Below, in pieces: positions 1 through 64,000 of a DNA stretch of 64,000 nt. The stretch lies in contig NC_092350.1 of assembly GCF_963676685.1 (NCBI RefSeq), positions 10,106,001-10,170,000 of the forward strand. The letters run 5' to 3'. Below the pieces are notes generated by a model. That model did no database searches and was not told the DNA's origin. It saw only the letters and a program-made list of their open reading frames with translations. Numbering within the stretch: the first letter of the stretch is position 1; each line of letters starts with the position of its first letter. The position numbers were made by a program, and so were the translations under genes. This DNA comes from Mytilus edulis (Eukaryota).

Positions 1-2059
1 AGATCACTCAGTACTTACCTTTAAAAATTGTACTTTATCATCTGTAGAGCATGTTCCAATGACATGACATCCAGCTCTCTTGGCCCATTGTACCTACAAA
101 GGGAGATCACTCAGTTCTTACCTTTAAAAATTGTACTTTATCATCTGTAGAGCATGTTCCAATGACATGACATCCAGCTCTATTGGCCCATTGTACCTAC
201 AAAGGGAGATCACTCAGTTCTTACCTTTAAAAATTGTACTTTATCATCTGTAGAGCATGTTCCAATGACATGACATCCAGCTCTCTTGGCCCATTGTACC
301 TACAAAGGGAGATCACTCAGTTCTTACCTTTAAAAATTGTACTTTATCATCTGTAGAGCATGTTCCAATGACATGACATCCAGCTCTCTTGGCCCATTGT
401 ACCTACAAAGGGAGATCACTCAGTACTTACCTTTAAAAATTGTACTTTATCATCTGTAGAGCATGTTCCAATGACATGACATCCAGCTCTCTTGGTCCAG
501 TGTACCTACAAAGGGAGATCACTCAGTTCTTACCTTTAAAAATTGTACTTTATCATCTGTAGAGCATGTTCCAATGACATGACATCCAGCTCTATTGGCC
601 CATTGTACCTACAAAGGGAGATCACTCAGTTCTTACCTTTAAAAATTGTACTTTATCATCTGTAGAGCATGTTCCAATGACATGACATCCAGCTCTCTTG
701 GCCCATTGTACCTACAAAGGGAGATCACTCAGTTCTTACCTTTAAAAATTGTACTTTATCATCTGTAGAGCATGTTCCAATGACATGACATCCAGCTCTC
801 TTGGCCCATTGTACCTACAAAGGGAGATCACTCAGTACTTACCTTTAAAAATTGTACTTTATCATCTGTAGAGCATGTTCCAATGACATGACATCCAGCT
901 CTATTGGCCCAGTGTACCTACAAAGGGAGATCACTCAGTTCTTACCTTTAAAAATTGTACTTTATCATCTGTAGAGCATGTTCCAATGACATGACATCCA
1001 GCTCTCTTGGCCCATTGTACCTACAAAGGGAGATTACTCAGTACTTACCTTAAAAAATTGTACTTTATCATCTGTAGAGCATGTTCCAATGACATGACAT
1101 CCAGCTCTATTGGCCCAGTGTACCTACAAAGGGAGATCACTCAGTTCTTACCTTTAAAAATTGTACTTTATCATCTGTGGAGCATGTTCCAATGACATGA
1201 CATCCAGCTCTCTTGGCCCATTGTACCTACAAAGGGAGATCACTCAGTTCTTACCTTTAAAAATTGTACTTTATCATCTGTAGAGCATGTTCCAATGACA
1301 TGACATCCAGCTCTCTTGGTCCATTGTACCTACAAAGGGAGATCACTCAGTTCTTACCTTTAAAAATTGTACTTTATCATCTGTAGAGCATGTTCCAATG
1401 ACATGACATCCAGCTCTCTTGGCCCATTGTACCTACAAAGGGAGATCACTCAGTTCTTACCTTTAAAAATTGTACTTTATCATCTGTAGAGCATGTTCCA
1501 ATGACATGACATCCAGCTCTCTTGGTCCATTGTACCTATAAAGGGAGATCACTCAGTTCTTACCTTTAAAAATTGTACTTTATCATCTGTAGAGCATGTT
1601 CCATTGACATGACATCCAGCTCTCTTGGTCCATTGTACCTACAAAGGGAGATCACTCAGTTCTTACCTTTAAAAATTGTACTTTATCATCTGTAGAGCAT
1701 GTTCCAATGACATGACATCCAGCTCTCTTGGTCCATTGTACCTACAAAGGGAGATCACTCAGTTCTTACCTTTAAAAATTGTACTTTATCATCTGTAGAG
1801 CATGTTCCAATGACATGACATCCAGCTCTCTTGGCCCATTGTACCTACAAAGGGAGATCACTCAGTTCTTACCCTTAAAAATTGTACTTTATCATCTGTA
1901 GAACATGTTCCAATGACATGACATCCAGCTCTCTTGGTCCATTGTACCTACAAAGGGAGATCACTCAATTCTTACCCTTAAAAATTGTACTTTATCATCT
2001 GTAGAGCATGTTCCAATGACATGACATCCAGCTCTTTTGGCCCATTGTACCTACAAGGG
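1..2059 (-). repeat. 103-bp tandem array, 20 copies in window; each unit = 75-nt PTGR3 exon 7 + 28-nt GT..AG spacer
   Basis: Units start at 1, 104 ... 1958 (exact 103 period); minus-strand spacer gtaagaactgagtgatctccctttgtag. Confidence 0.95.
1976..2050 (-). CDS. PTGR3: PTGR3 exon 7 (first copy in transcript order; gene continues beyond the left edge)
   Basis: cttgtag| VQWAKRAGCHVIGTCSTDDKVQFLR |gtaaga; matches the ZADH2 CHVIGTCS segment. Which of the 20 copies is actually used cannot be seen from sequence. Confidence 0.75.
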
Positions 2060-2708
2060 AGATAACTCTGGTAACAATCACAATCAGTCCTGCACAATAT
2101 TTATATGCAATTATATATTGAATTCCATTGAAAATTTAATATAGCTTTTCTATTATCAGCCTTAGATGGGAAACTTAATAGGTATTGAGTGGTAGGGATG
2201 AGCCTCTGGGATAAGTCAATATCTTTATTTTTGCTAAGATATGATATCGGCAAGAAAGGTAGCTGATTAAATTGTAACTATCTGATTCTACTGTATATGT
2301 CAGACATTTTTTTAATCAATTTTTATTCCATGAAAAAGACTAATCTCAATCTAAAAAAAATCCTATATTTTCTTATAAAGCCAATTAAAATCTTTAATTT
2401 TACTTTTTTTTAAAATAAAATCATGGAACTTTTTTTCCAATAAAATCATGGAGTAAACATCTTTAGTAAAAGATGGTTGCTTTCACTGAGTTTTTAAACA
2501 TTTTTTGTTTATGTTCATGTATAACATCAAACAATACAATTATATTTCTTAACATACTAATAAAAATATTTTAGTTGAATTTATTTGTTTTTGTTCACAA
2601 TTGTGTCAAGCTTTCAGTTTCTGTATTTTAAAGTTTTGACTCTGAATGCATCCCAAATCATTTTTCCACAAAAACATGAGTAAAATGTTATTGTACTAAA
2701 CTACTCAC

Positions 2709-2737
2709 AGCAAACTGTCCAGTGCCCCCTGCAGCAG
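2709..2737 (-). CDS. PTGR3: PTGR3 exon 6 (NADPH-binding AAAGGTG motif)
   Basis: tttcag| (A)AAGGTGQFA |gtgagt; 29 nt, phases consistent with both neighbours. Confidence 0.88.
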
Positions 2738-3240
2738 CTGAAATAAAATATACATAATCATTTTTACATCCTTTTCGATATCATGTTGACATTGCTCCTT
2801 TCTGATATTTCTCATGTAAGTAAAAGAAGTTAAAGTGGCAAGTAAAACATAATAGTTATTCTAAATACTCCTGATATTACTCAAAGGGCATTAGATTAAA
2901 GAAACACAATATTTGGTAACTATCAATAGGAATGAAATGAGAATTCTCACAAATCCATTTCAGCATTTTCAATGTAACCATCTTTAATCTGAATTTCTTG
3001 ATGGAAAATATGATTTATATGATTGATTTTTGTTTGATTAACATTCAGAGGCATCAGTTAATGGATTTAGTGGAGTTACTTGTATCATGAAATGGCTGCT
3101 TTTATTAATTTGAATAATTAGACTGGGTAAGTATCACAATAATGACATGCATCGTAATAATAAGTCTCAAATTTCTGATTTCAATTTCACAGAACTTTAA
3201 TACCCACACAGTAATTTCTAAACTAAGAGTTCTTTAATAC

Positions 3241-3280
3241 CTGTAACAAGAACTGTTTCTCCAGCTTTTAACTCTCCATA
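3241..3280 (-). CDS. PTGR3: PTGR3 exon 5
   Basis: tttcag| YGELKAGETVLVT+G |gtatta; 40 nt. Confidence 0.88.
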
Positions 3281-4534
3281 CTGAAATTGATTAAAATAAA
3301 TCAGTTAGTGCTGTTAAACAAAAGAATGCAATTTGACCTACTATCAAGTTAATTAATTCAAATGAAATGTTTAATTGTTGATAACTGATATGCCTTAATC
3401 CTCCATAGAATGATGTATTTTTCCATATGAGAACACAAAAAAAGGTCTAATCTAACAAGCCATATATAATGTATGGATTCATTTATTTATATACTCTGTA
3501 ATAGATTTAGCCCAAGAAACCCACCCACTACATGTAATAATAATTAATCAGTTACTGTTTTAACTTTGGTATCTTGTACAGTTTATGTCACTGTGCAGAA
3601 CAATGTCAACAAATATATCACACTAGTTTCCTCCTCTCCATTTTAAAGGTGAAACTTCAATATCATTGATATGATGTTAACAGTACAATCAATTGCTAAG
3701 GGGAGATAATCAACTATTCTGACTGATTAAACAAAAGTTAGCTCCACTGGCATACACCACATCACCCGTATAATTGGGACAAGCTTAAGTGACTTGATCG
3801 CATAGTTTTTTTTTCTGTTTAGTTACAAAGGTAGGATTCTTTTCTGTTATGATTTTAAACACTAAAACAGTAATATTGTCTGATACAATCTGGCTTTATA
3901 AAGTTGTACTTGGATCATGTGACTCCAAACTTATTAGGGAAATATTAATCTTCCTGTTATCCAATGTGACGGTTTATCAAAGTAAGGCTGCAGTTCCAAA
4001 ATCAGTATTTGATTTAACACCCCGAAACCACTGTTTTCCTAAAATTTTGCTCTATTTTCGGTACATTTGACATTGACCTTAAACAACGTAAAATCAATTG
4101 GGATATTTTGCTCATTATATTTGACCTTTTACCCAAGTAATGCTGATATCCCATATGAAGTATTTGATTCAGCACTCTAAATCCATATTATATTTGAGGA
4201 GCAGATTTCTCTGTGCCTATTCAAGTTTTATATTTGTATCTTGCTATTTTAATCTTGTGGGTGAAACATGAATTACTGTAAATTCATAAATTATTGAGAG
4301 GATTTTATTGATACAAATAATACGGCGGAATGAGTCACAAAATATTAAGACCTTACATTCATAAATAAAAATATTTTCCTGAAATTGTAAGTACAGGCAA
4401 TTATTTCTGAACTTAACAGTATTTGAGTTAGCATTCCGAAACAAATCTCACTGACATACTGACAGTCCTAAATATATATAAGTCCTCCCGGCTTCTTTGA
4501 AGTGTTTTTGCAGCAATAGTTGAAATTTAGTTAC

Positions 4535-4633
4535 CTTATCTAAAGCAATGGCAGCAGTGGCTCCACTAACTTGTAAAGGGAGATAATCAGCTGACACTCT
4601 TGGTAATTTGAGCAAATTTCTCTCTGAGATATT
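4535..4633 (-). CDS. PTGR3: PTGR3 exon 4
   Basis: tttcag| NISERNLLKLPRVSADYLPLQVSGATAAIALDK |gtaact; 99 nt. Confidence 0.88.
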
Positions 4634-4767
4634 CTGAAAAATGAGTATTAAACAAAATAAATACTACTTTAACTCAAAAAAATTTGTCAAAATATTTTGA
4701 CAGTAGAAAAATCTAGATTTATCACTTTCCCTAACTTTAACAAATAATTGCTCATTAGACTTCCTAG

Positions 4768-5158
4768 AAACTAGAGGCTCTAAAGAGCCTGTGTCGCTCA
4801 CCTTGGTATATATGTGAATATTAAACAAAAGAAACAGATGGATTCATGACAAAATTGTGGTTTGGTGATGGTGATGTGTTTGTACATCTTACTTTACTGA
4901 ACATTCTTGCTGCTTACAATTATCTCTATCTATAATGAACTTGGCCCAATGAAAATTGTTAAAAATTGACTATAAAGGACATTAACTCCTTAGGGGGTCA
5001 ATTGACCATTTCAGTCATGTTGACTTATTTGTAAATCTTACTGTGCTGAACATTATTGCTTTTTACAGGTTATCTCTATCTCTACTAGTATTCAAGATAA
5101 TAACCAAAAACAGCAAAATATCCTTAAAATTACCAATTTAGGGGCAGGTGAGCTAAAA
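4768..5158 (-). mobile_element. Non-autonomous Helentron-like (HINE/DINE-1 type) element, internally deleted
   Basis: Subterminal inverted repeats gctcacct/aggtgagc and terminal hairpin aggctc-taaa-gagcct; same family as 61177-62045 in opposite orientation. Confidence 0.65.
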
Positions 5159-5659
5159 AGAGTGGTACATTCAAATCTTACATTCACAACAGCAAAATAT
5201 ATTCAGCAAATTAGTATCTTCAAATCTAAACAAAGCTTCTTTCATATTTTCTTCGGTAATAAAATAGTTTAGTATGATTTTGTTCTGTATTACAAATGCA
5301 TTATTTTTTTTAAAACACAATTTCAAATTAATTTTATTTCCCAATCATGTAGTTGTAAATGCATGCATCTGATGTTCAATAGTTGTCGTTTGTTGATGTG
5401 GTTCCTAAGTGTTTTTCTTTTTTATATATAGATTAGACCTTTGGTTTTCCCATTTGAATGGTTTTACACTAGTAATTTTTTTATGGGCCCTTTATAGCTT
5501 GCTGTTCTGTGTGAGCCAAGGCTCCGTATTGAAGACCGTACCTTGAACTATAACGGTTTAGTTTTATAAATTGTGATTTGGATGGAGAGTTGTCTCATTG
5601 GCACTCATACCACATCTTCCTATATCTAATTAATACTCAAACTGAAATAACCATTTTAC

Positions 5660-5755
5660 TTTGTATTCACTAAAAGCACCAAATTGTGAATAAGTAACTG
5701 GCTGGCCAATTCTGAGAGAAGCTCCAGGTCCAACGGCTGCCACTTCACCTACAGC
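5660..5755 (-). CDS. PTGR3: PTGR3 exon 3
   Basis: ttgcag| AVGEVAAVGPGASLRIGQPVTYSQFGAFSEYK |gtaaaa; 96 nt, in frame. Confidence 0.9.
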
Positions 5756-6950
5756 CTGCAAAATAACAGGATTATAGTGAAATACAGTCATCACCTGCAG
5801 CCTGGAAAATAAAGGATTACAGTAAAATGTAGTCATCACCTACAGCCTGCAAAATAACAGGATTATAGTGAAATATAGTCATCACCTACAGCCTCTAAAA
5901 TCACAGGATTATAGTGAAATACAGTCATCACCTGCAGCCTGCAAAATAAAGGATTATAGTAAAATGTAGTCATCACCTACAGCCTGCAAAATAACAGGAT
6001 TATAGTGAAATACAGTCATCACCTACAGCCTGCAAAATAACAGGATTATAGTGAAATACAGTCATCACCTACAGCCTGCAAAATAACAGGATTATAGTAA
6101 AATATAGTCATAACATGCAGCCTGGAAAATAACAGGATTATAGTGAAATACAGTCATCACATGCAGCCTGCAAAATAACAGTATTATAGTAAAATATAGT
6201 CATCACATGCAGCCTGGAAAATAACAAGATTATAGTGAAATACAGTCATCACATGCAGCCTGCAAAATAACAGGATTATAGTGAAATACAGTCATCACCT
6301 GCAGCCTGCAAAATAACAGGATTATAGTAAAATATAGTCATCACATGCAGCCTGGAAAATAACAGGATTATAGTGAAATACAGTCATCACCTGCAGCCTG
6401 CAAAATAACAGTATTATAGTAAAATATAGTCATCACATGCAGCCTGGAAAATAACAAGATTATAGTGAAATACAGTCATCACATGCAGCCTGCAAAATAA
6501 CAGGATTATAGTGAAATATCATCACCTACAGCCTGGAAAATAACAGGATTATAGTAAAATATAGTCATCACCTACAGCTTGAAAAATCAAAGAGTATAGT
6601 GAAATACAGTCATCACATGCAGCCTGGAAAATAAAGGATTATAGTAAAATATAGTCATCACCTACAGCTTGAAAAATCAAAGAGTATAGTGAAATACAGT
6701 CATCACATGCAGCCTGGAAAATAAAGGATTATAGTAAAATACAGTCATCACATGCAGCCTGGAAAATAAAGGATTATAGTAAAATATAGTCATCACCTGC
6801 AGCCTGGAAAATAAAAGATTATAGTAAAATGTAGTCATCACCTACAGCTTGAAAAATCAAGGAGTATAGTTAAATATGGTCAACACATAAGGCCTGCAAA
6901 ATAAAGGATTGCAGTAAAATAAAATCATCAGTACAGCCTGAAAAATGAAG
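5746..6950 (-). repeat. 46-bp minisatellite, ~26 copies, made of the PTGR3 exon 3 acceptor + first ~10 exon nt
   Basis: Minus-strand unit atgactgtatttcactataatcctgttattttgcag|gctgtaggtg; copies degrade away from the exon. Confidence 0.93.
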
Positions 6951-7506
6951 GACAATCTAAAAAGTTATTATTATACATGTATATTAAAGTTAACCCAAAA
7001 ATAATCATATAGACTTCAATTCATAGCATTATACACCTTATCACAATTGAGTCCAATCGGGAAAAAACAGTCATTTTAAAAACTACCTGTTTGGGTCAAA
7101 AGTTAAGCAAAAAAAAGGTCATCAGTAAAGAGCTGAGAGAGGAAAAAATTTAGAAAGAGATCTCAAGAAACTTTGATGGAGAATGATCCACTTTTTCAAA
7201 AAAGTATTTTGTTTGAAGTGTTTAGATGGTTTAAACAGGTCTCATCAAAAAGTATCATGAATGGTGCATTGTTTAAACAGGGTCCCAGATAATTTCAACT
7301 CATGAACTGAATGAAAAAGTTGTGTAATTTTAGATCTAACACTGAATGGATGTAGCAATTAGGTGTATCAAACACTAGTTTTTGGTCAGACAATCTTAAA
7401 ATGACAACTCATACATGTATGGCACTTAACAGTTTTTGAAAAGAAAACAAGAGAAAGATATGCTTATTACAACAGTGAACACAAATTTAGTTTTATCTTT
7501 ACAAAC

Positions 7507-7594
7507 CTCAAATCCGCAATCAAAGGGAGGTTTCACAGTTGTATCATATCTGCCTGCAGTGTAGTTTATATCTGATGCATTTATTCCAACAAAT
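7507..7594 (-). CDS. PTGR3: PTGR3 exon 2
   Basis: ttatag| [29 protein letters not shown] |gtttgt; characteristic ZADH2 GINASD..GRY..PF..GFE motif. Confidence 0.92.
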
Positions 7595-8835
7595 CTATAA
7601 ATAAAAAATGTAAAACATGAACATGTGAGGTTCCTGGAACTCAAAATTTTCACTGAAATAACGAAATTGATAGCAGCTTTAATAGATCACTATGAGGTGA
7701 GGGTTTGGGTCATTGTTGAAGGCCATACACTACAGTAAATTAAAGTTGTTAACTTCTATGCCATTTGATCTATGTTGGGGAGTTGTCTCATTGGCAATCA
7801 TACCAAATCTTATTATTTTTATAATCAAGATTAACTTTGTTAACAGTTGTGTAATCTCAATGAACAATCCTTTCATAAAAAAAAATTAAAAAAAAGTATG
7901 ATTGACAATGAGATAATAGTTTATCAGGTTGGGAAGATCTCAAAACATGGTCAATATCCCCATTTATTAATATAATACCTCAAATATGGTCTTACAGTTT
8001 TTTTTGTTTTTTGTTTGGTCCTCTGCTTGAACATGTACAGAATATATTTTTTTTCATCAATTTGGGAATCAGAATATATTTTTTTAGAAAAATACCATAC
8101 CCACTCCTGCCTTTTAAAGTTCAATGATTGTTCTATCTGAACTTATTATTTTGTTTTAGACAAAAATTATATGTAGAACATTCATCCTGGACATGCATGA
8201 ACTATTTGCCACTGGATGTTAAGCAACCAACAATCAATCAAAATTTAGGACATAGTCTTGGTATAAAGCTGGCATTTACGGTAGCGTCTTTCTCATATTA
8301 CATTCAATTTCTTAAATCTTCAATTCTAAAGTTCCGTGTTTTCATGTTTCAGTCAGATTTTTAACACGTGAAGCGCTTAAACGCCATCAATCAAAATTAT
8401 TTAGTCAAAATATTACACTAGAAGGTATGGGGAAAATCTTAATTCAGAATTTTTTTTTTATCCTCTGCTTGATCAGAGTATTTTTTTCTCTCATCAATTT
8501 GGGAATTAAAATATGTTTATAAGAAAATACTAGTACAAAAAATTATGACGTCTAGGAAGGCTATTTTAAATTTTTGCTTTGATACTTTCTTGCCACTTGT
8601 CAAAGCAAAAAAAATACAGTATCCCCTCCTGCCATTTGAACATGTGGAAGTTTAATGATCTTTCCCTAAACATTTTCCATCTGAACTTATTGTTTCATTT
8701 TAGACAAAACTATATGTAGGACATTCAGCCTGAATATGCATGAAATATTTGCCACTGGACATTAAGCAACCAACATTGTTGAACAATCAATCAATATATT
8801 CAACATAGTCTTGGTATAAAGCTGGCTTTTAAGAA

Positions 8836-8975
8836 AGTCCAAATAATTATGACGTCTTGGAACGCTATTTTAAATTTTTGCTTTTACGCCTTCATGGGAC
8901 GATGTAAGCGTTACAGTAAGGCGTCAAAGAATAAAATTATAATAGCCTTTCAAAATGTCATTATTATTTGGACTA
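8836..8975. mobile_element. Palindromic MITE (TIR agtccaaataattatgacgtc)
   Basis: Ends agtccaaataa...ttatttggact; the same family forms the outer layer at 51537-53056. Confidence 0.65.
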
Positions 8976-9081
8976 GAGTTTAAGGTAGGGCCTTCCTCGT
9001 ATTATAGAAAATCTCATAGAGTTTTATTGTCATTTGATTTTGTAAATAAAATATAGGGAAGAGACGTTTTAAATTAAACAC

Positions 9082-9218
9082 CTGTTTTTCACAAGAACTT
9101 CACCAGCTCCAGGATTTGGCAAACTTTCTTGCGTAATTTTGACAACATCACGGAATTTCTGACTTATTTTTGTTACAACGAGTTTCCTCATCGTAGAAGG
9201 TAACTGTCTAGATGCCAT
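9082..9218 (-). CDS. PTGR3: Prostaglandin reductase 3 / ZADH2-like MDR oxidoreductase, coding exon 1
   Basis: ATG at 9218; MASRQLPSTMRKLVVTKISQKFRDVVKITQESLPNPGAGEVLVKN(R); donor AG|gtgttt; phase 2 joins exon 2. Confidence 0.9.
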
Positions 9219-9508
9219 TTTTTGAAAGTTGATTTTGCAATATAATTTTATATGCACTATTTCAGCAAAGTTTAGGTTCAAAGTCCGTCTGCAAATTTTG
9301 GAGTTATCTGCCCTTGTCCTATTTGCTTACGTTTTTAAAAAAAAATGACAAACATTTTCTTTATATTTGATAATGGTATTGAATTCAAAAAAATATTCAA
9401 TATTTACTTGAATAATGCTAATGGTGTATGTTTTTTCAAAATTTAAGATAATATGAGGTTATATAGAATACAAATTATTGGGGATGTAGGAGGCTTATTT
9501 TTAACAAA
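9219..9508. promoter_or_regulatory. Putative bidirectional promoter between PTGR3 and NRM
   Basis: Only 290 bp separate the divergent start codons (9218 minus, 9509 plus). Confidence 0.65.
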
Positions 9509-9629
9509 ATGTTGCAGACTACTATGTTTCTCCTGTTTGGTATATTCTCCTTTACATTGTTAGCAGGAACAACTTTCAAGCTTGTCAGGTTTCTTTCCAC
9601 ACAACCTGATCAAGAATATGTTATTAAAG
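9509..9629 (+). CDS. NRM: Nurim (nuclear envelope membrane protein) exon 1
   Basis: aaaATG; MLQTTMFLLFGIFSFTLLAGTTFKLVRFLSTQPDQEYVIK+G |gtacat; hydrophobic N-terminus ending in VRF, as in nurim. Confidence 0.82.
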
Positions 9630-11420
9630 GTACATTAAAAAAGACTGACTGGGCGTTGTCAGTTTGTTTTAGATTTATGAGTTTGACTGTCCCTTTGGTA
9701 TCTTTCGTCCCTCTTTTATAGAAATAGATTGTTATAACTTTATATATGAAGTTATTTTAAAGCTACATAATTTGTAGGAGTGCCTCAAGTACCCAGCTGG
9801 GATCGCAGACTTAGCTCATATTGGATAAGACCAACTGCTGTTGCGTTGTAAATTGGTGGTGGGTACGCAAGGCTGTGTTGATATCCTTTTATATACCAGT
9901 ATCTTGAACATGCAATACTCCTTATCGCTAATCCCGGCTGACCCGGCCCCTTGAACTTTTGACGCATACAACAATAACTTTTCCATTACCTTACCTTACC
10001 AGGAAATCTTTCTCCATCCACTTCGGGACAACTTCATTTGAGTAATCAATATTCCACCACCACATCTATTTACACTATTTTACACACATTATCGGTAATT
10101 ATATATTACACTTGAGTACGGAGATATCGGTGTTTCATATTATCCTCCATGTATCACTGAATTAGCAATGTTTAAAATAATTTCAACATTATACGAGTAT
10201 ATATATACAGTACACTATTTGACATTGTGGCGTTAGATATTTTGTATTGTGACGTCAAAGTTTTACCATGTTTACGGGAACCTGTGTGATATCCAGTAAT
10301 GGTTGACAAATAGCGATAAGGTGTATTGATTATAGGCGAAATTAGGCCTAAAAAAAAATGTTGTGTTTCCGGTCACCCGACCGACCGTCCTTTAGACCCC
10401 CGACTCAAAAGTTTTTAAAGCTGATGTGGGAAAAAAATAATTTGTATACATACCGACCGTTTTTTCTGAAAGAAAATAAAAAATTCTAAGTCCCTCGATC
10501 TTTTTATCGCCCCAAAAGAAAACAACGCTAATTTTAAACTCGAGGCTTATTTTTAGAATGTACAGGAGAGTGGAATCTTTTGGCTAATTATATATGCAGG
10601 AGCATGCGCATTAGTTATTTTCGTTTGTCAGTGTTTGAACATGGCAAGTTCCAACACAACGCGTCCTATTCAATGTTCAACGCGGAAAGTGTGACCATTT
10701 CACGGAGAAACAAATATTTCTAAATTTTACAGAAAGTAACACCTTTTTTGACATTAGCAATGAAATTCATCCAATGTCTAACATCGATGAAAAAAAATAC
10801 ACAACACAAATTTTGTGCTCGGCCACCGGCAAAAATGACTGGACCGAGATTGATGACAATAACACAACTGTTGGAACAATGCAATCTTTTGGAATTAAAT
10901 TTATCAAATTTTCATGCCAGACCCTTCTTCAAAATGAAGCTGATATTAATCCATCTGAAACTGGTCAGCCAATCAATGCTTTAGATATTCTGATGAAAAG
11001 CCACAGATGCTTTGCCAAAAGAAAGTGTCCTGCCAGGTACAGTGTATCTATAATACTAAAATTACGAGGTCCAATTTGTCAGCCGTCATCACGTAAAAAC
11101 GACGAATCAAAGAATTCATCTTTATATATAACTAATATAGTACAAAGGTGTAGATTAAAAATTACACCACTCCAGGCCCTTTTGTTTTCCACGTAATTAA
11201 TATTGCCAATAATTAAGAAGTTCCGGGTCAAGTCCGATACCGATACCAATAGTATATTCACCTGTTACCTATTACCTGATCTGTACGTTCCGCATCTGAC
11301 AGGCGCACCACCAAACGGTGTATTCAGGATTAATATGCTATATACACGGGTCATAATCACAGGGTTGACACTACTAAATTGTCAAATTGTTACCTATTGT
11401 AGTATTTTAATCAGTAAGAC

Positions 11421-11580
11421 CAGAGGCGGATTTAAGGGGGGGGGGGCAGGGGGCTGGGCCCCCCTTTTGGGAAACAATTTGGTTGATTATATAGGGAATC
11501 ATTGAAGCGTGACTAGAGCAGGGCCCCTCTTAGGTCAGTCAGTGGGCCCCCACTTATGTAAATTTCTGGATCCGCCACTG
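11421..11580. mobile_element. CAG(T/A)GGCGGA-type MITE
   Basis: TIR cagaggcgga / tccgccactg with AAGAC duplicated on both sides; further copies at 38714-38847 and 49964-50100. Confidence 0.75.
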
Positions 11581-11601
11581 AAGACTTTCTAAGATAACAA
11601 T

Positions 11602-13119
11602 CAGGGATGGGGTAATTGAAAATGTAATGGTAATTAAGTGTAATGCATTACAATTTTCCATGTAATTGAATGTAATGTGTAATTGAGTATTTTTTTAATT
11701 ACATGTAATGGTAATTTAATTAATTACATTGAAAAAAGCATGTAATGCTCAATTACTTTTGAATTACATTTCAATTACATGTACTTTATTGGGGTTAAAG
11801 ATAAGGACTTGCGTTTAATAATATAAATTGTAAAATTATATTTATTTTTCAAATATTGATATCACATACTTTTTTAATATATGAAGTCTGTAATTCATTC
11901 GGAAGTTTTTATATTATTTATTTGACCTACATTCATGACAGAATTATTTTGAATAGTCTTATAACTAAAAAAAAAATGAGGATCAAATATTTGTGTTGTT
12001 CAGTTTTTAAGAAAGATCTTTTAACTAAATAGATTGATAAGTAATTAATCACATTGTAAAACAAAAACAAAAAAATGTGTCACTTTGAAAAATCTTTCCT
12101 AGATACTTCATTTAGAATTTAAAATCACTGCACACAATCATTTTGTCAAATTAGTACACACAAAAGGATTATAGAAATAAAAATTAACAGCTGCGAAAAC
12201 AAACAGCAACTAATCAGATTAAAATGTCCAGGGGCAATGCCACTATTACATGTATTTCATCTAATTAGCAAAATATTTCTAATATTTAGACATTATATAC
12301 ATTGTTTGTACTAAACATTATTTTCAATATTGTGACAAGCACACTTTTTAATATTTTTAAAGTAAAAAAAATTATTTTTAATTTATTTATAATTTCTTCA
12401 TTGAATTATGTTTAATTTAAATGACTTCACTTGATGTCAAAAGGTAAACGGACAGGAAGTCACAGGACAAAAAGTCACAGGACATAAAGTCACAAATTTG
12501 GTAGGACAAAAAGTCACAAATAATTTGTTGACAATTGTTTGAATATATAAGAGAAATATCTTGAAATATTTACTTTTAAATACATATATTCATACTAAAG
12601 TTTAGGAAATGTGTCGTTATACCTGAAAAATCAAGGTTTTTTTAATTTTAATCATGCAAAAGATATATTTCTTGGCACTATGAAGCCATTTAAGTGACAA
12701 CCCACTTTGACTTGATGTATTGACAAGTTAATGGGAACAAATTCCCTCTCCTATCAATATGATGATCTTCTGATCAAGCAATATCTGCCAAATATGTTCC
12801 TATCAAAAGACTATTTAGAATTGCTGTCCAAGTGTTCAGACCAGAGAGATTCAGACTAAATAACAAAACATTAAAATAACTAATGATTATCAATTGCAAC
12901 GCTTAAACTATGCTTACATGAATATTTTACACATGCATGTATAATATTGTTAAAAAATATGATGAAATGTAATGTGTAATTTAATTAATTACTTTAGTAA
13001 AGTAATTGTTATTTAATTAATTACATTTCAAAAACTGTGTAATTAGTGTAATTGATCATTTTTGCAATGTAATGTGTAATTTAATTAATTACATTCCAAT
13101 GTAATTGACCCCAAGTCTG
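11602..13119. mobile_element. Non-autonomous hAT element
   Basis: Ends CAGGGATGGGGT / ACCCCAAGTCTG; perfect 8-bp TSD ATAACAAT; subterminal GTAAT repeats. Confidence 0.85.
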
Positions 13120-14242
13120 ATAACAATACGAATACTAAAAATCTGTGACTAAAAATAAAGCATATAGGTACAGTTTTCAATTTGTTAGCGGGCATGACGT
13201 AAAACAGCGAATCAAAGAATTCAACTTTATTTATAACTCATGTAGGACAATGCTGTTGATTAAAAAATACTCCATTCCAGGAGCTTTTGTTTTCTAAATA
13301 ATTAATATTACCAATAATTGATAAGTTCCAGTTCGACAGGTTCAAACAGAAGGATTTGATAGCAGAGAAAACCGTGTATCTTATAATCGGCATGACTTTA
13401 TCAGATAACAATACTAATACTAAAAAAGGCTTGCACATAGTTATATACTTTAATTCAGTCACGGACCCGCGATATCACGGCCGGGTGTGTTCTAGTATAA
13501 TATATTTGTCTATCTGTAGGTTTGGGATGATGTTTGGTGCATGTTCCTATAAATGAATCTGCCCCACATCTTCTCAATTTCTTTCTCTGACAATCCTAAA
13601 CTTTTGGTCCTGAAATAGGGGAATTGGGTTTAAAAAGCTAATTTCCTAGGGGAAGTGCTGCCCAATTTTTTTTTAGGTTTAGATTTTAAAAGGGGTAAAC
13701 TAAAAGTTATCTCGGGGAGATTTTTAAAGTGGGTAATCAATCTCTTTCTATTAAATCGCAAACTTTTGTCTGGTAACTGGAAATTGAGTTTTATATATTA
13801 ATATAAAAAAAAAAAATTAAAAAAATCCCTACCTACCGTCCCTTCAAAATTTCAAGGGGGTGATTGGAAACACAACATTATTTTTTTTAGGCCTTATACT
13901 GGTTTGTGCTACGATCATATTCACTGTAAAATATCCCTACACATGCACACAGTTGCTTATCTGTGCTACACTACAAAAGTAGTGGTACTCCAGATAGTGG
14001 AAGAAAGAATAAAGAAGAAGAATTTAGCTGGTAATTTGAGCTATACAATGTAACTTGTCTCATCTCTTCTTTTATGGTTATGCCATATTTTTTTGAGGAG
14101 TTGTCATCTTCTTGTTCTTATGGTGTCCATTTCAACACAGTATTGTTTACAATTTTGTAAACCCCCAATCTATGCACCTAACCTTATTGAAATTTGAAAA
14201 TCTGTTTATCTTGACTTGATCTGTCCAGTTTGAACTTTTAAC

Positions 14243-14495
14243 GTGGGTCTCATTGGGTTCTAAGCGTGACGTGTGATTGCTGATTTTTTGTAAGCGTGAC
14301 TGTATGAAATACAAATTATTGTGCTGTGAAAACCGGAAATGATGTCTAGGGGGACATGAGAAATTACAAAAAAATGAGAATTGCTTACATGTACAGAATT
14401 TAATTATTGTACGTACATTAGTGTAAACGGGATACTAGAATATATGTCAAAACAGTAAGCAGGATACGGGATCAGAACCCCCCAATGAGACCCCC
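14243..14495. mobile_element. MITE
   Basis: TIR gggtctcattggg / cccaatgagaccc. Confidence 0.6.
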
Positions 14496-15170
14496 TTAAA
14501 CGTCAAACAACAATCTCTTTACCAAATGTTGTGACGTCAGAAAATTTCTATTATAGGAACTTTTGTATGTAATGTCCAGTAATTGCAGATGAATAGCTAT
14601 AAGGTGTATATACATGTATGGGGATACTACTTGTATTGAGTGATAGCCCTTCTAAAAAGGGATATTATTGTTTGGTTACTGTATTTGCATCAAGATCATG
14701 GCAGTATAATGAGGTTTTTTTTATAATGGTCATTTTACAATGTTACATGGCAGATGCCTATCAGTTGGCTAAAAGTGTATCAAACCTTTAAATTTCTCTT
14801 AGTCCCTAAAAATGTGTGACAATTTAGTCACCACTCTATATCTTCTAATAAAAATAAACTGTTATGTCTAAAATTGTCAAACAAAAATATATTGTTGCAT
14901 GATAATGTTTGACATCCTTGCTCTACAGTATATTCTTAGAATTGTGTTGCAATGCTTTTAAAGGGACAGTAGAGAAATATTTTTGGGGATTAAGATAAAA
15001 AAAACAATGAGATTTCAATAACATTATAAAAATTAGAGTGAGGGTGAACCTACTCCCTGTTTCAAAGAAACATCAGATTATCGTTACATAGGTTTATATA
15101 TGCAATTTCAAATAATGCTTTGTCCACAGTGTTATCTTTATTCAAACAAATTTATATATTGTAATTTTAG

Positions 15171-15334
15171 ATTCATCAAACCTAATTATGATAGTGGTAG
15201 ACTTTTGTCTTTTACTGCTGTTCATGGTACAACATAGTGTGATGACATCAAAATCAATAAAGAAAGAGTTATGGCCCTTGTGTAAACCTCTCTACAGAAC
15301 ATTGTATACAATATCCACTTGTTTAGCTCTCCAG
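15171..15334 (+). CDS. NRM: Nurim exon 2
   Basis: ttttag| ..DFCLLLLFMVQHSVM..LYRTLYTISTCLALQ |gtttgt; nurim QHS-x-M and R-x-LY motifs. Confidence 0.92.
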
Positions 15335-15524
15335 GTTTGTACATCATTAATAATGTTTATAAGATATTCTGGTCATATTTATATTTGAAACTCTATATAA
15401 AAAATATATACAATATTCTCATTTCTTATAATTCAAGTATGGACATAAAATCTTAGAACTACTCCTTAAAATCCAGAACAAAAAATTGGGGCCACATATA
15501 TGCAAGCATTTTTTTAATGAATGC

Positions 15525-16345
15525 TAAAAACTTTTTGGATCGTATAATGGTATGATCATGATGTTGTCATCTTCTGCGTCGTCCAAGACACATTTGGTGT
15601 CCAGACAATAACTTAAGTTAAAGTGAATGGATCTCTATTTAAATTTAAAAAGAAGGTTCATTACCACAAAAGGAAGGTTGGGATTAAATTTGGTGACGAT
15701 GGTCCCAACCGTGTTGAAATTAGGGGCCCAAAAGGGACCCAAAACAAACATTTTTCTACTTTCAGTATATTAACTTGTGTATGAGTACATTCTTGTATTT
15801 CAATTGCTCTGAAATTGTATCACAATGTTTAATACCACAAATAGAAGGTTTGGGTTCATTTTGGGGGTTACAGTATAGTAATTAGGAACCTAAAAGGGTC
15901 CAAAAACAAGCATTTTTGTAGTTTATGGACAATAACTTGTGTTTAAGTGTATGGATCTCTCTAAAATTGTACTGCAAGGTTCCATATACTACAATGGAAA
16001 GGCTGGGGTCGAGGTTGGGGTATTGCTTTAAAGGGGGGGGGGGGGTCAAAAAGTTTGGGGGGTTCCAACTTTTTTAAGGGGTTCAATTTTTTTTTCTTTA
16101 AATTTCTCAAATTTCATATTTTTTAAAAGTTTCAAAAAGAAATCTTTAATTGCACAGTATTGCATAATAGATTTGTAAGATCTTGATATTTGTTTAGTGT
16201 CAGAAACCTATATTATGTCAAAAATTTGAACACCATTCAAATTCAGAGCTGTATCAAGCTTGAATATTGTGTCCATACTTGCCCCAACTGTTCAGGGTTC
16301 AACATCTGCGGTTGTATAAAGTTGTGCCCTGCAGAGCATCTGGTT
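15525..16345 (+). mobile_element. Helentron-like non-autonomous element with internal ~190-bp repeats
   Basis: T-rich insertion site, degenerate GTC microsatellite near the 5' end, repeated internal core (gacaataactt...ggatctct), end gagcatctggttt. Confidence 0.5.
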
Positions 16346-17013
16346 TGTCTATAAAACCTATTGCAGATTATTTACCAGGCTAAAGTTTATGAAATTCATA
16401 TGGCAACAGTATTGCCTCTTAATCTTTTATAAACAGTTATTGCTCATGAGTTTATCTCTCTTCACACAAAACATCAAACACACATATTACTCCATTTCTC
16501 CTAAAACAAGATATGTAAACATATTTATTAGAAACCAATAATACAAGTATTATGTGCATATTTTATAATCATGTCTACATGTTTATGGGACATTTTACAT
16601 AATATCAAACTGAGTCTTGCTCCTTCAAGTAATTATGATAATCTTAATGATTGTCTCCATTGAAACTTAATAGAGTTACAAATGTGTGTCTTCTTCATAC
16701 TCATCAATACCATTGAATAAATTTATGTTTACAGCAACCAAAAAACAAGTTTTTAATACAATGAAAATAAATCTAAGGAGGCTATGGATGTCTTAAGCAA
16801 AATTATTTAATAGTAGTTTCATGTCATCCATTTAGTTTTCAAAACATCAGGGTTTTCTTTTTTCTCTAACAAGATTTAATTAGATAGCTGTGCAGGGACT
16901 TTCCCTGAATAATAAAAAGATTAGAAGTGGATTGAATACACTAAAGATTCAAATGTTTAAAAACAAGCAGTCCTTAGATTGAGAACATTGACCATGAATA
17001 ACTTAAACTTTTA

Positions 17014-18995
17014 AAGATGTCTGTCTTAATGTCCTATCATTTACATAAGTTATATTTTTCAGACATTGATGTATTTCTGGCAGAGAACAGACATAAGTTT
17101 ATGGTTGATTAACACAGAAGATGTCTGTCTTAATGTCCTATCATTAACATTAGTTATATTTTTCAGACATTGATGTATTTCTGGCAGAGAACAGACATAA
17201 GTTTATGGTTGATTAACACAGAAGATGTCTGTCTTAATGTCCTATCATTAACATTAGTTATATTTTTCAGACATTGATGTATTTCTGGCAGAGAACAGAC
17301 ATAAGTTTATGGTTGATTAACACAGAAGATGTCTGTCTTAATGTCCTATCATTAACATTAGTTATATTTTTCAGACATTGATGTATTTCTGGCAGAGAAC
17401 AGACATAAGTTTATGGTTGATTAACACAGAAGATGTCTGTCTTAATGTCCTATCATTAACATTAGTTATATTTTTCAGACATTGATGTATTTCTGGCAGA
17501 GAACAGACATAAGTTTATGGTTGATTAACACAGAAGATGTCTGTCTTAATGTCCTATCATTAACATTAGTTATATTTTTCAGACATTGATGTATTTCTGG
17601 CAGAGAACAGACATAAGTTTATGGTTGATTAACACAGAAGATGTCTGTCTTAATGTCCTATCATTAACATTAGTTGTAATTTTCAGACATTGATGTATTT
17701 CTGGCAGAGAACAGACATTAGTTTATGGTTGATTAACACAGAAGATGTCTGTCTTACTGTCCTATCATTAACATTAGTTGTATTTTTCAGACATTGATGT
17801 ATTTCTGGCAGAGAACAGACATTAGTTTATGGTGGATTAACACAGAAGATGTCTGTCTTACTGTCCTATCATTAACATTAGTTGTATTTTTCAGACATTG
17901 ATGTATTTCTGGCAGAGAACAGACATAAGTTTATGGTTGATTAACACAGAAGATGTCTGTCTTAATGTCCTATCATTAACATTAGTTGTATTTTTCAGAC
18001 ATTGATGTATTTCTGGCAGAGAACAGACATAAGTTTATGGTTGATTAACACAGAAGATGTCTGTCTTAATGTCCTATCATTAACATTAGTTGTATTTTTC
18101 AGACATTGATGTATTTCTGGCAGAGAACAGACATAAGTTTATGGTTGATTAACACAGAAGATGTCTGTCTTAATGTCCTATCATTAACATTAGTTGTATT
18201 TTTCAGACATTGATGTATTTCTGGCAGAGAACAGACATAAGTTTATGGTCGATTAACACAGAAGATGTCTATCTTACTGTCCTATCATTAACATTAGTTA
18301 TATTTTTCAGACATTGATGTATTTCTGGCAGAGAACAGACATTAGTTTATGGTTGATTAACACAGAAGATGTCTGTCTTAATGTCCTATCATTAACATTA
18401 GTTGTATTTTTCAGACATTGATGTATTTCTGGCAGAGAACAGACATAAGTTTATGGTTGATTAACACAGAAGATGTCTGTCTTAATGTCCTATCATTAAC
18501 ATTAGTTGTAATTTTCAGACATTGATGTATTTCTGGCAGAGAACAGACATAAGTTTATGGTTGATTAACACAGAAGATGTCTGTCTTACTGTCCTATCAT
18601 TAACATTAGTTGTATTTTTCAGACATTGATGTATTTCTGGCAGAGAACAGACATAAGTTTATGGTTGATTAACACAAAAGATGTCTGTCTTAATGTCCTA
18701 TCATTTACATTAGTTGTATTTTTCAGACATTGATGTATTTCTGGCAGAGAACAGACATAAGTTTATGGTTGATTAACACAAAAGATGTCTGTCTTAATGT
18801 CCTATCATTTACATTAGTTGTATTTTTCAGACATTGATGTATTTCTGGCAGAGAACAGACATAAGTTTATGGTTGATTAACACAGAAGATGTCTGTCTTA
18901 ATGTCCTATCATTTACATTAGTTGTATTTTTCAGACATTGATGTATTTCTGGCAGAGAACAGACATTAGTTTATGGTTGATTAACACAGAAGATG
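17014..18995 (+). repeat. 104-bp tandem array, 19 copies of the nurim exon 3 acceptor + first 60 exon nt
   Basis: Exon-start positions 17063, 17167 ... 18935 (exact 104 period); only the last copy continues into the rest of the exon. Confidence 0.95.
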
Positions 18996-19102
18996 CTCCT
19001 CTAACCTCCCTTTTCTTCACATTAGTACAAATATTTTGTTGGATGATTCTGTTTCTGGAGAATACATTGACAGAGCCGTTCTTTCTAATTGGAATCAAGC
19101 AG
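18935..19102 (+). CDS. NRM: Nurim exon 3
   Basis: tttcag| TLMYFWQ..LWLIN..WMILF..FLIGIKQ |gttagt; 168 nt; matches the nurim G-L/I-KQ motif. Confidence 0.9.
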
Positions 19103-19134
19103 GTTAGTAAAGTGGTTCACTGAAAATATTTTAA

Positions 19135-19378
19135 GGCGAATCTAGGGACTGGTCATTTTTGGCCATGGTGAGTCCAACAGTTAGAAGAAGATATTTTATT
19201 GCAATATCATATATTATTTTAATCTCCAATGACCTAATAGAGCAATGAAATCACATTCAGATCACTTTTAAACTTTTCAGTTTATACAAAATATTTTAAT
19301 CTTGATGCACCTTTGGACTCTTTTTGAAAATGGTGAGTCCAGACAGATTTTCCTGAGTCCAGGACTTATGGTTTCGCC
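19135..19378. mobile_element. MITE with TTAA-like target (Kolobok-like)
   Basis: ttaa|GGCGAA...TTCGCC|ttag. Confidence 0.6.
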
Positions 19379-20254
19379 TTAGTGTGAACCTGCGGCTGTC
19401 CATTCTTAAAATACAAAAATATAATTTTTAATAGAACATATTCATGATATTTAGGTACAACAGTCAAAATAGTACAGTAATTTCTTTTTATCATTTTCTT
19501 TTAAGTTTTAGATGATAATTTGTGTGTATTTGTGTTAACAGATGTTAAAATTACAAAATGCTTTATTGCAAATGAATGTTTTGAAAAGCTTTTAACAAAA
19601 TATTACATTTAACAGGAGTTTTTTTCTGAGATGATATTATAAGGGCCCAGTATATAGAATGCAGGATCCCTATGATTTTCACTATACTTGTGTGTTCAAT
19701 ATGAATTGGATCAAGCTTATCAGTTCAAATAGGAGTCAGTTTCACCAAAAAAAAAGAGTAACATCCATGATTTTTTTATAAGGATAAAAAAAAAATAGAG
19801 CTTTTTTAAAAGTGTGCAATAAAATACAGATTTTGTTCGACAGCTTAAATTGTTCTGCAACTGTATTTCTCCTTTTGAAGGAAAAGATTCTTGGCTTATT
19901 AAGCCCTGTAAAATCTCGAAAAATGAATGTACATTGAAAATCACTTATGAAATCAATCTAAAGACTGAAGAATCTGGTAAAAAAAGGGTCATATCTGAAT
20001 TCCTGGTTATTTAATAACCTGGCAGGTATTTAAATATCCTGTGTCAGAATTGAAATTTATGGGTGTCTTCCTCAGGATAGGCATCAGTTGACAGGCAGGG
20101 ATCATTGAACAAGTAATGCAGCCTATAGTAACTGTTGATCTTAAATTGTCGATCTCTATCAAAATTAATAAAGCAGACAAGACAATGGTGTTAACTCTTG
20201 TTCCTGTTAACATAATTATTATAATACTTATTTTTGTTTCACTTCTATTTTCAG

Positions 20255-20536
20255 CTGTATAATCACATACAAGGATACAGATCCCCTAAGAGATTCTTTA
20301 GTCGTCAGTTCCAGGAACTTCTCTCTCACATGCCCCACCCTGGTACAACCTGTTTTATACTGATCCTGTGGATGTTCCCTATAATGACCCTGGATCGATG
20401 GTTGTTAGCTACCGTGCTGACGATGTACATGTGTAAGTCTTACAGTGTGACACACCAGGATTACCTGTACACAGAACAACAGATACAAACAGCTGAGTAT
20501 GTTACTATGTCAACATCTACTACCATTACAGAATAG
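20255..20536 (+). CDS. NRM: Nurim exon 4 (terminal)
   Basis: tttcag| LYNHIQG..LLSHMPHP..LWMFPIMTLDRWLLA..QDYLY..TAG; spliced CDS is 735 nt = 244 aa. Confidence 0.92.
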   Translation: MYNHIQGYRSPKRFFSRQFQELLSHMPHPGTTCFILILWMFPIMTLDRWLLATVLTMYMCKSYSVTHQDYLYTEQQIQTAEYVTMSTSTTITE

Positions 20537-20589
20537 AATGATGCAACCCATGTCAAATAGGAAGAACAGTCCATTATTCCTTTCAAATA

Positions 20590-20786
20590 CTGTAAATTCA
20601 GAAATTATTAGTTTTATTTTTATTGCGAAAAATGTGACAAGGTTGGTATCTCAATAATTAGAACTCAAGTTAAAATATCTGATACCTACGTAGGTATGCA
20701 GATTTCCCTAAACTCGCATTTTACATTTATGTCCATTCTTCAAAAATGGCAATAATTAATGCATGCAATAATTTCTGAACTTACAG
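20590..20786. mobile_element. TA-flanked MITE in the nurim 3' UTR
   Basis: ta|CTGTAAATTCAGAAATTATT...AATAATTTCTGAACTTACAG|ta. Confidence 0.7.
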
Positions 20787-21714
20787 TAAGTTATAAGGCT
20801 TAGAAACCACTGCCAGTAGGAATATTTATTAGATGCTTTTAACACAAGTTAGAGGTTGATGTATTAGTATGGTTTATACATTTTATTGTCTGGATAAAGG
20901 TTTATTTTAGTCAGAACAAAAAAGTTGCTTAGGAAATTATGTTATGTAAGCTTATTACAAATAGTAACAATGATATTATTTTAGGCAGCTAATAAGAAAA
21001 TATATATTGACCTCTTTAAATTAAAGATTTTTTATTAACATATCATAGTAAGGGCATTGCTACCATAACATACATTATCATATACTTAGACTAAATAACA
21101 TATGATTTTTACTGTATGATAATAGCATTAAATTAACGTAAATTCCATATTTTTCGAATTGGTGCTTAGCGGGCTGATATGAAAAGTTTATCACATGCTT
21201 CGATTGTTATCACATGCCTTTCCGTAACGTTATCACATGGAATCTTGGTGATACTCGGCAAATTCCGGAAAATACACCTCAATGCTAAGTTTTCAGTGAA
21301 AAACAGTACGAAATAGTGTACAAAACAATTATTTAGATACTGAAAAGTATATTGTGTAAAATAATAACAAAAAAAAATAAAAATAAAAAAACAAACAAAC
21401 AAATTATTAAATAAATGCATTCTTTATAAGTTTTAAACATAATTTAGAAAGTTACTTTGAAAAGGTTGACTTTTCCAAACAGTGTTCACTATGTATATTG
21501 TTTTTTTTTAGGGGTTTGTCGAGTCGTCCATATTTAAAATGTTTTCTCCTCTGTTGAGGCATATGGTAGAAAGATTTGATATCGATTGTACTAAATTTGG
21601 GTCCGACGTCCGTGAACTTTCAATCTTTGAACTTCTATTTGGGAACCACGTAAAAGGATCAATATATGATCTGTTATTTTCATCCATTGTTGAAGCATAT
21701 GATAAAAAGATCAT

Positions 21715-21845
21715 AACATGTCATTTTTCATATCGCATGTATTATCATCCCTCGGTCAATACCAGCACTCGAGCCATGCGGCTCTTGGGCTGATATTGAA
21801 CCTAGGGCTGATAATACATGCGATATGAAAAATGACATGTAATAA
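21715..21845. repeat. ~130-bp near-perfect palindrome (non-autonomous transposon-like)
   Basis: acatgtcatttttcatatcgcatgtattatca... mirrored by ...tgataatacatgcgatatgaaaaatgacatgt. Confidence 0.75.
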
Positions 21846-22403
21846 TCTGATAGTATAACATGTTGATCTGCATCATTGAACTTTAAATAAAAGAAAACGA
21901 TTCTTTTTACAATCAGAGACAAATTAAATGTGTTTTTGAACTCTTATCTTTAATACCCTTATGGAGGCAGAGGGGACATTAAGTTTACCCTTGTCTGTCC
22001 TTACATGCTTCCAAAACTAGTTTATGTTCTAAAACTTTAGTTTAACCTCAACCAAATGTTATGTAAAAGTGCACAGATCTAGTTTGAATTTCAGTTTCGT
22101 CACTTTTACCATCCTTGAGTTATGCTTTTTATAAAGTTATTTGCATTATCTGTTTCTTCTGGACATACAGTTCTCCAATTATTTAAATTTCTATCAATGT
22201 TTTGGACATGAAGGACATACAATTAGTAATAAAATCTGTTAGGTATTGTTGAACTTTATGTATTTTGTATCAATTTGTTATATTACATTCAATGCTCATT
22301 AGTTTTACAGTTTATTATTTTATATTGCTTAAATGTTTAGTTTATTAAGTCTGTGTTCATAACTTATTTTATTGTTATACATGCTTTTTTTATATATATT
22401 TTG

Positions 22404-22445
22404 AATAAAATCAATAACAAGGTATTTGTTGTGTCTTTGTTTTAC
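22404..22445 (+). terminator. Candidate nurim polyadenylation signal
   Basis: AATAAA at 22404 followed by GT-rich ggtatttgttgtgtctttgtttt; conserved in the duplicate at 31100. Confidence 0.45.
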
Positions 22446-25400
22446 AGTTTTTACTAATAGAAACATTAACTGTGATCATGACTTTATTTGCATACTATCA
22501 CATGGAATTGCTGCAAGGATTCAATTGGCCAGTGGTTTATTCCATTATGTATGTTCTACCATATGTTAGGTAATTTCTATAAAGATCTGAATAATATCTG
22601 TTAAATTTGGCTGCATGACTCAGGTTATTCAGGGTTAGTATTGTGTTATGATGCTGCTGACTGACATGACATAAACACAGATAAAACACAAATAATTATT
22701 GATTGATTGATGTTTGCTTAACTTTCAGTGACACATATCAATCTTTCCTGTAAAAAATGCTGAGGCTTTTTAAACCATTTATTGATGAAATGCTCATGAT
22801 TGGGAAAGACAATTGATGTTTGTTTTAACTACAATAGTTTAACATTTAAGGATAACCAGTACATAGAACACAAGTTACAAACAAGTTACAAACAGCTAAA
22901 TCTGATACAATGTCCACATCTTTTTTCATCTGCTCTTGTTTCAAATAAGAAAATGATAGAATCCAATACTAAAGTCAAGTTAAGTGTACCGAAATAGCAG
23001 AATGAGGTTTTGAAATAATACAAACCATTATCTTTGGTAGACTGCTAGATTTATTCACAACTTTCTTGGACTGTGGCATATTAATTAATTGTTTGACATG
23101 TTTTCAAGACTATTTCATTGATAACCTCTTAATTTGGTTTATGCCACTTCTCAGTTGTTACGGGACATAAACATGCATATGTAGTGTAACAATTGTTTTT
23201 CAGATGATGCAACTTGAGTACTGAGTAAGGCTCCAACAAATCAATTGAAATTTGCAACTGTTATTTGTTAGGTGCCACTAACCACAGATCAAATTCTAAT
23301 TTGAACAATTCACACTTGTCTTTTTGATAAAGGGGAAATAAAGTCATAGATGCCAGGATTAAAATTTTGTACAGCAAACATGTATTTCCTCTTCAAAAAG
23401 ACTCATCAGTAAAGGCAACAGTAGTATACTAGATTAGGCTGATATATGTATCTTGTATGTAGTTGTGTCATCAGAAGTTCCTAGTTACATACCAGTTTAA
23501 GTGCAAACTACTGTTTTGAAAAACTATTAAAATAATATTGGCTATACTTTGGAGGTATTTCAGATTTTTAATTAGAGCCCAACATATAGAATACAGGAGC
23601 AGTATGGTTTTAACTTTATCTGTCTGTTTGTTCAACATGATTTGGACCAATGTTCACTAGAACAATATACAACCAAGTCAACCTGATACACGTAATGGGA
23701 TTACCTCTTGCAGGTTCAAGTTGTCTCTCCTTGATTGATATCAGGTCATCTACTCTTTAAGTTAAACTTTGGTTAACACAAACTTTTTTCCCTGTCGATC
23801 CGAGTTTGAGGGTAAAGCAATATCTGATGCTAACCAAATTTTAATAAAAGCAACAGTAGTATACCGGTGGTTCAAAAGTCTTAAATCGATAGAGAGAAAG
23901 CAAATTCGGGTTGCAAACCAAAAACCGAGGGAAACACATAAACTATAAGAGGAACACAAAAGAACAACTGGAACACCGAAAAGTGCAACAAGACAAAACG
24001 CCAGCACACATATAAACGAATTTTTTTATAACAACTGCCATACTTCTGACTTGGTACAGGACATTTTAAGAAAAATTGATTGGTTGAATCTGGTTAAGTG
24101 GCATGCCAAACCTCCAGCTTTATGACCATGTTAAAACATATTGCTAAACACGACGTAACAGAAAAACAGCACATACACACGCAAGAATATTCATAACAGA
24201 GAAACGCACATTTAAATACTATAATAGTTGACACAACAAGGAAACAGCAGAACAATATTACACCAAACACAAATAAATCCATGTTGGATGTAAAAAACAC
24301 CAAGACATGCCCTACAGCAATGAAAATTCACATTCAGTATAACAGTCATATATCCGTATAAGCACTCATATACTGATGATTGAAACAGGAGACATCTTAA
24401 TATTCCCAGAAATGAGAGATACTGCTCTATTCTGGTCAAATTGAAAATGAAAACATTTTCTTTTACATTGGGAAAAAGAACTCAACTAAAAGGGCCATAT
24501 TTTACCAAACAGTTTCAAATATAATCGATGATCCTACAAAATTTCAAACAAATTAAAACAATATAATCCTTTTATTAAATAAAAATTCATATACAATCCT
24601 AAAATTGACTTCCTCTTTCATCTCAGACAGTCTGAACCTGCGTAAAGCAGAACAAACTCTATAAAATTGTCAATGTGTCTTTAATTCATAATCATTGTTT
24701 ATAATATTACACATTAATTTATTTTATCTTAATGTTTACATTGGCAGCAAAAAATACATTGTCCTTAGGTAGTTTACATATATATATAACTGTTTAGGGA
24801 CATCAAGGTTGACACATTTATCGAAATATATATAATGATAACCATATCACCATTTAACATTCTAATTCAAGACCCAAACAAAAGTTTTTTTTTAAATGTC
24901 CTGTACCAAGTCAAAAATATGGCCATTGTTATACTATATAGTTCGTTTCTGTGTGTGTTACATTTTAGTGTTGTGTTTATGCTGTGTCGTAGTTCTCCTC
25001 TTATATTTGATGTGTTTCCCTCAGTTTTAGTTTGTAACTCGGATTTGTTTATTTCTCAATCGATTTATGAATTTTGAACAGCGGTATACTACTGTTGCCT
25101 CTATTTGTAGTCTGATAACCCCCCCCCCCCCCCCCAAACCCCTTACACATGTACTCTTAGCATCTATTTTGTACCATAAGCATGAGATGGATTGGGAACG
25201 TGCATAACATGTACATCACGGAGGATTATATTTGTAGATAGCAAATAAAATAGTGATTCCTTTGAAAGTATTGGTATGTCAAAGATACCCGTACACGTCC
25301 ATTCAGTATGGAGATGAAAGCATAGGCAACCTAGCCTGCTGAACATTGGATAATATTTTAACAGAATTATTTATTAAAAATTAAATACACAAAATATATA

Positions 25401-25517
25401 TCTCTGTTTAGAGATGTTCAAATTAAGACTGTGATACTTTTATAAATAGATATGCCGATATCTTTGTTTACAGTAGTAAAGGGCATTTCAGATAGACTTT
25501 ATTCTTATTAATTGAGA

Positions 25518-26573
25518 TAATAAAATTAACGGTACCAATTTTCTTGCACCAGATGCGCATTTCGACAATACATGTCTCTTCAGTGATGCTCGTGGCCAAA
25601 ATATTTGAAATCCAAAGCTTAAATAAAAGATGAAGAGCTATAATCCAAAAGGTCCAAAAAGTATAGCCAAATCCGTGAAAGGAATCAGAGCTTTGCATGA
25701 GGGAGATACATTCCTTAATTTATAATAATTTCTATTATTTTGTAACAGTAAATTTTAATAACACAAAAAATCCGTATTTTCATGCCAGTACCGAAGTACT
25801 GGCTACTGGGGTGGTGATACCCTCGGGGACTAATAGTCCACCAGCAGAGGCATCGACCCAGTGGTAGTAATAAAATTAACGGTACCAATTTTCTTGCACC
25901 AGATGCGCATTTCGACAATACATGTCTCTTCAGTGATGCTCGTGGCCAAAATATTTGAAATCCAAAGCTTAAATAAAAGATGAAGAGCTATAATCCAAAA
26001 GGTCCAAAAAGTATAGCCAAATCCGTGAAAGGAATCAGAGCTTTGCATGAGGGAGATACATTCCTTAATTTATAATAATTTCTATTATTTTGTAACAGTA
26101 AATTTTAATAACACAAAAAATCCGTATTTTCATGCCAGTACCGAAGTACTGGCTACTGGGGTGGTGATACCCTCGGGGACTAATAGTCCACCAGCAGAGG
26201 CATCGACCCAGTGGTAGTAATAAAATTAACGGTACCAATTTTCTTGCACCAGATGCGCATTTCGACAATACATGTCTCTTCAGTGATGCTCGTGGCCAAA
26301 ATATTTGAAATCCAAAGCTTAAATAAAAGATGAAGAGCTATAATCCAAAAGGTCCAAAAAGTATAGCCAAATCCGTGAAAGGAATCAGAGCTTTGCATGA
26401 GGGAGATACATTCCTTAATTTATAATAATTTCTATTATTTTGTAACAGTAAATTTTAATAACACAAAAAATCCGTATTTTCATGCCAGTACCGAAGTACT
26501 GGCTACTGGGGTGGTGATACCCTCGGGGACTAATAGTCCACCAGCAGAGGCATCGACCCAGTGGTAGTAATAA
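25518..26573 (-). mobile_element. Retrozyme: 3 apparently identical tandem 350-bp units, each with a hammerhead ribozyme
   Basis: Exact 350-bp period; minus-strand hammerhead core in each unit. Confidence 0.9.
25546..25589 (-). ncRNA. Minimal type I hammerhead ribozyme (further copies 25896-25939, 26246-26289)
   Basis: GCAUCA-CUGAAGA-GACA(uguau)UGUC-GAAA-UGCGCAUC^UGGUGC: intact core, stem I GCAUCA/UGGUGC, stem II GACA/UGUC, palindromic helix III. Confidence 0.92.
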
Positions 26574-26630
26574 CAGTAGTTAGATAATATTGTGTCAAAA
26601 TAAAGTTTTATTTTTCTGGTGTGAAGTGAA

Positions 26631-28313
26631 ATGGCTTCGTCATCAAGTCTGACTGCACAAATTCACATCTGTGGGTTTTGTAAAGTTGAAAAAATACCTG
26701 AATGGACATGTTTTGATTGCGACCAACCGATATGCTATGAATGTAAAAGATTTCATTTATGGGATTTGAAAAAGAGATATCATAACATTTTGAGGGCTAT
26801 TTCATTGGTCCCGGATAGTAGTTCGAAAACAAAAACAAATCTGAAAGACATCAGTTGTGCAGATCATGTAGATCGCATTGTACTAATTATTGTCTTGAAT
26901 GCAAAACACTTGTTTGTCCAGAATGTTTGTCTGTTAGTTCTTGTCATTTGGCACATAGGAATAAAACTATAGATAAAATACATGAGGAATCCCTGGAAGA
27001 GCTTGTGGTATTAGAGAATCACATAAAACAAAACATTCTGCCCTGTGTCAAAGGAAAACTTGATTCATTAGATGCATGGAAGGATAAACATAAAATGAAG
27101 TTTCAAGAAGAAAAGAAGAAAATTGAAGAACATGCAAATGAGTTGAGGCAGCTAGTAACAAAGTTTGAGGGTACATTGATCGAAGAGTTTGGAAAAACTT
27201 TTGATGCAAATGCAGATGCTATTTCCAGAGAACAGGACAAAGTAAACCAGCTTCAGGAGGAATTGAATGTAAAAATCAAACTGATAAAACAATCAAAGGT
27301 CAAAGACAATATACTACAAATCCAAAAGGATGTTATGTATTTGTCTCCCAATCCTGTAGACTATGACAAACCTTTATTGATACCAAAGGAAACAAAACAA
27401 TTCTCTAAAAGTCAAAAGATTTCAAAAGAATGTGACTTTGGACATCTACTTACAGTTCCTTTGAAAGGAGAACCAGACACTGAAATTAAAGCTTCAAAAT
27501 CGTATGATTTTGAGAAAAACCTTTTTGTTAACCACAGCTCGCTGGCCATATGTAAAGATGGTACAATTTTAGCTTCAGATGAAAATTGTTGTTATGAACT
27601 GAAACCAGATAAAAGCCCAAGATTAATAGGCGGGATGAAAAAAGTTATTGACATGTTTTTTTTAGAGTCAAAGAAGCTTGTATTTGCTGTTGAAAAAAAT
27701 CGTGCCATCCAGGTCAAAAATGAACATGATGAAATCCAAACTTTTTACACATTACCAGATTCAAAAAACTTTGTTCTAGCCCTTTGTGTGAGTAGAGAAG
27801 GACATATTATGATTCTTTATCTAGAATCTACTCCAACATTCGTGATGAACAGTGAATTTTCAAAGATGCATATCAAATGTTTATCGCAAGATGGAGTTTT
27901 AGTGAAAACTATAAAATGTGAAGAGAAAGTTTTATTGAAAAAAGAGTCTTTAATGTCTGGTTTTCTGTACAAATTCAAAATAACAGAGAACATTAATGGA
28001 AATATTTGTGTACCTACTTTTTTCCAAGATGAAGTTAACGTTTTTAGCCAGGATGGGAAGTTAATTCGGAAGGAACAAATAGGGAAACCGATGGATGTAG
28101 AGTCCACATCATTAGGAAGTATCATTGTATTAAGCTTAACTGGCCAGGTTGTTATTCTGAATTCTAATGGAAAGTTTGTGAAAAACTTCGCTCTGAAAGA
28201 TACTCTACATTGTTCACCTATGAACTTTTACAGTTTTTGTCTAAAAAAACCAAGATCTTGTCTTTGTTAGTGAGGGTAAAATGCATATTGTTCAGTTTTA
28301 CAATGAACATTGA
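26631..28313 (+). pseudogene. Intronless TRIM-like gene (2 B-boxes, coiled coil, NHL-like beta-propeller); two 1-nt frameshifts, so a pseudogene or an assembly error
   Basis: B-box1 CGFC..CFDC..CYEC..H..H; B-box2 CADH..[fs ~26879]..YCLEC..CPEC..HLAH; heptad-rich helix; propeller-like C-terminus; second shift at the A7 run 28243-28249. Confidence 0.8.
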
Positions 28314-28827
28314 TACTGATCAGTAGAAGTAATATATTATAGTTAATGATAGTACACAAATATTTTTATAGTTAATCATGAATGAAGTTTCCTTGAATAT
28401 TGCTAAAATGAATATTGTAGACAATGAATTCTGATATAAAACAAATTTGATTTGATCGAATTTAAAAAAAACAAAAAAAAAACAAAGGATTGTTAGTACC
28501 TTGTTATTGTTTTTTGTCTATTCTATAATTTCATTTGATATCATGAACTAAAGTGATGAATAAAAGGAGATTGTGATTATGTGTAAATGAGATAGCAACT
28601 TTACGACCGTCATCAACTTCCACTTCAACCACTGAAGATGTTTCCAAATTGAGTTTGGGACATATCAATGGACCTGTGAGAGGGTTAAAATTTGTTCACT
28701 GCGCCATCAACACCAAATGGCTTTTGCCTCTAGTTGTTTCTCAGTTGTCTTAGAAACCACCTACAAATTCAAACCATACTTGGTTATAATCATCCAAAGG
28801 GGTTGATGTTTCAGTATAAACATAAGG

Positions 28828-29405
28828 TATCATTGCTAATGGGACCACTATAACTCGGATACCATACTAATGTTTCTGCTGAGCTAGTACCTCTGCCATT
28901 TCTAAAAATATATATCATGATAGTATGACTGCTAATAGGACTATTATAACTCGGATATCATACTAATGTTTCTGCTGAACTAGCATCACTGATATTTCTA
29001 AAAAATATGTCGTAATAGTATCACTGCTAATGGGACTACTATAACTCGGATATCATATTATTAAATGTTTCTGCTGAGCTAGCATCAGTGACATTTCTAA
29101 AAAAATATGTCATAATAGTATCACTGCTAATGGGACTACTATAACTCGGATATCATACTAATGTTTCTGCTGAGCTAGTATCACTGACATTTCTAAAAAT
29201 ATGTCGTAATAGTATTACTGCTAATGGGACTACTATAACTCGGATATCATATTATTAAATGTTTCTGCTGAGCTAGCATCAGTGACATTTCTAAAAAAAA
29301 TATGTCATAATAGTATCACTGCTAATGGGACTACTATAACTCGAATATCATACTAATGTTTCTGCTGAGCTAGCATCACTGACATTTCTAAAATATACCA
29401 TGATA
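28828..29405. repeat. ~95-100-bp minisatellite, ~6 copies
   Basis: Recurring gctaatgggactactataactcggatatcatactaatgtttctgctgagctagc. Confidence 0.85.
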
Positions 29406-30329
29406 GTAAACTATAATAAAAGAGTTATATCTTGTAAATGAATATGAAAAGAGAATATCACCATTTCTCATCTTTCTAGTTTTACCAACCGATCAGAATC
29501 TGAAGATTTATTTTTAAAGTTAGTGGCATTATGTGCCATTTGACAGCTTGTTGTTGCCTGTTATGTTTAAAGTAAAATAACCCAAGTTAACGATAAACAG
29601 CAAAATGGATAATTAACGCAAAATCAACAAACATAAAAAGAAAATTGTAGGAAAAAAAAGATATACAAATATGCCACAGACCACTATGACGGAAACCGCC
29701 AAGTGGCTCATTATGAGGTTTTTACCAACTAAATCATTTTTATATAGAAAATAAAAATGAAAAAAAAAATACGTTGTAAATTTTATGATTCCGAAGCACT
29801 ATTCTAAATTGTCCTTCATCAGGAACGATCAAAGTTGAATTTTTGAAAGCCAAATGTTGAAAAAAACAAAACAAGAAAAGGTTGATTAGCTATATTACTG
29901 TGTCGTGGTCAATTACATCAAAGAGTTGATGGTCAATACCTAATCAGGGTAATGATTTTTCTCTTGATTAATGTAACAGTTTATACAGTACATGGGTTGC
30001 ACAGTAGAGTTACAATAACATTGATAAGTTTATCAACACATTTAAAGACCACAAAGCTATGTATAGGCTTTAGTATGATCTTATCAGAATCTTTCTATAC
30101 TCCAAATACAGTTGATTTCGAAGGTTTCAATTCCCTCAGCCTAAGTTGGCCATAGATGGTTTTTGGCTATTTCTTTATGTTCTTTTTGCCATATGTTCAT
30201 TCACATTATACCTTCAACATTTATTTGCCATATGTCATAATCGGTAAAACATTTGGTATTTAGTCTTAGGGTGACTTCCACTAGCAAAATATTTACGCAC
30301 ACTGTCATCTGCTGCCTTCATTTCTTGTA

Positions 30330-32250
30330 ACATGCTTTTAACACAAGTCAGATGTTGCTGAGGTAGTACAGTTTATAAAAAGTGTTAAACACATATGAAT
30401 AAAGGTTGTTTTAGTTAGAACAAATCTCAGTTGCTAAGGAGAACCAAAATCAAGTTGCTAAGGACAACATCAGGCTTATATTATGTTATTTTGTGCAAAT
30501 AGTAAGTGATATTATTTTATGAAGCTATCAAGAAAATCTTGATTAAACTCTTTGAATTTCCGATTTTTATAAACATAAGCATATACGGACTAGATAAAAG
30601 TAATTGAACAAGACAGACCAAAGTAGACCCTAATATTTTCATATAAAATTATACCCTCTGATATATAAACAGATGATGAATTTGGGTTTTAATACAATTG
30701 AGATGGATTAAATATTAGTTTATTATTGATATTTTCTCAACCAAATGTTACGAAACATTGCTTATTAACACAAAACACAGAATTTGGGTTGCCATAACGT
30801 TTATCGTTCTTGAGTTGTGCCTCTTAATATTGTCACATGCAAGAAGGAGCTTCATCTGTGTGGACATATCTCTAATTATTTATATTTTTCTATCAACATT
30901 TTGGACATGAAGGACAGGCAATTGGTAATGTATTTTGTCAGGTATTGTTAAACTTTATGTATTTTGTTTCAGTTTTATGATAATATATTTAATGTGCTGT
31001 AGTCTTACAAGTTTATATTGCTTATATATTTAGTTTATTAGGTGGACATCTGTGTTCATATCTTATCTTATTGTTATACATACCTTTTTATATATTTTTA
31101 ATAAATCAATATTTCAGTATTTGTGTTGTCTTCGTTTTGCAGGTATTGCTATACGATTCTTGTATATTTATATCACTTGAGCTGCTGTAAGGGGTCAATG
31201 GGTCAATGTGAGGTATATTTCCAACATGTTTTGTCTGTCATTTGTGTGTTTATTTCAAAAGATCTGCATAATGTTTGTTAAATTTGGCTGCATGACTCTC
31301 CGGTTATTCTTGTTGAGTATTGTGTTGCTGCCTGACATAACATTTAACACTTTGAATTTTTCGAAAAACTAAGGATTATCTTATCCCAGGAACAGATTAC
31401 CTTAGCCTATTTGGCACAACGTTTTGGAATTTTGGGTCCTCAATGCTCTTCAAATTTGTACTTGTTTTGTTTTATAACTATTTTGATCTGAGCGTCACTG
31501 ATAAGTCTTATGTATACGAAAAAAAAGTAAAAACACAAAAATACTGAACTCCGAGGAAAATTCGAAACGCGCGTCTGTCGTTATAAATTATAATCCTGGT
31601 ACCTTTGATAACTATTAACCACAGTTGACATACACATATTGATGTTTCCTCTTAAAATACAGAGGCTTTTTGGGCCAGTCAAAGATAATATATGGTTCCT
31701 TAAAGAGAACAATGTGACACATCAAGAATACCAGAACATTTAACAAGAGATACAACCCAGTATCATACCACCTCAACATCTTCTATCATTTGGTCTTATT
31801 ATAAATAAGAATATGATTCTTGGGAATGATAGAATCCAATACTTAAGTCCAGTTCAATGTACAAAAATAGCTGAAGGCGGCATTGAAACAATTCAAAACA
31901 TAATTTTTGGTAGACTGATAAAATACACAATTTTTTTGGAAGATGACATATTAATTCAGTTCTTGGCATGTTTTCAAGACTATTGAATTGATAACCTGAT
32001 TATTTCTGTTGTGCCTTTTCTGAGAGGTTAGAGTGACATACAATTTCATATATACATGCAAAATTGGTTTTCGGACTAATTAAATGGGTAACCTCAACTA
32101 CATCAAATTGAAATTTGGAAATATTGTTAGAAACAACTCACCACAGATCAAGTTCAGATTTGACCAATTCACATTTGTCTTTTTGATAAAGGGGAAATAA
32201 ATACCAAGATACCAGATTTTATGCAGCAGACATGCGTTTTTTCATCAGTG
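30330..32250 (+). repeat. Diverged direct duplicate of the nurim downstream region 20830-23410
   Basis: Collinear anchors, e.g. atgcttttaacacaagt, ttttggacatgaaggaca, ttaaatttggctgcatgactc, atgatagaatccaatact, tctttttgataaaggggaaataaa. Confidence 0.85.
31350..31620 (+). mobile_element. Retrozyme fragment with disrupted hammerhead
   Basis: gcgtca-CTGATAA-gtcttatgtatac-GAAA[insert]GAAAcgcgcgtctg. Confidence 0.75.
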
Positions 32251-33423
32251 ACGCTTGAATTAAAATACATGTAGTTTAAAAGGCCAAAATAATTACGAGG
32301 TTGAAGAGCAGCGAGGAACTAACATTCAGAAATTTTTTGTCCACAGCTATGTCAATTTATTCCTAGGATAAACATCCTTAGTGTAGATAGCCTTATTTTT
32401 TTACTTCTGCTAATAGAAAAGAACCTTCATTATCATCATTATCATCATCATCATCATCATCATCATTTGGTCTTCAAGAAATATGTTTGGCAAATCTTTG
32501 ACTTAAGAAAGTATGATTGTCCAACACCATGAAACTCTCAGACATACTGTCAGTTTCTTGAAAGTATTTGTAAAGATTTGAGGTCAAAGATCAAGGTCAC
32601 AGATCACTTGTATTTAAAAAGAAGATAAGTATTTTGCAGAATAATGCTATTGATAAACATTAATGTTGTTGGTTCATGTCTGTCATATTTGAATTTGGTA
32701 AACTTTTTAGTTATGAATTAAGCAGACAATATAGAACAGGTTTCCTGGTTGTTGAAGACGTATGGTGGCCTACTATTTGCTCATATTCACTTCATTTGAA
32801 TTTTTATGGATAGTTGCCTCGTTGGTAATCATAACCACATCTCCTTATTCTTATATCAGAGGTTTGCAATTAAGTATTATTATTAAAAGGCATTTTTAAA
32901 GCGCATTATATAACACTGACTACAAGCTACTCTAAGCGTTTTACATGTTAAAAAGATATACACAAATCCATACGTACACGAAACTACAAAGTAAAAAATA
33001 TGTTTATAATCCTGGTATCTTTGTTAACTATTTAAAAGCAAACAACATCAAATCAATTATAAAAAGCTAGGACTCTAAAAGAAATTTACCACATTGGTTG
33101 AAAAGGGATAAAAAGAATTATAAATGAATTAGTAACAATATAACAAGTACATCATATACTAAGTACCAGAAAAGAATCAAGGGTTAACATCTTGTCATTA
33201 ACCTTGAAAAATAAAGGAATTCAACGATTAAAGGTCAGGTCAAATTGTGGGTCCAAATGGATTTGAATTTACAACTGAAAACATTTTTTGCAACACACTT
33301 GTGTAAATGTATTAAATTTTATTTTGCTGGTAGACTAAGTGTCTTATATTTTATTTTGCTGGTAAGTGTCTTAAAACAAATATGACTTCTGGTGTTCATG
33401 GTTGTTACATTTATATATTTCGA

Positions 33424-33578
33424 TCAAGTTTTAAAGAGATGACACAGTCTCGACAGCTTGGATTTCTTTGGTATAATTTCACCAGAGTACATCACATCTG
33501 AACGGAGTACATACTTTCTTCCAGACAAGATCTTGGATCCCTCATGTAGAACATCATGTTCAAATATCAACATTGAAC
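33424..33578 (-). CDS. 2OG-Fe(II) dioxygenase last exon
   Basis: ttctag| GSMLIFEHDVLHEGSKILSGRKYVLRSDVMY..KT*; contains the distal His and the KY..R motif. Confidence 0.92.
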
Positions 33579-34139
33579 CTAGAAATATAAACAAGTAATA
33601 AATGTGAGAAGTAACACAATTTTTGAGAAACTACATTGTAAATGTTTACTTCAGGTGTTTAAACTTTAGCGTTTTCTTTTGTCTTTTCAAATTCATCAAT
33701 CATGTAGCCAACAATTTCTTAACAAACCAAATGAAATATCATTAATTTATCTAACATGTAGAAAAAAAAATTGATGAAGTAGCACATGCTTTCAGTGAAA
33801 GTAAAACATGTTAAATAGTAAAGGGGACAACCATTAGATATTCTAATGGGGGACGCAGAGGTTTGAACATTTTTTCTGCACACCATTTATTTTTCAGTCA
33901 TGGTGATAAAGGATAATTTTTGGAGACATCCTTTATGAATATTTGTTTTAATCTTTCATGCAAAACTATTTTCAAAAATGTGTGGGTCGGGATAAATATC
34001 CCAACTTTTCCTTCCATTAAAGAAACATTCAAGTTACACAATTATATACATGTTTATTACTATACTTCTCAAGAAAAAAAATAATATTGAAACTTCATAA
34101 GTCGTACAAAGTGTTTGATTCTATCTGTTCTAAAAACTA

Positions 34140-34285
34140 AAATTATGGATAAAGAAAGATAACTCTATAAACAACAATTATGGACAAAGGAAGATAACTC
34201 TATAAACAACAATTATGGACAAAGGAAGATAACTGTTTAAGCAACAATTATGGAAAAAGGAAGATAACCCTTAAAACATCAATTA
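34140..34285. repeat. 36-bp minisatellite, ~4 copies
   Basis: aattatggacaaaggaagataactctataaacaac repeated. Confidence 0.8.
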
Positions 34286-34446
34286 TAGACACAGGAAGAT
34301 AACTCCAACTCAGAGTATTTTCTTCTTAATTTCCTGATGCAATCCTGTTTTTCATTTTAAAACATTGATTATTCTCTACTGTATTTGAAAGACAAATCCT
34401 GGTATCAAAACCATAGTAAAGGGAGATTATTCCCGTAAATTATTAC

Positions 34447-34519
34447 CTGTTTGTGGGATAATTTCTGTTTTATCTTCCTCTAACATGCACAGAAATGTAG
34501 TGTTGCCACCTTCAAAATT
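34447..34519 (-). CDS. 2OG-Fe(II) dioxygenase exon
   Basis: ttgtag| NFEGGNTTFLCMLEEDKTEIIPQT+G |gtaata. Confidence 0.9.
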
Positions 34520-35625
34520 CTACAAGTGTAATAAGTTACAAAAAATACAATGATTCACAGATTAAAACTATTATAATCCAAACAAATTTTGTATGCTTTC
34601 TATAGAAAGTCAACATTGTTCCCAAGTATAACGTATCGTCTTTTATAAATCACAAAGAGACAACAACCTGACCATAGATCAGAAAGCAGCCACAGGCCAC
34701 CAATGGGTCTTCAACACCGCGAGAGAATATGCAATAGGAGGTTGGTCAAAGCTGTCCCCTAAAAAATCATGTACTGGGGACTGTTATATACGACTAATGG
34801 TCATTTTGATATCTCACAAAAAAGGAAACTCAAAGATGGAGCCCTAAAAATTATTTTACTGCAAAGAATTATCTAGTAATTCAGTGTACATATTTAATTT
34901 AATGTGTTCTATATTTTCCGTTGTGAATAATTCATTTGATTTTCTCAAGCTTCATTTGCTCTCTTGTTTCATACCCATCAACTCCATTCTATTTTATTTG
35001 CAATGTTTTTACACAATTTCGTTTTCTCCAAAAAGAAAAGAACTTTAAGCAACCAACAATCAATCCATAATGATAAGTATATTACATTTTTGTAAATAAC
35101 ATTGTACATGAATCCCCAAACAAATGAAATAACACAGAAAAAAATATAATGTTATTAATGTAACAGTAAAATCACAATCAATATATCATGTTACTAAAAA
35201 CAAATATATTTGTTTGTATATATTTGTTACATATCGGTTTTTCTAAAGATATACTGAGAACTCTCACAAGTATGATTTCCCAGTAAGAATAGATTACTTA
35301 TAAAATTGGAACTGCCTACAAAAAACATTAGGATGCCAAAAGTAATGATCGAACAAATTCTGAATGTTAAAAAAAGGATAAATGACAAAAAATGTATTTT
35401 ATAGTATAATCAGTACCATCTGCAGCTTAATATATTACATAATTTGCTTTATAGATCACATGCAACAATAATTTCAACCAATGTTCAAGCTAAATATGTA
35501 CATATATTTACATTATAATACTTGTTTTCATTGTAATTCGATTTTAATCAAATATATGCACTTAATTAAGAACTGAATTGATTTGATATGGAAACCAATA
35601 GATTAAGATATATATTATGACTTAC

Positions 35626-35740
35626 TTGATTAAGATACACCTGTACGGACATGTAACTTCGGTCTCCATCCTCATTCATGTAAGATCCATCTAAATGGGG
35701 GTGGAAATTGTCACCCGGATTATACCGCAACACTCTTATT
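35626..35740 (-). CDS. 2OG-Fe(II) dioxygenase exon with HxD motif
   Basis: ttacag| IRVLRYNPGDNFHPHLDGSY..SYMSVQVYLNQ |gtaagt. Confidence 0.92.
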
Positions 35741-35856
35741 CTGTAAATATATATGTACACTCGATATTTCTCAACACTTTTATTCTGTAAATATATATGT
35801 ACACCCAATATACCTCAACACTCTTATTCTGTAAATATATATGCAGATATGTACAC
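35728..35856 (-). repeat. 44-bp triplication of the dioxygenase HxD-exon acceptor
   Basis: tttacag|aataa(g/a)agtgttg with the acceptor G at 35829, 35785 and 35741. Confidence 0.88.
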
Positions 35857-36244
35857 GTTTGTTTGTTAGTACAACCCCACTTAGAACGTTTTTTCCTAAT
35901 TCAAATTATTTGCTATGCATGCAACATTCTCACTAATATTATTTTACCATTGTTAAACATTTATTAAACTACGTCTATCATTTAATCACTTTTCATACAA
36001 TCCACAATAATGGTTGCAATTTTGGATAAAAGTGCATGTCTACGTGATGATGTTGAATTACGAATTTATAACGTTGTATTTGATTCTAGGTAGGGGTATG
36101 GGCTGTAAGTTAACCCGGCTAAAAGAAATGCTATTAAATTAATGCATTATGTCCTTGTTTTGTTCACAAGTTATGATTTCAACCAAAATAACCTTACCAT
36201 GGGTCAATAACCTCAAATGTCTGGTTATACTACTTCAAACATAC

Positions 36245-36388
36245 CTCTCATTCAAACCGACAACTTTTCTGTTGTTCCATATATCAGGAATAAGATTACC
36301 AACTCGTCTCCACATCGTGTCTGCGACTTCTTTTGATTCCAGAGTACACCGTGAACAATTTCCATACTCATCTATTTCATTGCTTCTA
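36245..36388 (-). CDS. 2OG-Fe(II) dioxygenase exon
   Basis: ..NCSRCTLESKEVADTMWRRV..WNNRKVVGLNER |gtatgt; NAGNAG acceptor (36388 or 36385), both in frame. Confidence 0.85.
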
Positions 36389-38450
36389 CTTGAAAAAAAG
36401 GTGTAAAAAAATCACTGATTTAAGGTGGTATGGGTGTTTTTCTCTATCTTGGATTGTAAAAATCAGAGAACCTAAGGTCTAGATTTTCAATTCAGTTAGC
36501 AAACTGTGATGCGGAAATGCAGATAACTAATGTGCATTTTCATTTAAAAGAACAAATTTATAAGATTATGACTTATAAATTTAATATTTTTACAATTGTA
36601 GATTATTTTGCTTGATTTTAAATATTCTTAATTTGGCATTTTGAGGGAAGGTAACTCTGAAATAGTACCTTTTCCGGGGGAATCTACATGGAATTTTACA
36701 ATTTTGTATTTTGCCGAAAAAACGAGCTTTGCCCCTATCCTTTCTTTTGATATTCTCAAAGCATTGTCTAAAAGCTATCTTCTCGTGTATTTCATTTTAC
36801 AACTCTATAATTATATTGATTTTGTCACAACTTGCAATTGAAGCTTTAGAAAATGCGCGGTGACCTATAATTTTTATCATATTTTTAAACATATATCAAT
36901 ATATACTACGTTTTGGCAAAGCCAAAATTAGACAAACATGACAAACGCTATCTGATATATTCTTTCTATTTTCAACACCAACTTTTATTTACGGGTATAA
37001 AAATGATGTGTAGCCATATTCTTTAATTTTTATTTCACCTGCGTTTATTTTTGTTTCGAAACAGTTTGTGTGATACTTAATTATTTCCATGTTTATAAGT
37101 CGCTAATCTAAAGTGCAGATCTAAAATCAATCATAAACTTTATTTCATTCCATTAAGCTATTATAATGTTAATATGTGCGAATTTCGTATATTTCACTCC
37201 GAACTGTAAATTACACCTCACATGAAATAGACTATACACTTTAGAAATCTGTGTAAAGTCGCACAATAATTATGTTGTAAACTTCCTTTCTTGACAGACC
37301 TTTTAGAAAAATCAAGATTAATGAACATTTTGATATTGATCCCTAAACTTAATGTCCGTATCCCCTATCTTTTGTATGTATGACACTTTCATTGGTCATC
37401 TCAATAAAAACGGATTATGAAAACTACACGAAAGAACATGATCGGCTAGACATTGTTTACAACAGGTCAAAATCCTCAAAACCATTGAAGATTGATATAA
37501 AGAAGAAACAATAAGTTTCACCTATGACAAGGGTAGGAATACCGTCCTGTAGCAAGTATTTGACAACAAAGACTATTTTATATGTTAATTAACTGTAATC
37601 ATAGCCGTATTTGGGTAGTTTGAACTTTTTATGTATGGACAAATTATATTATTTTGATTTTAGAAAATAAATAAGAGATAAGTAAAAAGCAAAAATGAAA
37701 CGGTAGAAATTTCACCCAATGAAGGTACATTTTGGTATTGTTTCAACTAGAGCAAGTCAATTTGACTATATATATGTGGTCACAATGGCAAAAAGGTACA
37801 TTAATGTATATCTTATATATCAAACGTCAAGAATCTCGTTATATCATTAATGTGTTTTCCTTTTTGTTATTTGGAGTGTGGTGGCGTTTGGTACACATCG
37901 TTTCCCTTTAGTTCATTTGCAACTTGTATATGACTAGGGACGATATAGAAATTGACATATTGTAGCGTATATATAGACACCCGTCTGTTACCGAAGACTA
38001 TATGTGTCCAAATATTCGCATTTTGTATATAGATATAGGAAGTGGTATATTTAATTTTTTTTAAATTTTTTGTCGTTCTGTTGCAATTTTATTGACTTCT
38101 ATCCATATTTAATTTTACTCATAAAGTTTGAAATATTCTATATCTATATAAATAATGACTTAAATAGCATTTTCTTCTTTTGAAATTTCTGAAAATGTCG
38201 CAATCAATAAAGCTGACACCATACATATAACAGTATCATTGCGAAATTGTACATTTTAATAAGTTTACAAAAAGGAGTAACTATATGTATGATAGTTATT
38301 TTCAAACTTTAAAAATGGGAAATTAACAAAACATTTCTATAATATGAATGTACATTCCCAAATGCTAAAGCCATGCATATAGTTGGTTGAATAATTTGTC
38401 CCTAACAATGATAAATACTGTTTCTTGATTGATAAGCATATGATTCCTAC

Positions 38451-38524
38451 CGTCTTCCTTTACAGTTTAAAAATGTTGGTTCAAACCCTTTGTCTTCCGC
38501 CTTTTTTATAAGATCGTCACATTC
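38451..38524 (-). CDS. 2OG-Fe(II) dioxygenase (P4H-like family), first identified exon
   Basis: tattag| ECDDLIKKAEDKGFEPTFLNCKGR(R) |gtagga. Confidence 0.8.
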
Positions 38525-39299
38525 CTAATAAATAAAGAACATAATAACATCCTGAATATGCATATAACATTTGCTCCTGAATGTTAATGTAGCCGACAAA
38601 GGAGCAACATTTTCGCTATCAGATCAGCAGCCGAAAAAGCCATTGACAAAAGAGGTACATGATTGCAATTGAGTGTGTAATGTAGCTTATAAATTAGGTA
38701 CATGCTTGCTATTCATAGGTGGATCCTGCCCCCCTTTCGTGGGATAAAATGGTTTATTATATAGGGAATCACTGACGCGTGACTGAAGCCCCCCCTAGAT
38801 CAGTCAGCATGCCCCCTAGCTTACACAAAGTTCTGGATCCGCCACTGCTACTGTATACTTGATGTTTACGGTGTTGATGGAAACATAATATCACCAATTG
38901 CTTATAGCATTTTATCTGGTTGTTAACGTAGATGACAAAGGAGAACAGGGTTTCTCCTGGTGTTTATACTCTGTGTAGTATTTGTATCCATCTGATGAGT
39001 TAAGCCTTTTACAACTGATTTGTAAAGTTCCTTCTTATGGTGTACTGTTACACCACTGTCTCAGGTTAGGGGAGGTTTGGAATCCTGCTTACGTGACTTT
39101 TATGTTTAACCCCGCCGCATTATGTATGTATGTGCCTGTCCCAAGTCAGGAGCATGTTTTTCAATGGTTTTCGTTGTACATAAATTAGGCCGTTAGTTAT
39201 GTCATTTGAATTGGTTTACATTTTCATTTCGGGCCTGTTATAGCTGACTATATGCGGTATAGGCTTTGTTCATTGTTGAAGGTTGTACAATGACCTATA

Positions 39300-40580
39300 G
39301 TGGTAAAAAAGCGTATGATACTTTTTTACTAAATTGGATGATTCAGGAATTAGTACACATTTTTATGTACATTGAAAGCTATATATTCACATGTAGAATG
39401 TTGTATTAAACTTAATGGCAATATAACAGATTGGTTTAGCGTTATTTCAGGTTTAAAACAAGGATGTGTAAATATCGCCTGTTATGTTCAATATTTTTAT
39501 TAATAGTTTAATTGATGTAATAAAAGCACTAGACATTGGTGTACACATTGATGGTTAAAAAGTTGGTATACTTTTATATGCTGATGACATTGTATTTATT
39601 GCTGAAAATGAAAATAATTTACAAACTCTATTAGATGTATTAAGTAATTGGTGTGTCACCAATTGTATGAATGTAAACTTAGATAAAACCAAAGTTGTCC
39701 ATTTTAGGAACCCTTCGGTTCAACAAACTTCTAAATCTTTTTTGTTAAATAATAATACAGTACAAATAGTATCTTGTTACCAATATCTTGGTCAGGCTAC
39801 TGTTGACAGAATATCTCGAATATAATGAAATGGCTAAAGCTGTAGCAAGGTCTGCAAGTCGAGCTCTAAGTTTATTAATTGTTAAATGCAAAGCACATGG
39901 TGGTTTCCAGCACAGTACCTTTACAACATTATTTGATACTCTGGTCTGGTCAGTCATAAGCTATGGTGCATCCAATTGGAGTACTCGTTCTTTTTCTTGT
40001 ATCAACGCTGTCCAGAACAGAGCTATCAGGTTTTTATGGATGTGGGCAAGTATACACCAAATGATGAAATTAACGGGGACATGGGCTGGAGACCACTTAG
40101 TATAAAGCAATGGACATGTGTCTCAGTCAGGCACTGGGCAAGATTTAGTGTCATGACCAAAGACAGAATAAATTATATAGTGTTCAAATGGTCACATAAA
40201 AATGCTGTAAACAATAAAAAAAAAAACTGGTGTAATAAAACTTAAAGATTGTAATTTTGATTTGTATACTAGTATTGATTGTGTGTTGCATAAGAATATT
40301 GTTCTAGAAATTGAAAATGTTTTATTTAATAAATATATTGTAGAAGGGCAAACAAAATTTTTGTCACAGAGTAATGGTAACAAGCTTCGTACTTAAATCA
40401 CAATATTGTACAGAGGTATCTTTAAAACAAAATATGTCTATTAAATTTAGAAGTGCTTATGCAAAATTTAGAGGTGGTGTTGCGCCACTTTAATAGAAAC
40501 AGGACGTTATGAGAATAAACCAATAAATGAAAGATGTTGTTTTATGTGTAGAAATGAAATTGAAGATGAAAAACCTGTAT
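39300..40580 (+). mobile_element. Degraded non-LTR retrotransposon (L2/CR1 clade) RT and C-terminal fragment
   Basis: GLKQGC, LLYADDIV, NLDKTKVVHFR, IETGRY..ERCC.MC segments with stops and frameshifts. Confidence 0.88.
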
Positions 40581-43343
40581 TTAGTACTTTATCTTATCAG
40601 TTAAGATGTTATAGTCCCTACCATCCTTTAACAATGAAGCGGTGTTCCTTTCCATTGTCTTTGCAAATCTATTGATTTTGTTTAATCCGTACATTCCTAG
40701 ACAAATATAATAATTAAGCTAGTTTGCCGTCACATTGTCGTGGTAATTACTTCCTACCTTTTTAGATAAAACTCTATGTAAAAGATACGCAAGTTTTCCT
40801 TCCCATTGTCTGGGTAAATCAATTTGTTCCCTTGTTATTTCTGTGCTGTTCATTATACAACTGTGGCACTGAAAATAAAACAAAGTTGACTTATATCTGA
40901 CAAAAGAGGAACGAAAGATACCAGAGACACATTAAAACTCACAAATCGAAAAAATAAACTGACAACGCCATGGCTATAAAAGAAAACGACAAACAGACAA
41001 ACAATAGTACATAAGATACAACATAGAAAACTAAAGACTATAAGCAACACGAATCCATCAAAAATTGGGGGTGATCTCAGGTAATCCGGAATGGTAACCA
41101 GATCTTACTCCACATATGGCACCCATCGTGTTGCTCATATTATAAAAAAAAACCCGATAAATAGTCTTATTAGGTAGGTCACATTCGTGGAAATGGGGGA
41201 CAAGTAGGACAACGCTAAATCGCAAAGTAGAAATGTCATTGTCTAGTTCATTCTGCCAGTGTTCATCTGACAGTATGAACACACAAGACTGGTTTCATAC
41301 AGTTCATATAAAAATAAGGAGATATGAAAGTATTGCCAATGAGACAACTATCCACCAAATGAAGTGGGTGTAATCAATTATAGGCAACCATACGACCTTC
41401 AACGATTGGAAAAACCAATTCCATGGCCCCGACATTAATCATATGAAACAGTTCAATTGAGAAAACTACCGGCTTAATTTATAACAAAACAATTTACGAA
41501 AGACAAATATGACAGACATGAACAATCGACAACGACTGAACTATACACTACTCACATTAACGTCCTCTGCTATAGACAGTCGTTTCATACGAAATTATAC
41601 ATCTCCCAAAATTTCTATAGCTACGAACGGCATCTTATTCTTAATCATTAAAATGTATTTCATGTATGAGCAAGCAAGTCGAGACAATTTTAAATCAAAG
41701 CACCGAAGTCTTTCTCATTGTTATGTCCTTTAGTTGTCTTGTCCATTTAAATCTTTCTGCACAGATCCTTTCATCGTGTCTCTTGATACGACAACTTACT
41801 AACTTAACGACTGTCTCAATATACAAATTCTTCACAATTTTAAAATTGCATGAAATAATGTCTTGATGATGAAAAAGTCCTTTAATGGTGGAATAATGAT
41901 AAACAAAATTTGAAACTTGCAAAGCAGATTTGACGTATTTAAGGAAAGGATTTTATAAAAGAAATATGTATTTTTATCATCCTCTTGAAATAAAGATTAT
42001 TTATTTATTTAATAAAAACGGCAGGCGTAATCAGATTAATAAGAGAAAGGATTAATGGCCGAGTACAATATAACTCAGAAGTTTTCTTTATTTTTCTTCC
42101 GATAATAGTCCATAGTCTTACTTTTAACATGCTACCAGTAATGCCACAGATGCATGTTTCATTACCTAACTGAAGACCGTTTCGAAAAAATTTCAAAACT
42201 TTATATAAGAAGATGTGGTATGATTGCCAATGATACAACTCTCAACCATCAATTATCAATTATTCTAAATTTTTTGATTCACATATAAAGATAAATAGGA
42301 TAATTATAACATACCTTATGAGGAAATGTATACAAAATATCCACAAATTTATACACTGTTTATTCCGAGGAGTTTAATAGCTTCGGAATAGATTTACGCA
42401 TTAAAACGGTCATGAATTCGTTTAGTCAGACTAATCCATTTTTATGAATGACAAGATACGAACAACAGAAAAAACTTGTAAATATTATTGTTGTGTGTAA
42501 TACAACATGTTGGTTTTCTATTGAACTATAAGTATTGGATTGTCATAATCTTCAATGATTTTCTTTTATTTCGCTCTTTTTGATTTATATACTTTTATAA
42601 TCTACAGTCAGATGCATTTTGGATGACTTACAAAACGCCCATGAATATTTTGATAGAACGAATAAACCTCGAATAAACCAATAAGTTGTTATCTTTATCA
42701 AAAGACTGTTAATCACGTAGAAACCGTTCATTTGTCCAAAAGTACGACAAGTTCAATACAGGTACAGGCGGTTGTGCCCAATAATGTTCGACTATACCTT
42801 AAAAAACAACTACAGGTGTTGTGTCCAAATGATAGTCTGCTACCTTTAATAAAGAAACAAGCGTTGCGTCCAAATATATTCTACGTTCAATACAGAAACA
42901 GGCGTTGTGTCCAAAGATGTTCTACGTTCAATACAGAAACAGGCGTTGTGTCCAAAGATATTCTACGTTCAATGCAGAAACAGGCGTTGTGTCTGAGTAA
43001 CGCTCAGGATAAAATTTGAATATCACGGCCCAGGCCATGTGTAAATTTCCAACAATCTATGGCTTCCATGAATTATTTCTTAAATGACACATTTTGAAAA
43101 TATCAACATAGTTTGTTGAAATGGTTCATCTGAGAAAAACAGAGTTTAAATAAGAATCCCGTATTAGAAACACTACAAAAAAAACCAGATTGCTATTCAA
43201 CATGTTAATTGGATATGAAAAACTAGTGTTCAGTCTAGGTGAACGAGTGCAAATATGCTTCCGCAAATTTGCAGATTTAACATTGTTGTGCTGATATTAA
43301 AAGTAGGTTTTAAAAAAAATAATAATATACAATATATGCAAAC

Positions 43344-46300
43344 TATGGCATGGTATTGGTTGCAAAAAATCTATATTTTTCATTTAAATGCAATATTTTA
43401 TATTTAATTGGTATATTTCTTCATTTAAATGCAATATTTTTTCATTTGAATGGTATATTTTTTCATGTAGATGCAATATATTTTTATTCAAATGGTATAA
43501 TTTTTCATTTAAATGGTATATTTTTTCATTTAAATGCAATATTTTTTATTCAGATGGTATAATTTTTCATTCAAATGGTATAATTTTTCATTCAAATGGT
43601 ATAATTTTCATTCAAATGCAATATTTTTTATTCAATTTGTATAAAATGTCATTTGAATGCAATATTTTTATTCAATTAGTATTTATGCAATAATTGCATC
43701 ATGGGAAATTCTTTGACGTCTTAAGGTCAAATTTGCAACAACGTTTTTGATTGGTCGGTATTATATTTTTTTTGGATTTTCTCCCCTTTCTAACTAAATT
43801 TGGAGTTCGTGGGAGTTCGTGCACTGGCAATTAATGCCAATATTGGCCAGGTCGAGCAAAAAAGGCGAGTGACAAGTAATAATAATTAATTTGACACACA
43901 ACTTGTTCATGGATAGAAACAGATACATGCGTGCATTGCAAACACATCTCCAATAAAAACCCTTTCTGAAGAAACTCCCCTACAGTCTACACATTGAAAT
44001 AAAAATATATATATACATAGCCCTTTCCCCCTATAAGTCCAGATACATATTATCAGGGCCTATTTTTGTGCTACATGTATATTATTTTTAACGTTTCTTG
44101 ATCCTCAGAGACGTTGAAGGAGGGCAAACATGAAAAAAGAATAAAAAGCCTTCCAGGACGTTATAATTATTTGAACTAAGCTACCTCTTCTTTTGCTACA
44201 TGAAGAAAAAAAATCCCCTTATTACAACAGCAGAACCGGAGACCTCGTGACAAGTAGAGACATAAGCTGTTATACTCCGGAACTAGTTCTTTAATAAAGA
44301 CAATTCAGGATAAATTGGAACCAGTTACTAACCCATGTTACAACAATAGTCCCATGACACAGGACTTCACTGTATGGGGCGTTCAAATTTAGATATTTGT
44401 ATAGAGATGTATATATGCGAGTATTGGCAGTAATGGTTATGGTGTGTGTGTGAGGGGAGGGTTTCAGATCAAAGATCGTTTCTATAATTCTATATCTTTT
44501 AGTTTTTACCATTTCACTATATTCTTTATCCTTTGATCTCTATTATATTTGTCCTAAACATGCGTGACATATTTGCCACTGGACATAAGGCAATCGAAAA
44601 TCAATCAACTTATTCTGTATATTTTATCATTTCTTTATCATGTTATCTATAGGTTTGGTCCCGCCCCTTATCTATTTTTTGTTTATATATTTGATAATGC
44701 CATTGTTTTGGAAAAAAAGGTAGGGGCAAGGCGTTTTAAAAAACATATGAATGGGTCGCGTTTTTTTTTTTTTTGTTCTTCGGAAGTGAGCTGGAAGAAG
44801 TCTATTTCTTTTTCTTTTTTTTTTGCATTTGGAAGATCTTCTGGCTCTCTTTCATCTCTTCTTTTTTTGATAGGATATTAAGACGGCAGAGGCACATAAC
44901 AAACATGGCGTCGTTTAGTATAAATGAAATTAATAAATTTATGAATGCAGATATATTAGAATGTGAGCTGTTTTATAAACGTTTTTATGGTATGACAGTA
45001 GGACGATAAGCTAGATAAATATAAGAACTACACGGACAATAACTGTTAAGGGACAATTATTTGATATTCTAGGGAAGGGATTTTGATTGATTAGTGTTTA
45101 ACGCTACTTTCAACACTATTGGGCTATTCCGTGGTGGTCAGTTTAACTTATAAATGAAGGATGGGGAAGGGAAGGGAGGGCATTATTATTCATTTCAATC
45201 TGTCGCTTATCATGCCTATTTTTCAGCTCTTACCAGGCAACCATATTCATCTATGAAATCCTTCTGTCCCCCACCCGAACAAATAAATAAATATAAAATG
45301 GCTCTTATTTAACACAAGTTTAAATTGATTAATTGTATGTTGCTAATTTTAACACCCAGTGACAAATATTTCATGCTTGTTCATCAACAACACGAGTTTA
45401 TAAGTCAGGTATATAACATAAAAACGAAGAGATGGAATGTGATTGCAAATAAGGCAACTATCCACCGGAGTTCAAAAATGAAGTGGATGTAAGCAATTAT
45501 AGACAATTGTAAGTCCTTCAACAATGACAAAAACCTGATACTGTAAAGTCGTCTATAAAAATCCCGACATGAAAATGTAAACAATTCAAACGAAAAAAAC
45601 TAACAGCCTAATTATATATAACAAAACAATTTACAAACTATCAAATATGAGTCGAGACATAAACCAACGACAACCACTAAACTACAGGCTCCTGACCTGG
45701 GACAGGTAAATAAAGAATATGGCAAGGTTGATATAGAAACGAAGATGTTGTATGATTGCAATGAGACAACTCTGCACAAGAGACCAAATGACATAGTAAT
45801 CAACAGTTATAAATCACCGTACGGCCTTCGACTATAAGCTAAACCTACATCGCATAGTCAGCTATATAAAAGGCCCCGAAATCACAAATGTAAAAAAATT
45901 CAATCGAAAAAACTAACGGCCGAATTAATGTACAAAAAAATGAACGAACACAAATATGTATAACAAAGCAACAAACGACAACCACTGAATTACAGGCTCC
46001 TGACTTGGGACAAGCACATACATACAGAATGTGGCGGATTTAAACATGTTAGCGGGATCCCAAAATCCTCCCCCTAATCTGGGACAGCAGTGTAACAGTA
46101 CAACAACATGTTTGTGAGCACTCAATCCATCCAGAATCTGGAACGGTGGTGTAACAGTACAGTAAAATAACAACCTGTACAATCAGTTGCAATTAGATTA
46201 ACTCAAAAGATCGGAACGAGACACACACAAAAAAACTAATTTTAAGACAATAGACACAAAGCACCGACAAAAGAGTATTTGCAATTACTGGCTAAAAGCT

Positions 46301-47376
46301 CAAACCTAATAACAACTAGAACTGAAATAAATCTGGTTCTTCCAGATTGAGTTATCAAACAGTACACAACGCGCGACAAAGGATTTAAAAAAAAAGAAAA
46401 GAAAACAGTCTGCGAAACGTCTAGTTTACGTTGTATATAGATATAAGAAGATGTGGTATGAGTGCCGGTGAGACAACTTTTCATCCAAGTCATAATTTGT
46501 AAATGTAAACCATTATAGGTCAAAGTACGGTCTTCAACACGGAGCTTGGCTCAAACCGAACAGAAAGCTATAAAGGGCCCCAAAAAATGACTGGTGAAAA
46601 AACGATTTTAAGTCTAATCTATTTTAAAAAAAAGGTATACTTGCATTTAAATTAACATATACAATGGAAGTTTTTGAAAAGTGGCCCGAACGTTGTGACC
46701 ATCGAAATACAAGTTAGGACCACAAGATTTTAATAAAACAGCCAGTGCAGGACTCGCACGAACGCCATATTTAGTTAGAGGGGCGATATTCTGAAGCGTT
46801 TTTTTAATTATTGGTCACCCATGTTTAGAAAGAAAGGGGAGAAATCCAAACAATTATCGACCAATCACAAACGTTGTTGCAAATTTGACCTTAAAACGTC
46901 AAAGAATTTCCCATAATGCAATTATTGCATATAAATAAAAAAAAAACAACTATTATACCAATTGAATAAAAAAATATTGCATGCAAATGATTTTTTATAC
47001 CAATTATATAAAAAATATTGCATTTGAATGAAAATTATACTATCTGAATGAAAAATTATACCATTTGAATAAAAAATTATACCATTTGAATAAAAAATAT
47101 TGCATTTAAATGAAAAAATATACCATTTAAATGAAAAATTATACCATTTGAATAAAAAATATTGCATCTAAATGAAAAAATATACCATTCAAATGAAAAA
47201 ATATTGCATTTAAATGAAGAAATATACCAATTAAATATAAAATATTGCATTTAAATGAAGAAATATACCAATTAAATATAAAATGTTGCATTTAAATGAA
47301 GAAATATACCAATTAAATATAAAATATTGCATTTAAATGAAAAATATCGAATTTTTGCAACCAATACCATACCATA
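43344..47376. mobile_element. Foldback (Mutator-like) element with ~490-640-bp TIRs built of ~20-bp subrepeats
   Basis: Left arm 43344-43828 mirrors right arm 46741-47376; imperfect TSD tatgcaaac / tagcaaac. Confidence 0.8.
45735..46200 (+). repeat. Abundant interspersed repeat (agatgtggtatga..gccaatgagacaactctc family)
   Basis: Related copies at ~5360-5630(-), 7690-7820(-), 38940-39300(-), 41315-41545, 45420-45730, 46438-46600, 58872-59250. Confidence 0.7.
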
Positions 47377-47599
47377 TAGCAAACATTGGTTCACGGTGCA
47401 ATTCGGGATACTGTATTAATCTTTAAAACACGCCAAATAAAATACAAAGTATAAATCTCCCTACGGGAGCCTTTCATGGCCTCCCAAATGAATTCTTTAC
47501 TTCACCATCAAAGACAGTTAAACTGAATTCCAAACAACATAAATATTTAACATTTATTCTCTTAAATGGGCACAAGTTGGCAGAACTTGAGTACGAGTT

Positions 47600-48090
47600 G
47601 GTAATATAAAATGGTCGATGTCAAGGTTGATTTTTGGTCTCGAATCAGTAGTACTAAAGAAAAAAGACTATGAGGAACTAAATCAATATCACAAGAAAGT
47701 TCAGAGCAGAATACATTCTCTCTGTGCAATATTGATTAGACTCGGCAGTATCCTGAGCAGAATACATTCTCTCTGTGCAATATTGATTAGACTCGGCAGT
47801 ATCCGGAGAAATGACTGCATTGAAAAGGAAATTTGCATTCGTCGACATTAGTTAAAGATGACACTTCGAATAGCTGTTTTATCTATGCAAAGAAATTAAT
47901 TGACCAGTATGATCTAACATACATTTTTAGGCTTATTGAAAATATGCCATCTCCAGCTGTATGGAGAACATGGTAAAACAGAAAATAACTGGCCACTGGA
48001 ATAAAATAGTGGAAAAAGATGCGGCAAATAAACCAAGTTTGGTATATCTAAACCGCACTGCAACACCTGGTACTTTCCACAAGAGAAACC
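47600..48090 (+). mobile_element. Degraded LINE ORF2 C-terminal fragment with an internal ~50-bp duplication
   Basis: SRLIFGLESVVLKKKD resembles the post-RT region of LINEs; gagcagaatacattctctctgtgc.. occurs twice. Confidence 0.5.
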
Positions 48091-48229
48091 GTGTTGATCA
48101 AGAAGTAAAATTGAGAAAGGAAATGGGGAATGTGTCAAAGCGACAACAACCCGACCATAGAGCAGACAACAGCCGAACATAACCCGTGTCTTGCCAACAA
48201 CTGTTGTTTTTTTTTTAAAATAAATGAGT

Positions 48230-49440
48230 TTAGTTCCGATGCAAAGACCCTATAAGTGAATTAATATTAAAACCAAAATTTGCAATCTTTAATGACCTGA
48301 CAACAGTATCGTAACTATATCCCTTCTTAATAAGTCTGTTTAAAGGTTTCGTAAGCTTTTGAGGTGAATACTGACATTTTTGTGCTTTGTAAAGAATAAT
48401 ACCATAAAAGATTGGATGTGAAATACCTGAACGTATAAGATGTCTGCATGTTGAGTTATATTTACGAATTATTTCCTTATACCGATGATAAAATTTAGTA
48501 AATGTTTTGACTAGTTTGTGATATCGAAAACCCTGGTGTAATAATTTTTCAGTAATACATAAATTTCTTTCGCTAAAATCTAATACGTTGTTACATACAC
48601 GAGCGAATCGTACAAGTTGAGGTATATAAACACTATAAGATGGTGACAAGGGAACGTCACCATCTAAAAATGAATAATTAATGATAGGAAATGAAAAACC
48701 ATATCTTTTATCATAAATTTTTGTATTAAACTTCCCGTTAATGATATAGATATCAAGATCGAGGAAAGGGCAGTGGTCATTGTTAGTATAAGCTTTATTT
48801 AAAGTAAGTTCAACAAGATAAATTTCTTTAGTATACATACTGAAGTCGTCATTATTGAGAGCCAATTATCATCCAAATATCTAAAAATATTGTTAAATTT
48901 TTGTATCAAATGTTGTTTCGATGGGTCTTTGCTGATTTTAGTCATACATTGTAACTCATAACAATACAAAAACAGGTCCGCAATAAGTGGTGAACAGTTA
49001 GTCCCCATTGGAATTCATATAACTTGACGATATACGGAATCTCCAAGGCAAACAAAGATGTTATCAAGTAAAAATTCAAGCGCATATATAGTATCAAATC
49101 ATGTCCAATTGACATAGTTCTTTTGTTTATTGCTACTAAAAAATGACCTAAAAGAGTTTGAACATATGTACTCGCATTCTGACTTTTTAAATGCCCAGTT
49201 AATTAGGGATGTGATTTTTTTCTTAATAAGAATATGAGGCAAAGTGGTATATATGGTAGAAAAATCAAAACTTTGAACAGATTCAAAATCACCAATATAT
49301 GCATGCAATTTATCAAGTACTTCCAACGAGTTTTTGACACTCCAAAAGTAATTAATTTCACTATTTTTAAAAGCCTTATTTGAACAATTTATTATCAGGT
49401 TTTTTATTGTACCAAATGTACTAGTAAGTAGAATAGACAA
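48230..49440 (-). mobile_element. Penelope-like retroelement RT fragment, frameshifted
   Basis: QSFDFSTIYT, PMGTNCSPLIADLFLY, FRYLDD, FLDL, TKIYDKR..FPIINY..QLVRFARVC motifs. Confidence 0.88.
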
Positions 49441-50913
49441 AAGGCATGTATCAGAGTTACAATTCAGCTACCGGAGTATATAAATGTATACTACAGACAG
49501 ATAGGTTCAAATTCTATGAAAACATATTTGTTCGTTGTATAGAAATTATTGAACGTTTTATATTAAAGTGTAAGACATTAAAAAATACTAGGAAACATTT
49601 TATTAATAGATTAAAATAGTTTGTAGAACACAACACAGTCATCTATTAAGTTGCATAACTTGAAGTGTAGTTGACTATTTTTACAGATGATAATAGACAT
49701 CACGCATCCGTCGTTACCAATGGTACTACACTCTGGTGAGATATTCCACCAGATAGAAACTTCTAGAGGATTGTGTTTTGCCTTACACCGGGAAAGATGT
49801 TCCAGGCTTGACTACTCCAAAAACTAATACTAATTTAAGACTTCCAGAAAACCAGGGGTTATTTTTGGAGTAGTTATTTTCCGAGAGGTAAATCTTTCTT
49901 AGAAGATTTTAAACATGGGTTGAAAATTGGCATGTAGAAAGGTGATACATGTACAATTCACTGCAGTGGCGGTTCCAGAACGTTTCCTAAGGGGGCCCGT
50001 TCCAGTCATGCTTCACTGATTCCCTATATAATCAACCAATTTTTCCCACGAAAGGGGGGGGGGGGGGGCGGCCCCCCAGACACCCCTGGATCCGCTTATG
50101 TTCAGGACATACATGGTTTCTATGAAGTTAAACTTAAGGTAAAATATTTAGAAAGCTGTGAAAATTGCAAAATTTGATTGAACAGATAGTGATTTTTAAT
50201 TGGTGGTCTGACATCTTAATCCAAGGGCTAGGTGCGCTTAGTAGTCGATTTTTACCTTTTAGTCCTTTTATCTTTTCACGTCACGCCAGTTTAAAGTTTT
50301 TATTAAGATTAAATAAATGGATTAATTAGAGAAATCCCCAAAACTGCCCATGGAAATGCCCAAAGGGCAAAACGTTCGGATAAATGAAGACGGACAATAG
50401 AAAATTAATCTCCATTCCTGAAAAATAATGGAGAGTTTGAACAAAAGATTTACGTCACAGGTAGAGAAATCCTGTGGCATTAAAATTTTTAAATACAATA
50501 TCTTAACGGCTAACTGACTAATTTTAAGGATAAGTTTTAAGATTAAGATTATGTCTATCATATTGTTTGGATGATATAAAGAAGAGGTAATTTTATAGTG
50601 GAAGCTAACAGAGACAGTTGTTGGATAGTAACTGGATGTTTTAATTCACATGAGAAATATACTTTTTAATTGTGAAGTTCTGTGATTGGATAAGAACGAC
50701 TTTTAACTCTAATTATTATAGTGTGACTTTTATGTTATGAGCATATAGAACAAGGTGATTATACATACATGTAGCGGGATCCCAGTCTAACAGAGACAAG
50801 GAAAGGTTGTTTCAAAGCCTCGGAGTTCGTCTTATTCACCCTTTTCAAAAGACCCCTTCTAAACACGTTCTTTGTTCTGTAAAGTGACAGTTTCCATAAT
50901 TAAGAGATTGACA

Positions 50914-51360
50914 ATGCCACAACAAGCACCAGCTTTAGTATTACCGGTTGGATTTGAAAACATTTTAAACTTAGATCCGACGTACGATCTTCCATGTCCA
51001 ACATGCCAGCCGAATAGCCTTGAAGCATTTGAGATTGAGTTGGTGAAATGGCAAGATCTCGAAAGCCACGCGTGCAAACCTCTTATTAATGCAGTTCTCG
51101 AAAACGATTCGTCGTATATCGATTATGAACATTTCTATAGGAGTTCGATAGTATCTGTCTATCATTCGTATCTTCATATAGGTGATGATTCTGTAAGAAC
51201 CAGCCTGTCCTGTTATCGAATCGTGCAGACTAAATTAATTGCTCTTCTTACCACAATTGACAAGGTTGTGGAAGAAGCCCCAGAAGATGGACCATATGCT
51301 GAAGTTGGGAAACGATTACAGAATTTATTTATGGAAGAAGATGAATTTCAGCCTTTGTAA
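50914..51360 (+). CDS. Orphan 148-aa single-exon ORF
   Basis: acaATG context; stop-free 447 nt in very AT-rich DNA; protein-like composition with CPTC; ATTAAA ~30 nt after the stop. No family recognised. Confidence 0.55.
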   Translation: MPQQAPALVLPVGFENILNLDPTYDLPCPTCQPNSLEAFEIELVKWQDLESHACKPLINAVLENDSSYIDYEHFYRSSIVSVYHSYLHIGDDSVRTSLSCYRIVQTKLIALLTTIDKVVEEAPEDGPYAEVGKRLQNLFMEEDEFQPL

Positions 51361-51536
51361 GTTTTATTGCAATACAAATTCTAATTGAAGAATTAAATTT
51401 CCTCAAAATCTGTATGATACTATCAGCTCGCATGTAATTTTGATTTACATTGTGAATTTGTCACATGCATCAGTTTTAAGGACAAGCTGACTCCTCTAAA
51501 TCTCCTGAGTGCATTGTTTTCACATACATTATTCTT

Positions 51537-53056
51537 TAGTCCAAATGATTATGACGTCTTAATTAAAAGGCTATTTTGTCATTTTTTCTGTGACGCTTTC
51601 CTATGACATTGTATGAAGACATCACAGAAATTAAAAGGCAGTTACTATTTTGCCGGCACCGGCAAAACAGCAATTTTGTTATTTTCCCGGCGCTGATTAA
51701 AATATCTTAAATTAAGCCGGAAAAATAGCTAATTTCTGTAGAAATGGGTATTTGACCGGCACCAGAAATATTTAGTGAATTTGTTGTTGGTGCTGGAAAA
51801 ATAGAAAAATGTGTTATTTTGCTGGCATCAGGTAAGCGGAAGCAAAGTTAAAAATTATTTTGTTTACACAAATAACTGACTTTTATTTTCAAAAGCAAGT
51901 TAAATTTAAACATTTATTTTTTATTTTTGAAGCTATGTGATTGACTTTGTTATATTGTATAATATTTTATCAAAATATGATGCAATGGGACTTTCACCGA
52001 CTGGTTTTAACAATATTAATTACAACTACATGTTAAGATATGAATTCATTGCAACAAATGAATGCTCAATATTTTTATTTTGTTTTTATCTTTTCTTGTT
52101 ATACATTCTAATAGTTATTTATACTTTGACTGATAAATGTTTTTAAACCATTATATGTGTTTCAAACGATGTAATAAGCTGTTTACTTATTTAACTACTG
52201 GTACACTAGTAATTATTTGATTCTTTTATGTTGACAGTGCACATTTTCATATTACTTTCAAAAGTAAATATCAAAGGAGTAGGTCCGGTAAGACCCCTTT
52301 TTGGCCCCAAAATATAACAGTTTTACAAAATTGTTAAAATGTAAACTTTTAGTTATTTATTGGACAGTTGAATGCTTCTGCTACATAAATATGGGCAGTT
52401 TTTGACAATACAATGCACATATATCGGGTTGTAGCACCATAAAGTCATGCTAAATTACTGAAATCTTCAAAATTCTATCATTTTAGTTAAATTTGAGACG
52501 GTTTCCTTGTAAAACGAAAGTGGCCGCATTCGTGTTCATCCTTAATATTGAAATGTAAGTTGTATTTTATGATAATACATAACATATATAAAGGTTGAGG
52601 ATGAACACGGATGCGGCCACTTTCATTTTTGACAAAAACCATCTCAAAAGTGACGTTTTTTGGCATATTTGAGAGATTTTTCATATTTGAGCTTGAATCG
52701 GATCGTTTTTAATGACTAAATCAGTCAAAATCTTTTACTTATACTAATTAAATCAAGTGAAATAGACACTTAAGTCTTTAAAAAGTGGGCAAAATCTTTC
52801 GTCAGATGAAACTGAAATTTGAGGCCAAAATGAGTCCTTACCGGACCTACTCCTTTCACTAATATAAATACAATATTTATACTAATCACAAAAAACCTAC
52901 AAATTAACAAATTCACTATATAGCTGGTGCTGGCAAATCAGCCATGTCTATATAGAATAGGCTATCTTGCTGGTTTGAATAAGGATATTTTAATCAGATT
53001 CGTCAAAATAGCCACTGCCAAAAAAGCCTTTCAAGATATCATAATTATTTGGACTA
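51537..53056. mobile_element. Three-layer nest: palindromic MITE > GGCAGT-TIR element (51637-53019) > Kolobok-like element (52275-52854)
   Basis: TIR pairs tagtccaaat/atttggacta; ggcagttactattttg/caaaatagccactgcc; aggagtaggtccggtaag/cttaccggacctactcct with tcaa/ttca flanks. Confidence 0.8.
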
Positions 53057-53827
53057 TATAATTATTCTTCAAATAATATGAAGAAAAAAATCCTATACCT
53101 TTATCAAATTTGTCCTATTTTCTGTGTACGAGAAACCATGTATGTCTTTGAGAGACAAGTTATTTTTTGCTTTTTCTATTTTTTGCAATATCCTTAATAA
53201 AAATAGAATAAGGAAAAAGATCACTAGCTACGAGATATAGAAAAAAATCTAAAATACGATTATATTTGGTTCAATCATTTATGAAATTGAAATAGTGAAA
53301 TAATCATTCGCTTTTGTCAGCCAGTATGGTTCAATTTTGTCAAAATAAGATAAGAAACATTGATGATGAATTTTTCACTTGCAAGTGAATAATTCGACCT
53401 CATTAAATCCATATTCATATGAACTTCAATGCAATTCGTTAGCTAGAGATGAATAAAGCATGCACTGTCTGTGTTCAGTTATTTAAAGGAAAAGAATGTC
53501 AACTTTGAAAGAGAAACAAGGTAAATCACTTGATTGACTGGTTCGATCCACAAAAAAATCAATCTTATAACAGGTAGAAACGATGGTTAACATATATTTT
53601 GATCTATAATATGAAATTAAACAGACCTAGAAAAATCAAATTGCACGAGTTTAGATATCTATTAATATCTATGTTTATGTTTTTATCGCTTATGTGGCCA
53701 TCGGAGGTCAACTAGATAGTTAGCTAGATAGCATCTAGACTAAAAAAAAAAACAACAGTAAACGAAGCTACATTTTATGGAGCCCTTTCCCTGTAAATTG
53801 TTTGTTTTAGACTTTTTATAATTTGGA

Positions 53828-54665
53828 TAAATAAACTCATCATAGATACCAGGACTAAATTGTATATATACGCCAGACGCGCGTTTTGTCTACAAAAGAT
53901 TCATCAGTTACGCTCGAATCCAAAAAAGTTTTTAAAAAAAGCCAAATAAAGTACGAAGTTGAAGAGCATTGAGATCCAAAATTCCTAAAAGTGTTGCAAA
54001 ATACAGCTAAAGTAATCTACGCCTGAGGTAGAAAAGCCTTAGTATTTCAAAAAATTCAAAATTTTGTAAACAGTTAATTTATAAATATAATAATATCAAT
54101 GATAATTCATGTCAGCACAAAAAGTCTGACTACTGGGCTTGTGATACCCTCGGGGAAATAAATCTCCACCAGCAGTGGCATCGACCCAGTGGTTGTAAAT
54201 AAACTCATCATAGATATCAGGACTAAATTGTATATATACGCCAGACGCGCATTTCGTCTACAAAAGACTCATCAGTTACGCTCGAATCCAAAAAAGTTTA
54301 AAAAAAAAAGCCAAATAAAGTACGAAGTTGAAGAGCATTGAGATCCAAAATTCCTAAAAGTGTTGCCAAATACAGCTAAGGTAATCTACGCCTGAGGTAG
54401 AAAAGCCTTAGTATTTCAAAAAATTCAAAATTTTGTAAACAGTTGATTTATAAATATAACAATATCAATGATAATTCATCTCAGCTCAAAAAGTGCTGAC
54501 TACTGGGCTTGTGATACCCTCGGGGAAATATATCTCCACCAGCAGTGGCATCGACCCAGTGGTTGTAAATAAACTCATCATAGATACCAGGACTAAATTT
54601 TATATATACGCCAGACGCGCGTTTCGTATACAAAAGACTCATCAGTTACGCTCGAATCCAAAAAA

Positions 54666-54707
<42 letters not shown>

Positions 54708-54755
54708 CCAAATAAAGTACGAAGTTGAAGAGCATTGAGATAACAATATCAATGA
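53828..54755 (-). mobile_element. Second retrozyme family: ~2.5 tandem ~369-bp units with hammerheads (53870-53914, 54238-54282, 54608-54652)
   Basis: Minus strand CUGAUGA-GUCU..AGAC-GAAA-(C/U)GCGCGUC^UGGCGU; the copy at 53870 has GAAA>AAAA; the third unit has a long poly(A) expansion. Confidence 0.88.
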
Positions 54756-55054
54756 TGTTTTAGATTGTTTAAAATCAAATATGAGAATTTGAGTAAAATC
54801 GGTGAGCATGAATTTAACAGCTAGTGTCCCTTTAAAAAAATAAGTCTTCGGTGTTCCAGCTAGGCTGTTTTTCAGAAGGCGAGGCCTACATCCTTTTATG
54901 AGTAGCACGTTGTACCCTTTATACAGTTTCCAGGGTGCGCTTTACTTTTTCATGGTGCCCTGCCTTTTTGAAGATGATGATCTATATATTTTATTGCGTT
55001 CGTTTAGTCGTTTAGTTGTGATACGATCCTCCATTACGAAATTAAACTTCCTTT

Positions 55055-55315
55055 TAACACAAAAAATCCTCTATGTTCATTCTGGTGAAAGGTTTCAATT
55101 AGTCTATAGCACAAAAATACTCTGTGTACATGCTGATGAAAGCTTTCAATGAGTCTATAACACAAAAATACTCTGTGTACATGCTGGTGGAAGCTTTCAA
55201 TTAGTCTATATCACAAAAATCTTCTGTGTACATGCTGGTGAAAGCTTTCAATTAGTCTATATCACAAAAATCTTCTGTGTACATGCTGGTGAAAGCTTTC
55301 AATTAGTCTATAACA
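55055..55315. repeat. ~51-bp minisatellite, ~5 copies
   Basis: acaaaaatactctgtgtacatgctggtgaaagctttcaattagtctat repeated. Confidence 0.85.
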
Positions 55316-55934
55316 CACACAAAAAAGCAATAAAAAATAGCTATATCCTTCTAAGGTCAACTTTTCCAGAGGATTTTGGAACCCTAGTGTATTAATAATT
55401 TCTGAATTAAGATGATATTTACATGTAATACATGTACATGATGTATATTTATAGTTTATAATTGATATTTCAGGATTTTGCCTCCAGGTATAAGGGAATT
55501 CCTTGGTCTGAATAGATAGGTAAGGATTAAAATACGTTGAGTGTTATTAGTTTCTTGCATTTCATTGATGATATTGTACTTGTACGAAAACAATTTATCA
55601 GCCTGTAAAACATTTAGAAAATGCATGACAACTTCAAATTTTAGTTAGTTTACCTTTAGCCTAAAGGTTGATGAATGTTGTTTGCTAAATGTTCAGTGCA
55701 ATCTATGTCCAAGCTTTGCTTACAAGGATTTGATATCGCTCTATCCTACTTTCCCCTTTAGAGACTGTTTAGAGTCCTCTGGTTTTGTCCAAATAATCCA
55801 CATCATCAACATTCTAAGGCTCAAAGAGTGAACCCTGTAAGCTTGGACACAGTATCTGAATTTTGATCATATTGTGTCCAAAGAATTTTATCCTGGTTCA
55901 GGATGTAAACATAAGAGAACTTACTAACCTTTTT

Positions 55935-56365
55935 TTTCTCGAAATGACTACTGATGGTAGGTTAAATACCAAAATTTATGACAAACGCGATGATTTTAAT
56001 TTTCCAATAGTCAAATTTCCATTTCTGTGTAGCAACATCCCAGCGGCACCAGCATATGGAGTATATGTGTATCAATTAATACGTTAGTCACTGAGAGATA
56101 GCTCAAATTACGTTGATTTTGTTGAACGAAGAATACTGTCTGCTTTCTCAAAAGTTGCTAAGACAGGGCTATGAATCAATCAAATTAAGGTCATCACTCA
56201 AGTAATTTATCTGATATTCTTCCTTAGATTCATAATAACCTTCCATCATTACCGAACTGAACAAAAAAAATAACACGACGGGTGCCGTATACGGTGCAGG
56301 AAATGCTTACCCTTCAGGAGCACCTGATTTCACTCCCGGTTTTTAGTGGGGATCGTGTTGTTTCT
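55935..56365 (+). mobile_element. Penelope-like element 3' fragment
   Basis: GRLNTKIYDKRDDFNFPIV.FPFLCSNIPAAPAYGVY..QLIR followed by a noncoding tail. Confidence 0.85.
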
Positions 56366-57551
56366 TATTTGCAACTGTTGATGTAAATGTCTTTTGGTTT
56401 TATGAGTCTTAAAGTTTGTTTAATCCTTGGTTTTGATTGTTATAATATTGTCTTTTTGGTCAATTGAATTTGAAAATTACAAGTATTATAAATCTTTCAA
56501 CTGAAATCCCATTATTCAATTTGTATACATACATTCTTGAGAGAGTGATATCATATTTGCAGAGGCTGATTAATGGGGTTGGGGTGGGGACATGGTGGAA
56601 CCCCCCTTTTGTAGGAACATATGGTTGATGATATAGGTAATCACTGAAGCATGACTAGAGGAGACCACTAGCACCGGTAGTACTAATAGTTTATAATTCT
56701 GAAATATTGCACCAAACTATTCCAAAATGACAAGATCGGGTATTTCACAACAGAAATTCAATTTATGTATAGCATCACAGGAATAACTCACATAAACCTC
56801 ACTAAATCAACAACTGATATAAATCTAATCACCATGACCACATGAATAACTCACATAAATGAAATTACCTGAATAAATCGAATAAATTAAATCATGTGAA
56901 TAACTCCCATAAATTTTATCACACAAACATTAACTCATAAAAATCTAATCACATACATAATTGAGGTCACGCGAATAAATTGATTCATTTGAAATAAACC
57001 AAAACATTCAAGACAGCAAAACTAAAACTTGTTATCATACTTATATAATATTTCCATTTTAGGCTAAAAGATCTTATTGTATATAGATGTCATGATTACA
57101 GCTGGGAGACGGATGTTTATAGATATCAGTGAAAAGATGTTTGCACATGTTTATTTAAAAAACATTATAGATAATAGTAGAGATGTCGGCAGATGCTCGG
57201 GCAGATGTGACTGGATTGTGGCAGAAAATGGAAACAAAGAAAAAGAAAAAAAGCTTGATGATATTTTAAGCAATTGTATTAATAGAAGTAGGAACATTTT
57301 TTTTTGTATTCTTAAATAATTTTTTACCTAGTTAAAAGTCACAGTAGACTAGCTCACTTGTAGGTTTGGAAAAGCAGTTGTAGAAATGCTGATGAATCTA
57401 AATAATTAATTGATTCATTTCTTTTGATTATATAGCAAGTAAAAAACAAAATAGTTTGTCCTCTGAAAATTATGTGTGCTTTATAATGTTGTATTACAAT
57501 GATGACTATGTTTTTTTTATTTAAACTTCGATCATGGTGTAATATATGCGC

Positions 57552-57735
57552 AACACATTTGTAATTTTATAAACTTCATGGTAAATATATAAACACATTT
57601 GTAATTTTAAAAACTTCATGGTAAATATATAAACACATTTGTAATTTTAAAAACTTCATGGTAAATATATAAACACATTTGTAATTAAATAAACTTCAGG
57701 GTCAATATATAAACACATTTGTAATTTTATAAACC
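57552..57735. repeat. ~41-bp minisatellite, ~4.5 copies
   Basis: aaacacatttgtaattttaaaaacttcatggtaaatatat repeated. Confidence 0.85.
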
Positions 57736-60581
57736 TATGATATGCAGTGACATAGAATGAATGAGGGTGAACATCTTGATTAAATTGTTTATCAATGAGT
57801 GTTAACGCCTGTAAATATATTTACTCACTATCCTCGTGCAGTATGGTATCTGGTTTATGAAGTATTTTAATTTGAGACTGTTTAAAATATTTTAAATGGT
57901 ACACCAGTTGTGTTCAGATATACTTCAATTTATTGAAGTGTTGTAGGCTCTAACTTTATTTTAATTTTGTGAAATATGCAATGTTTATGTTTACCAAGAA
58001 CTTGTCTTCTGTGTATTTAACAGTGTTTCATTGAACAAATGATATACGTAACATTGATTTGGAACAAATAAATTAATACACTGCAGTAAGAACTGGATTT
58101 TTTTTTATTCATACCCCTTGATTCGATGATTGTTCCAAATCTTGCCATCCGCATAATGTGTTCATTGTTTTTAACAAATACAGATTTTACTACCTCATTT
58201 TTATACTTTTTTTATTTCGAGAAGTAATCACTTGTATGACTTGTTTTAACATGTATATTTCTAAAAAAAACTTGATACTTTATATACCAAACCAAAAAAT
58301 ACTCATTTTTGTACCAAACCAAAAAATACTTATTTTTGTACCAAACACCAAAAAAATATATATATATTGTAAAATATTGAAAGTATTCATTTAGATTTTA
58401 AAAATAAAAGATTTATACATATTTGATATTTTTTCATACTTTATACAGATATTCGCTCCTTTCAAGCTGCTTTTATGCATAGAATAAGATTTTGTTGAGT
58501 TTTGAAAACTAATAATTCCCCTAACAATCTTATCTTGTTTTATGTTGAAAACAAATGTCACAAATATAATTCAATGGAAATATATTAACATTGAGAACAA
58601 ATCTTTATACATCTAGGGACTGTGTTTTAAAAATCTTTGTTTTACTGTTGTGAAAGTTGCAGATTTTTTTAATCATGAACGTTAATGCAGTGGTGGCAGC
58701 CGTGCTGTCAACTTACTATACGCTTAATATTCCAAGAGGAGAAAGAGCTAGAAATCTACAACTTTCATATAAAAGGTCTGAAATTTATATCTGGACTGGC
58801 ATATGTATTTTTTATGTAACTCGATCATGTCCATGCTTTATTAATCGAAAACAGGTTTTTTCTTTTTATCTTAGATATAAGAAAATGTGGTATGAGTGTC
58901 AATTAGCCAACTCTCCATCCAAGTCGCAATATGTAAAAGAAAACCATTATATGTCAAATTCAATCTTCAACAAGAACCTTGGCTCACACCAACGGCAGGC
59001 AATAAAGGGCCCCAAAAATGACAAGTGTAAAACCATTCAAACAGAAAAACCAACGGTCCAATCTATATAAAAAAACGAGAAACAAGAACACTTATGAAAC
59101 ACAACCAGTAAAATGGTTCCTTACTTCAGACAGGTGCAAACAAATAGAGCAGGTTTAAACGTTTTAATAGGTACCAACCTTCACCCATACCTGAAACAAT
59201 AGTGTAACATCACAACATAAAATGACACACTATAAAATTTCAATTAAAATGGCAAAATCGGCATTGTAATTGGAATAAGAAATTTAAGAAGAATGTGTCG
59301 AGATTAAAAACCACTTTCTGAAATTTTGTGTAATGGACAGAAACACAGAAATTGTGAATTCCTGAAAATAAAAGACATATTTTGAATTTTTCATGGTAAA
59401 ATCCATAATCAAAACTTTAAAAATGCAAAAAAAACACCTTTAGAGCTGATTCTTTTGGATCTCACAGGTATGATTTGAATGGAAGTGTTGCTTTATATTA
59501 CATTATGTGTAGTATGAAGTGGGAAATGATCTTAAGTTGTTTATTTCTGCTGGAGATCAGTGTAGCCAATGATCTTGCCTGGGTTTATGTGAATAGTTAT
59601 ACTTATTATTATCTGGCACTAAAAAGAAAGAATATCTACTTTTAAATTAGCTTTACACTGTTCATTATGTTGAAAAGATTGGGAGGAATTATATTAATAC
59701 ATCAATTGTTATCTCCCTTGTCCCAATAATGGAGAAACAAAGCTTCTCACAGTGACTGCAAATGGAATTCAAGTAAACATTGATACTTTTTTTATTTTGT
59801 CATAATAATTATCTCTTGTAGAAGACTGGCATGGATAACTATCTCCTTTTTCACAATAAAAAATGGATTTCAAGCTTAATGTTGATTTGTATCTCCTGTT
59901 GTTAGTTATCTCCCATGTTGCACTGAAAACAAAAGATCGATTTTAAAGCTACATAATAGGGTTTGTTTCTCAGATACTGTTTAGCAGTAGGTAAAAAAAA
60001 AGAGAGGCGACAGATACAAGAGGGACATTTAATTCATAAATCATATTTCAGTTGGTTTTTTTGAAGTGTACATGTTAATCTGGCAAGTTTCATATGATCG
60101 TGACCTCATTATCACGGTTAAACGGTTATTGAAAAGTTTTTCTGTTTTGGCCTGTTTTCTTTATACCATAAGCAATAAGGTCAACAATATTTGATGTATA
60201 CGTTGTTAGATGTACATGTCTACTTGGTAGGTTTTGTCTGACCTTGACCTCATGTTTATTGGACTATATTTTTTGCATCTAAAGATTGCATGGTGTATAT
60301 GATGTCTGGCAGGTTTCATATAATCTTGATTTACGTTTATAGTTAATGGTAAATGTTAAATTGTACTGAGAACTTAGTCAGTTTCTCAAATACAAGAAGC
60401 AATAGATCAATGTGTGGTGTATGTAAAAGAGGAGTGTCTGCAATGATTGCATGATGTAGATTATGTCCGGAGGGGTTCATCTGACTTTAATCTCATTTTT
60501 ATGGTTCATTAGTCAATTTTCAATTTTTGTAATTGAGTCTGTTTATCATTGATATGGTCATAACTATACATAAGCAGCTGT

Positions 60582-60815
60582 TTACAAAACTTCGAATTTT
60601 TGAAAAACAAAGGCTTTTCTACCTCAGGAATAGATAACCATAGCTGTATTTGGCAAAATTTAAGGAATTTGTAGTCCTATGCTCTTCAACTTCGTACTTT
60701 TTTTTGGCTTTTTTACTTTTTTAATTTAAGCTTCACTGGTGAGTCTTTTGTAGACCAAACGCGCGTTTGGCCCAAATACAAAATTTTAATCCTGGTTTCT
60801 ATGATGAGTTTATTC
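60582..60815 (+). mobile_element. Degenerate retrozyme fragment (369-bp family)
   Basis: CTGGTGAgtcttttgtagacCAAAcgcgcgtt: mutated hammerhead; flanks are the reverse complement of the 53.8-kb unit. Confidence 0.75.
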
Positions 60816-61176
60816 TCATATACTAAAGCGATAGTTTTACTATATTTGGTGTATGATATGACTGTCACAACGATGTACATGTCCGTCTGGCCCTATTTAC
60901 CAGAAACATTGAGTGGATATTGCTAAGTTTATTTGAAACTTGTACAATACTCGTCAGATGCACATACTTTTAAGTGTATTGCAAATCTATGTCAACATGT
61001 AGCTCTTTCTTATTCCATACACGGCAACATGCACATTTGCATTTTTTGTTTACCTTATCATGCCCTTTATTCACAAAGTGAAGAATATCCGCATTTTATT
61101 TCTACCATAATTAATCATAATTATTATGTGAATTTGAAGGAGTTATCGCCAATATCAGTGTATTTTTCTCTCTCCA

Positions 61177-62045
61177 TTTTTAGCTCACCTGAAAGGTCAA
61201 GTGAACTTCTCTCGTCACTTGGCGTCCGTCGTCGTCCGTCGTCATCGTTGCCGTCGTCATCGACGTCCGTTAACCTTTACAAAAATCTTCTCCTCTTAAA
61301 CAATTGGTCAAATTTAACCAAACTTGCACAAAATCATCATTGGGGTATCTAGTTTAAAAATATGTCGAACGACCCTGCCTGCCAACCAACATATGGCCGC
61401 CATGGTTAAAAGTAGAACGGTCAAAAGGGGGTAAATGCAGTTTTTGGCTTATATCTGTGAAACTAAAGCATTTAGAGGAAAATTAATAGGAGTAAACATG
61501 TTTATCAGGTTTAGATCTATCATCCCTGCAATTTTCAAACGAATCAGATAACCTATTGTTTGGTTGCTGTCCCTGAAATGGTAATTTTAAGGAAATGTTT
61601 GCAATTTTTGGTTATTATCTTGAATATTGTTATAGAGAGAGACAACCTGTAAACAGCAATAATGTTCAGCAAAGTAAGATCTACAAATAAATCAAACATG
61701 GCAAGAAATAGCCAACTGACCCCTTAAGGAGTAATTGCCCTTTAAAGTCAATTTTTAACATTTTTTGGTAAATTTTTGTAAACTTTTCAAAGATCTCTCA
61801 CAAATTGAACGATAATTCAAATAATGATAATTCTAAAGTATCTATTGTAAGACTACACTGCATGGGATGGCCTACTTTTAATTCAACATGTTTAACGACT
61901 GGGCTAAATTTAAAAAAAAAATGGTCTCAATCATTATTGGGGTATCTATTTATTAAGATTTTAAAGATTGTAAACTTATTTTACATGATTTCCAAAACTA
62001 CAGTAGATAAAGGTGAGCGACACAGGCTCTTGGGAGCTTTTAGTT
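61177..62045 (+). mobile_element. Non-autonomous Helentron (HINE) element
   Basis: ttttagctcacct subTIR, (GTC)n microsatellite, aggtgagcga 3' subTIR, 3' hairpin, T-rich ends. Confidence 0.75.
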
Positions 62046-62353
62046 TGCAGTTTTTTTTTATTATAGCAATTATCATTAAAAATATGATTTTAGAAAAAGG
62101 GAAACTGTTTGCAGCACGGATCTGCGAAATTCTATCTTCAAAAAATCAAACAATACCGTACAATGAATCTACTTTTCATGGCAATTGTTTTTCTTTCCCC
62201 TGAAATTTTTTAAAACTTTATTGGACAGAGAGAATCTGTGCCCAGCAAAATGGATCAGCTTGAAGTTTCAAGTCTGTCACCAACATGTCTGATATCTAGA
62301 TAAATCAACATGACCGAAATTGATGATCGATTGTCACAAGGCTTTATATTGTC

Positions 62354-62787
62354 GTGAGACTTAGTCTATTGCTAAAATTTCATGACAATTTTCATAATTT
62401 TATTTTTTAAAGTCATATAAAACAACTGACTGGTGAAAAAATAATGTTTATCCAATTCTTGAGTGAGACTTAGTCTATTGCTAAAATTTCATGACAATTT
62501 TCATAATTTTATTTTTTAAAAGTCATATGAAACAAGTGACTGGTGAAAAATAATGTTTATCCAATTCTTGAGTGAGACTTAGTCTATTGCTAAAATTTCA
62601 TGACAATTTTCATAATTTTATTTTTTAAAGTCATATGAAACAAGTGACTGGTGAAAAATAATGTTTATCCAATTCTTGAGTGAGACTTAGTCTATTGCTA
62701 AACTTTCATGACATTTTTTATAATTTTATTTTTTAAAGTCATATGAAACAAGTGACTGGTGAAAAATAATGTTTATCCAATTCTTGA
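62354..62787. repeat. 109-bp tandem repeat, 4 copies, abutting a LINE 5' end
   Basis: Units start at 62354, 62463, 62572, 62680. Confidence 0.9.
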
Positions 62788-63422
62788 ACCAATGCGTGTA
62801 TGTACGAGTAAAGAACTTAAACTGTGGTATTAAGATTGACGACATTGAGTTAAGCATACTACTGTATGCCGATGACATAGCTGTTATTGCGCCGGATGAA
62901 CACAAACTACAGAGAATGCTTAATGAGGTTGCGTCTTGGTGTGATGACTGGAAACTTGAAATTAATCGGTCGAAAACCAAAGTAGTGCATTTTAGAAATC
63001 CTTCGATACTTCGGTCAGACTTTGATTTTGAATGTGGAACTCACAACTTAGAATATATTGACTCATACAAATATTTGGGACTTTGGTTCGATGAGTTCTT
63101 AACACTAGAAAAGGCAGTTACAGAACTTTCTAAATCAGTCAGTAGAGCTTTGGGAGCCCTTTTTGGTAAATTCATAGCGACAGGTGGTATGACCTGGAAC
63201 GTTTATCACAAACTTTATACGACGATGGTAGAACCAGTTTTATTCTATGGTAGTGCTGTTTGGGGATACAAATTCCACAGAGTAATTAACAATGTACAGA
63301 ACAATGCTGCAAAATACTTTCTTGCAGCTGGGAAGCGAACCTCCAACACAGCGGTGCGCGGAGATCTTGGACTAATTAACCTCAATGTCATACGAAGCAA
63401 AAACTATCATGCCTACGTCTAA
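62788..63422 (+). mobile_element. L2/CR1-clade LINE RT fragment
   Basis: ILLYADDIAV, INRSKTKVVHFR, YKYLGL, YGSAVWG, RGDLG. Confidence 0.92.
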
Positions 63423-63424
63423 AA

Positions 63425-64000
63425 TATAATTGTAATAAGTTTATTGCAAATCAGCATATAATATAATGCTATAGCATCAACAACATATATAATATAGTAA
63501 GCGACATAATATAAATGCAAACAGAAAGCAAAATAATAACAAACAAAAAAAAACCAAAACCAACATATTAAACAAATAGTATTATATATAATCTACTTTA
63601 TCAGTTGTGACCGTAGTGTCCAGTTCTCATTTAACAAACAACAAAGTTTTAATACCAAAGTTCTTGAACATGTTTGAATAAGTGATAAACATTTTGACAT
63701 ATTAGGCCAAGAACAATAATATTTAGGCAAAAATCTTAAACGCAGATGTCTATAGGCTGGACAAATCATTACAAAATGATATTCATTTTCAATAGCTTTC
63801 ATATTGCAACATTGACATAATCTTTCATTACGAGGCACATTATTATATCTACCAGTTTCAATGTTGAGTTTAAGTGAACCACATCTAAGTTGTGTTAAGA
63901 GTTTAACATTGACATCAAGAAGTAAATATTTTTCCAAACAAAAGTCAATTTTGAACATTTTCAAAATATCCAATTTTTCACAATCCAACATACTAGAACG
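63425..64000 (-). mobile_element. L2/CR1-clade LINE 3' end (ORF2 C-terminus + tail), runs off the right edge
   Basis: QLRCGSLKLNIETGRY..RLCQCC..ENEYHFVMICPAY; minus-strand AATAAA near 63440. Confidence 0.9.

What the first reader, a model, noticed from the sequence alone, without database searches (positions are those of the whole stretch)
1..35856. Recurrent pattern: tandem arrays nucleate on 3' splice sites in all three spliced genes
Seen: four unrelated arrays (103 bp x20, 46 bp x~26, 104 bp x19, 44 bp x3) each contain an authentic acceptor and exon start. That is 4 of the 14 acceptors identified, although exon junctions are a tiny share of the window. In the three partial-exon arrays only the last copy continues into the exon, so the coding sequence is preserved. 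Inference: either a mutational process targets intron/exon boundaries (for example splicing-, lariat- or R-loop-linked repair, or reverse transcription by the local Penelope/retrozyme machinery), or such arrays are selectively tolerated or used to tune splicing. I do not know of this being described as a genome-wide system.
Basis: partly seen in the sequence, partly recalled or inferred. Interest (0 to 1): 0.9.

Follow-up and report, generated by a model that had tools for sequence, protein, structure and literature searches.

The report
Tandem arrays copying mussel splice junctions
In three neighbouring blue-mussel genes, short stretches of DNA that straddle an exon edge have been copied head-to-tail 3 to 71 times, filling introns with intact spare splice sites that the cell ignores. 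This is a striking natural test of splice-site choice, but most likely a tolerated by-product of ordinary minisatellite growth rather than a dedicated system.

Summary
All four arrays exist, and each carries a real acceptor plus exon start:
- PTGR3 exon 7: the whole 75-nt exon with both splice sites, about 71 copies.
- PTGR3 exon 3: 46 bp x26.
- A nurim-like exon: 104 bp x19.
- A 2OG-oxygenase-like exon: 44 bp x3.

RNA reads join the upstream nurim exon only to the last acceptor copy. PTGR3 transcripts carry one exon copy.

- **Local origin:** the two units searched (arrays 2 and 3) occur nowhere else in the genome.
- **Breakpoints:** they lie 20-49 nt into the intron and 11-55 nt into the exon, at short direct repeats, not at splice signals.
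- **Growth:** array 1 grew by block duplication.
- **Enrichment in the window:** four of nine arrays on acceptors beats random seeding (P about 3e-4), but the window was chosen after the fact.
- **Control sample:** in my 44 exon-centred control loci, 2 of 11 arrays span junctions, both on donors, against about 0.9 expected.

So there is no acceptor preference. A tenfold excess is disfavoured, and a two- to fourfold excess stays open.

The scan had already noted this pattern on other DNA of this genome. The closest precedent is the human F7 IVS7 minisatellite (PMC1557585).

The parts
1..2068 (-). Array 1, the window part: 20 of about 71 copies of a 103-bp unit. The unit is about 22 nt of intron 6's 3' end with the acceptor, the whole 75-nt PTGR3 exon 7, the donor GTAAG, and a few nt of intron 7. 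The array continues 5.2 kb beyond the window start, to G000:C7:10100770.
   Evidence: All scored copies keep AG and an open 25-codon frame. The donor reads CT instead of GT in 3 copies, and the terminal copy lacks its own donor. Spacers between exon copies are 28 nt.
5745..6946 (-). Array 2: 26 copies of a 46-bp unit made of 35 nt of intron 2's 3' end plus the first 11 nt of PTGR3 exon 3. Distal copies are the most decayed.
   Evidence: Every copy keeps an AG at the acceptor place. The unit is unique to this locus.
5660..5755 (-). PTGR3 exon 3 (AVGEVAAVGPGASL...), joined to the last copy of array 2.
   Evidence: exact match to residues 76-107 of P0003. The same junction FDCGFE|AVGEV is seen in P0098 and the transcript-derived proteins.
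2706..9218 (-). The other PTGR3 exons in the window: E1 9081-9218, E2 7507-7596, E4 4535-4633, E5 3242-3280, E6 2706-2738. Exons 8-12 lie upstream of the window, in L003/L004.
   Evidence: Exon 2 also matches solved PTGR3/ZADH2 structures.
15169..15334 (+). Nurim-like exon whose donor (15334|GT) is spliced across array 3.
   Evidence: the joint, plus contig record 4, which covers 15169-15334.
17014..18995 (+). Array 3: 19 copies of a 104-bp unit made of 49 nt of intron 3' end plus the first 55 nt of the next nurim-like exon. That gives 18 decoy acceptors and the real one, all TTTTCAG|ACATTGATG.
   Evidence: The unit is unique to this locus. A 6-nt direct repeat AAGATG sits at both unit ends.
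18935..19102 (+). Nurim-like exon (TLMYFWQRTD...IGIKQ), joined to the last copy of array 3.
   Evidence: 15 reads join 15334 to 18935, and a contig piece ends at 19102. Nurim is the best Atlas cluster for the gene's last exon. That is a lead, not proof.
35721..35843 (-). Array 4: 2.8 copies of a 44-bp unit made of 20 nt of intron 3' end plus the first 24 nt of the exon. That gives two decoy acceptors and the real one (TTTACAG|AATAAG).
35641..35740 (-). Exon of a 2OG-Fe(II) oxygenase-like gene (IRVLRYNPGDNFHPHLDG...), joined to the last copy of array 4. The upstream exon ends at 36245 (GAG AG|GTATGT).
   Evidence: The frame is continuous across the junction. No RNA evidence.

Best explanation
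Each array is a minisatellite born on the spot.

**Origin.** A 44-104 bp piece of the gene's own DNA that happened to straddle an exon edge was duplicated in tandem. The event was a DNA-level slip or unequal exchange between short direct repeats.

**Growth.** The arrays then grew by further unequal exchange, including multi-unit block duplications.

**Geometry.** Because the unit straddles the acceptor, every extra copy lies on the intron side and exactly one copy stays joined to the rest of the exon.

**Splice choice in the partial-exon arrays.** Splicing uses that exon-contiguous copy. The likely reason is that splice sites are paired across the shortest exon. Use of a decoy also gives an early stop codon and decay of the transcript.

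**The whole-exon array.** In PTGR3 exon 7 the 28-nt spacers are too short to act as introns, so neighbouring copies cannot both be included. The mRNA carries one copy.

**Overall.** The arrays are tolerated passengers in a repeat-prone stretch of a repeat-prone genome. They are not a splice-site-targeted system.

**Shown versus inferred.** Shown: local origin of arrays 2 and 3, anatomy of the units, block growth, use of the last acceptor for the nurim-like gene, and one exon copy in PTGR3 transcripts. Inferred: the slippage mechanism, exon-definition proximity as the reason for the choice, and decay of mis-spliced RNA.
For: - **Local origin.** The units of arrays 2 and 3 occur only at their own locus in 1.37 Gb.
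- **Exon parts are real coding sequence.** They are shared with orthologues.
- **Position of the junction in the unit varies.** The exon share of the unit is 24%, 53% and 55% here, and about 70% and 88% in control arrays L061 and L068. This is what random straddling predicts.
- **Direct repeats at unit ends.** AAGATG in array 3 and GGGTG in array 4.
- **Block duplication in array 1.** Identity peaks at shifts of 22, 18, 13 and 9 units.
- **Gradient in array 2.** The oldest copies lie far from the exon.
- **RNA for the nurim-like gene.** 15 reads join 15334 to 18935. No decoy joint was listed. Read depth in the array is at most 0.46, against 11.4 in the exon.
- **Cost of using a decoy.** Use of the next-to-last decoy gives a stop after 36 codons.
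- **PTGR3 proteins.** Those from RefSeq, from four other Mytilus species and from assembled transcripts are 352 aa with one exon-7 copy.
- **Control loci.** 2 of 11 arrays span junctions, both on donors, against about 0.9 expected. At 88 known exon edges I saw 1, against 0.4-1.2 expected.
- **Precedent.** The human F7 IVS7 minisatellite shows that identical pseudo-sites next to the real site stay silent (PMC1557585).
Against: - Within this window, 4 of 9 arrays on acceptors is far above random seeding (P 2.8e-4; 3.9e-3 for any junction). Array density here is about three times that of my control loci. I have no explanation for this local cluster.
- Earlier notes of this scan list many more such arrays in the genome, and one follow-up claims a tenfold excess. 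I could neither reproduce nor refute that figure with power. My control is small: the 95% range of the excess is roughly 0.3 to 8.
- All 26 copies of the older array 2 still keep an AG at the acceptor place. This could hint at constraint or gene conversion.
- Splicing to decoys followed by decay was not measured.
Confidence: 0.6

Rival explanations
1. A mutational process in Mytilus seeds tandem duplications preferentially at exon-intron junctions. One example would be replication slippage or break repair at sites where co-transcriptional splicing stalls the polymerase or leaves RNA-DNA hybrids. Junction arrays would then be much more common than random placement predicts.
For: - The in-window excess.
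- Three different genes are hit within 36 kb.
- Two further junction arrays turned up among only 11 arrays in unrelated control loci.
- Many similar notes exist elsewhere in this genome, with a claimed tenfold excess. Those are unchecked leads.
Against: - Breakpoints are not tied to any splice signal.
- At 88 known control exon edges I saw 1, against 0.4-1.2 expected.
- A tenfold excess would have given about 7-9 junction arrays in the control, where 2 were seen.
- Both sides of exons are hit, so the process is not acceptor-specific.
- The window was picked because of the pattern.
Confidence: 0.25
2. The arrays are used. Decoy acceptor arrays would tune expression by diverting transcripts to decay or by acting as stepping stones for long-intron removal. 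The 71-copy exon array would be a mutually exclusive exon cluster that yields PTGR3 variants.
For: - All decoys are intact.
- Array-1 copies differ at a few residues (A/T, K/N, Q/H, V/L), and all keep open frames.
- RefSeq isoform X3 uses copy 2, which has a unique signature.
- The terminal copy, which continues into the original intron, is broken by an insert, so array copies are now needed.
Against: - Copies are 97-98% alike, so intact frames and sites are expected without any selection.
- Acceptors in arrays 2-4 are not followed by a donor (AG|GC, AG|AC, AG|AA), so they are not ratchet sites.
- All transcript-derived proteins carry the same canonical exon.
- No decoy use is seen in RNA.
- The four arrays differ in age and sit in unrelated genes.
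Confidence: 0.08
3. The arrays, or their lengths, are assembly artefacts, and the cluster is chance.
Against: - Array 1 is mirrored in gene models from an older M. edulis assembly (P0003, P0096) and from M. galloprovincialis (P0097, P0217), all of which string or vary exon-7 copies.
- RNA reads from another sample land at low depth inside array 3, and the splice joint matches the assembled coordinates.
- The chance probability is low.
Confidence: 0.04

Closest known systems
Human F7 intron 7 37-bp minisatellite (Borensztajn et al. 2006, PMC1557585)
   Same: [quoted passage not shown] The site contiguous with the exon is chosen.
   Different: F7 is a single locus on the donor side with a few copies. 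Here there are acceptor-side arrays of 3-26 copies, a whole-exon array of about 71 copies, several arrays in one 36-kb stretch, and more elsewhere in the genome. Copy-number polymorphism was not tested here.
Tandem exon duplication and mutually exclusive exon clusters (PMC6071210, PMC5740500)
   Same: Array 1 is a run of complete, same-length, in-frame exon copies with both splice sites, of which one enters the mRNA. The very short spacers would sterically forbid inclusion of neighbouring copies.
   Different: - It has 71 near-identical copies at a 103-bp period, which is far beyond known clusters.
- There is no evidence of regulated choice or of functionally distinct variants.
- No selector RNA structures were looked for.
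- It looks like a young satellite rather than an evolved switch.
Recursive (ratchet-point) splicing sites
   Same: Introns hold extra acceptor sites in series.
   Different: A ratchet site needs a donor regenerated right after the acceptor (AG|GTRAGT). Arrays 2-4 have AG|GC, AG|AC and AG|AA. Array 1 has only a weak AG|GTACAA. No stepwise intermediates were seen.
Intron creation or sliding by tandem duplication of a segment holding splice signals (PMC3265369, PMC2891723)
   Same: Tandem duplication of a gene segment duplicates splice signals, and the transcript stays intact because the extra copy is spliced out.
   Different: In those cases a single duplication inside an exon makes a new intron. 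Here an existing junction is multiplied many times and no new intron arises.

Membership tests
Junction-spanning minisatellite (F7 IVS7 type) | The repeat unit contains an exon edge together with its splice site. | tested here: met
   Units were mapped against exon coordinates from P0003, RNA joints and frames.
Junction-spanning minisatellite (F7 IVS7 type) | Pseudo-sites are identical or near-identical to the real site. | tested here: met
   All 19 sites of array 3 share TTTTCAG|ACATTGATG. All 26 copies of array 2 keep AG.
Junction-spanning minisatellite (F7 IVS7 type) | Only the exon-contiguous site is used in mature RNA. | tested here: met
   Shown for array 3 with 15 reads and no decoy joints. 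For array 2 it follows from database and transcript proteins. Array 4 was not tested by RNA.
Junction-spanning minisatellite (F7 IVS7 type) | Copy number varies between individuals (VNTR). | not tested
Mutually exclusive exon cluster from tandem exon duplication | Tandem complete exons of equal length and frame, each with its own splice sites. | tested here: met
   The 70 copies scored, of about 71, are each 75 nt with an open frame and an AG. The donor reads CT instead of GT in 3 copies, and the terminal copy lacks its own donor.
Mutually exclusive exon cluster from tandem exon duplication | Exactly one copy is present in the mRNA. | tested here: met
   The 352-aa RefSeq, orthologue and transcript-derived proteins hold one copy. 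Models with 3-14 copies (P0003, P0096, P0097) look like prediction artefacts.
Mutually exclusive exon cluster from tandem exon duplication | Regulated choice among copies that yields distinct products. | tested here: inconclusive
   RefSeq X3 uses copy 2, but all transcript-derived proteins carry the canonical exon. No reads were laid on this array.
Recursive splicing sites | The acceptor is directly followed by a donor consensus. | tested here: not met
   Sequences after AG are GCTG, ACAT and AATA in arrays 2-4, and GTACAA in array 1.
Dispersed satellite or transposon-borne array | The unit is present at other loci of the genome. | tested here: not met
   Only the home locus matches for arrays 2 and 3. 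Arrays 1 and 4 were not searched.
Retroposed (reverse-transcribed) copies | Copies lack introns, carry poly-A tails or have target-site duplications. | tested here: not met
   Units keep intron sequence, show no poly-A at their edges, and lie in strict head-to-tail register.

The most novel reading that the evidence does not exclude
Mytilus has a junction-biased minisatellite-forming process, for instance replication slippage coupled to co-transcriptional splicing. It would make exon edges hot spots for tandem duplication. It would leave genes loaded with arrays of live decoy splice sites and spare exons, which can later rescue a gene when the original copy is hit, as with the broken terminal PTGR3 exon copy.
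Probability: 0.2. Interest if true: 0.8.

Novelty: new variant of a known kind. Interest (0 to 1): 0.52.

Why it matters
- **Splice-site choice.** These loci are natural experiments. Eighteen acceptors identical over at least 100 nt to the real one are ignored in steady-state RNA, and one of about 71 equal exon copies is picked. They give ready-made substrates for testing exon-definition proximity against first-come rules, and for measuring the share cleared by decay.
- **Annotation.** They are also a hazard for gene prediction. Two deposited M. edulis models and one M. galloprovincialis model of this gene string 3-14 exon copies into proteins of 411-651 aa instead of 352 aa.
- **Mutation bias.** If a real junction bias exists, it would be a new link between splicing and mutation.

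Tried and rejected
The age of array 1 rests only on gene models.
The planned control of several hundred exons stopped at 74 loci, of which 44 are clearly multi-exon.
- The 30 best protein-kinase loci were mostly long single-frame matches or 1.8-kb gene-fragment arrays. I left them out of the junction count.

**Searches that gave nothing useful**
- Solved-structure searches with single short exons: only PTGR3 exon 2 was informative.
- Pfam on single nurim-like exons gave nothing. The name rests on an Atlas lead and on my memory of the human protein.
- A protein search with the oxygenase-like exon found only a genomic read-through ORF.
- Rfam at gathering score found nothing in the window.
- Paper searches found no description of junction-seeded arrays as a genome-wide pattern.

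**Arrays checked and rejected**
- The 35-bp array at 34129-34305 has an acceptor-like unit but no adjoining exon.
- The 170-bp array in L043 ends about 85 nt before the acceptor.
- The 108-bp array at 62354 has no open frame.

Exons were searched one by one by reference, and database proteins were used for whole-gene mapping.
Full report
**What the window is**

The window is G000:C7:10106001-10170000 of a 1.37-Gb assembly. The contig length of 93,447,462 bases, and proteins XP_071181949-54, identify it as the RefSeq Mytilus edulis assembly. G+C is about 31% and there are no Ns.

**Check of the observation**

TRF reports all four arrays at the stated coordinates.

*Array 1.* It continues past the window start. 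The upstream flank L003 holds 50.8 more units, which gives about 71 copies over 7.3 kb.

On the minus strand each 103-bp unit reads as follows:
- about 22 nt of upstream intron ending in TTTGTAG;
- a 75-nt exon (VQWAKRAGCHVIGTCSTDDKVQFLK);
- GTAAGAAC.

Neighbouring exon copies are therefore only 28 nt apart.

A whole-library search with one exon returned P0003, a deposited M. edulis PTGR3 model. Mapping its peptides exactly onto the window and flanks gave the 12-exon gene on the minus strand. Exon 2 also matches solved PTGR3/ZADH2 structures.

*Array 2.* Exon 3 starts at 5755. Array 2 begins at 5745. Its unit is therefore 35 nt of intron end plus 11 nt of exon start, and all 26 copies keep an AG at the acceptor place.

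*Array 3.* The unit is 49 nt of intron end plus 55 nt of exon start. All 19 copies carry TTTTCAG|ACATTGATG.

*Array 4.* The unit is 20 nt of intron plus 24 nt of exon, in three copies. The upstream donor at 36245 (GAG AG|GTATGT) and the acceptor at 35740 together give ..GLNER|IRVLRYNPGDNFHPHLDG. A weak Pfam 2OG-FeII_Oxy_3 match starts at the exon start.

**RNA evidence**

Raw RNA reads and transcript contigs were laid on 13600-19500.
- In run X24, 15 reads from 6 start points join 15334 to 18935 with GT..AG ends and up to 70 nt on the shorter side. That reaches well past the 55 repeated bases, so this is the last copy.
- No joint to any of the 18 decoys reached the listing threshold.
- Depth inside the array is at most 0.46, against 11.4 in the exon.
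- Use of the next-to-last decoy would give a stop after 36 codons.

Decoy products could therefore be made and then cleared. That was not measured.

For PTGR3, one exon-7 copy and the FDCGFE|AVGEV junction are seen in all of these:
- the RefSeq isoforms;
- the orthologues in M. galloprovincialis, M. trossulus, M. californianus and M. coruscus;
- proteins from assembled transcripts, 352 aa where complete.

The older models P0003 (576 aa), P0096 (651 aa) and the M. galloprovincialis model P0097 (411 aa) string 3-14 copies, some out of frame. I read these as prediction artefacts. They also show that the array exists in independent assemblies and in a sister species.

**Anatomy and origin**

- **Local origin.** The units of arrays 2 and 3 match nothing outside their own locus. 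They are local products, not dispersed satellites or transposon cargo.
- **Position of the junction in the unit.** It varies. The exon share is 24%, 53% and 55% here, and about 70% and 88% in the two control arrays.
- **Breakpoints.** On the intron side they lie 20-49 nt from the AG. On the exon side they lie 11-55 nt in. Neither breakpoint coincides with a splice signal.
- **Direct repeats.** Array 3 is bounded by a 6-nt direct repeat, AAGATG. Array 4 is bounded by GGGTG.
- **Block duplication.** Array 1 shows identity peaks at shifts of 22, 18, 13 and 9 units.
- **Age gradient.** Array 2 has a two-unit substructure and decays away from the exon.

These are the marks of slippage or unequal exchange at the DNA level. 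I saw nothing pointing to reverse transcription: intron sequence is retained, there is no poly-A at the unit edges, and the register is strict.

That only the last copy runs on into the exon follows from geometry for any duplicated segment that straddles an acceptor.

**An unexpected detail in array 1**

The terminal copy of array 1 is the one that continues into the original intron (AAAG|GTATAATTTC). A roughly 310-bp transposon-like insert interrupts it 4 nt before its donor.

The gene must therefore now use one of the duplicated copies. RefSeq isoform X3 uses copy 2, recognisable by a unique T..R signature.

**Is it more than chance?**

*Within 1-36500.* There are 9 arrays with period 15 or more and 2.5 or more copies.
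- Unit lengths sum to 925 nt.
- The collapsed length is 30,060 nt.
- The expected number on 14 acceptors is 0.43.
- P(4 or more) = 2.8e-4. For any of 28 junctions, P = 3.9e-3.

The window was flagged because of the pattern. It also has about three times the array density of my control.

*Control.* I took exon-centred loci found by Pfam family searches of the same genome, a choice that is blind to repeats.

In the 44 clearly multi-exon loci (145 kb), 11 arrays meet the same thresholds. Two of them span junctions, and both are on the donor side:
- L061: 47 bp x3.1, at the donor of a myosin exon.
- L068: about 17 copies of the last 53 nt of a myosin exon plus GTAAGTT, with the first copy real.

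With roughly 1.3 junctions per kb, the expectation is about 0.9.

At the 88 known core-exon edges I saw 1 array. The expectation is 0.4 with strict thresholds and 1.2 with loose ones.

The control is therefore compatible with no excess and with a few-fold excess. It argues against a tenfold excess, which would have given about 7-9 where 2 were seen. It shows no preference for acceptors.

Earlier notes of this scan report the same pattern in other windows of this genome, and one follow-up claims a tenfold excess. I treat these as leads. My small sample does not support that size.

**Comparison with known things**

- **Human F7 intron 7 minisatellite.** This is the closest case. Its first unit spans the exon 7 donor, and its identical pseudo-sites are functional yet silent (PMC1557585). 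The arrays here are the acceptor-side and whole-exon counterparts, with far more copies and several per region.
- **Tandem exon duplication and mutually exclusive clusters.** Array 1 formally resembles these (PMC6071210, PMC5740500). Regulated choice is not shown.
- **Ratchet-point splicing.** It is excluded by the lack of a donor after the acceptors.
- **Intron creation by duplication.** This shares the principle that a duplicated splice signal lets the extra copy be spliced out (PMC3265369).

I found no paper that describes junction-seeded arrays as a recurrent genomic pattern. That is not proof of absence.

**Verdict**

The targeted, acceptor-specific mechanism is not supported.

The most likely reading, at about 0.6, is ordinary minisatellite birth and growth that happens to straddle exon edges and is tolerated because splicing keeps to the exon-contiguous site.

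A real junction bias of a few-fold remains possible, at about 0.2-0.25.

Noticed in passing
L003:4452-4770 (G000:C7:10100452-10100770), minus strand: A transposon-like insert of about 310 bp (TTATGCCCCACCTACGATAGTAGAGGGGCATTATG..., with an internal GTCC-type microsatellite) interrupts the terminal PTGR3 exon-7 copy 4 nt before its donor. The same element start is seen beside the array in L067.
   Followed up: partly
G000:C1:44210256-44230434 and G000:C3:19693088-19698990 (L017-L031): Kinase-domain open frames of 270-284 aa (Pkinase positions 43-257) are repeated head-to-tail at periods of about 1868 bp (at least 10 copies) and 1765 bp (at least 4 copies). These are large tandem arrays of a gene piece.
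   Followed up: no
L068:141-1120 (G000:C10:50288442-50289421) and L061:1644-1788: Donor-side junction arrays in two myosin genes. One has about 17 copies of the last 53 nt of an exon plus GTAAGTT. The other has 3 decayed copies of an exon end plus donor. The paralogous myosin loci L069, L066 and L071 lack the first array.
   Followed up: partly
window 53828-54678: A 369-bp repeat (2.3 copies) carries sub-threshold hammerhead type I matches on the minus strand at 54238-54281 and 54608-54651 (24 bits, E about 0.003), which looks retrozyme-like. The 350-bp x3 repeat at 25518-26573, whose copies are 100% identical, gave no ribozyme match.
   Followed up: partly
window 62354-63419: A 108-bp x4 array abuts the start of an open frame with a reverse-transcriptase fragment (RVT_1, E 3e-12, 62769-63419).
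   Followed up: no
window 43375-43675 and 46952-47354: Two 62-bp-unit arrays are reverse complements of each other and bracket about 3.3 kb. They may be the terminal inverted arrays of a large mobile element.
   Followed up: no
proteins P0003, P0096 (M. edulis) and P0097 (M. galloprovincialis): Deposited PTGR3 models of 576, 651 and 411 aa string 3-14 copies of the arrayed exon, some out of frame. These are likely annotation artefacts caused by the array.
   Followed up: yes
window 26822-28267, plus strand: A 482-aa open frame, cysteine-rich at its start, lies between the nurim-like and oxygenase-like genes. It has no Pfam match above threshold.
   Followed up: no

Follow-up and report, generated by a model that had tools for sequence, protein, structure and literature searches.

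Which of many equivalent splice sites is chosen by the spliceosome is an old and unsettled question, debated in terms of first-come-first-served, scanning, exon definition, and steric exclusion. A 64-kb stretch of Mytilus edulis DNA (hereafter, the window) raises this question in a single gene. PTGR3, a transcribed and conserved enzyme gene, carries 71 near-identical, complete exons placed 28 nt apart, and RNA-informed gene models of it include one copy. Which of these copies enters the message, and how are the others kept out?

The host gene

The host gene is a Mytilus edulis PTGR3/ZADH2-like gene of 12 exons on the minus strand, and these exons match a 352-aa RefSeq protein named prostaglandin reductase-3-like. 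When the exons were searched singly (database proteins served for full-length comparison), matches to human ZADH2 structures were obtained exon by exon; for the repeated exon, exon 7, the best match among solved structures was human ZADH2/prostaglandin reductase 3 (E = 3e-5) and the Pfam assignment was ADH_zinc_N. Judged from its sequence, the gene is a predicted member of the PTGR3/ZADH2 (medium-chain dehydrogenase/reductase) family of NADPH-dependent 15-oxoprostaglandin 13-reductases; its similarity to PTGR3 covers the whole protein, with ADH_N and ADH_zinc_N domains. In the fold, exon 7 forms the helix-strand that follows the GxGxxG loop. A PTGR3 paralog, 47% identical and with a single exon-7 equivalent, is located on another piece of chromosome (C9). 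A genome search for a PTGR3 retrocopy (mRNA fossil) returned none, a literature search found no paper on Mytilus PTGR3, and an exon of the neighboring gene had no match in Pfam. The part of the gene that lies upstream of the repeated exon is arranged as follows (a slash marks a splice junction here and below):

9082..9218, minus strand: coding part of exon 1, with the ATG at 9218
7507..7594, minus strand: exon 2, 88 nt (sequence comparison)
5660..5755, minus strand: exon 3, 96 nt (sequence and RNA depth)
4766-5164 and 5298-5696: two high-copy transposon fragments in intron 3
4535..4633, minus strand: exon 4, 99 nt (sequence and RNA depth; present in PacBio cDNA contig record 9)
3241..3280, minus strand: exon 5, 40 nt, YGELKAGETVLVT (sequence and RNA depth)
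2709..2737, minus strand: exon 6, 29 nt, (A)AAGGTGQFA, the glycine-rich NADP-binding loop (RNA depth; matches P0179)
2051..2708, minus strand: intron 6, from the exon 6 donor GCT/GTGAGT to the first acceptor of the array (RNA-seq depth of zero)

Extent and anatomy of the exon 7 array

The exon 7 array is a minisatellite that spans splice junctions, such that intact splice sites have been multiplied along with the exon. In the window, TRF reports a tandem repeat with a period of 103 bp at positions 1-2068 (20.1 copies, 97% matches). The left window edge cuts the array, such that 20 complete units (1-20) and the beginning of unit 21 lie inside the window. With the flank included, the array comprises 71 units over 7.3 kb on the minus strand (G000:C7:10100770-10108068, equal to window -5230 to 2068). 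The first-pass annotation had proposed that a whole PTGR3 coding exon was amplified as a minisatellite together with both of its splice sites; this is confirmed, with a count well above the 20 or more copies claimed. The window part and its first units are:

1..2068, minus strand: window part of the 103-bp whole-exon minisatellite (TRF and unit-by-unit parsing)
1976..2050, minus strand: exon copy of unit 1, VQWAKRAGCHVIGTCSTDDKVQFLR, with a private AAA codon and an AGG end
1873..1947, minus strand: exon copy of unit 2, VQWT...FLR, tagged by ACC, TGT, and AGG, identical to exon 7 of RefSeq isoform X3 (P0058)
1770..1844, minus strand: unit 3, the first consensus exon, VQWAKRAGCHVIGTCSTDDKVQFLK, identical to exon 7 of RefSeq X1/X5 (P0179)

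A unit consists of ~20-25 nt of upstream intron (pyrimidine tract and AG), the whole 75-nt exon 7, and 3-8 nt of downstream intron. In minus-strand orientation, the 20 window units each have ...CTCCCTTTGTAG followed by a 75-nt open exon and then GTAAG, with spacers of 28 nt, and exon 7 is 75 nt long and of phase 0-0 in all intact units; unit parsing thus upholds the spacer length and the exon symmetry that had been described. Over the whole array there are 71 acceptors (...TTTGTAG/) and 67 intact donors (/GTAAG), the unit donors being strong (GTAAGA or GTAAGT). Native upstream intron with branch-point candidates is kept in unit 1 only. The residue variants listed previously (VQWAKR, VQWANR, VHWTKR, and VQWTKR; FLK, FLR, and FFK) were all found in units, and read-through of a spacer hits TGA as had been noted, giving V-R-T-E-stop.

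A search of the genome confined the 103-bp unit to the PTGR3 locus. In Helentron-type satellite arrays of bivalves, the unit is dispersed in the genome and has transposon flanks (PMC7492417). A transposon-borne satellite of this type was ruled out, since the unit occurs at one locus only and the transposon at the end of the array is a secondary insertion.

Variation among units

Identity between units is 97-99%, and ~40% of units are identical. On average, units differ least at lags of 2 and 22, and a 22-unit block duplication is visible in the array, in addition to private variants. Many units can be told apart by single-nucleotide tags. Among the 16 distinct exon substitutions, 4 are synonymous, 12 are non-synonymous, and 0 create a stop, where random substitution is expected to yield 21/73/6% (P = 0.44 for at least 4 synonymous). 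Variable sites are as frequent in the exon (15/75) as in the spacer (6/28; Fisher P = 1). The chance of observing zero stops given 16 distinct substitutions is 0.36, and the openness of the copies is therefore no evidence of selection. Moreover, the statement that all copies are open holds inside the window but fails in the full array, where a 1-bp deletion in unit 46 causes a frameshift and a stop. Units 42, 43, and 68 have dead donors (GT>CT), and a transposon of ~320 bp interrupts unit 71, whose donor is gone. Removal of this transposon restores ...TTTTTAAAG/GTATAA. Since the last native unit was disrupted in this way, the donor now used for exon 7 must be one made at a repeat junction.

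The units thus drift neutrally, and some are already broken. Selection on the exon 7 copies was rejected on the basis of a 4:12 ratio as expected by chance, equal variation in exon and spacer, and the presence of broken units. The consensus exon 7, as in unit 3, is also found in other Mytilus species, and orthologs in M. coruscus, M. californianus, M. trossulus, and other bivalves encode the consensus exon only. The array may have originated from the same mutational process by which tandem arrays are seeded on exon-intron junctions at other places in the genome, with subsequent unequal exchange, in line with the minima at lags of 2 and 22 and the block duplication.

The array in other animals and assemblies

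The exon 7 array is present in other animals and in sister taxa. In two independent DNA runs that carry two other species labels, the depth of array words is ~10-50x that of the flanks: summed word depth was 276/168 in the array versus ~24 in the flanks for sample X8, and 336/79 versus ~7 for sample X13. These values correspond to ~20 and 60 unit-equivalents in the two samples, as compared to 71 in the reference, although such a depth is not a copy number. In a Nanopore assembly of M. edulis, BRAKER models contain 10 and 13 exon 7 copies, and an M. galloprovincialis gene model contains ~3.

Assemblies are prone to errors in the copy number of tandem arrays, and it could be argued that the true locus has one or few exon 7 copies and that a short repeat was inflated by the assembler. 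Such an artifact is extremely improbable given the excess word depth in both DNA runs, the multi-copy gene models in the two other assemblies, and the structured pattern of variants (the 22-unit block duplication and the private variants). Further, at 7.3 kb the array is shorter than a typical HiFi read.

Use of exon 7 in transcripts and gene models

PTGR3 is expressed, its message is spliced cleanly, and a single exon 7 is present in every RNA-informed model. RNA-seq reads cover the exons only, with a depth of zero in unique intron, and all RefSeq models on the chromosome that carries the array have a length of 352 aa and contain exon 7 once. A PacBio cDNA contig (record 9) joins exons 3-4-5-6 to one exon 7 copy, extends only 15 nt beyond it, and is closer to a T-variant unit than to unit 1. 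The RefSeq isoforms contain at least two different exon 7 sequences, with the exact sequence of unit 2 in X3 and the consensus in X1/X5 and others, whereas the sequence of unit 1 itself (A...R) is in none of the RefSeq proteins seen. This lack argues against a simple rule by which only the first unit is used, and allelic differences between animals may explain it. Given that reads from near-identical units are unassignable and that alleles differ between animals, the isoforms are not proof of a choice of unit on each allele.

Read depth was examined over window 1840-5800, a stretch with two exon 7 copies, in which a variant was seen at window position 2036. The RNA depths over the two copies sum to ~25 (16 + ~9), versus ~14 for exon 6 and ~11.5 for exon 4, such that exon 7 has ~1.8-2.2x the depth of neighboring exons in raw RNA reads. 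This excess could result from more than one unit per message or, equally, from a faint pre-mRNA signal contributed by ~70 intronic units. Under the former possibility, inclusion would be leaky: a sizeable share of transcripts would join non-adjacent units over introns of 131 nt or longer, yielding in-frame messages with at least two copies of the 25-residue segment and misfolded Rossmann domains, and a partly crippled PTGR3 would be buffered by the C9 paralog, which has its single exon 7 equivalent. Besides the depth, this scenario draws on the consensus-quality splice sites in every unit, on an exon length of 75 nt that is in frame and so spares such messages from nonsense-mediated decay, and on the 10-13 copies that BRAKER chained with RNA-seq hints in another assembly. 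It is nonetheless doubtful in view of the uniform 352-aa length of the RefSeq models and of the PacBio cDNA, in which exon 7 directly follows exon 6 and the 15 nt beyond it bear no sign of a second copy. Intronic array reads collapsing ~35-fold onto two reference copies can also produce the excess in depth, and the BRAKER models are largely ab initio. No open reading frame with multiple exon 7 copies was present among the listed candidates of 194-1008 aa from RNA assemblies; the weight of this result is small, since tandem exon 7 repeats are collapsed rather than resolved in short-read assemblies. The array already underlies wrong public protein models, of 576 and 651 aa with 10-13 repeats.

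The array had also been suggested to be a nascent cassette of mutually exclusive exons. Formally, the RefSeq models show the pattern of such a cassette, with one copy in each and at least two exon 7 sequences used among them; selected diversification is not supported, as the residue differences among units lack the mark of selection for diversity. In a functional cassette, each transcript would take one unit, picked at random or under regulation, the variants would alter residues of the cofactor fold, and the array would be selected for diversity. Consistent with this are the common length and phase of the tandem exons, the spacers that are too short to be spliced out between neighbors, the different exon 7 sequences among RefSeq isoforms, RNA reads on both reference copies, the similarity of the cDNA contig to a T-variant unit, and a 13-nt perfect complement to the 3' part of the exon in intron 7 (shuffle P ~0.01). 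The neutral substitution pattern with equal variation in exon and spacer, the frameshifted, donor-dead, and transposon-split units, the identity of ~40% of units, the consensus exon of all orthologs named above, and the occurrence of the same kind of array in unrelated genes of the M. edulis genome together make a functional cassette very unlikely. A docking or selector complement between the unit and intron 6 was searched for and none exceeded chance. The 13-nt complement in intron 7 is AU-rich and, as a selector, is probably a chance match (P ~0.01 by a simple shuffle, with two introns tested).

How a single unit may be retained

Taken together, we consider it probable that PTGR3 harbors a young, copy-number-variable minisatellite that is neutral and is tolerated by splicing, with one unit presumably kept per mRNA. 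Under this explanation, the remaining units would be removed as intron. The 28 nt that separate the donor of one unit from the acceptor of the next would not accommodate U1 (at the donor) and U2AF/U2 (at the acceptor) at the same time, and it is therefore proposed that neighboring units exclude each other. Internal acceptors would be largely masked by the donor just upstream, and the unit that is defined as an exon would be connected to exons 6 and 8. The used unit is probably at or near the 5' end, because the native branch region is in unit 1 only. All sites are GT-AG, and the 28-nt steric condition applies to adjacent units only. The distance between non-adjacent units, 131 nt, is sufficient for a workable intron, and thus steric exclusion alone is insufficient to account for single inclusion. 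Double inclusion is in frame, and messages of this kind would therefore not be subject to decay.

A stronger version holds that the array masks itself, with U1 silencing the acceptors of neighboring units so that one of ~67 equivalent exons is taken into each transcript, largely at random. We regard this version as unlikely, if worth entertaining. Were it true, PTGR3 would be the largest known natural system of stochastic mutually exclusive exons, its origin in one lineage would fall within approximately the age of the M. edulis species complex, and its source would be a genome-wide process that preferentially amplifies exon-intron junctions.

It had further been noted that each acceptor reads AG/GTACA, the form of a recursive splice site, and with GT directly after every acceptor the array could in principle be removed stepwise, each junction acting as a recursive site in a ratchet. 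This notion did not withstand inspection and is extremely unlikely. The GT comprises the first two letters of the conserved Val codon GTA that opens exon 7 in all relatives, and the site regenerated upon ligation to exon 6, GCT/GTACAA as read from sequence, is weak, pairing with U1 at 3/9 positions. Moreover, exon 7 would be lost from the message if the junctions were used stepwise, whereas both the cDNA contig and the models contain it.

Considering the neutral drift of copies and the single copy in models and cDNA, the tolerated minisatellite that we favor is best viewed as a natural test case for the pairing of splice sites rather than as a new device for protein diversity.

Comparison with known systems

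In the 37-bp VNTR of human F7 intron 7, the first unit spans the exon 7-intron boundary, and the repeated, identical 5' splice sites are silent, with the exon-adjacent one alone being used (Borensztajn et al., 2006; PMC1557585). Like the F7 VNTR, the PTGR3 array is a junction-seeded minisatellite that multiplies identical splice sites in a gene. A normal message is made from F7 via one used site; for PTGR3, the corresponding observations are one-copy RefSeq models and one cDNA contig, with an exon 7 depth ~2x that of its neighbors. The F7 VNTR repeats the 5' splice site only, in a handful of copies, whereas the PTGR3 unit comprises a whole exon and both sites, repeated 71x. With the full exon and both of its splice sites in the unit, the PTGR3 array has no built-in authentic copy and, in contrast to F7, has lost its native last copy to a transposon insertion.

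Clusters of mutually exclusive exons are known to originate from tandem exon duplication, for example in Drosophila Dscam1 (reviewed in PMC9013439 and PMC6071210). The PTGR3 array shares with such clusters tandem homologous exons of equal length and phase, a donor-acceptor gap that is too short, and one copy in the models. Steric hindrance of this sort underlies the mutually exclusive pair formed by exons 2 and 3 of alpha-tropomyosin. Known exclusive clusters consist of diverged and selected variants and have introns of normal length as well as either dedicated selector/docking RNA pairings or frame-based surveillance, whereas in PTGR3 the units share 97-99% identity and evolve neutrally, a message with two copies would stay in frame, and there is no convincing selector pairing. 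Another point of reference is kringle IV-2 of human LPA, a polymorphic, tandem, exon-containing repeat with a kilobase unit and normal introns, all copies of which are included to give a longer protein. In both LPA and PTGR3, complete exons with their splice sites have been amplified in tandem inside a gene. PTGR3 differs in its 103-bp unit, in spacers that are unspliceable as introns, and in the one copy that probably enters the message.

Other junction-seeded arrays

The PTGR3 array is one case of an apparent genome-wide tendency of Mytilus minisatellites toward exon-intron junctions. Two further arrays, both inside the 64-kb window, were checked. The same gene contains a second junction-seeded minisatellite:

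5756..6946, minus strand: ~26 units of 46 bp (TRF)

Its unit combines the terminal ~34 nt of intron 2, which include the branch region, the pyrimidine tract, and the AG, with the initial ~11 nt of exon 3, and the 46-bp units supply decoy acceptors ahead of exon 3. The RNA depth at exon 3 fits use of the exon-adjacent acceptor among these repeats.

Architecture of the Repeated Exon and Its Host Gene

Translation of the repeated exon gives VQWAKRAGCHVIGTCSTDDKVQFLK. The exon belongs to the Pfam family ADH_zinc_N, and its best solved-structure match is human ZADH2/prostaglandin reductase 3 (E = 3e-5), which one downstream exon also matches (E = 5e-10). It is exon 7 (residues 164-188, phase 0-0) of a minus-strand PTGR3 gene with 12 exons over 27.4 kb, the protein of which is named in RefSeq as 'prostaglandin reductase-3-like isoform X3 [Mytilus edulis]', and directly before it comes exon 6, 29 nt long and coding for the glycine-rich cofactor loop. 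RefSeq already gives this gene a single exon-7 copy per isoform, and no publication on the array was found in the literature on Mytilus PTGR3. A 47%-identical PTGR3-like paralogue (~47-60% per exon) on another contig (C9:65218300-65261400; cf. P0096, a M. galloprovincialis protein) has one exon-7 equivalent and could serve as a functional back-up.

TRF reported a 103-bp period at positions 1-2068 of the window (20.1 copies, 97% matches). On the minus strand, each unit runs from a pyrimidine tract and TAG through an open exon of 75 nt to GTAAG. The first-pass annotation had described a whole coding exon with its splice sites amplified at least 20 times, with 28-nt spacers between the 75-nt copies; TRF and parsing agree on this, the spacing is seen in every unit of the window, and sequence to the left of the window, which covers C7:10106001-10170000, extends the array by another 5.2 kb:

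C7:10100770-10108068, minus strand: exon-7 array, 71 units (TRF and unit-by-unit parsing)

A whole-genome search found the 103-bp unit at no other locus in the 1.37-Gb genome (Mytilus edulis assembly xbMytEdul2.2; 2,368 scaffolds, 1.4 Gb). Unit 1, the 5'-most in gene direction, is the sole unit with a native upstream intron, its likeness to the repeat spacer stopping ~20-25 nt 5' of its acceptor. It had also been claimed that all copies are open, which applies to the units of the window but not to unit 46 beyond it, where a 1-bp deletion causes a frameshift and a stop. Units 42, 43, and 68 have donors changed from GT to CT, and unit 71, the 3'-most, is interrupted between TTTTT and AAAG by a ~320-bp non-autonomous transposon with no target duplication at the insertion. 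Copies of this transposon lie in two flank stretches outside the window:

L004:~4441-4770 (C7:10100441-10100770): copy inside unit 71, with a terminal hairpin GCCCC...GGGGC and a (GTCC)n microsatellite
L005 ~7000-9100: second copy, further down PTGR3, with ~nine 189-bp internal repeats

In its hairpin, microsatellite, and internal array, the element resembles the Helentron-type satellite carriers of oysters (PMC7492417). Without the insertion, unit 71 reads ...TTTTTAAAG followed by GTATAA, a donor weaker than the GTAAGA/GTAAGT of all internal units. Since unit 71 is split and unit 1 alone is native upstream, the exon 7 donor used in the reference haplotype must be one made by a repeat junction, and the array therefore cannot be wholly bystander DNA.

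Reality, Spread, and Divergence of the Array

Two DNA runs with other species labels (X8 and X13, Logan contigs) have summed word depths on array bins of 276/168 vs. ~24 on unique flanks and of 336/79 vs. ~7, respectively; these amount to tens of unit-equivalents, although word depths are not copy numbers. Contig flanks in these runs differ ~1-1.6% from the reference, which is not above the divergence among units. Several protein models from other assemblies also chain exon-7 copies:

CAG2185140.1 (P0001): 576 aa, 10 exon-7 copies, M. edulis MEDL1 (Nanopore-based, BRAKER)
P0056: 651 aa, 13 exon-7 copies, M. edulis MEDL1 (Nanopore-based, BRAKER)
VDI02679.1 (P0057): 411 aa, ~3 partial exon-7 copies, M. 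galloprovincialis

Two copies are frameshifted in the MEDL1 models, and all three chained-copy proteins are most likely annotation artifacts due to the array. The depth in both runs, together with these multi-copy models, rules out an assembly artifact and indicates that the array is common to members of the M. edulis species complex. The protein models compared from M. coruscus, M. californianus, M. trossulus, and M. galloprovincialis, from RefSeq and other sources, are 352 aa long with the consensus exon.

Sixteen distinct exon substitutions occur over the units, 4 of them synonymous, 12 non-synonymous, and none stop-creating, while random substitution in exon 7 would yield 21% synonymous, 73% non-synonymous, and 6% stop changes (P = 0.44 for at least 4 synonymous; P = 0.36 for no stop). 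Because these classes are as expected at random and variable sites are equally frequent in spacer (6/28) and exon (15/75; Fisher P = 1), drift, not diversification, accounts for the residue variants. Pairs of units differ by 2.3% on average, with the lowest values at lags 2 and 22, and units 26-41 repeat units 4-23; such a pattern is characteristic of unequal exchange involving blocks of several units.

Use of Units in Transcripts

In raw stranded RNA-seq of a relative (X24), reads fall on exons only, all in the orientation of the minus-strand gene, and unique intron depth is zero. Approximate depth is 8-9 on exon 3, 11.5 on exon 4, and ~14 on exon 6. In window 1840-2105, unit 1 has ~16 reads and unit 2 has ~9, their sum being ~2x exons 4 and 6; this two-fold depth may reflect some multi-unit messages or, alternatively, faint pre-mRNA signal from ~70 intronic units that piles up on just two copies in the reference. 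At position 2036, 16/16 RNA reads have the consensus base rather than the private A of unit 1, but DNA contigs of the same species are likewise all consensus, so this base is uninformative on the unit used. A PacBio cDNA contig (X20, record 9, 309 nt) contains exons 3-4-5-6-7 in order and ends just 15 nt past exon 7; its exon 7 has one mismatch to unit 2, and the sequence indicates a T-variant unit. RefSeq isoforms from the C7 chromosome are all 352 aa. Isoform X3 has exactly the exon 7 of unit 2; X1 and X5, among others, carry the consensus exon 7 that first occurs in unit 3; and unit 1's own A...R sequence is absent from the isoforms seen. Among database search matches, no ORF with several exon-7 copies came from RNA assemblies. 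On balance, the data best support one unit per message. In intron 3, two repeat fragments of very high copy number (window 4766-5164 and 5298-5696; DNA word depth 10^5-10^6) draw RNA reads by the thousand, on both strands.

A Probable Route to Single Inclusion

Given spliceosome geometry, 28 nt is far under a workable intron length, and neighboring units would thus not be spliceable to each other. Internal acceptors have branch-point candidates only at -14 or within the preceding donor, so a strong donor occupied by U1 should mask the acceptor that follows. Such masking would silence most internal acceptors, and unit 1, or any unit escaping it, would be defined as an exon and then spliced to exons 6 and 8. 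The distance between non-adjacent units is 131 nt; steric exclusion alone is therefore no guarantee of single inclusion. The human F7 intron 7 VNTR is an example of repeated, identical splice sites remaining silent beside a chosen one (PMC1557585).

No docking/selector-type pairing with the exon unit was found in intron 6. Intron 7 has just one, at L004:3407-3419, a 13-nt perfect complement (17/19 extended) to exon 7 in its 3' part, AGTACAATTTTTA; it is AU-rich (simple-shuffle P ~0.01) and probably a chance match. The array has the form of the nascent mutually exclusive cassette proposed for it, but lacks any sign of function as one. The suggestion that its acceptors are recursive splice sites is not supported: the GT is a conserved Val codon, the regenerated site would be very weak, and both the cDNA contig and the models keep exon 7. 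Among known cases, the nearest are junction-spanning VNTRs such as that of F7, where the repeat likewise spans a splice junction, and tandem-duplication exon clusters; the exon-7 array differs in its enclosure of a complete exon in a 103-bp unit, with very high copy number and unspliceable spacers.

Other Arrays Seeded at Splice Junctions

Two further arrays in the window include splice junctions:

window 5756-6946, minus strand: second array in PTGR3, 46-bp, ~26 units
window 17014-18995, plus strand: third array, in the neighboring gene, 104-bp, 19 units

The 46-bp unit comprises the 3' end of intron 2, with its branch region, pyrimidine tract, and AG, and the initial ~11 nt of exon 3, placing 26 decoy acceptors directly upstream of the true one. 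As 46 is not divisible by 3, splicing at a decoy would shift the reading frame; RNA depth is consistent with use of the acceptor next to the exon. The 104-bp unit comprises the acceptor ttgtatttttcag and the initial ~59 nt of an exon whose ORF had no Pfam match, and the last unit continues into the true exon, ending CAAGCAG/gttagt near 19102. Of ~8 sizeable arrays in the window, 3 lie at splice junctions (rough binomial P ~0.001, assuming that junction neighborhoods make up 3% of the window).

What the first reader, a model, noticed from the sequence alone, without database searches (positions are those of the whole stretch)
25518..26573. Young, intact hammerhead retrozyme trimer 57 bp upstream of the TRIM start codon
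Seen: three apparently identical 350-bp units with perfect hammerhead cores on the minus strand; predicted cleavage after AUC between 25552 and 25551, then every 350 nt. Established: minimal type I hammerheads with palindromic helix III work as dimers in tandem transcripts, and metazoan retrozymes yield circular RNAs; I recall ~350-nt retrozymes being reported in Mytilus (not checked). Inference: a recent insertion copied from a circRNA, antisense to the TRIM gene and possibly affecting it.
Basis: partly seen in the sequence, partly recalled or inferred. Interest (0 to 1): 0.7.

Follow-up and report, generated by a model that had tools for sequence, protein, structure and literature searches.

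The report
Polymorphic mussel retrozyme with Naiad signal
This is a young, still-polymorphic copy of a known mussel-type repeat whose units each carry a hammerhead self-cutting RNA motif; its copies nearly all end at one fixed base beside an RNA hairpin shared with Naiad jumping genes, which likely copy it, and the neighbouring gene is frameshifted with or without the insertion.

Summary
Observation confirmed: three identical 350-bp units plus 6 nt, one type I hammerhead per unit on the minus strand, cut site 25552/25551, 57 bp before the ATG. It fits the non-LTR retrozymes described in mussel (PMC7229834). The insertion is young and polymorphic. The empty site occurs in other runs and in two paralogues; the insert is 1053 nt, with ATAA at both ends. 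53 of 54 family arrays end at one point 33-34 nt past the cut site, while the other end scatters. That point lies at the foot of a hairpin also found at the start of a hammerhead-less Naiad element, with compensatory pairs. 14 of 15 terminal Naiad copies stop at the same point. A Naiad enzyme likely primes there and reads a circle repeatedly. The scan noted the fixed end and Naiad hairpin earlier on other DNA of this genome; I retested both. Two first-reader points weaken. The hammerhead is canonical, and a mussel monomer is published as self-cleaving. The TRIM-like ORF has two frameshifts, apparently on the filled and empty haplotypes alike, so an effect on the gene is probably moot.

The parts
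25518..26573 (-). Retrozyme array, 3 x 350 bp + 6 nt; net insertion 1053 nt (25521-26573, placement ambiguous by 4 nt)
25546..25589 (-). Type I hammerhead 1; predicted cut between 25552 and 25551
25896..25939 (-). Type I hammerhead 2; predicted cut 25902/25901
26246..26289 (-). Type I hammerhead 3; predicted cut 26252/26251
25552..25901 (-). Predicted 350-nt monomer/circle (a second one at 25902-26251)
   Evidence: fold z -1.89; release is inferred
25518..25551 (-). 33-34-nt tail from the cut site to the fixed 3' end of the family; inferred RT start at 25518/25519
25803..25867 (-). Conserved hairpin just 3' of the fixed end, shared with the 369-bp family and a Naiad element (copies at 26153-26217 and 26503-26567); likely RT recognition signal
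25517..25520 (+). Target ATAA, present once in the empty allele and again at 26570-26573 in the filled allele (microhomology or 4-nt duplication; cannot be told apart)
26631..28313 (+). RING-less B-box/coiled-coil TRIM-like gene; this allele is frameshifted near 26877 (1 nt short) and 28243 (1 nt extra) relative to the allele in run X7
   Evidence: paralogue B-box

Best explanation
This is a young, polymorphic copy of a non-coding mussel-type non-LTR retrozyme whose copies end at one fixed point beside a hairpin shared with Naiad Penelope-like elements, and it was likely inserted by a Naiad enzyme reading a 350-nt RNA circle three times. Steps: (1, published for the mussel family, inferred here) minus-strand transcripts self-cleave every 350 nt and the monomers are ligated into circles. 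(2, inferred) A Naiad RT/GIY-YIG protein binds the hairpin, nicks AT-rich DNA and primes internally at the hairpin foot, 33-34 nt downstream of the cut/ligation junction. (3, inferred) RT crosses the junction and continues round the circle until it stops at a random point, giving one fixed and one variable end. Here it stopped after 3 turns + 3 nt and joined at the target ATAA. (4, shown) The copy is an antisense insertion 57 bp before a TRIM-like ORF that carries two frameshifts; (inferred) it is probably a neutral passenger.
For: Array and hammerheads. Dispersed young family. Empty site: a loose end after 25520 in X4 reads as the right flank from 26574; X1 and X4 branch there; X14 leaves the reference at 25520; X7 joins at 26570. 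Two paralogues carry AGATAACAG at the homologous spot. Fixed end in 53 of 54 arrays, including 16 of 16 found only with a rotated query; flank match falls to background upstream of unit position 1; the other end is not distinguishable from uniform (KS p=0.083, n=53). The 369-bp sister family has the same fixed end in 22 of 26 distinct arrays. Hairpin homologue at the ORF start of Naiad L179: score 51, reached by 0 of 60 shuffles (max 43); 3 pairs changed on both sides. 14 of 15 terminal copies of that Naiad stop at the hairpin foot. Variants shared by all units of an array in 20 of 24 arrays; mean difference within arrays 3.2 versus 6.9 between. Precedent for internal RT initiation in a PLE: PMC11167929 (parts 1-2 of 4 read).
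Against: No direct test of cleavage, circles or helper activity. The active monomer hammerhead fold (-3.7 kcal/mol) is less stable than the local MFE (-7.8), and Rfam gave no hit. PMC11167929 found uncleaved RNA to be the main PAc substrate, so linear multimers are a real alternative. The most abundant young Naiad (L137) shares the last 9 nt of the end (AATTTTATT) but no detectable hairpin sequence, so the exact helper family is open. The compensatory changes are one event between two lineages, not many independent ones. Searches scored only 40 candidates each, favouring young copies. One array (L066) and one Naiad copy (L229) break the rule.
Confidence: 0.65

Rival explanations
1. Same Naiad-primed internal start, but the template is an uncleaved linear multimer read from a master array; the hammerhead and circles are side products.
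For: [quoted passage not shown] The window unit is identical to units of a 6.8-unit array on C10, a possible source.
Against: Arrays carry array-wide private variants in 20 of 24 cases, some up to 10 units long with near-zero within-array difference. This fits repeated reading of one monomer, although a homogeneous master would mimic it. Hammerhead stems keep pairing between the two families.
Confidence: 0.2
2. The helper is a different Penelope-like clade (hammerhead-bearing Neptune/Poseidon type), or the retrozyme derives from a pLTR and amplifies locally by unequal crossover, as proposed in bioRxiv 10.64898/2026.07.22.740005.
For: Xenopus retrozymes match pLTRs of PLEs (parts 1-3 of 5 read). 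Hammerhead-like motifs occur at other GIY-YIG loci of this genome (L170, L185).
Against: Among 50 GIY-YIG loci, the blastn matches looked like neighbouring retrozyme copies, and the only non-retrozyme hairpin homologue above shuffles was the Naiad. The empty site shows the trimer absent in one step; no monomer allele was seen in the 4 runs.
Confidence: 0.1
3. The insertion is a functional regulatory allele that silences the TRIM-like gene, through 18 upstream ATGs and 5 AATAAA on the sense strand or through antisense RNA.
For: It lies 57 bp before the ATG, in a segment conserved in paralogues, and adds these signals.
Against: The downstream ORF has two frameshifts. In X1 one contig of depth 22.9, about the sum of the filled and empty alleles (15.1 + 10.7), matches it with 0 differences over 26608-28400, so the empty haplotype appears to be broken too. 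The ribozyme is on the opposite strand.
Confidence: 0.07

Closest known systems
Mytilus galloprovincialis non-LTR retrozymes (Cervera and de la Pena 2020, PMC7229834; parts 1-4 of 6 read; supplement not readable)
   Same: 350-390-bp low-GC tandem repeats, one type I hammerhead per unit, two related families, thousands of copies, no ORF.
   Different: Identity to the deposited clones could not be checked. The parts read describe no fixed end, no shared hairpin and no named helper. The companion review (PMC7761336, passages) says the repeats show no conserved motif that points to the helper.
Poseidon PLE of Anolis (PAc), internal RT initiation (Frangieh et al. 2024, PMC11167929; parts 1-2 of 4 read)
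   Same: RT starts inside the RNA downstream of a hammerhead cut site and needs RNA 3' of the start; AT-rich targets; genomic ends coincide with start sites.
   Different: PAc is autonomous, with a C-terminal endonuclease and two start sites 85+ nt past the cut. Here there is one start 33-34 nt past the cut in a non-coding unit.
Naiad Penelope-like elements (Craig et al. 2021, PMC8557442; section 6 and passages read)
   Same: 5' truncation, partial tandems, fixed 3' end. L179 has an N-terminal GIY-YIG, a lengthened C-X9-CxxC linker, DKA and no hammerhead, and shares the hairpin and end register with the retrozyme.
   Different: Naiads encode RT/EN and lack hammerheads; the retrozyme has the reverse. 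The Naiad hairpin has an extra 24-nt stem.
Retrozymes as non-autonomous PLE derivatives (Li, Clavereau, Pollet, bioRxiv 10.64898/2026.07.22.740005; parts 1-3 of 5 read)
   Same: Argues that PLEs mobilise animal retrozymes.
   Different: Mostly vertebrates; links to pLTRs of Xenopus PLEs; no junction analysis seen in the parts read; proposes local tandem amplification.

Membership tests
Animal non-LTR retrozyme | Tandem units of 150-450 bp, each with a type I hammerhead | tested here: met
   3 of 3 units
Animal non-LTR retrozyme | Low GC (<45-50%), non-coding | tested here: met
   GC 37.7%; longest stop-free stretch 62 codons (+) and 90 codons (-)
Animal non-LTR retrozyme | Dispersed copies from dimers to long multimers | tested here: met
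   54 arrays on many contigs, up to about 26 units
Animal non-LTR retrozyme | No LTR/PBS/PPT | tested here: inconclusive
   No LTR structure in the arrays; PBS and PPT were not searched
Animal non-LTR retrozyme | Target-site duplication, when present, longer than 4 bp | tested here: inconclusive
   Only a 4-nt ATAA shared at both ends here; no consistent TSD seen in the junctions of 54 arrays
Animal non-LTR retrozyme | Self-cleavage in vitro | not testable with these tools
   Core intact; published for a mussel clone
Animal non-LTR retrozyme | Expressed as monomeric circular RNA | not testable with these tools
   Only assembled contigs were available
M. galloprovincialis retrozyme families | Sequence identity to the deposited clones | not tested
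   Supplement unreadable; the host is inferred to be a mussel from the repeat type and 14 large contigs (chromosome number recalled)
Minimal (obligate-dimer) PLE hammerhead | Helix III absent or reduced to core bases | tested here: not met
   Helix I 6 bp, helix II 4 bp, helix III 2 bp + palindromic tetraloop = 'canonical' in PMC4209133 (passages)
Naiad PLE (candidate helper L179) | N-terminal GIY-YIG, lengthened CxxC linker, DKA motif, RT, no hammerhead | tested here: met
   Pfam GIY-YIG at aa 179-269 above cut-off; RVT_1 weak (E 0.021); motifs; no sense-strand hammerhead core in L179
Naiad-dependent non-autonomous element | Shares the RT recognition signal and end register with the autonomous element | tested here: met
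Naiad-dependent non-autonomous element | Trans-mobilisation by Naiad protein | not testable with these tools
   needs an in vitro TPRT assay

The most novel reading that the evidence does not exclude
Mussel retrozyme circles are parasites of hammerhead-less Naiad retroelements: they carry the Naiad 5' hairpin as a hijack signal, RT starts at its foot, and the ribozyme serves only to make a circle that turns this internal start into multi-unit insertions. This names the helper, the signal and the start base for animal retrozyme mobility.
Probability: 0.55. Interest if true: 0.68.

Novelty: new member of a known kind. Interest (0 to 1): 0.47.

Why it matters
The locus itself is an ordinary member of a described family. 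Its value lies in the footprint. Which enzyme mobilises animal retrozymes, and how it is primed, is stated as open in PMC7229834, PMC7761336 and the 2026 preprint. A base-precise end, a shared hairpin and a candidate Naiad ORF make that question testable with the assay of PMC11167929. A linear monomer primed at this point would yield only 33 nt of cDNA, so the geometry itself demands a circle, a multimer or a template jump. The filled/empty polymorphism shows recent activity. I found no paper stating the Naiad link (searches; one search returned only PMC8557442 and the preprint). The scan's own earlier notes did report it.

Tried and rejected
Rfam scan: 0 hits. Pfam family PF26215 is not in the library. 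The dominant young Naiad (L137-L140, L107-L136) gave no blastn match to the retrozyme apart from neighbouring retrozyme copies, so it is not shown to be the helper. Hammerhead-bearing GIY-YIG loci: no match beyond adjacent retrozyme copies in 50 loci. TSD search in 54 arrays found nothing consistent. A 6-bp TSD (TAATAA) was rejected because the empty site has ATAA once. RNA evidence: retrozyme-family contigs occur in RNA runs X15 and X17, but the laid piece is shared between families and DNA carry-over cannot be excluded, so I did not use it as proof of expression. The RNA contigs do not reach the 5' end of the TRIM-like gene, so intron versus 5' UTR versus promoter is unresolved; candidate splice acceptors are not conserved in the paralogues. 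Summed contig depth was not used as copy number. The whole-monomer fold is only mildly better than shuffles (z -1.89), and the isolated hammerhead is no better (z 0.21). Rows left out: one locus (C1:114.06 Mb) and the 48 unlisted matches were not fetched; five loci holding retrozyme copies were removed from the shuffle control; L066 was omitted from the uniformity test. A look-up of earlier findings by sequence returned nothing.

Full report
Observation. The array is exactly as described. Period-350 identity runs from 25518 to 26573, the three units are identical and GC is 37.7%. Each unit has a type I hammerhead on the minus strand with a 6-bp helix I, 4-bp helix II and helix III UGCGCA; the cut falls between 25552 and 25551. 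The ATG is 57 nt away. Rfam did not detect the motif at gathering threshold.

Known kind. PMC7229834 (parts 1-4 of 6 read) describes about 5000 type I hammerheads of two families in 350-390-bp repeats of M. galloprovincialis. A cloned repeat cleaved at about 0.1/min and circRNAs were abundant. The window's genome holds many near-identical copies: 128 matches from 40 of 602 candidates scored. A second family of 369 bp has 4722 candidates and one array in this window. I infer a mussel host. Identity to the published clones was not checked because the supplement was unreadable.

Ribozyme type. The motif is 'canonical' in the sense of PMC4209133 (passages), not minimal. Helix III is palindromic in 163 of 182 distinct-context motifs in the fetched DNA, with four different palindromes, so dimer folding is possible (duplex -10.5 kcal/mol). 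The monomer active fold (-3.7) is less stable than the local MFE (-7.8). Published data say mussel and most invertebrate motifs cleave as monomers (PMC7229834; PMC7761336 passages). Dimer folding is therefore optional rather than required.

Age and polymorphism. In one search, run X4 has a contig leaving the reference after 25520 with letters that match the right flank from 26574. X1 and X4 show two alleles and a branch at 25520, with one branch entering the repeat. X14 leaves the reference at 25520. X7 joins the right flank at 26570. Two paralogous genes on C12 carry AGATAACAG at the same position before their ATG, so the empty state is ancestral. The insert is 1053 nt (3 units + 3 nt) with no target loss, and ATAA appears at both ends. 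It also matches the element in register, so microhomology and a 4-nt duplication cannot be told apart. The unit belongs to a young sub-lineage shared with arrays on C10 and C1.

Insertion footprint. I examined 54 arrays: 38 from the first query and 16 found only with a query rotated by 175 nt. 53 begin at unit position 345-2 on the window's plus strand. The automatic count was 52; L057 was mis-scored by an older neighbour, and one search confirmed L066 as the only exception. Upstream of position 1 the flanks fall to background, with T at position 1 in 36 of 53. The other end is scattered (KS versus uniform p=0.083) and no TSD pattern emerged. On the ribozyme strand this is a fixed 3' end 33-34 nt past the cut site plus 5' truncation. 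The 369-bp family does the same at the homologous base in 22 of 26 distinct arrays (30 loci, five of them from one array). In 20 of 24 multi-unit arrays all units share variants against the family majority, and mean differences are 3.2 within versus 6.9 between arrays. Only the best 40 candidates per search were scored, so the sample favours young copies.

The helper. The two families are most alike in a hairpin just 3' of the fixed end (z -2.2 and -2.5). Earlier notes of this scan on the same genome pointed to a Naiad link, which I then tested. A local alignment against PLE loci found a homologue at the ORF start of L179. L179 is a 1053-aa frame with an N-terminal GIY-YIG, C-X9-CxxC, DKA and RT motifs and no sense-strand hammerhead, which are the Naiad diagnostics of PMC8557442 section 6. 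The score of 51 was reached by 0 of 60 shuffles (max 43) over 223 kb. Of 21 consensus pairs, 3 change on both sides, all between the retrozyme and Naiad lineages. Among 40 scored copies of that Naiad end, 25 run through the hairpin and 15 stop earlier. 14 of the 15 stop at its foot, in the same register as the retrozyme. Against a simple assignment, the most abundant young Naiad (L137) ends in the same 9 nt but shows no hairpin sequence match.

Mechanism. Shown: the array, the empty site, the fixed end, and the shared hairpin and register. Inferred: a Naiad protein binds the hairpin, nicks AT-rich DNA and starts cDNA internally, as PAc does in vitro (PMC11167929, parts 1-2 of 4). A cleaved linear monomer would then give only 33 nt, so RT must cross the junction on a circle, on an uncleaved multimer, or by a template jump. 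Array-wide private variants favour one monomer read repeatedly. The PAc result that uncleaved RNA is the main substrate keeps the multimer rival alive.

The neighbour. The gene is RING-less and B-box/coiled-coil TRIM-like, with weak B-box hits; an intact 579-aa paralogue passes zf-B_box. Relative to run X7 the window's allele lacks 1 nt near 26877 and has 1 extra nt at 28243; the RNA contigs of X15 and X17 also lack the latter. The X7-type frame would run 26631-28313 with no stop arising from the listed substitutions. In X1 a single contig of depth 22.9, about the sum of its two alleles, matches the frameshifted version without differences over 26608-28400. The empty haplotype therefore seems broken too. 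This rests on contig depths of one run of unknown type and needs phasing. The insert adds 18 ATG and 5 AATAAA to the sense strand, but its place in the transcript is unknown.

Verdict. This is a real, young, polymorphic member of a known family, and the gene-effect idea is weak. The worthwhile part is the fixed end with the Naiad hairpin. It is not in the papers I found, the scan had already noted it elsewhere in this genome, and I reproduced it here.

Noticed in passing
window 53828-54741: Second retrozyme array, 369-bp family, two minus-strand hammerheads (one with a helix II mismatch), an expanded A-run at 54669-54706; same fixed end and hairpin.
   Followed up: yes
window 48175-49420 (minus): Decayed 5'-truncated Naiad-type RT fragment; its family is extremely abundant and young (42096 candidates, 4031-bp tandem unit).
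   Followed up: partly
L137 minus strand 4901-7615: The Naiad EN (424 aa) and RT (480 aa) frames are in the same frame, separated by one stop codon in both tandem copies; possibly a selenocysteine codon as in PMC8557442. Codon not checked.
   Followed up: no
window 25356-25361: Other alleles (X1, X4, X14) carry about 314 extra letters here, and X7 also leaves the reference at 25356: a second indel polymorphism upstream of the same gene.
   Followed up: no
L142 minus strand 1431-1526: A paralogous TRIM-like gene on C12 also has a retrozyme fragment about 700 bp upstream of its ATG.
   Followed up: no
L139 minus strand ~8420-8500: Another variant of the hairpin with a different closing stem (CTTGACAA/TTGTCAAG) lies beside a Naiad array.
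   Followed up: no
L170, L185; L168, L172, L184: Two other hammerhead-like motifs recur near GIY-YIG loci, one with a GCGC helix III; candidates for hammerhead-bearing PLE families.
   Followed up: no
L066 (C6:59.65 Mb): The only array that does not start at the fixed end (unit position 296 to 310); its flanks look partly complementary.
   Followed up: no
window 1-2068, 17014-18995, 5745-6946: Young minisatellite arrays of 103, 104 and 46 bp; no hammerhead core found in them.
   Followed up: no
window 62763-63422: 219-aa stop-free frame resembling a LINE-type RT fragment (by eye).
   Followed up: no
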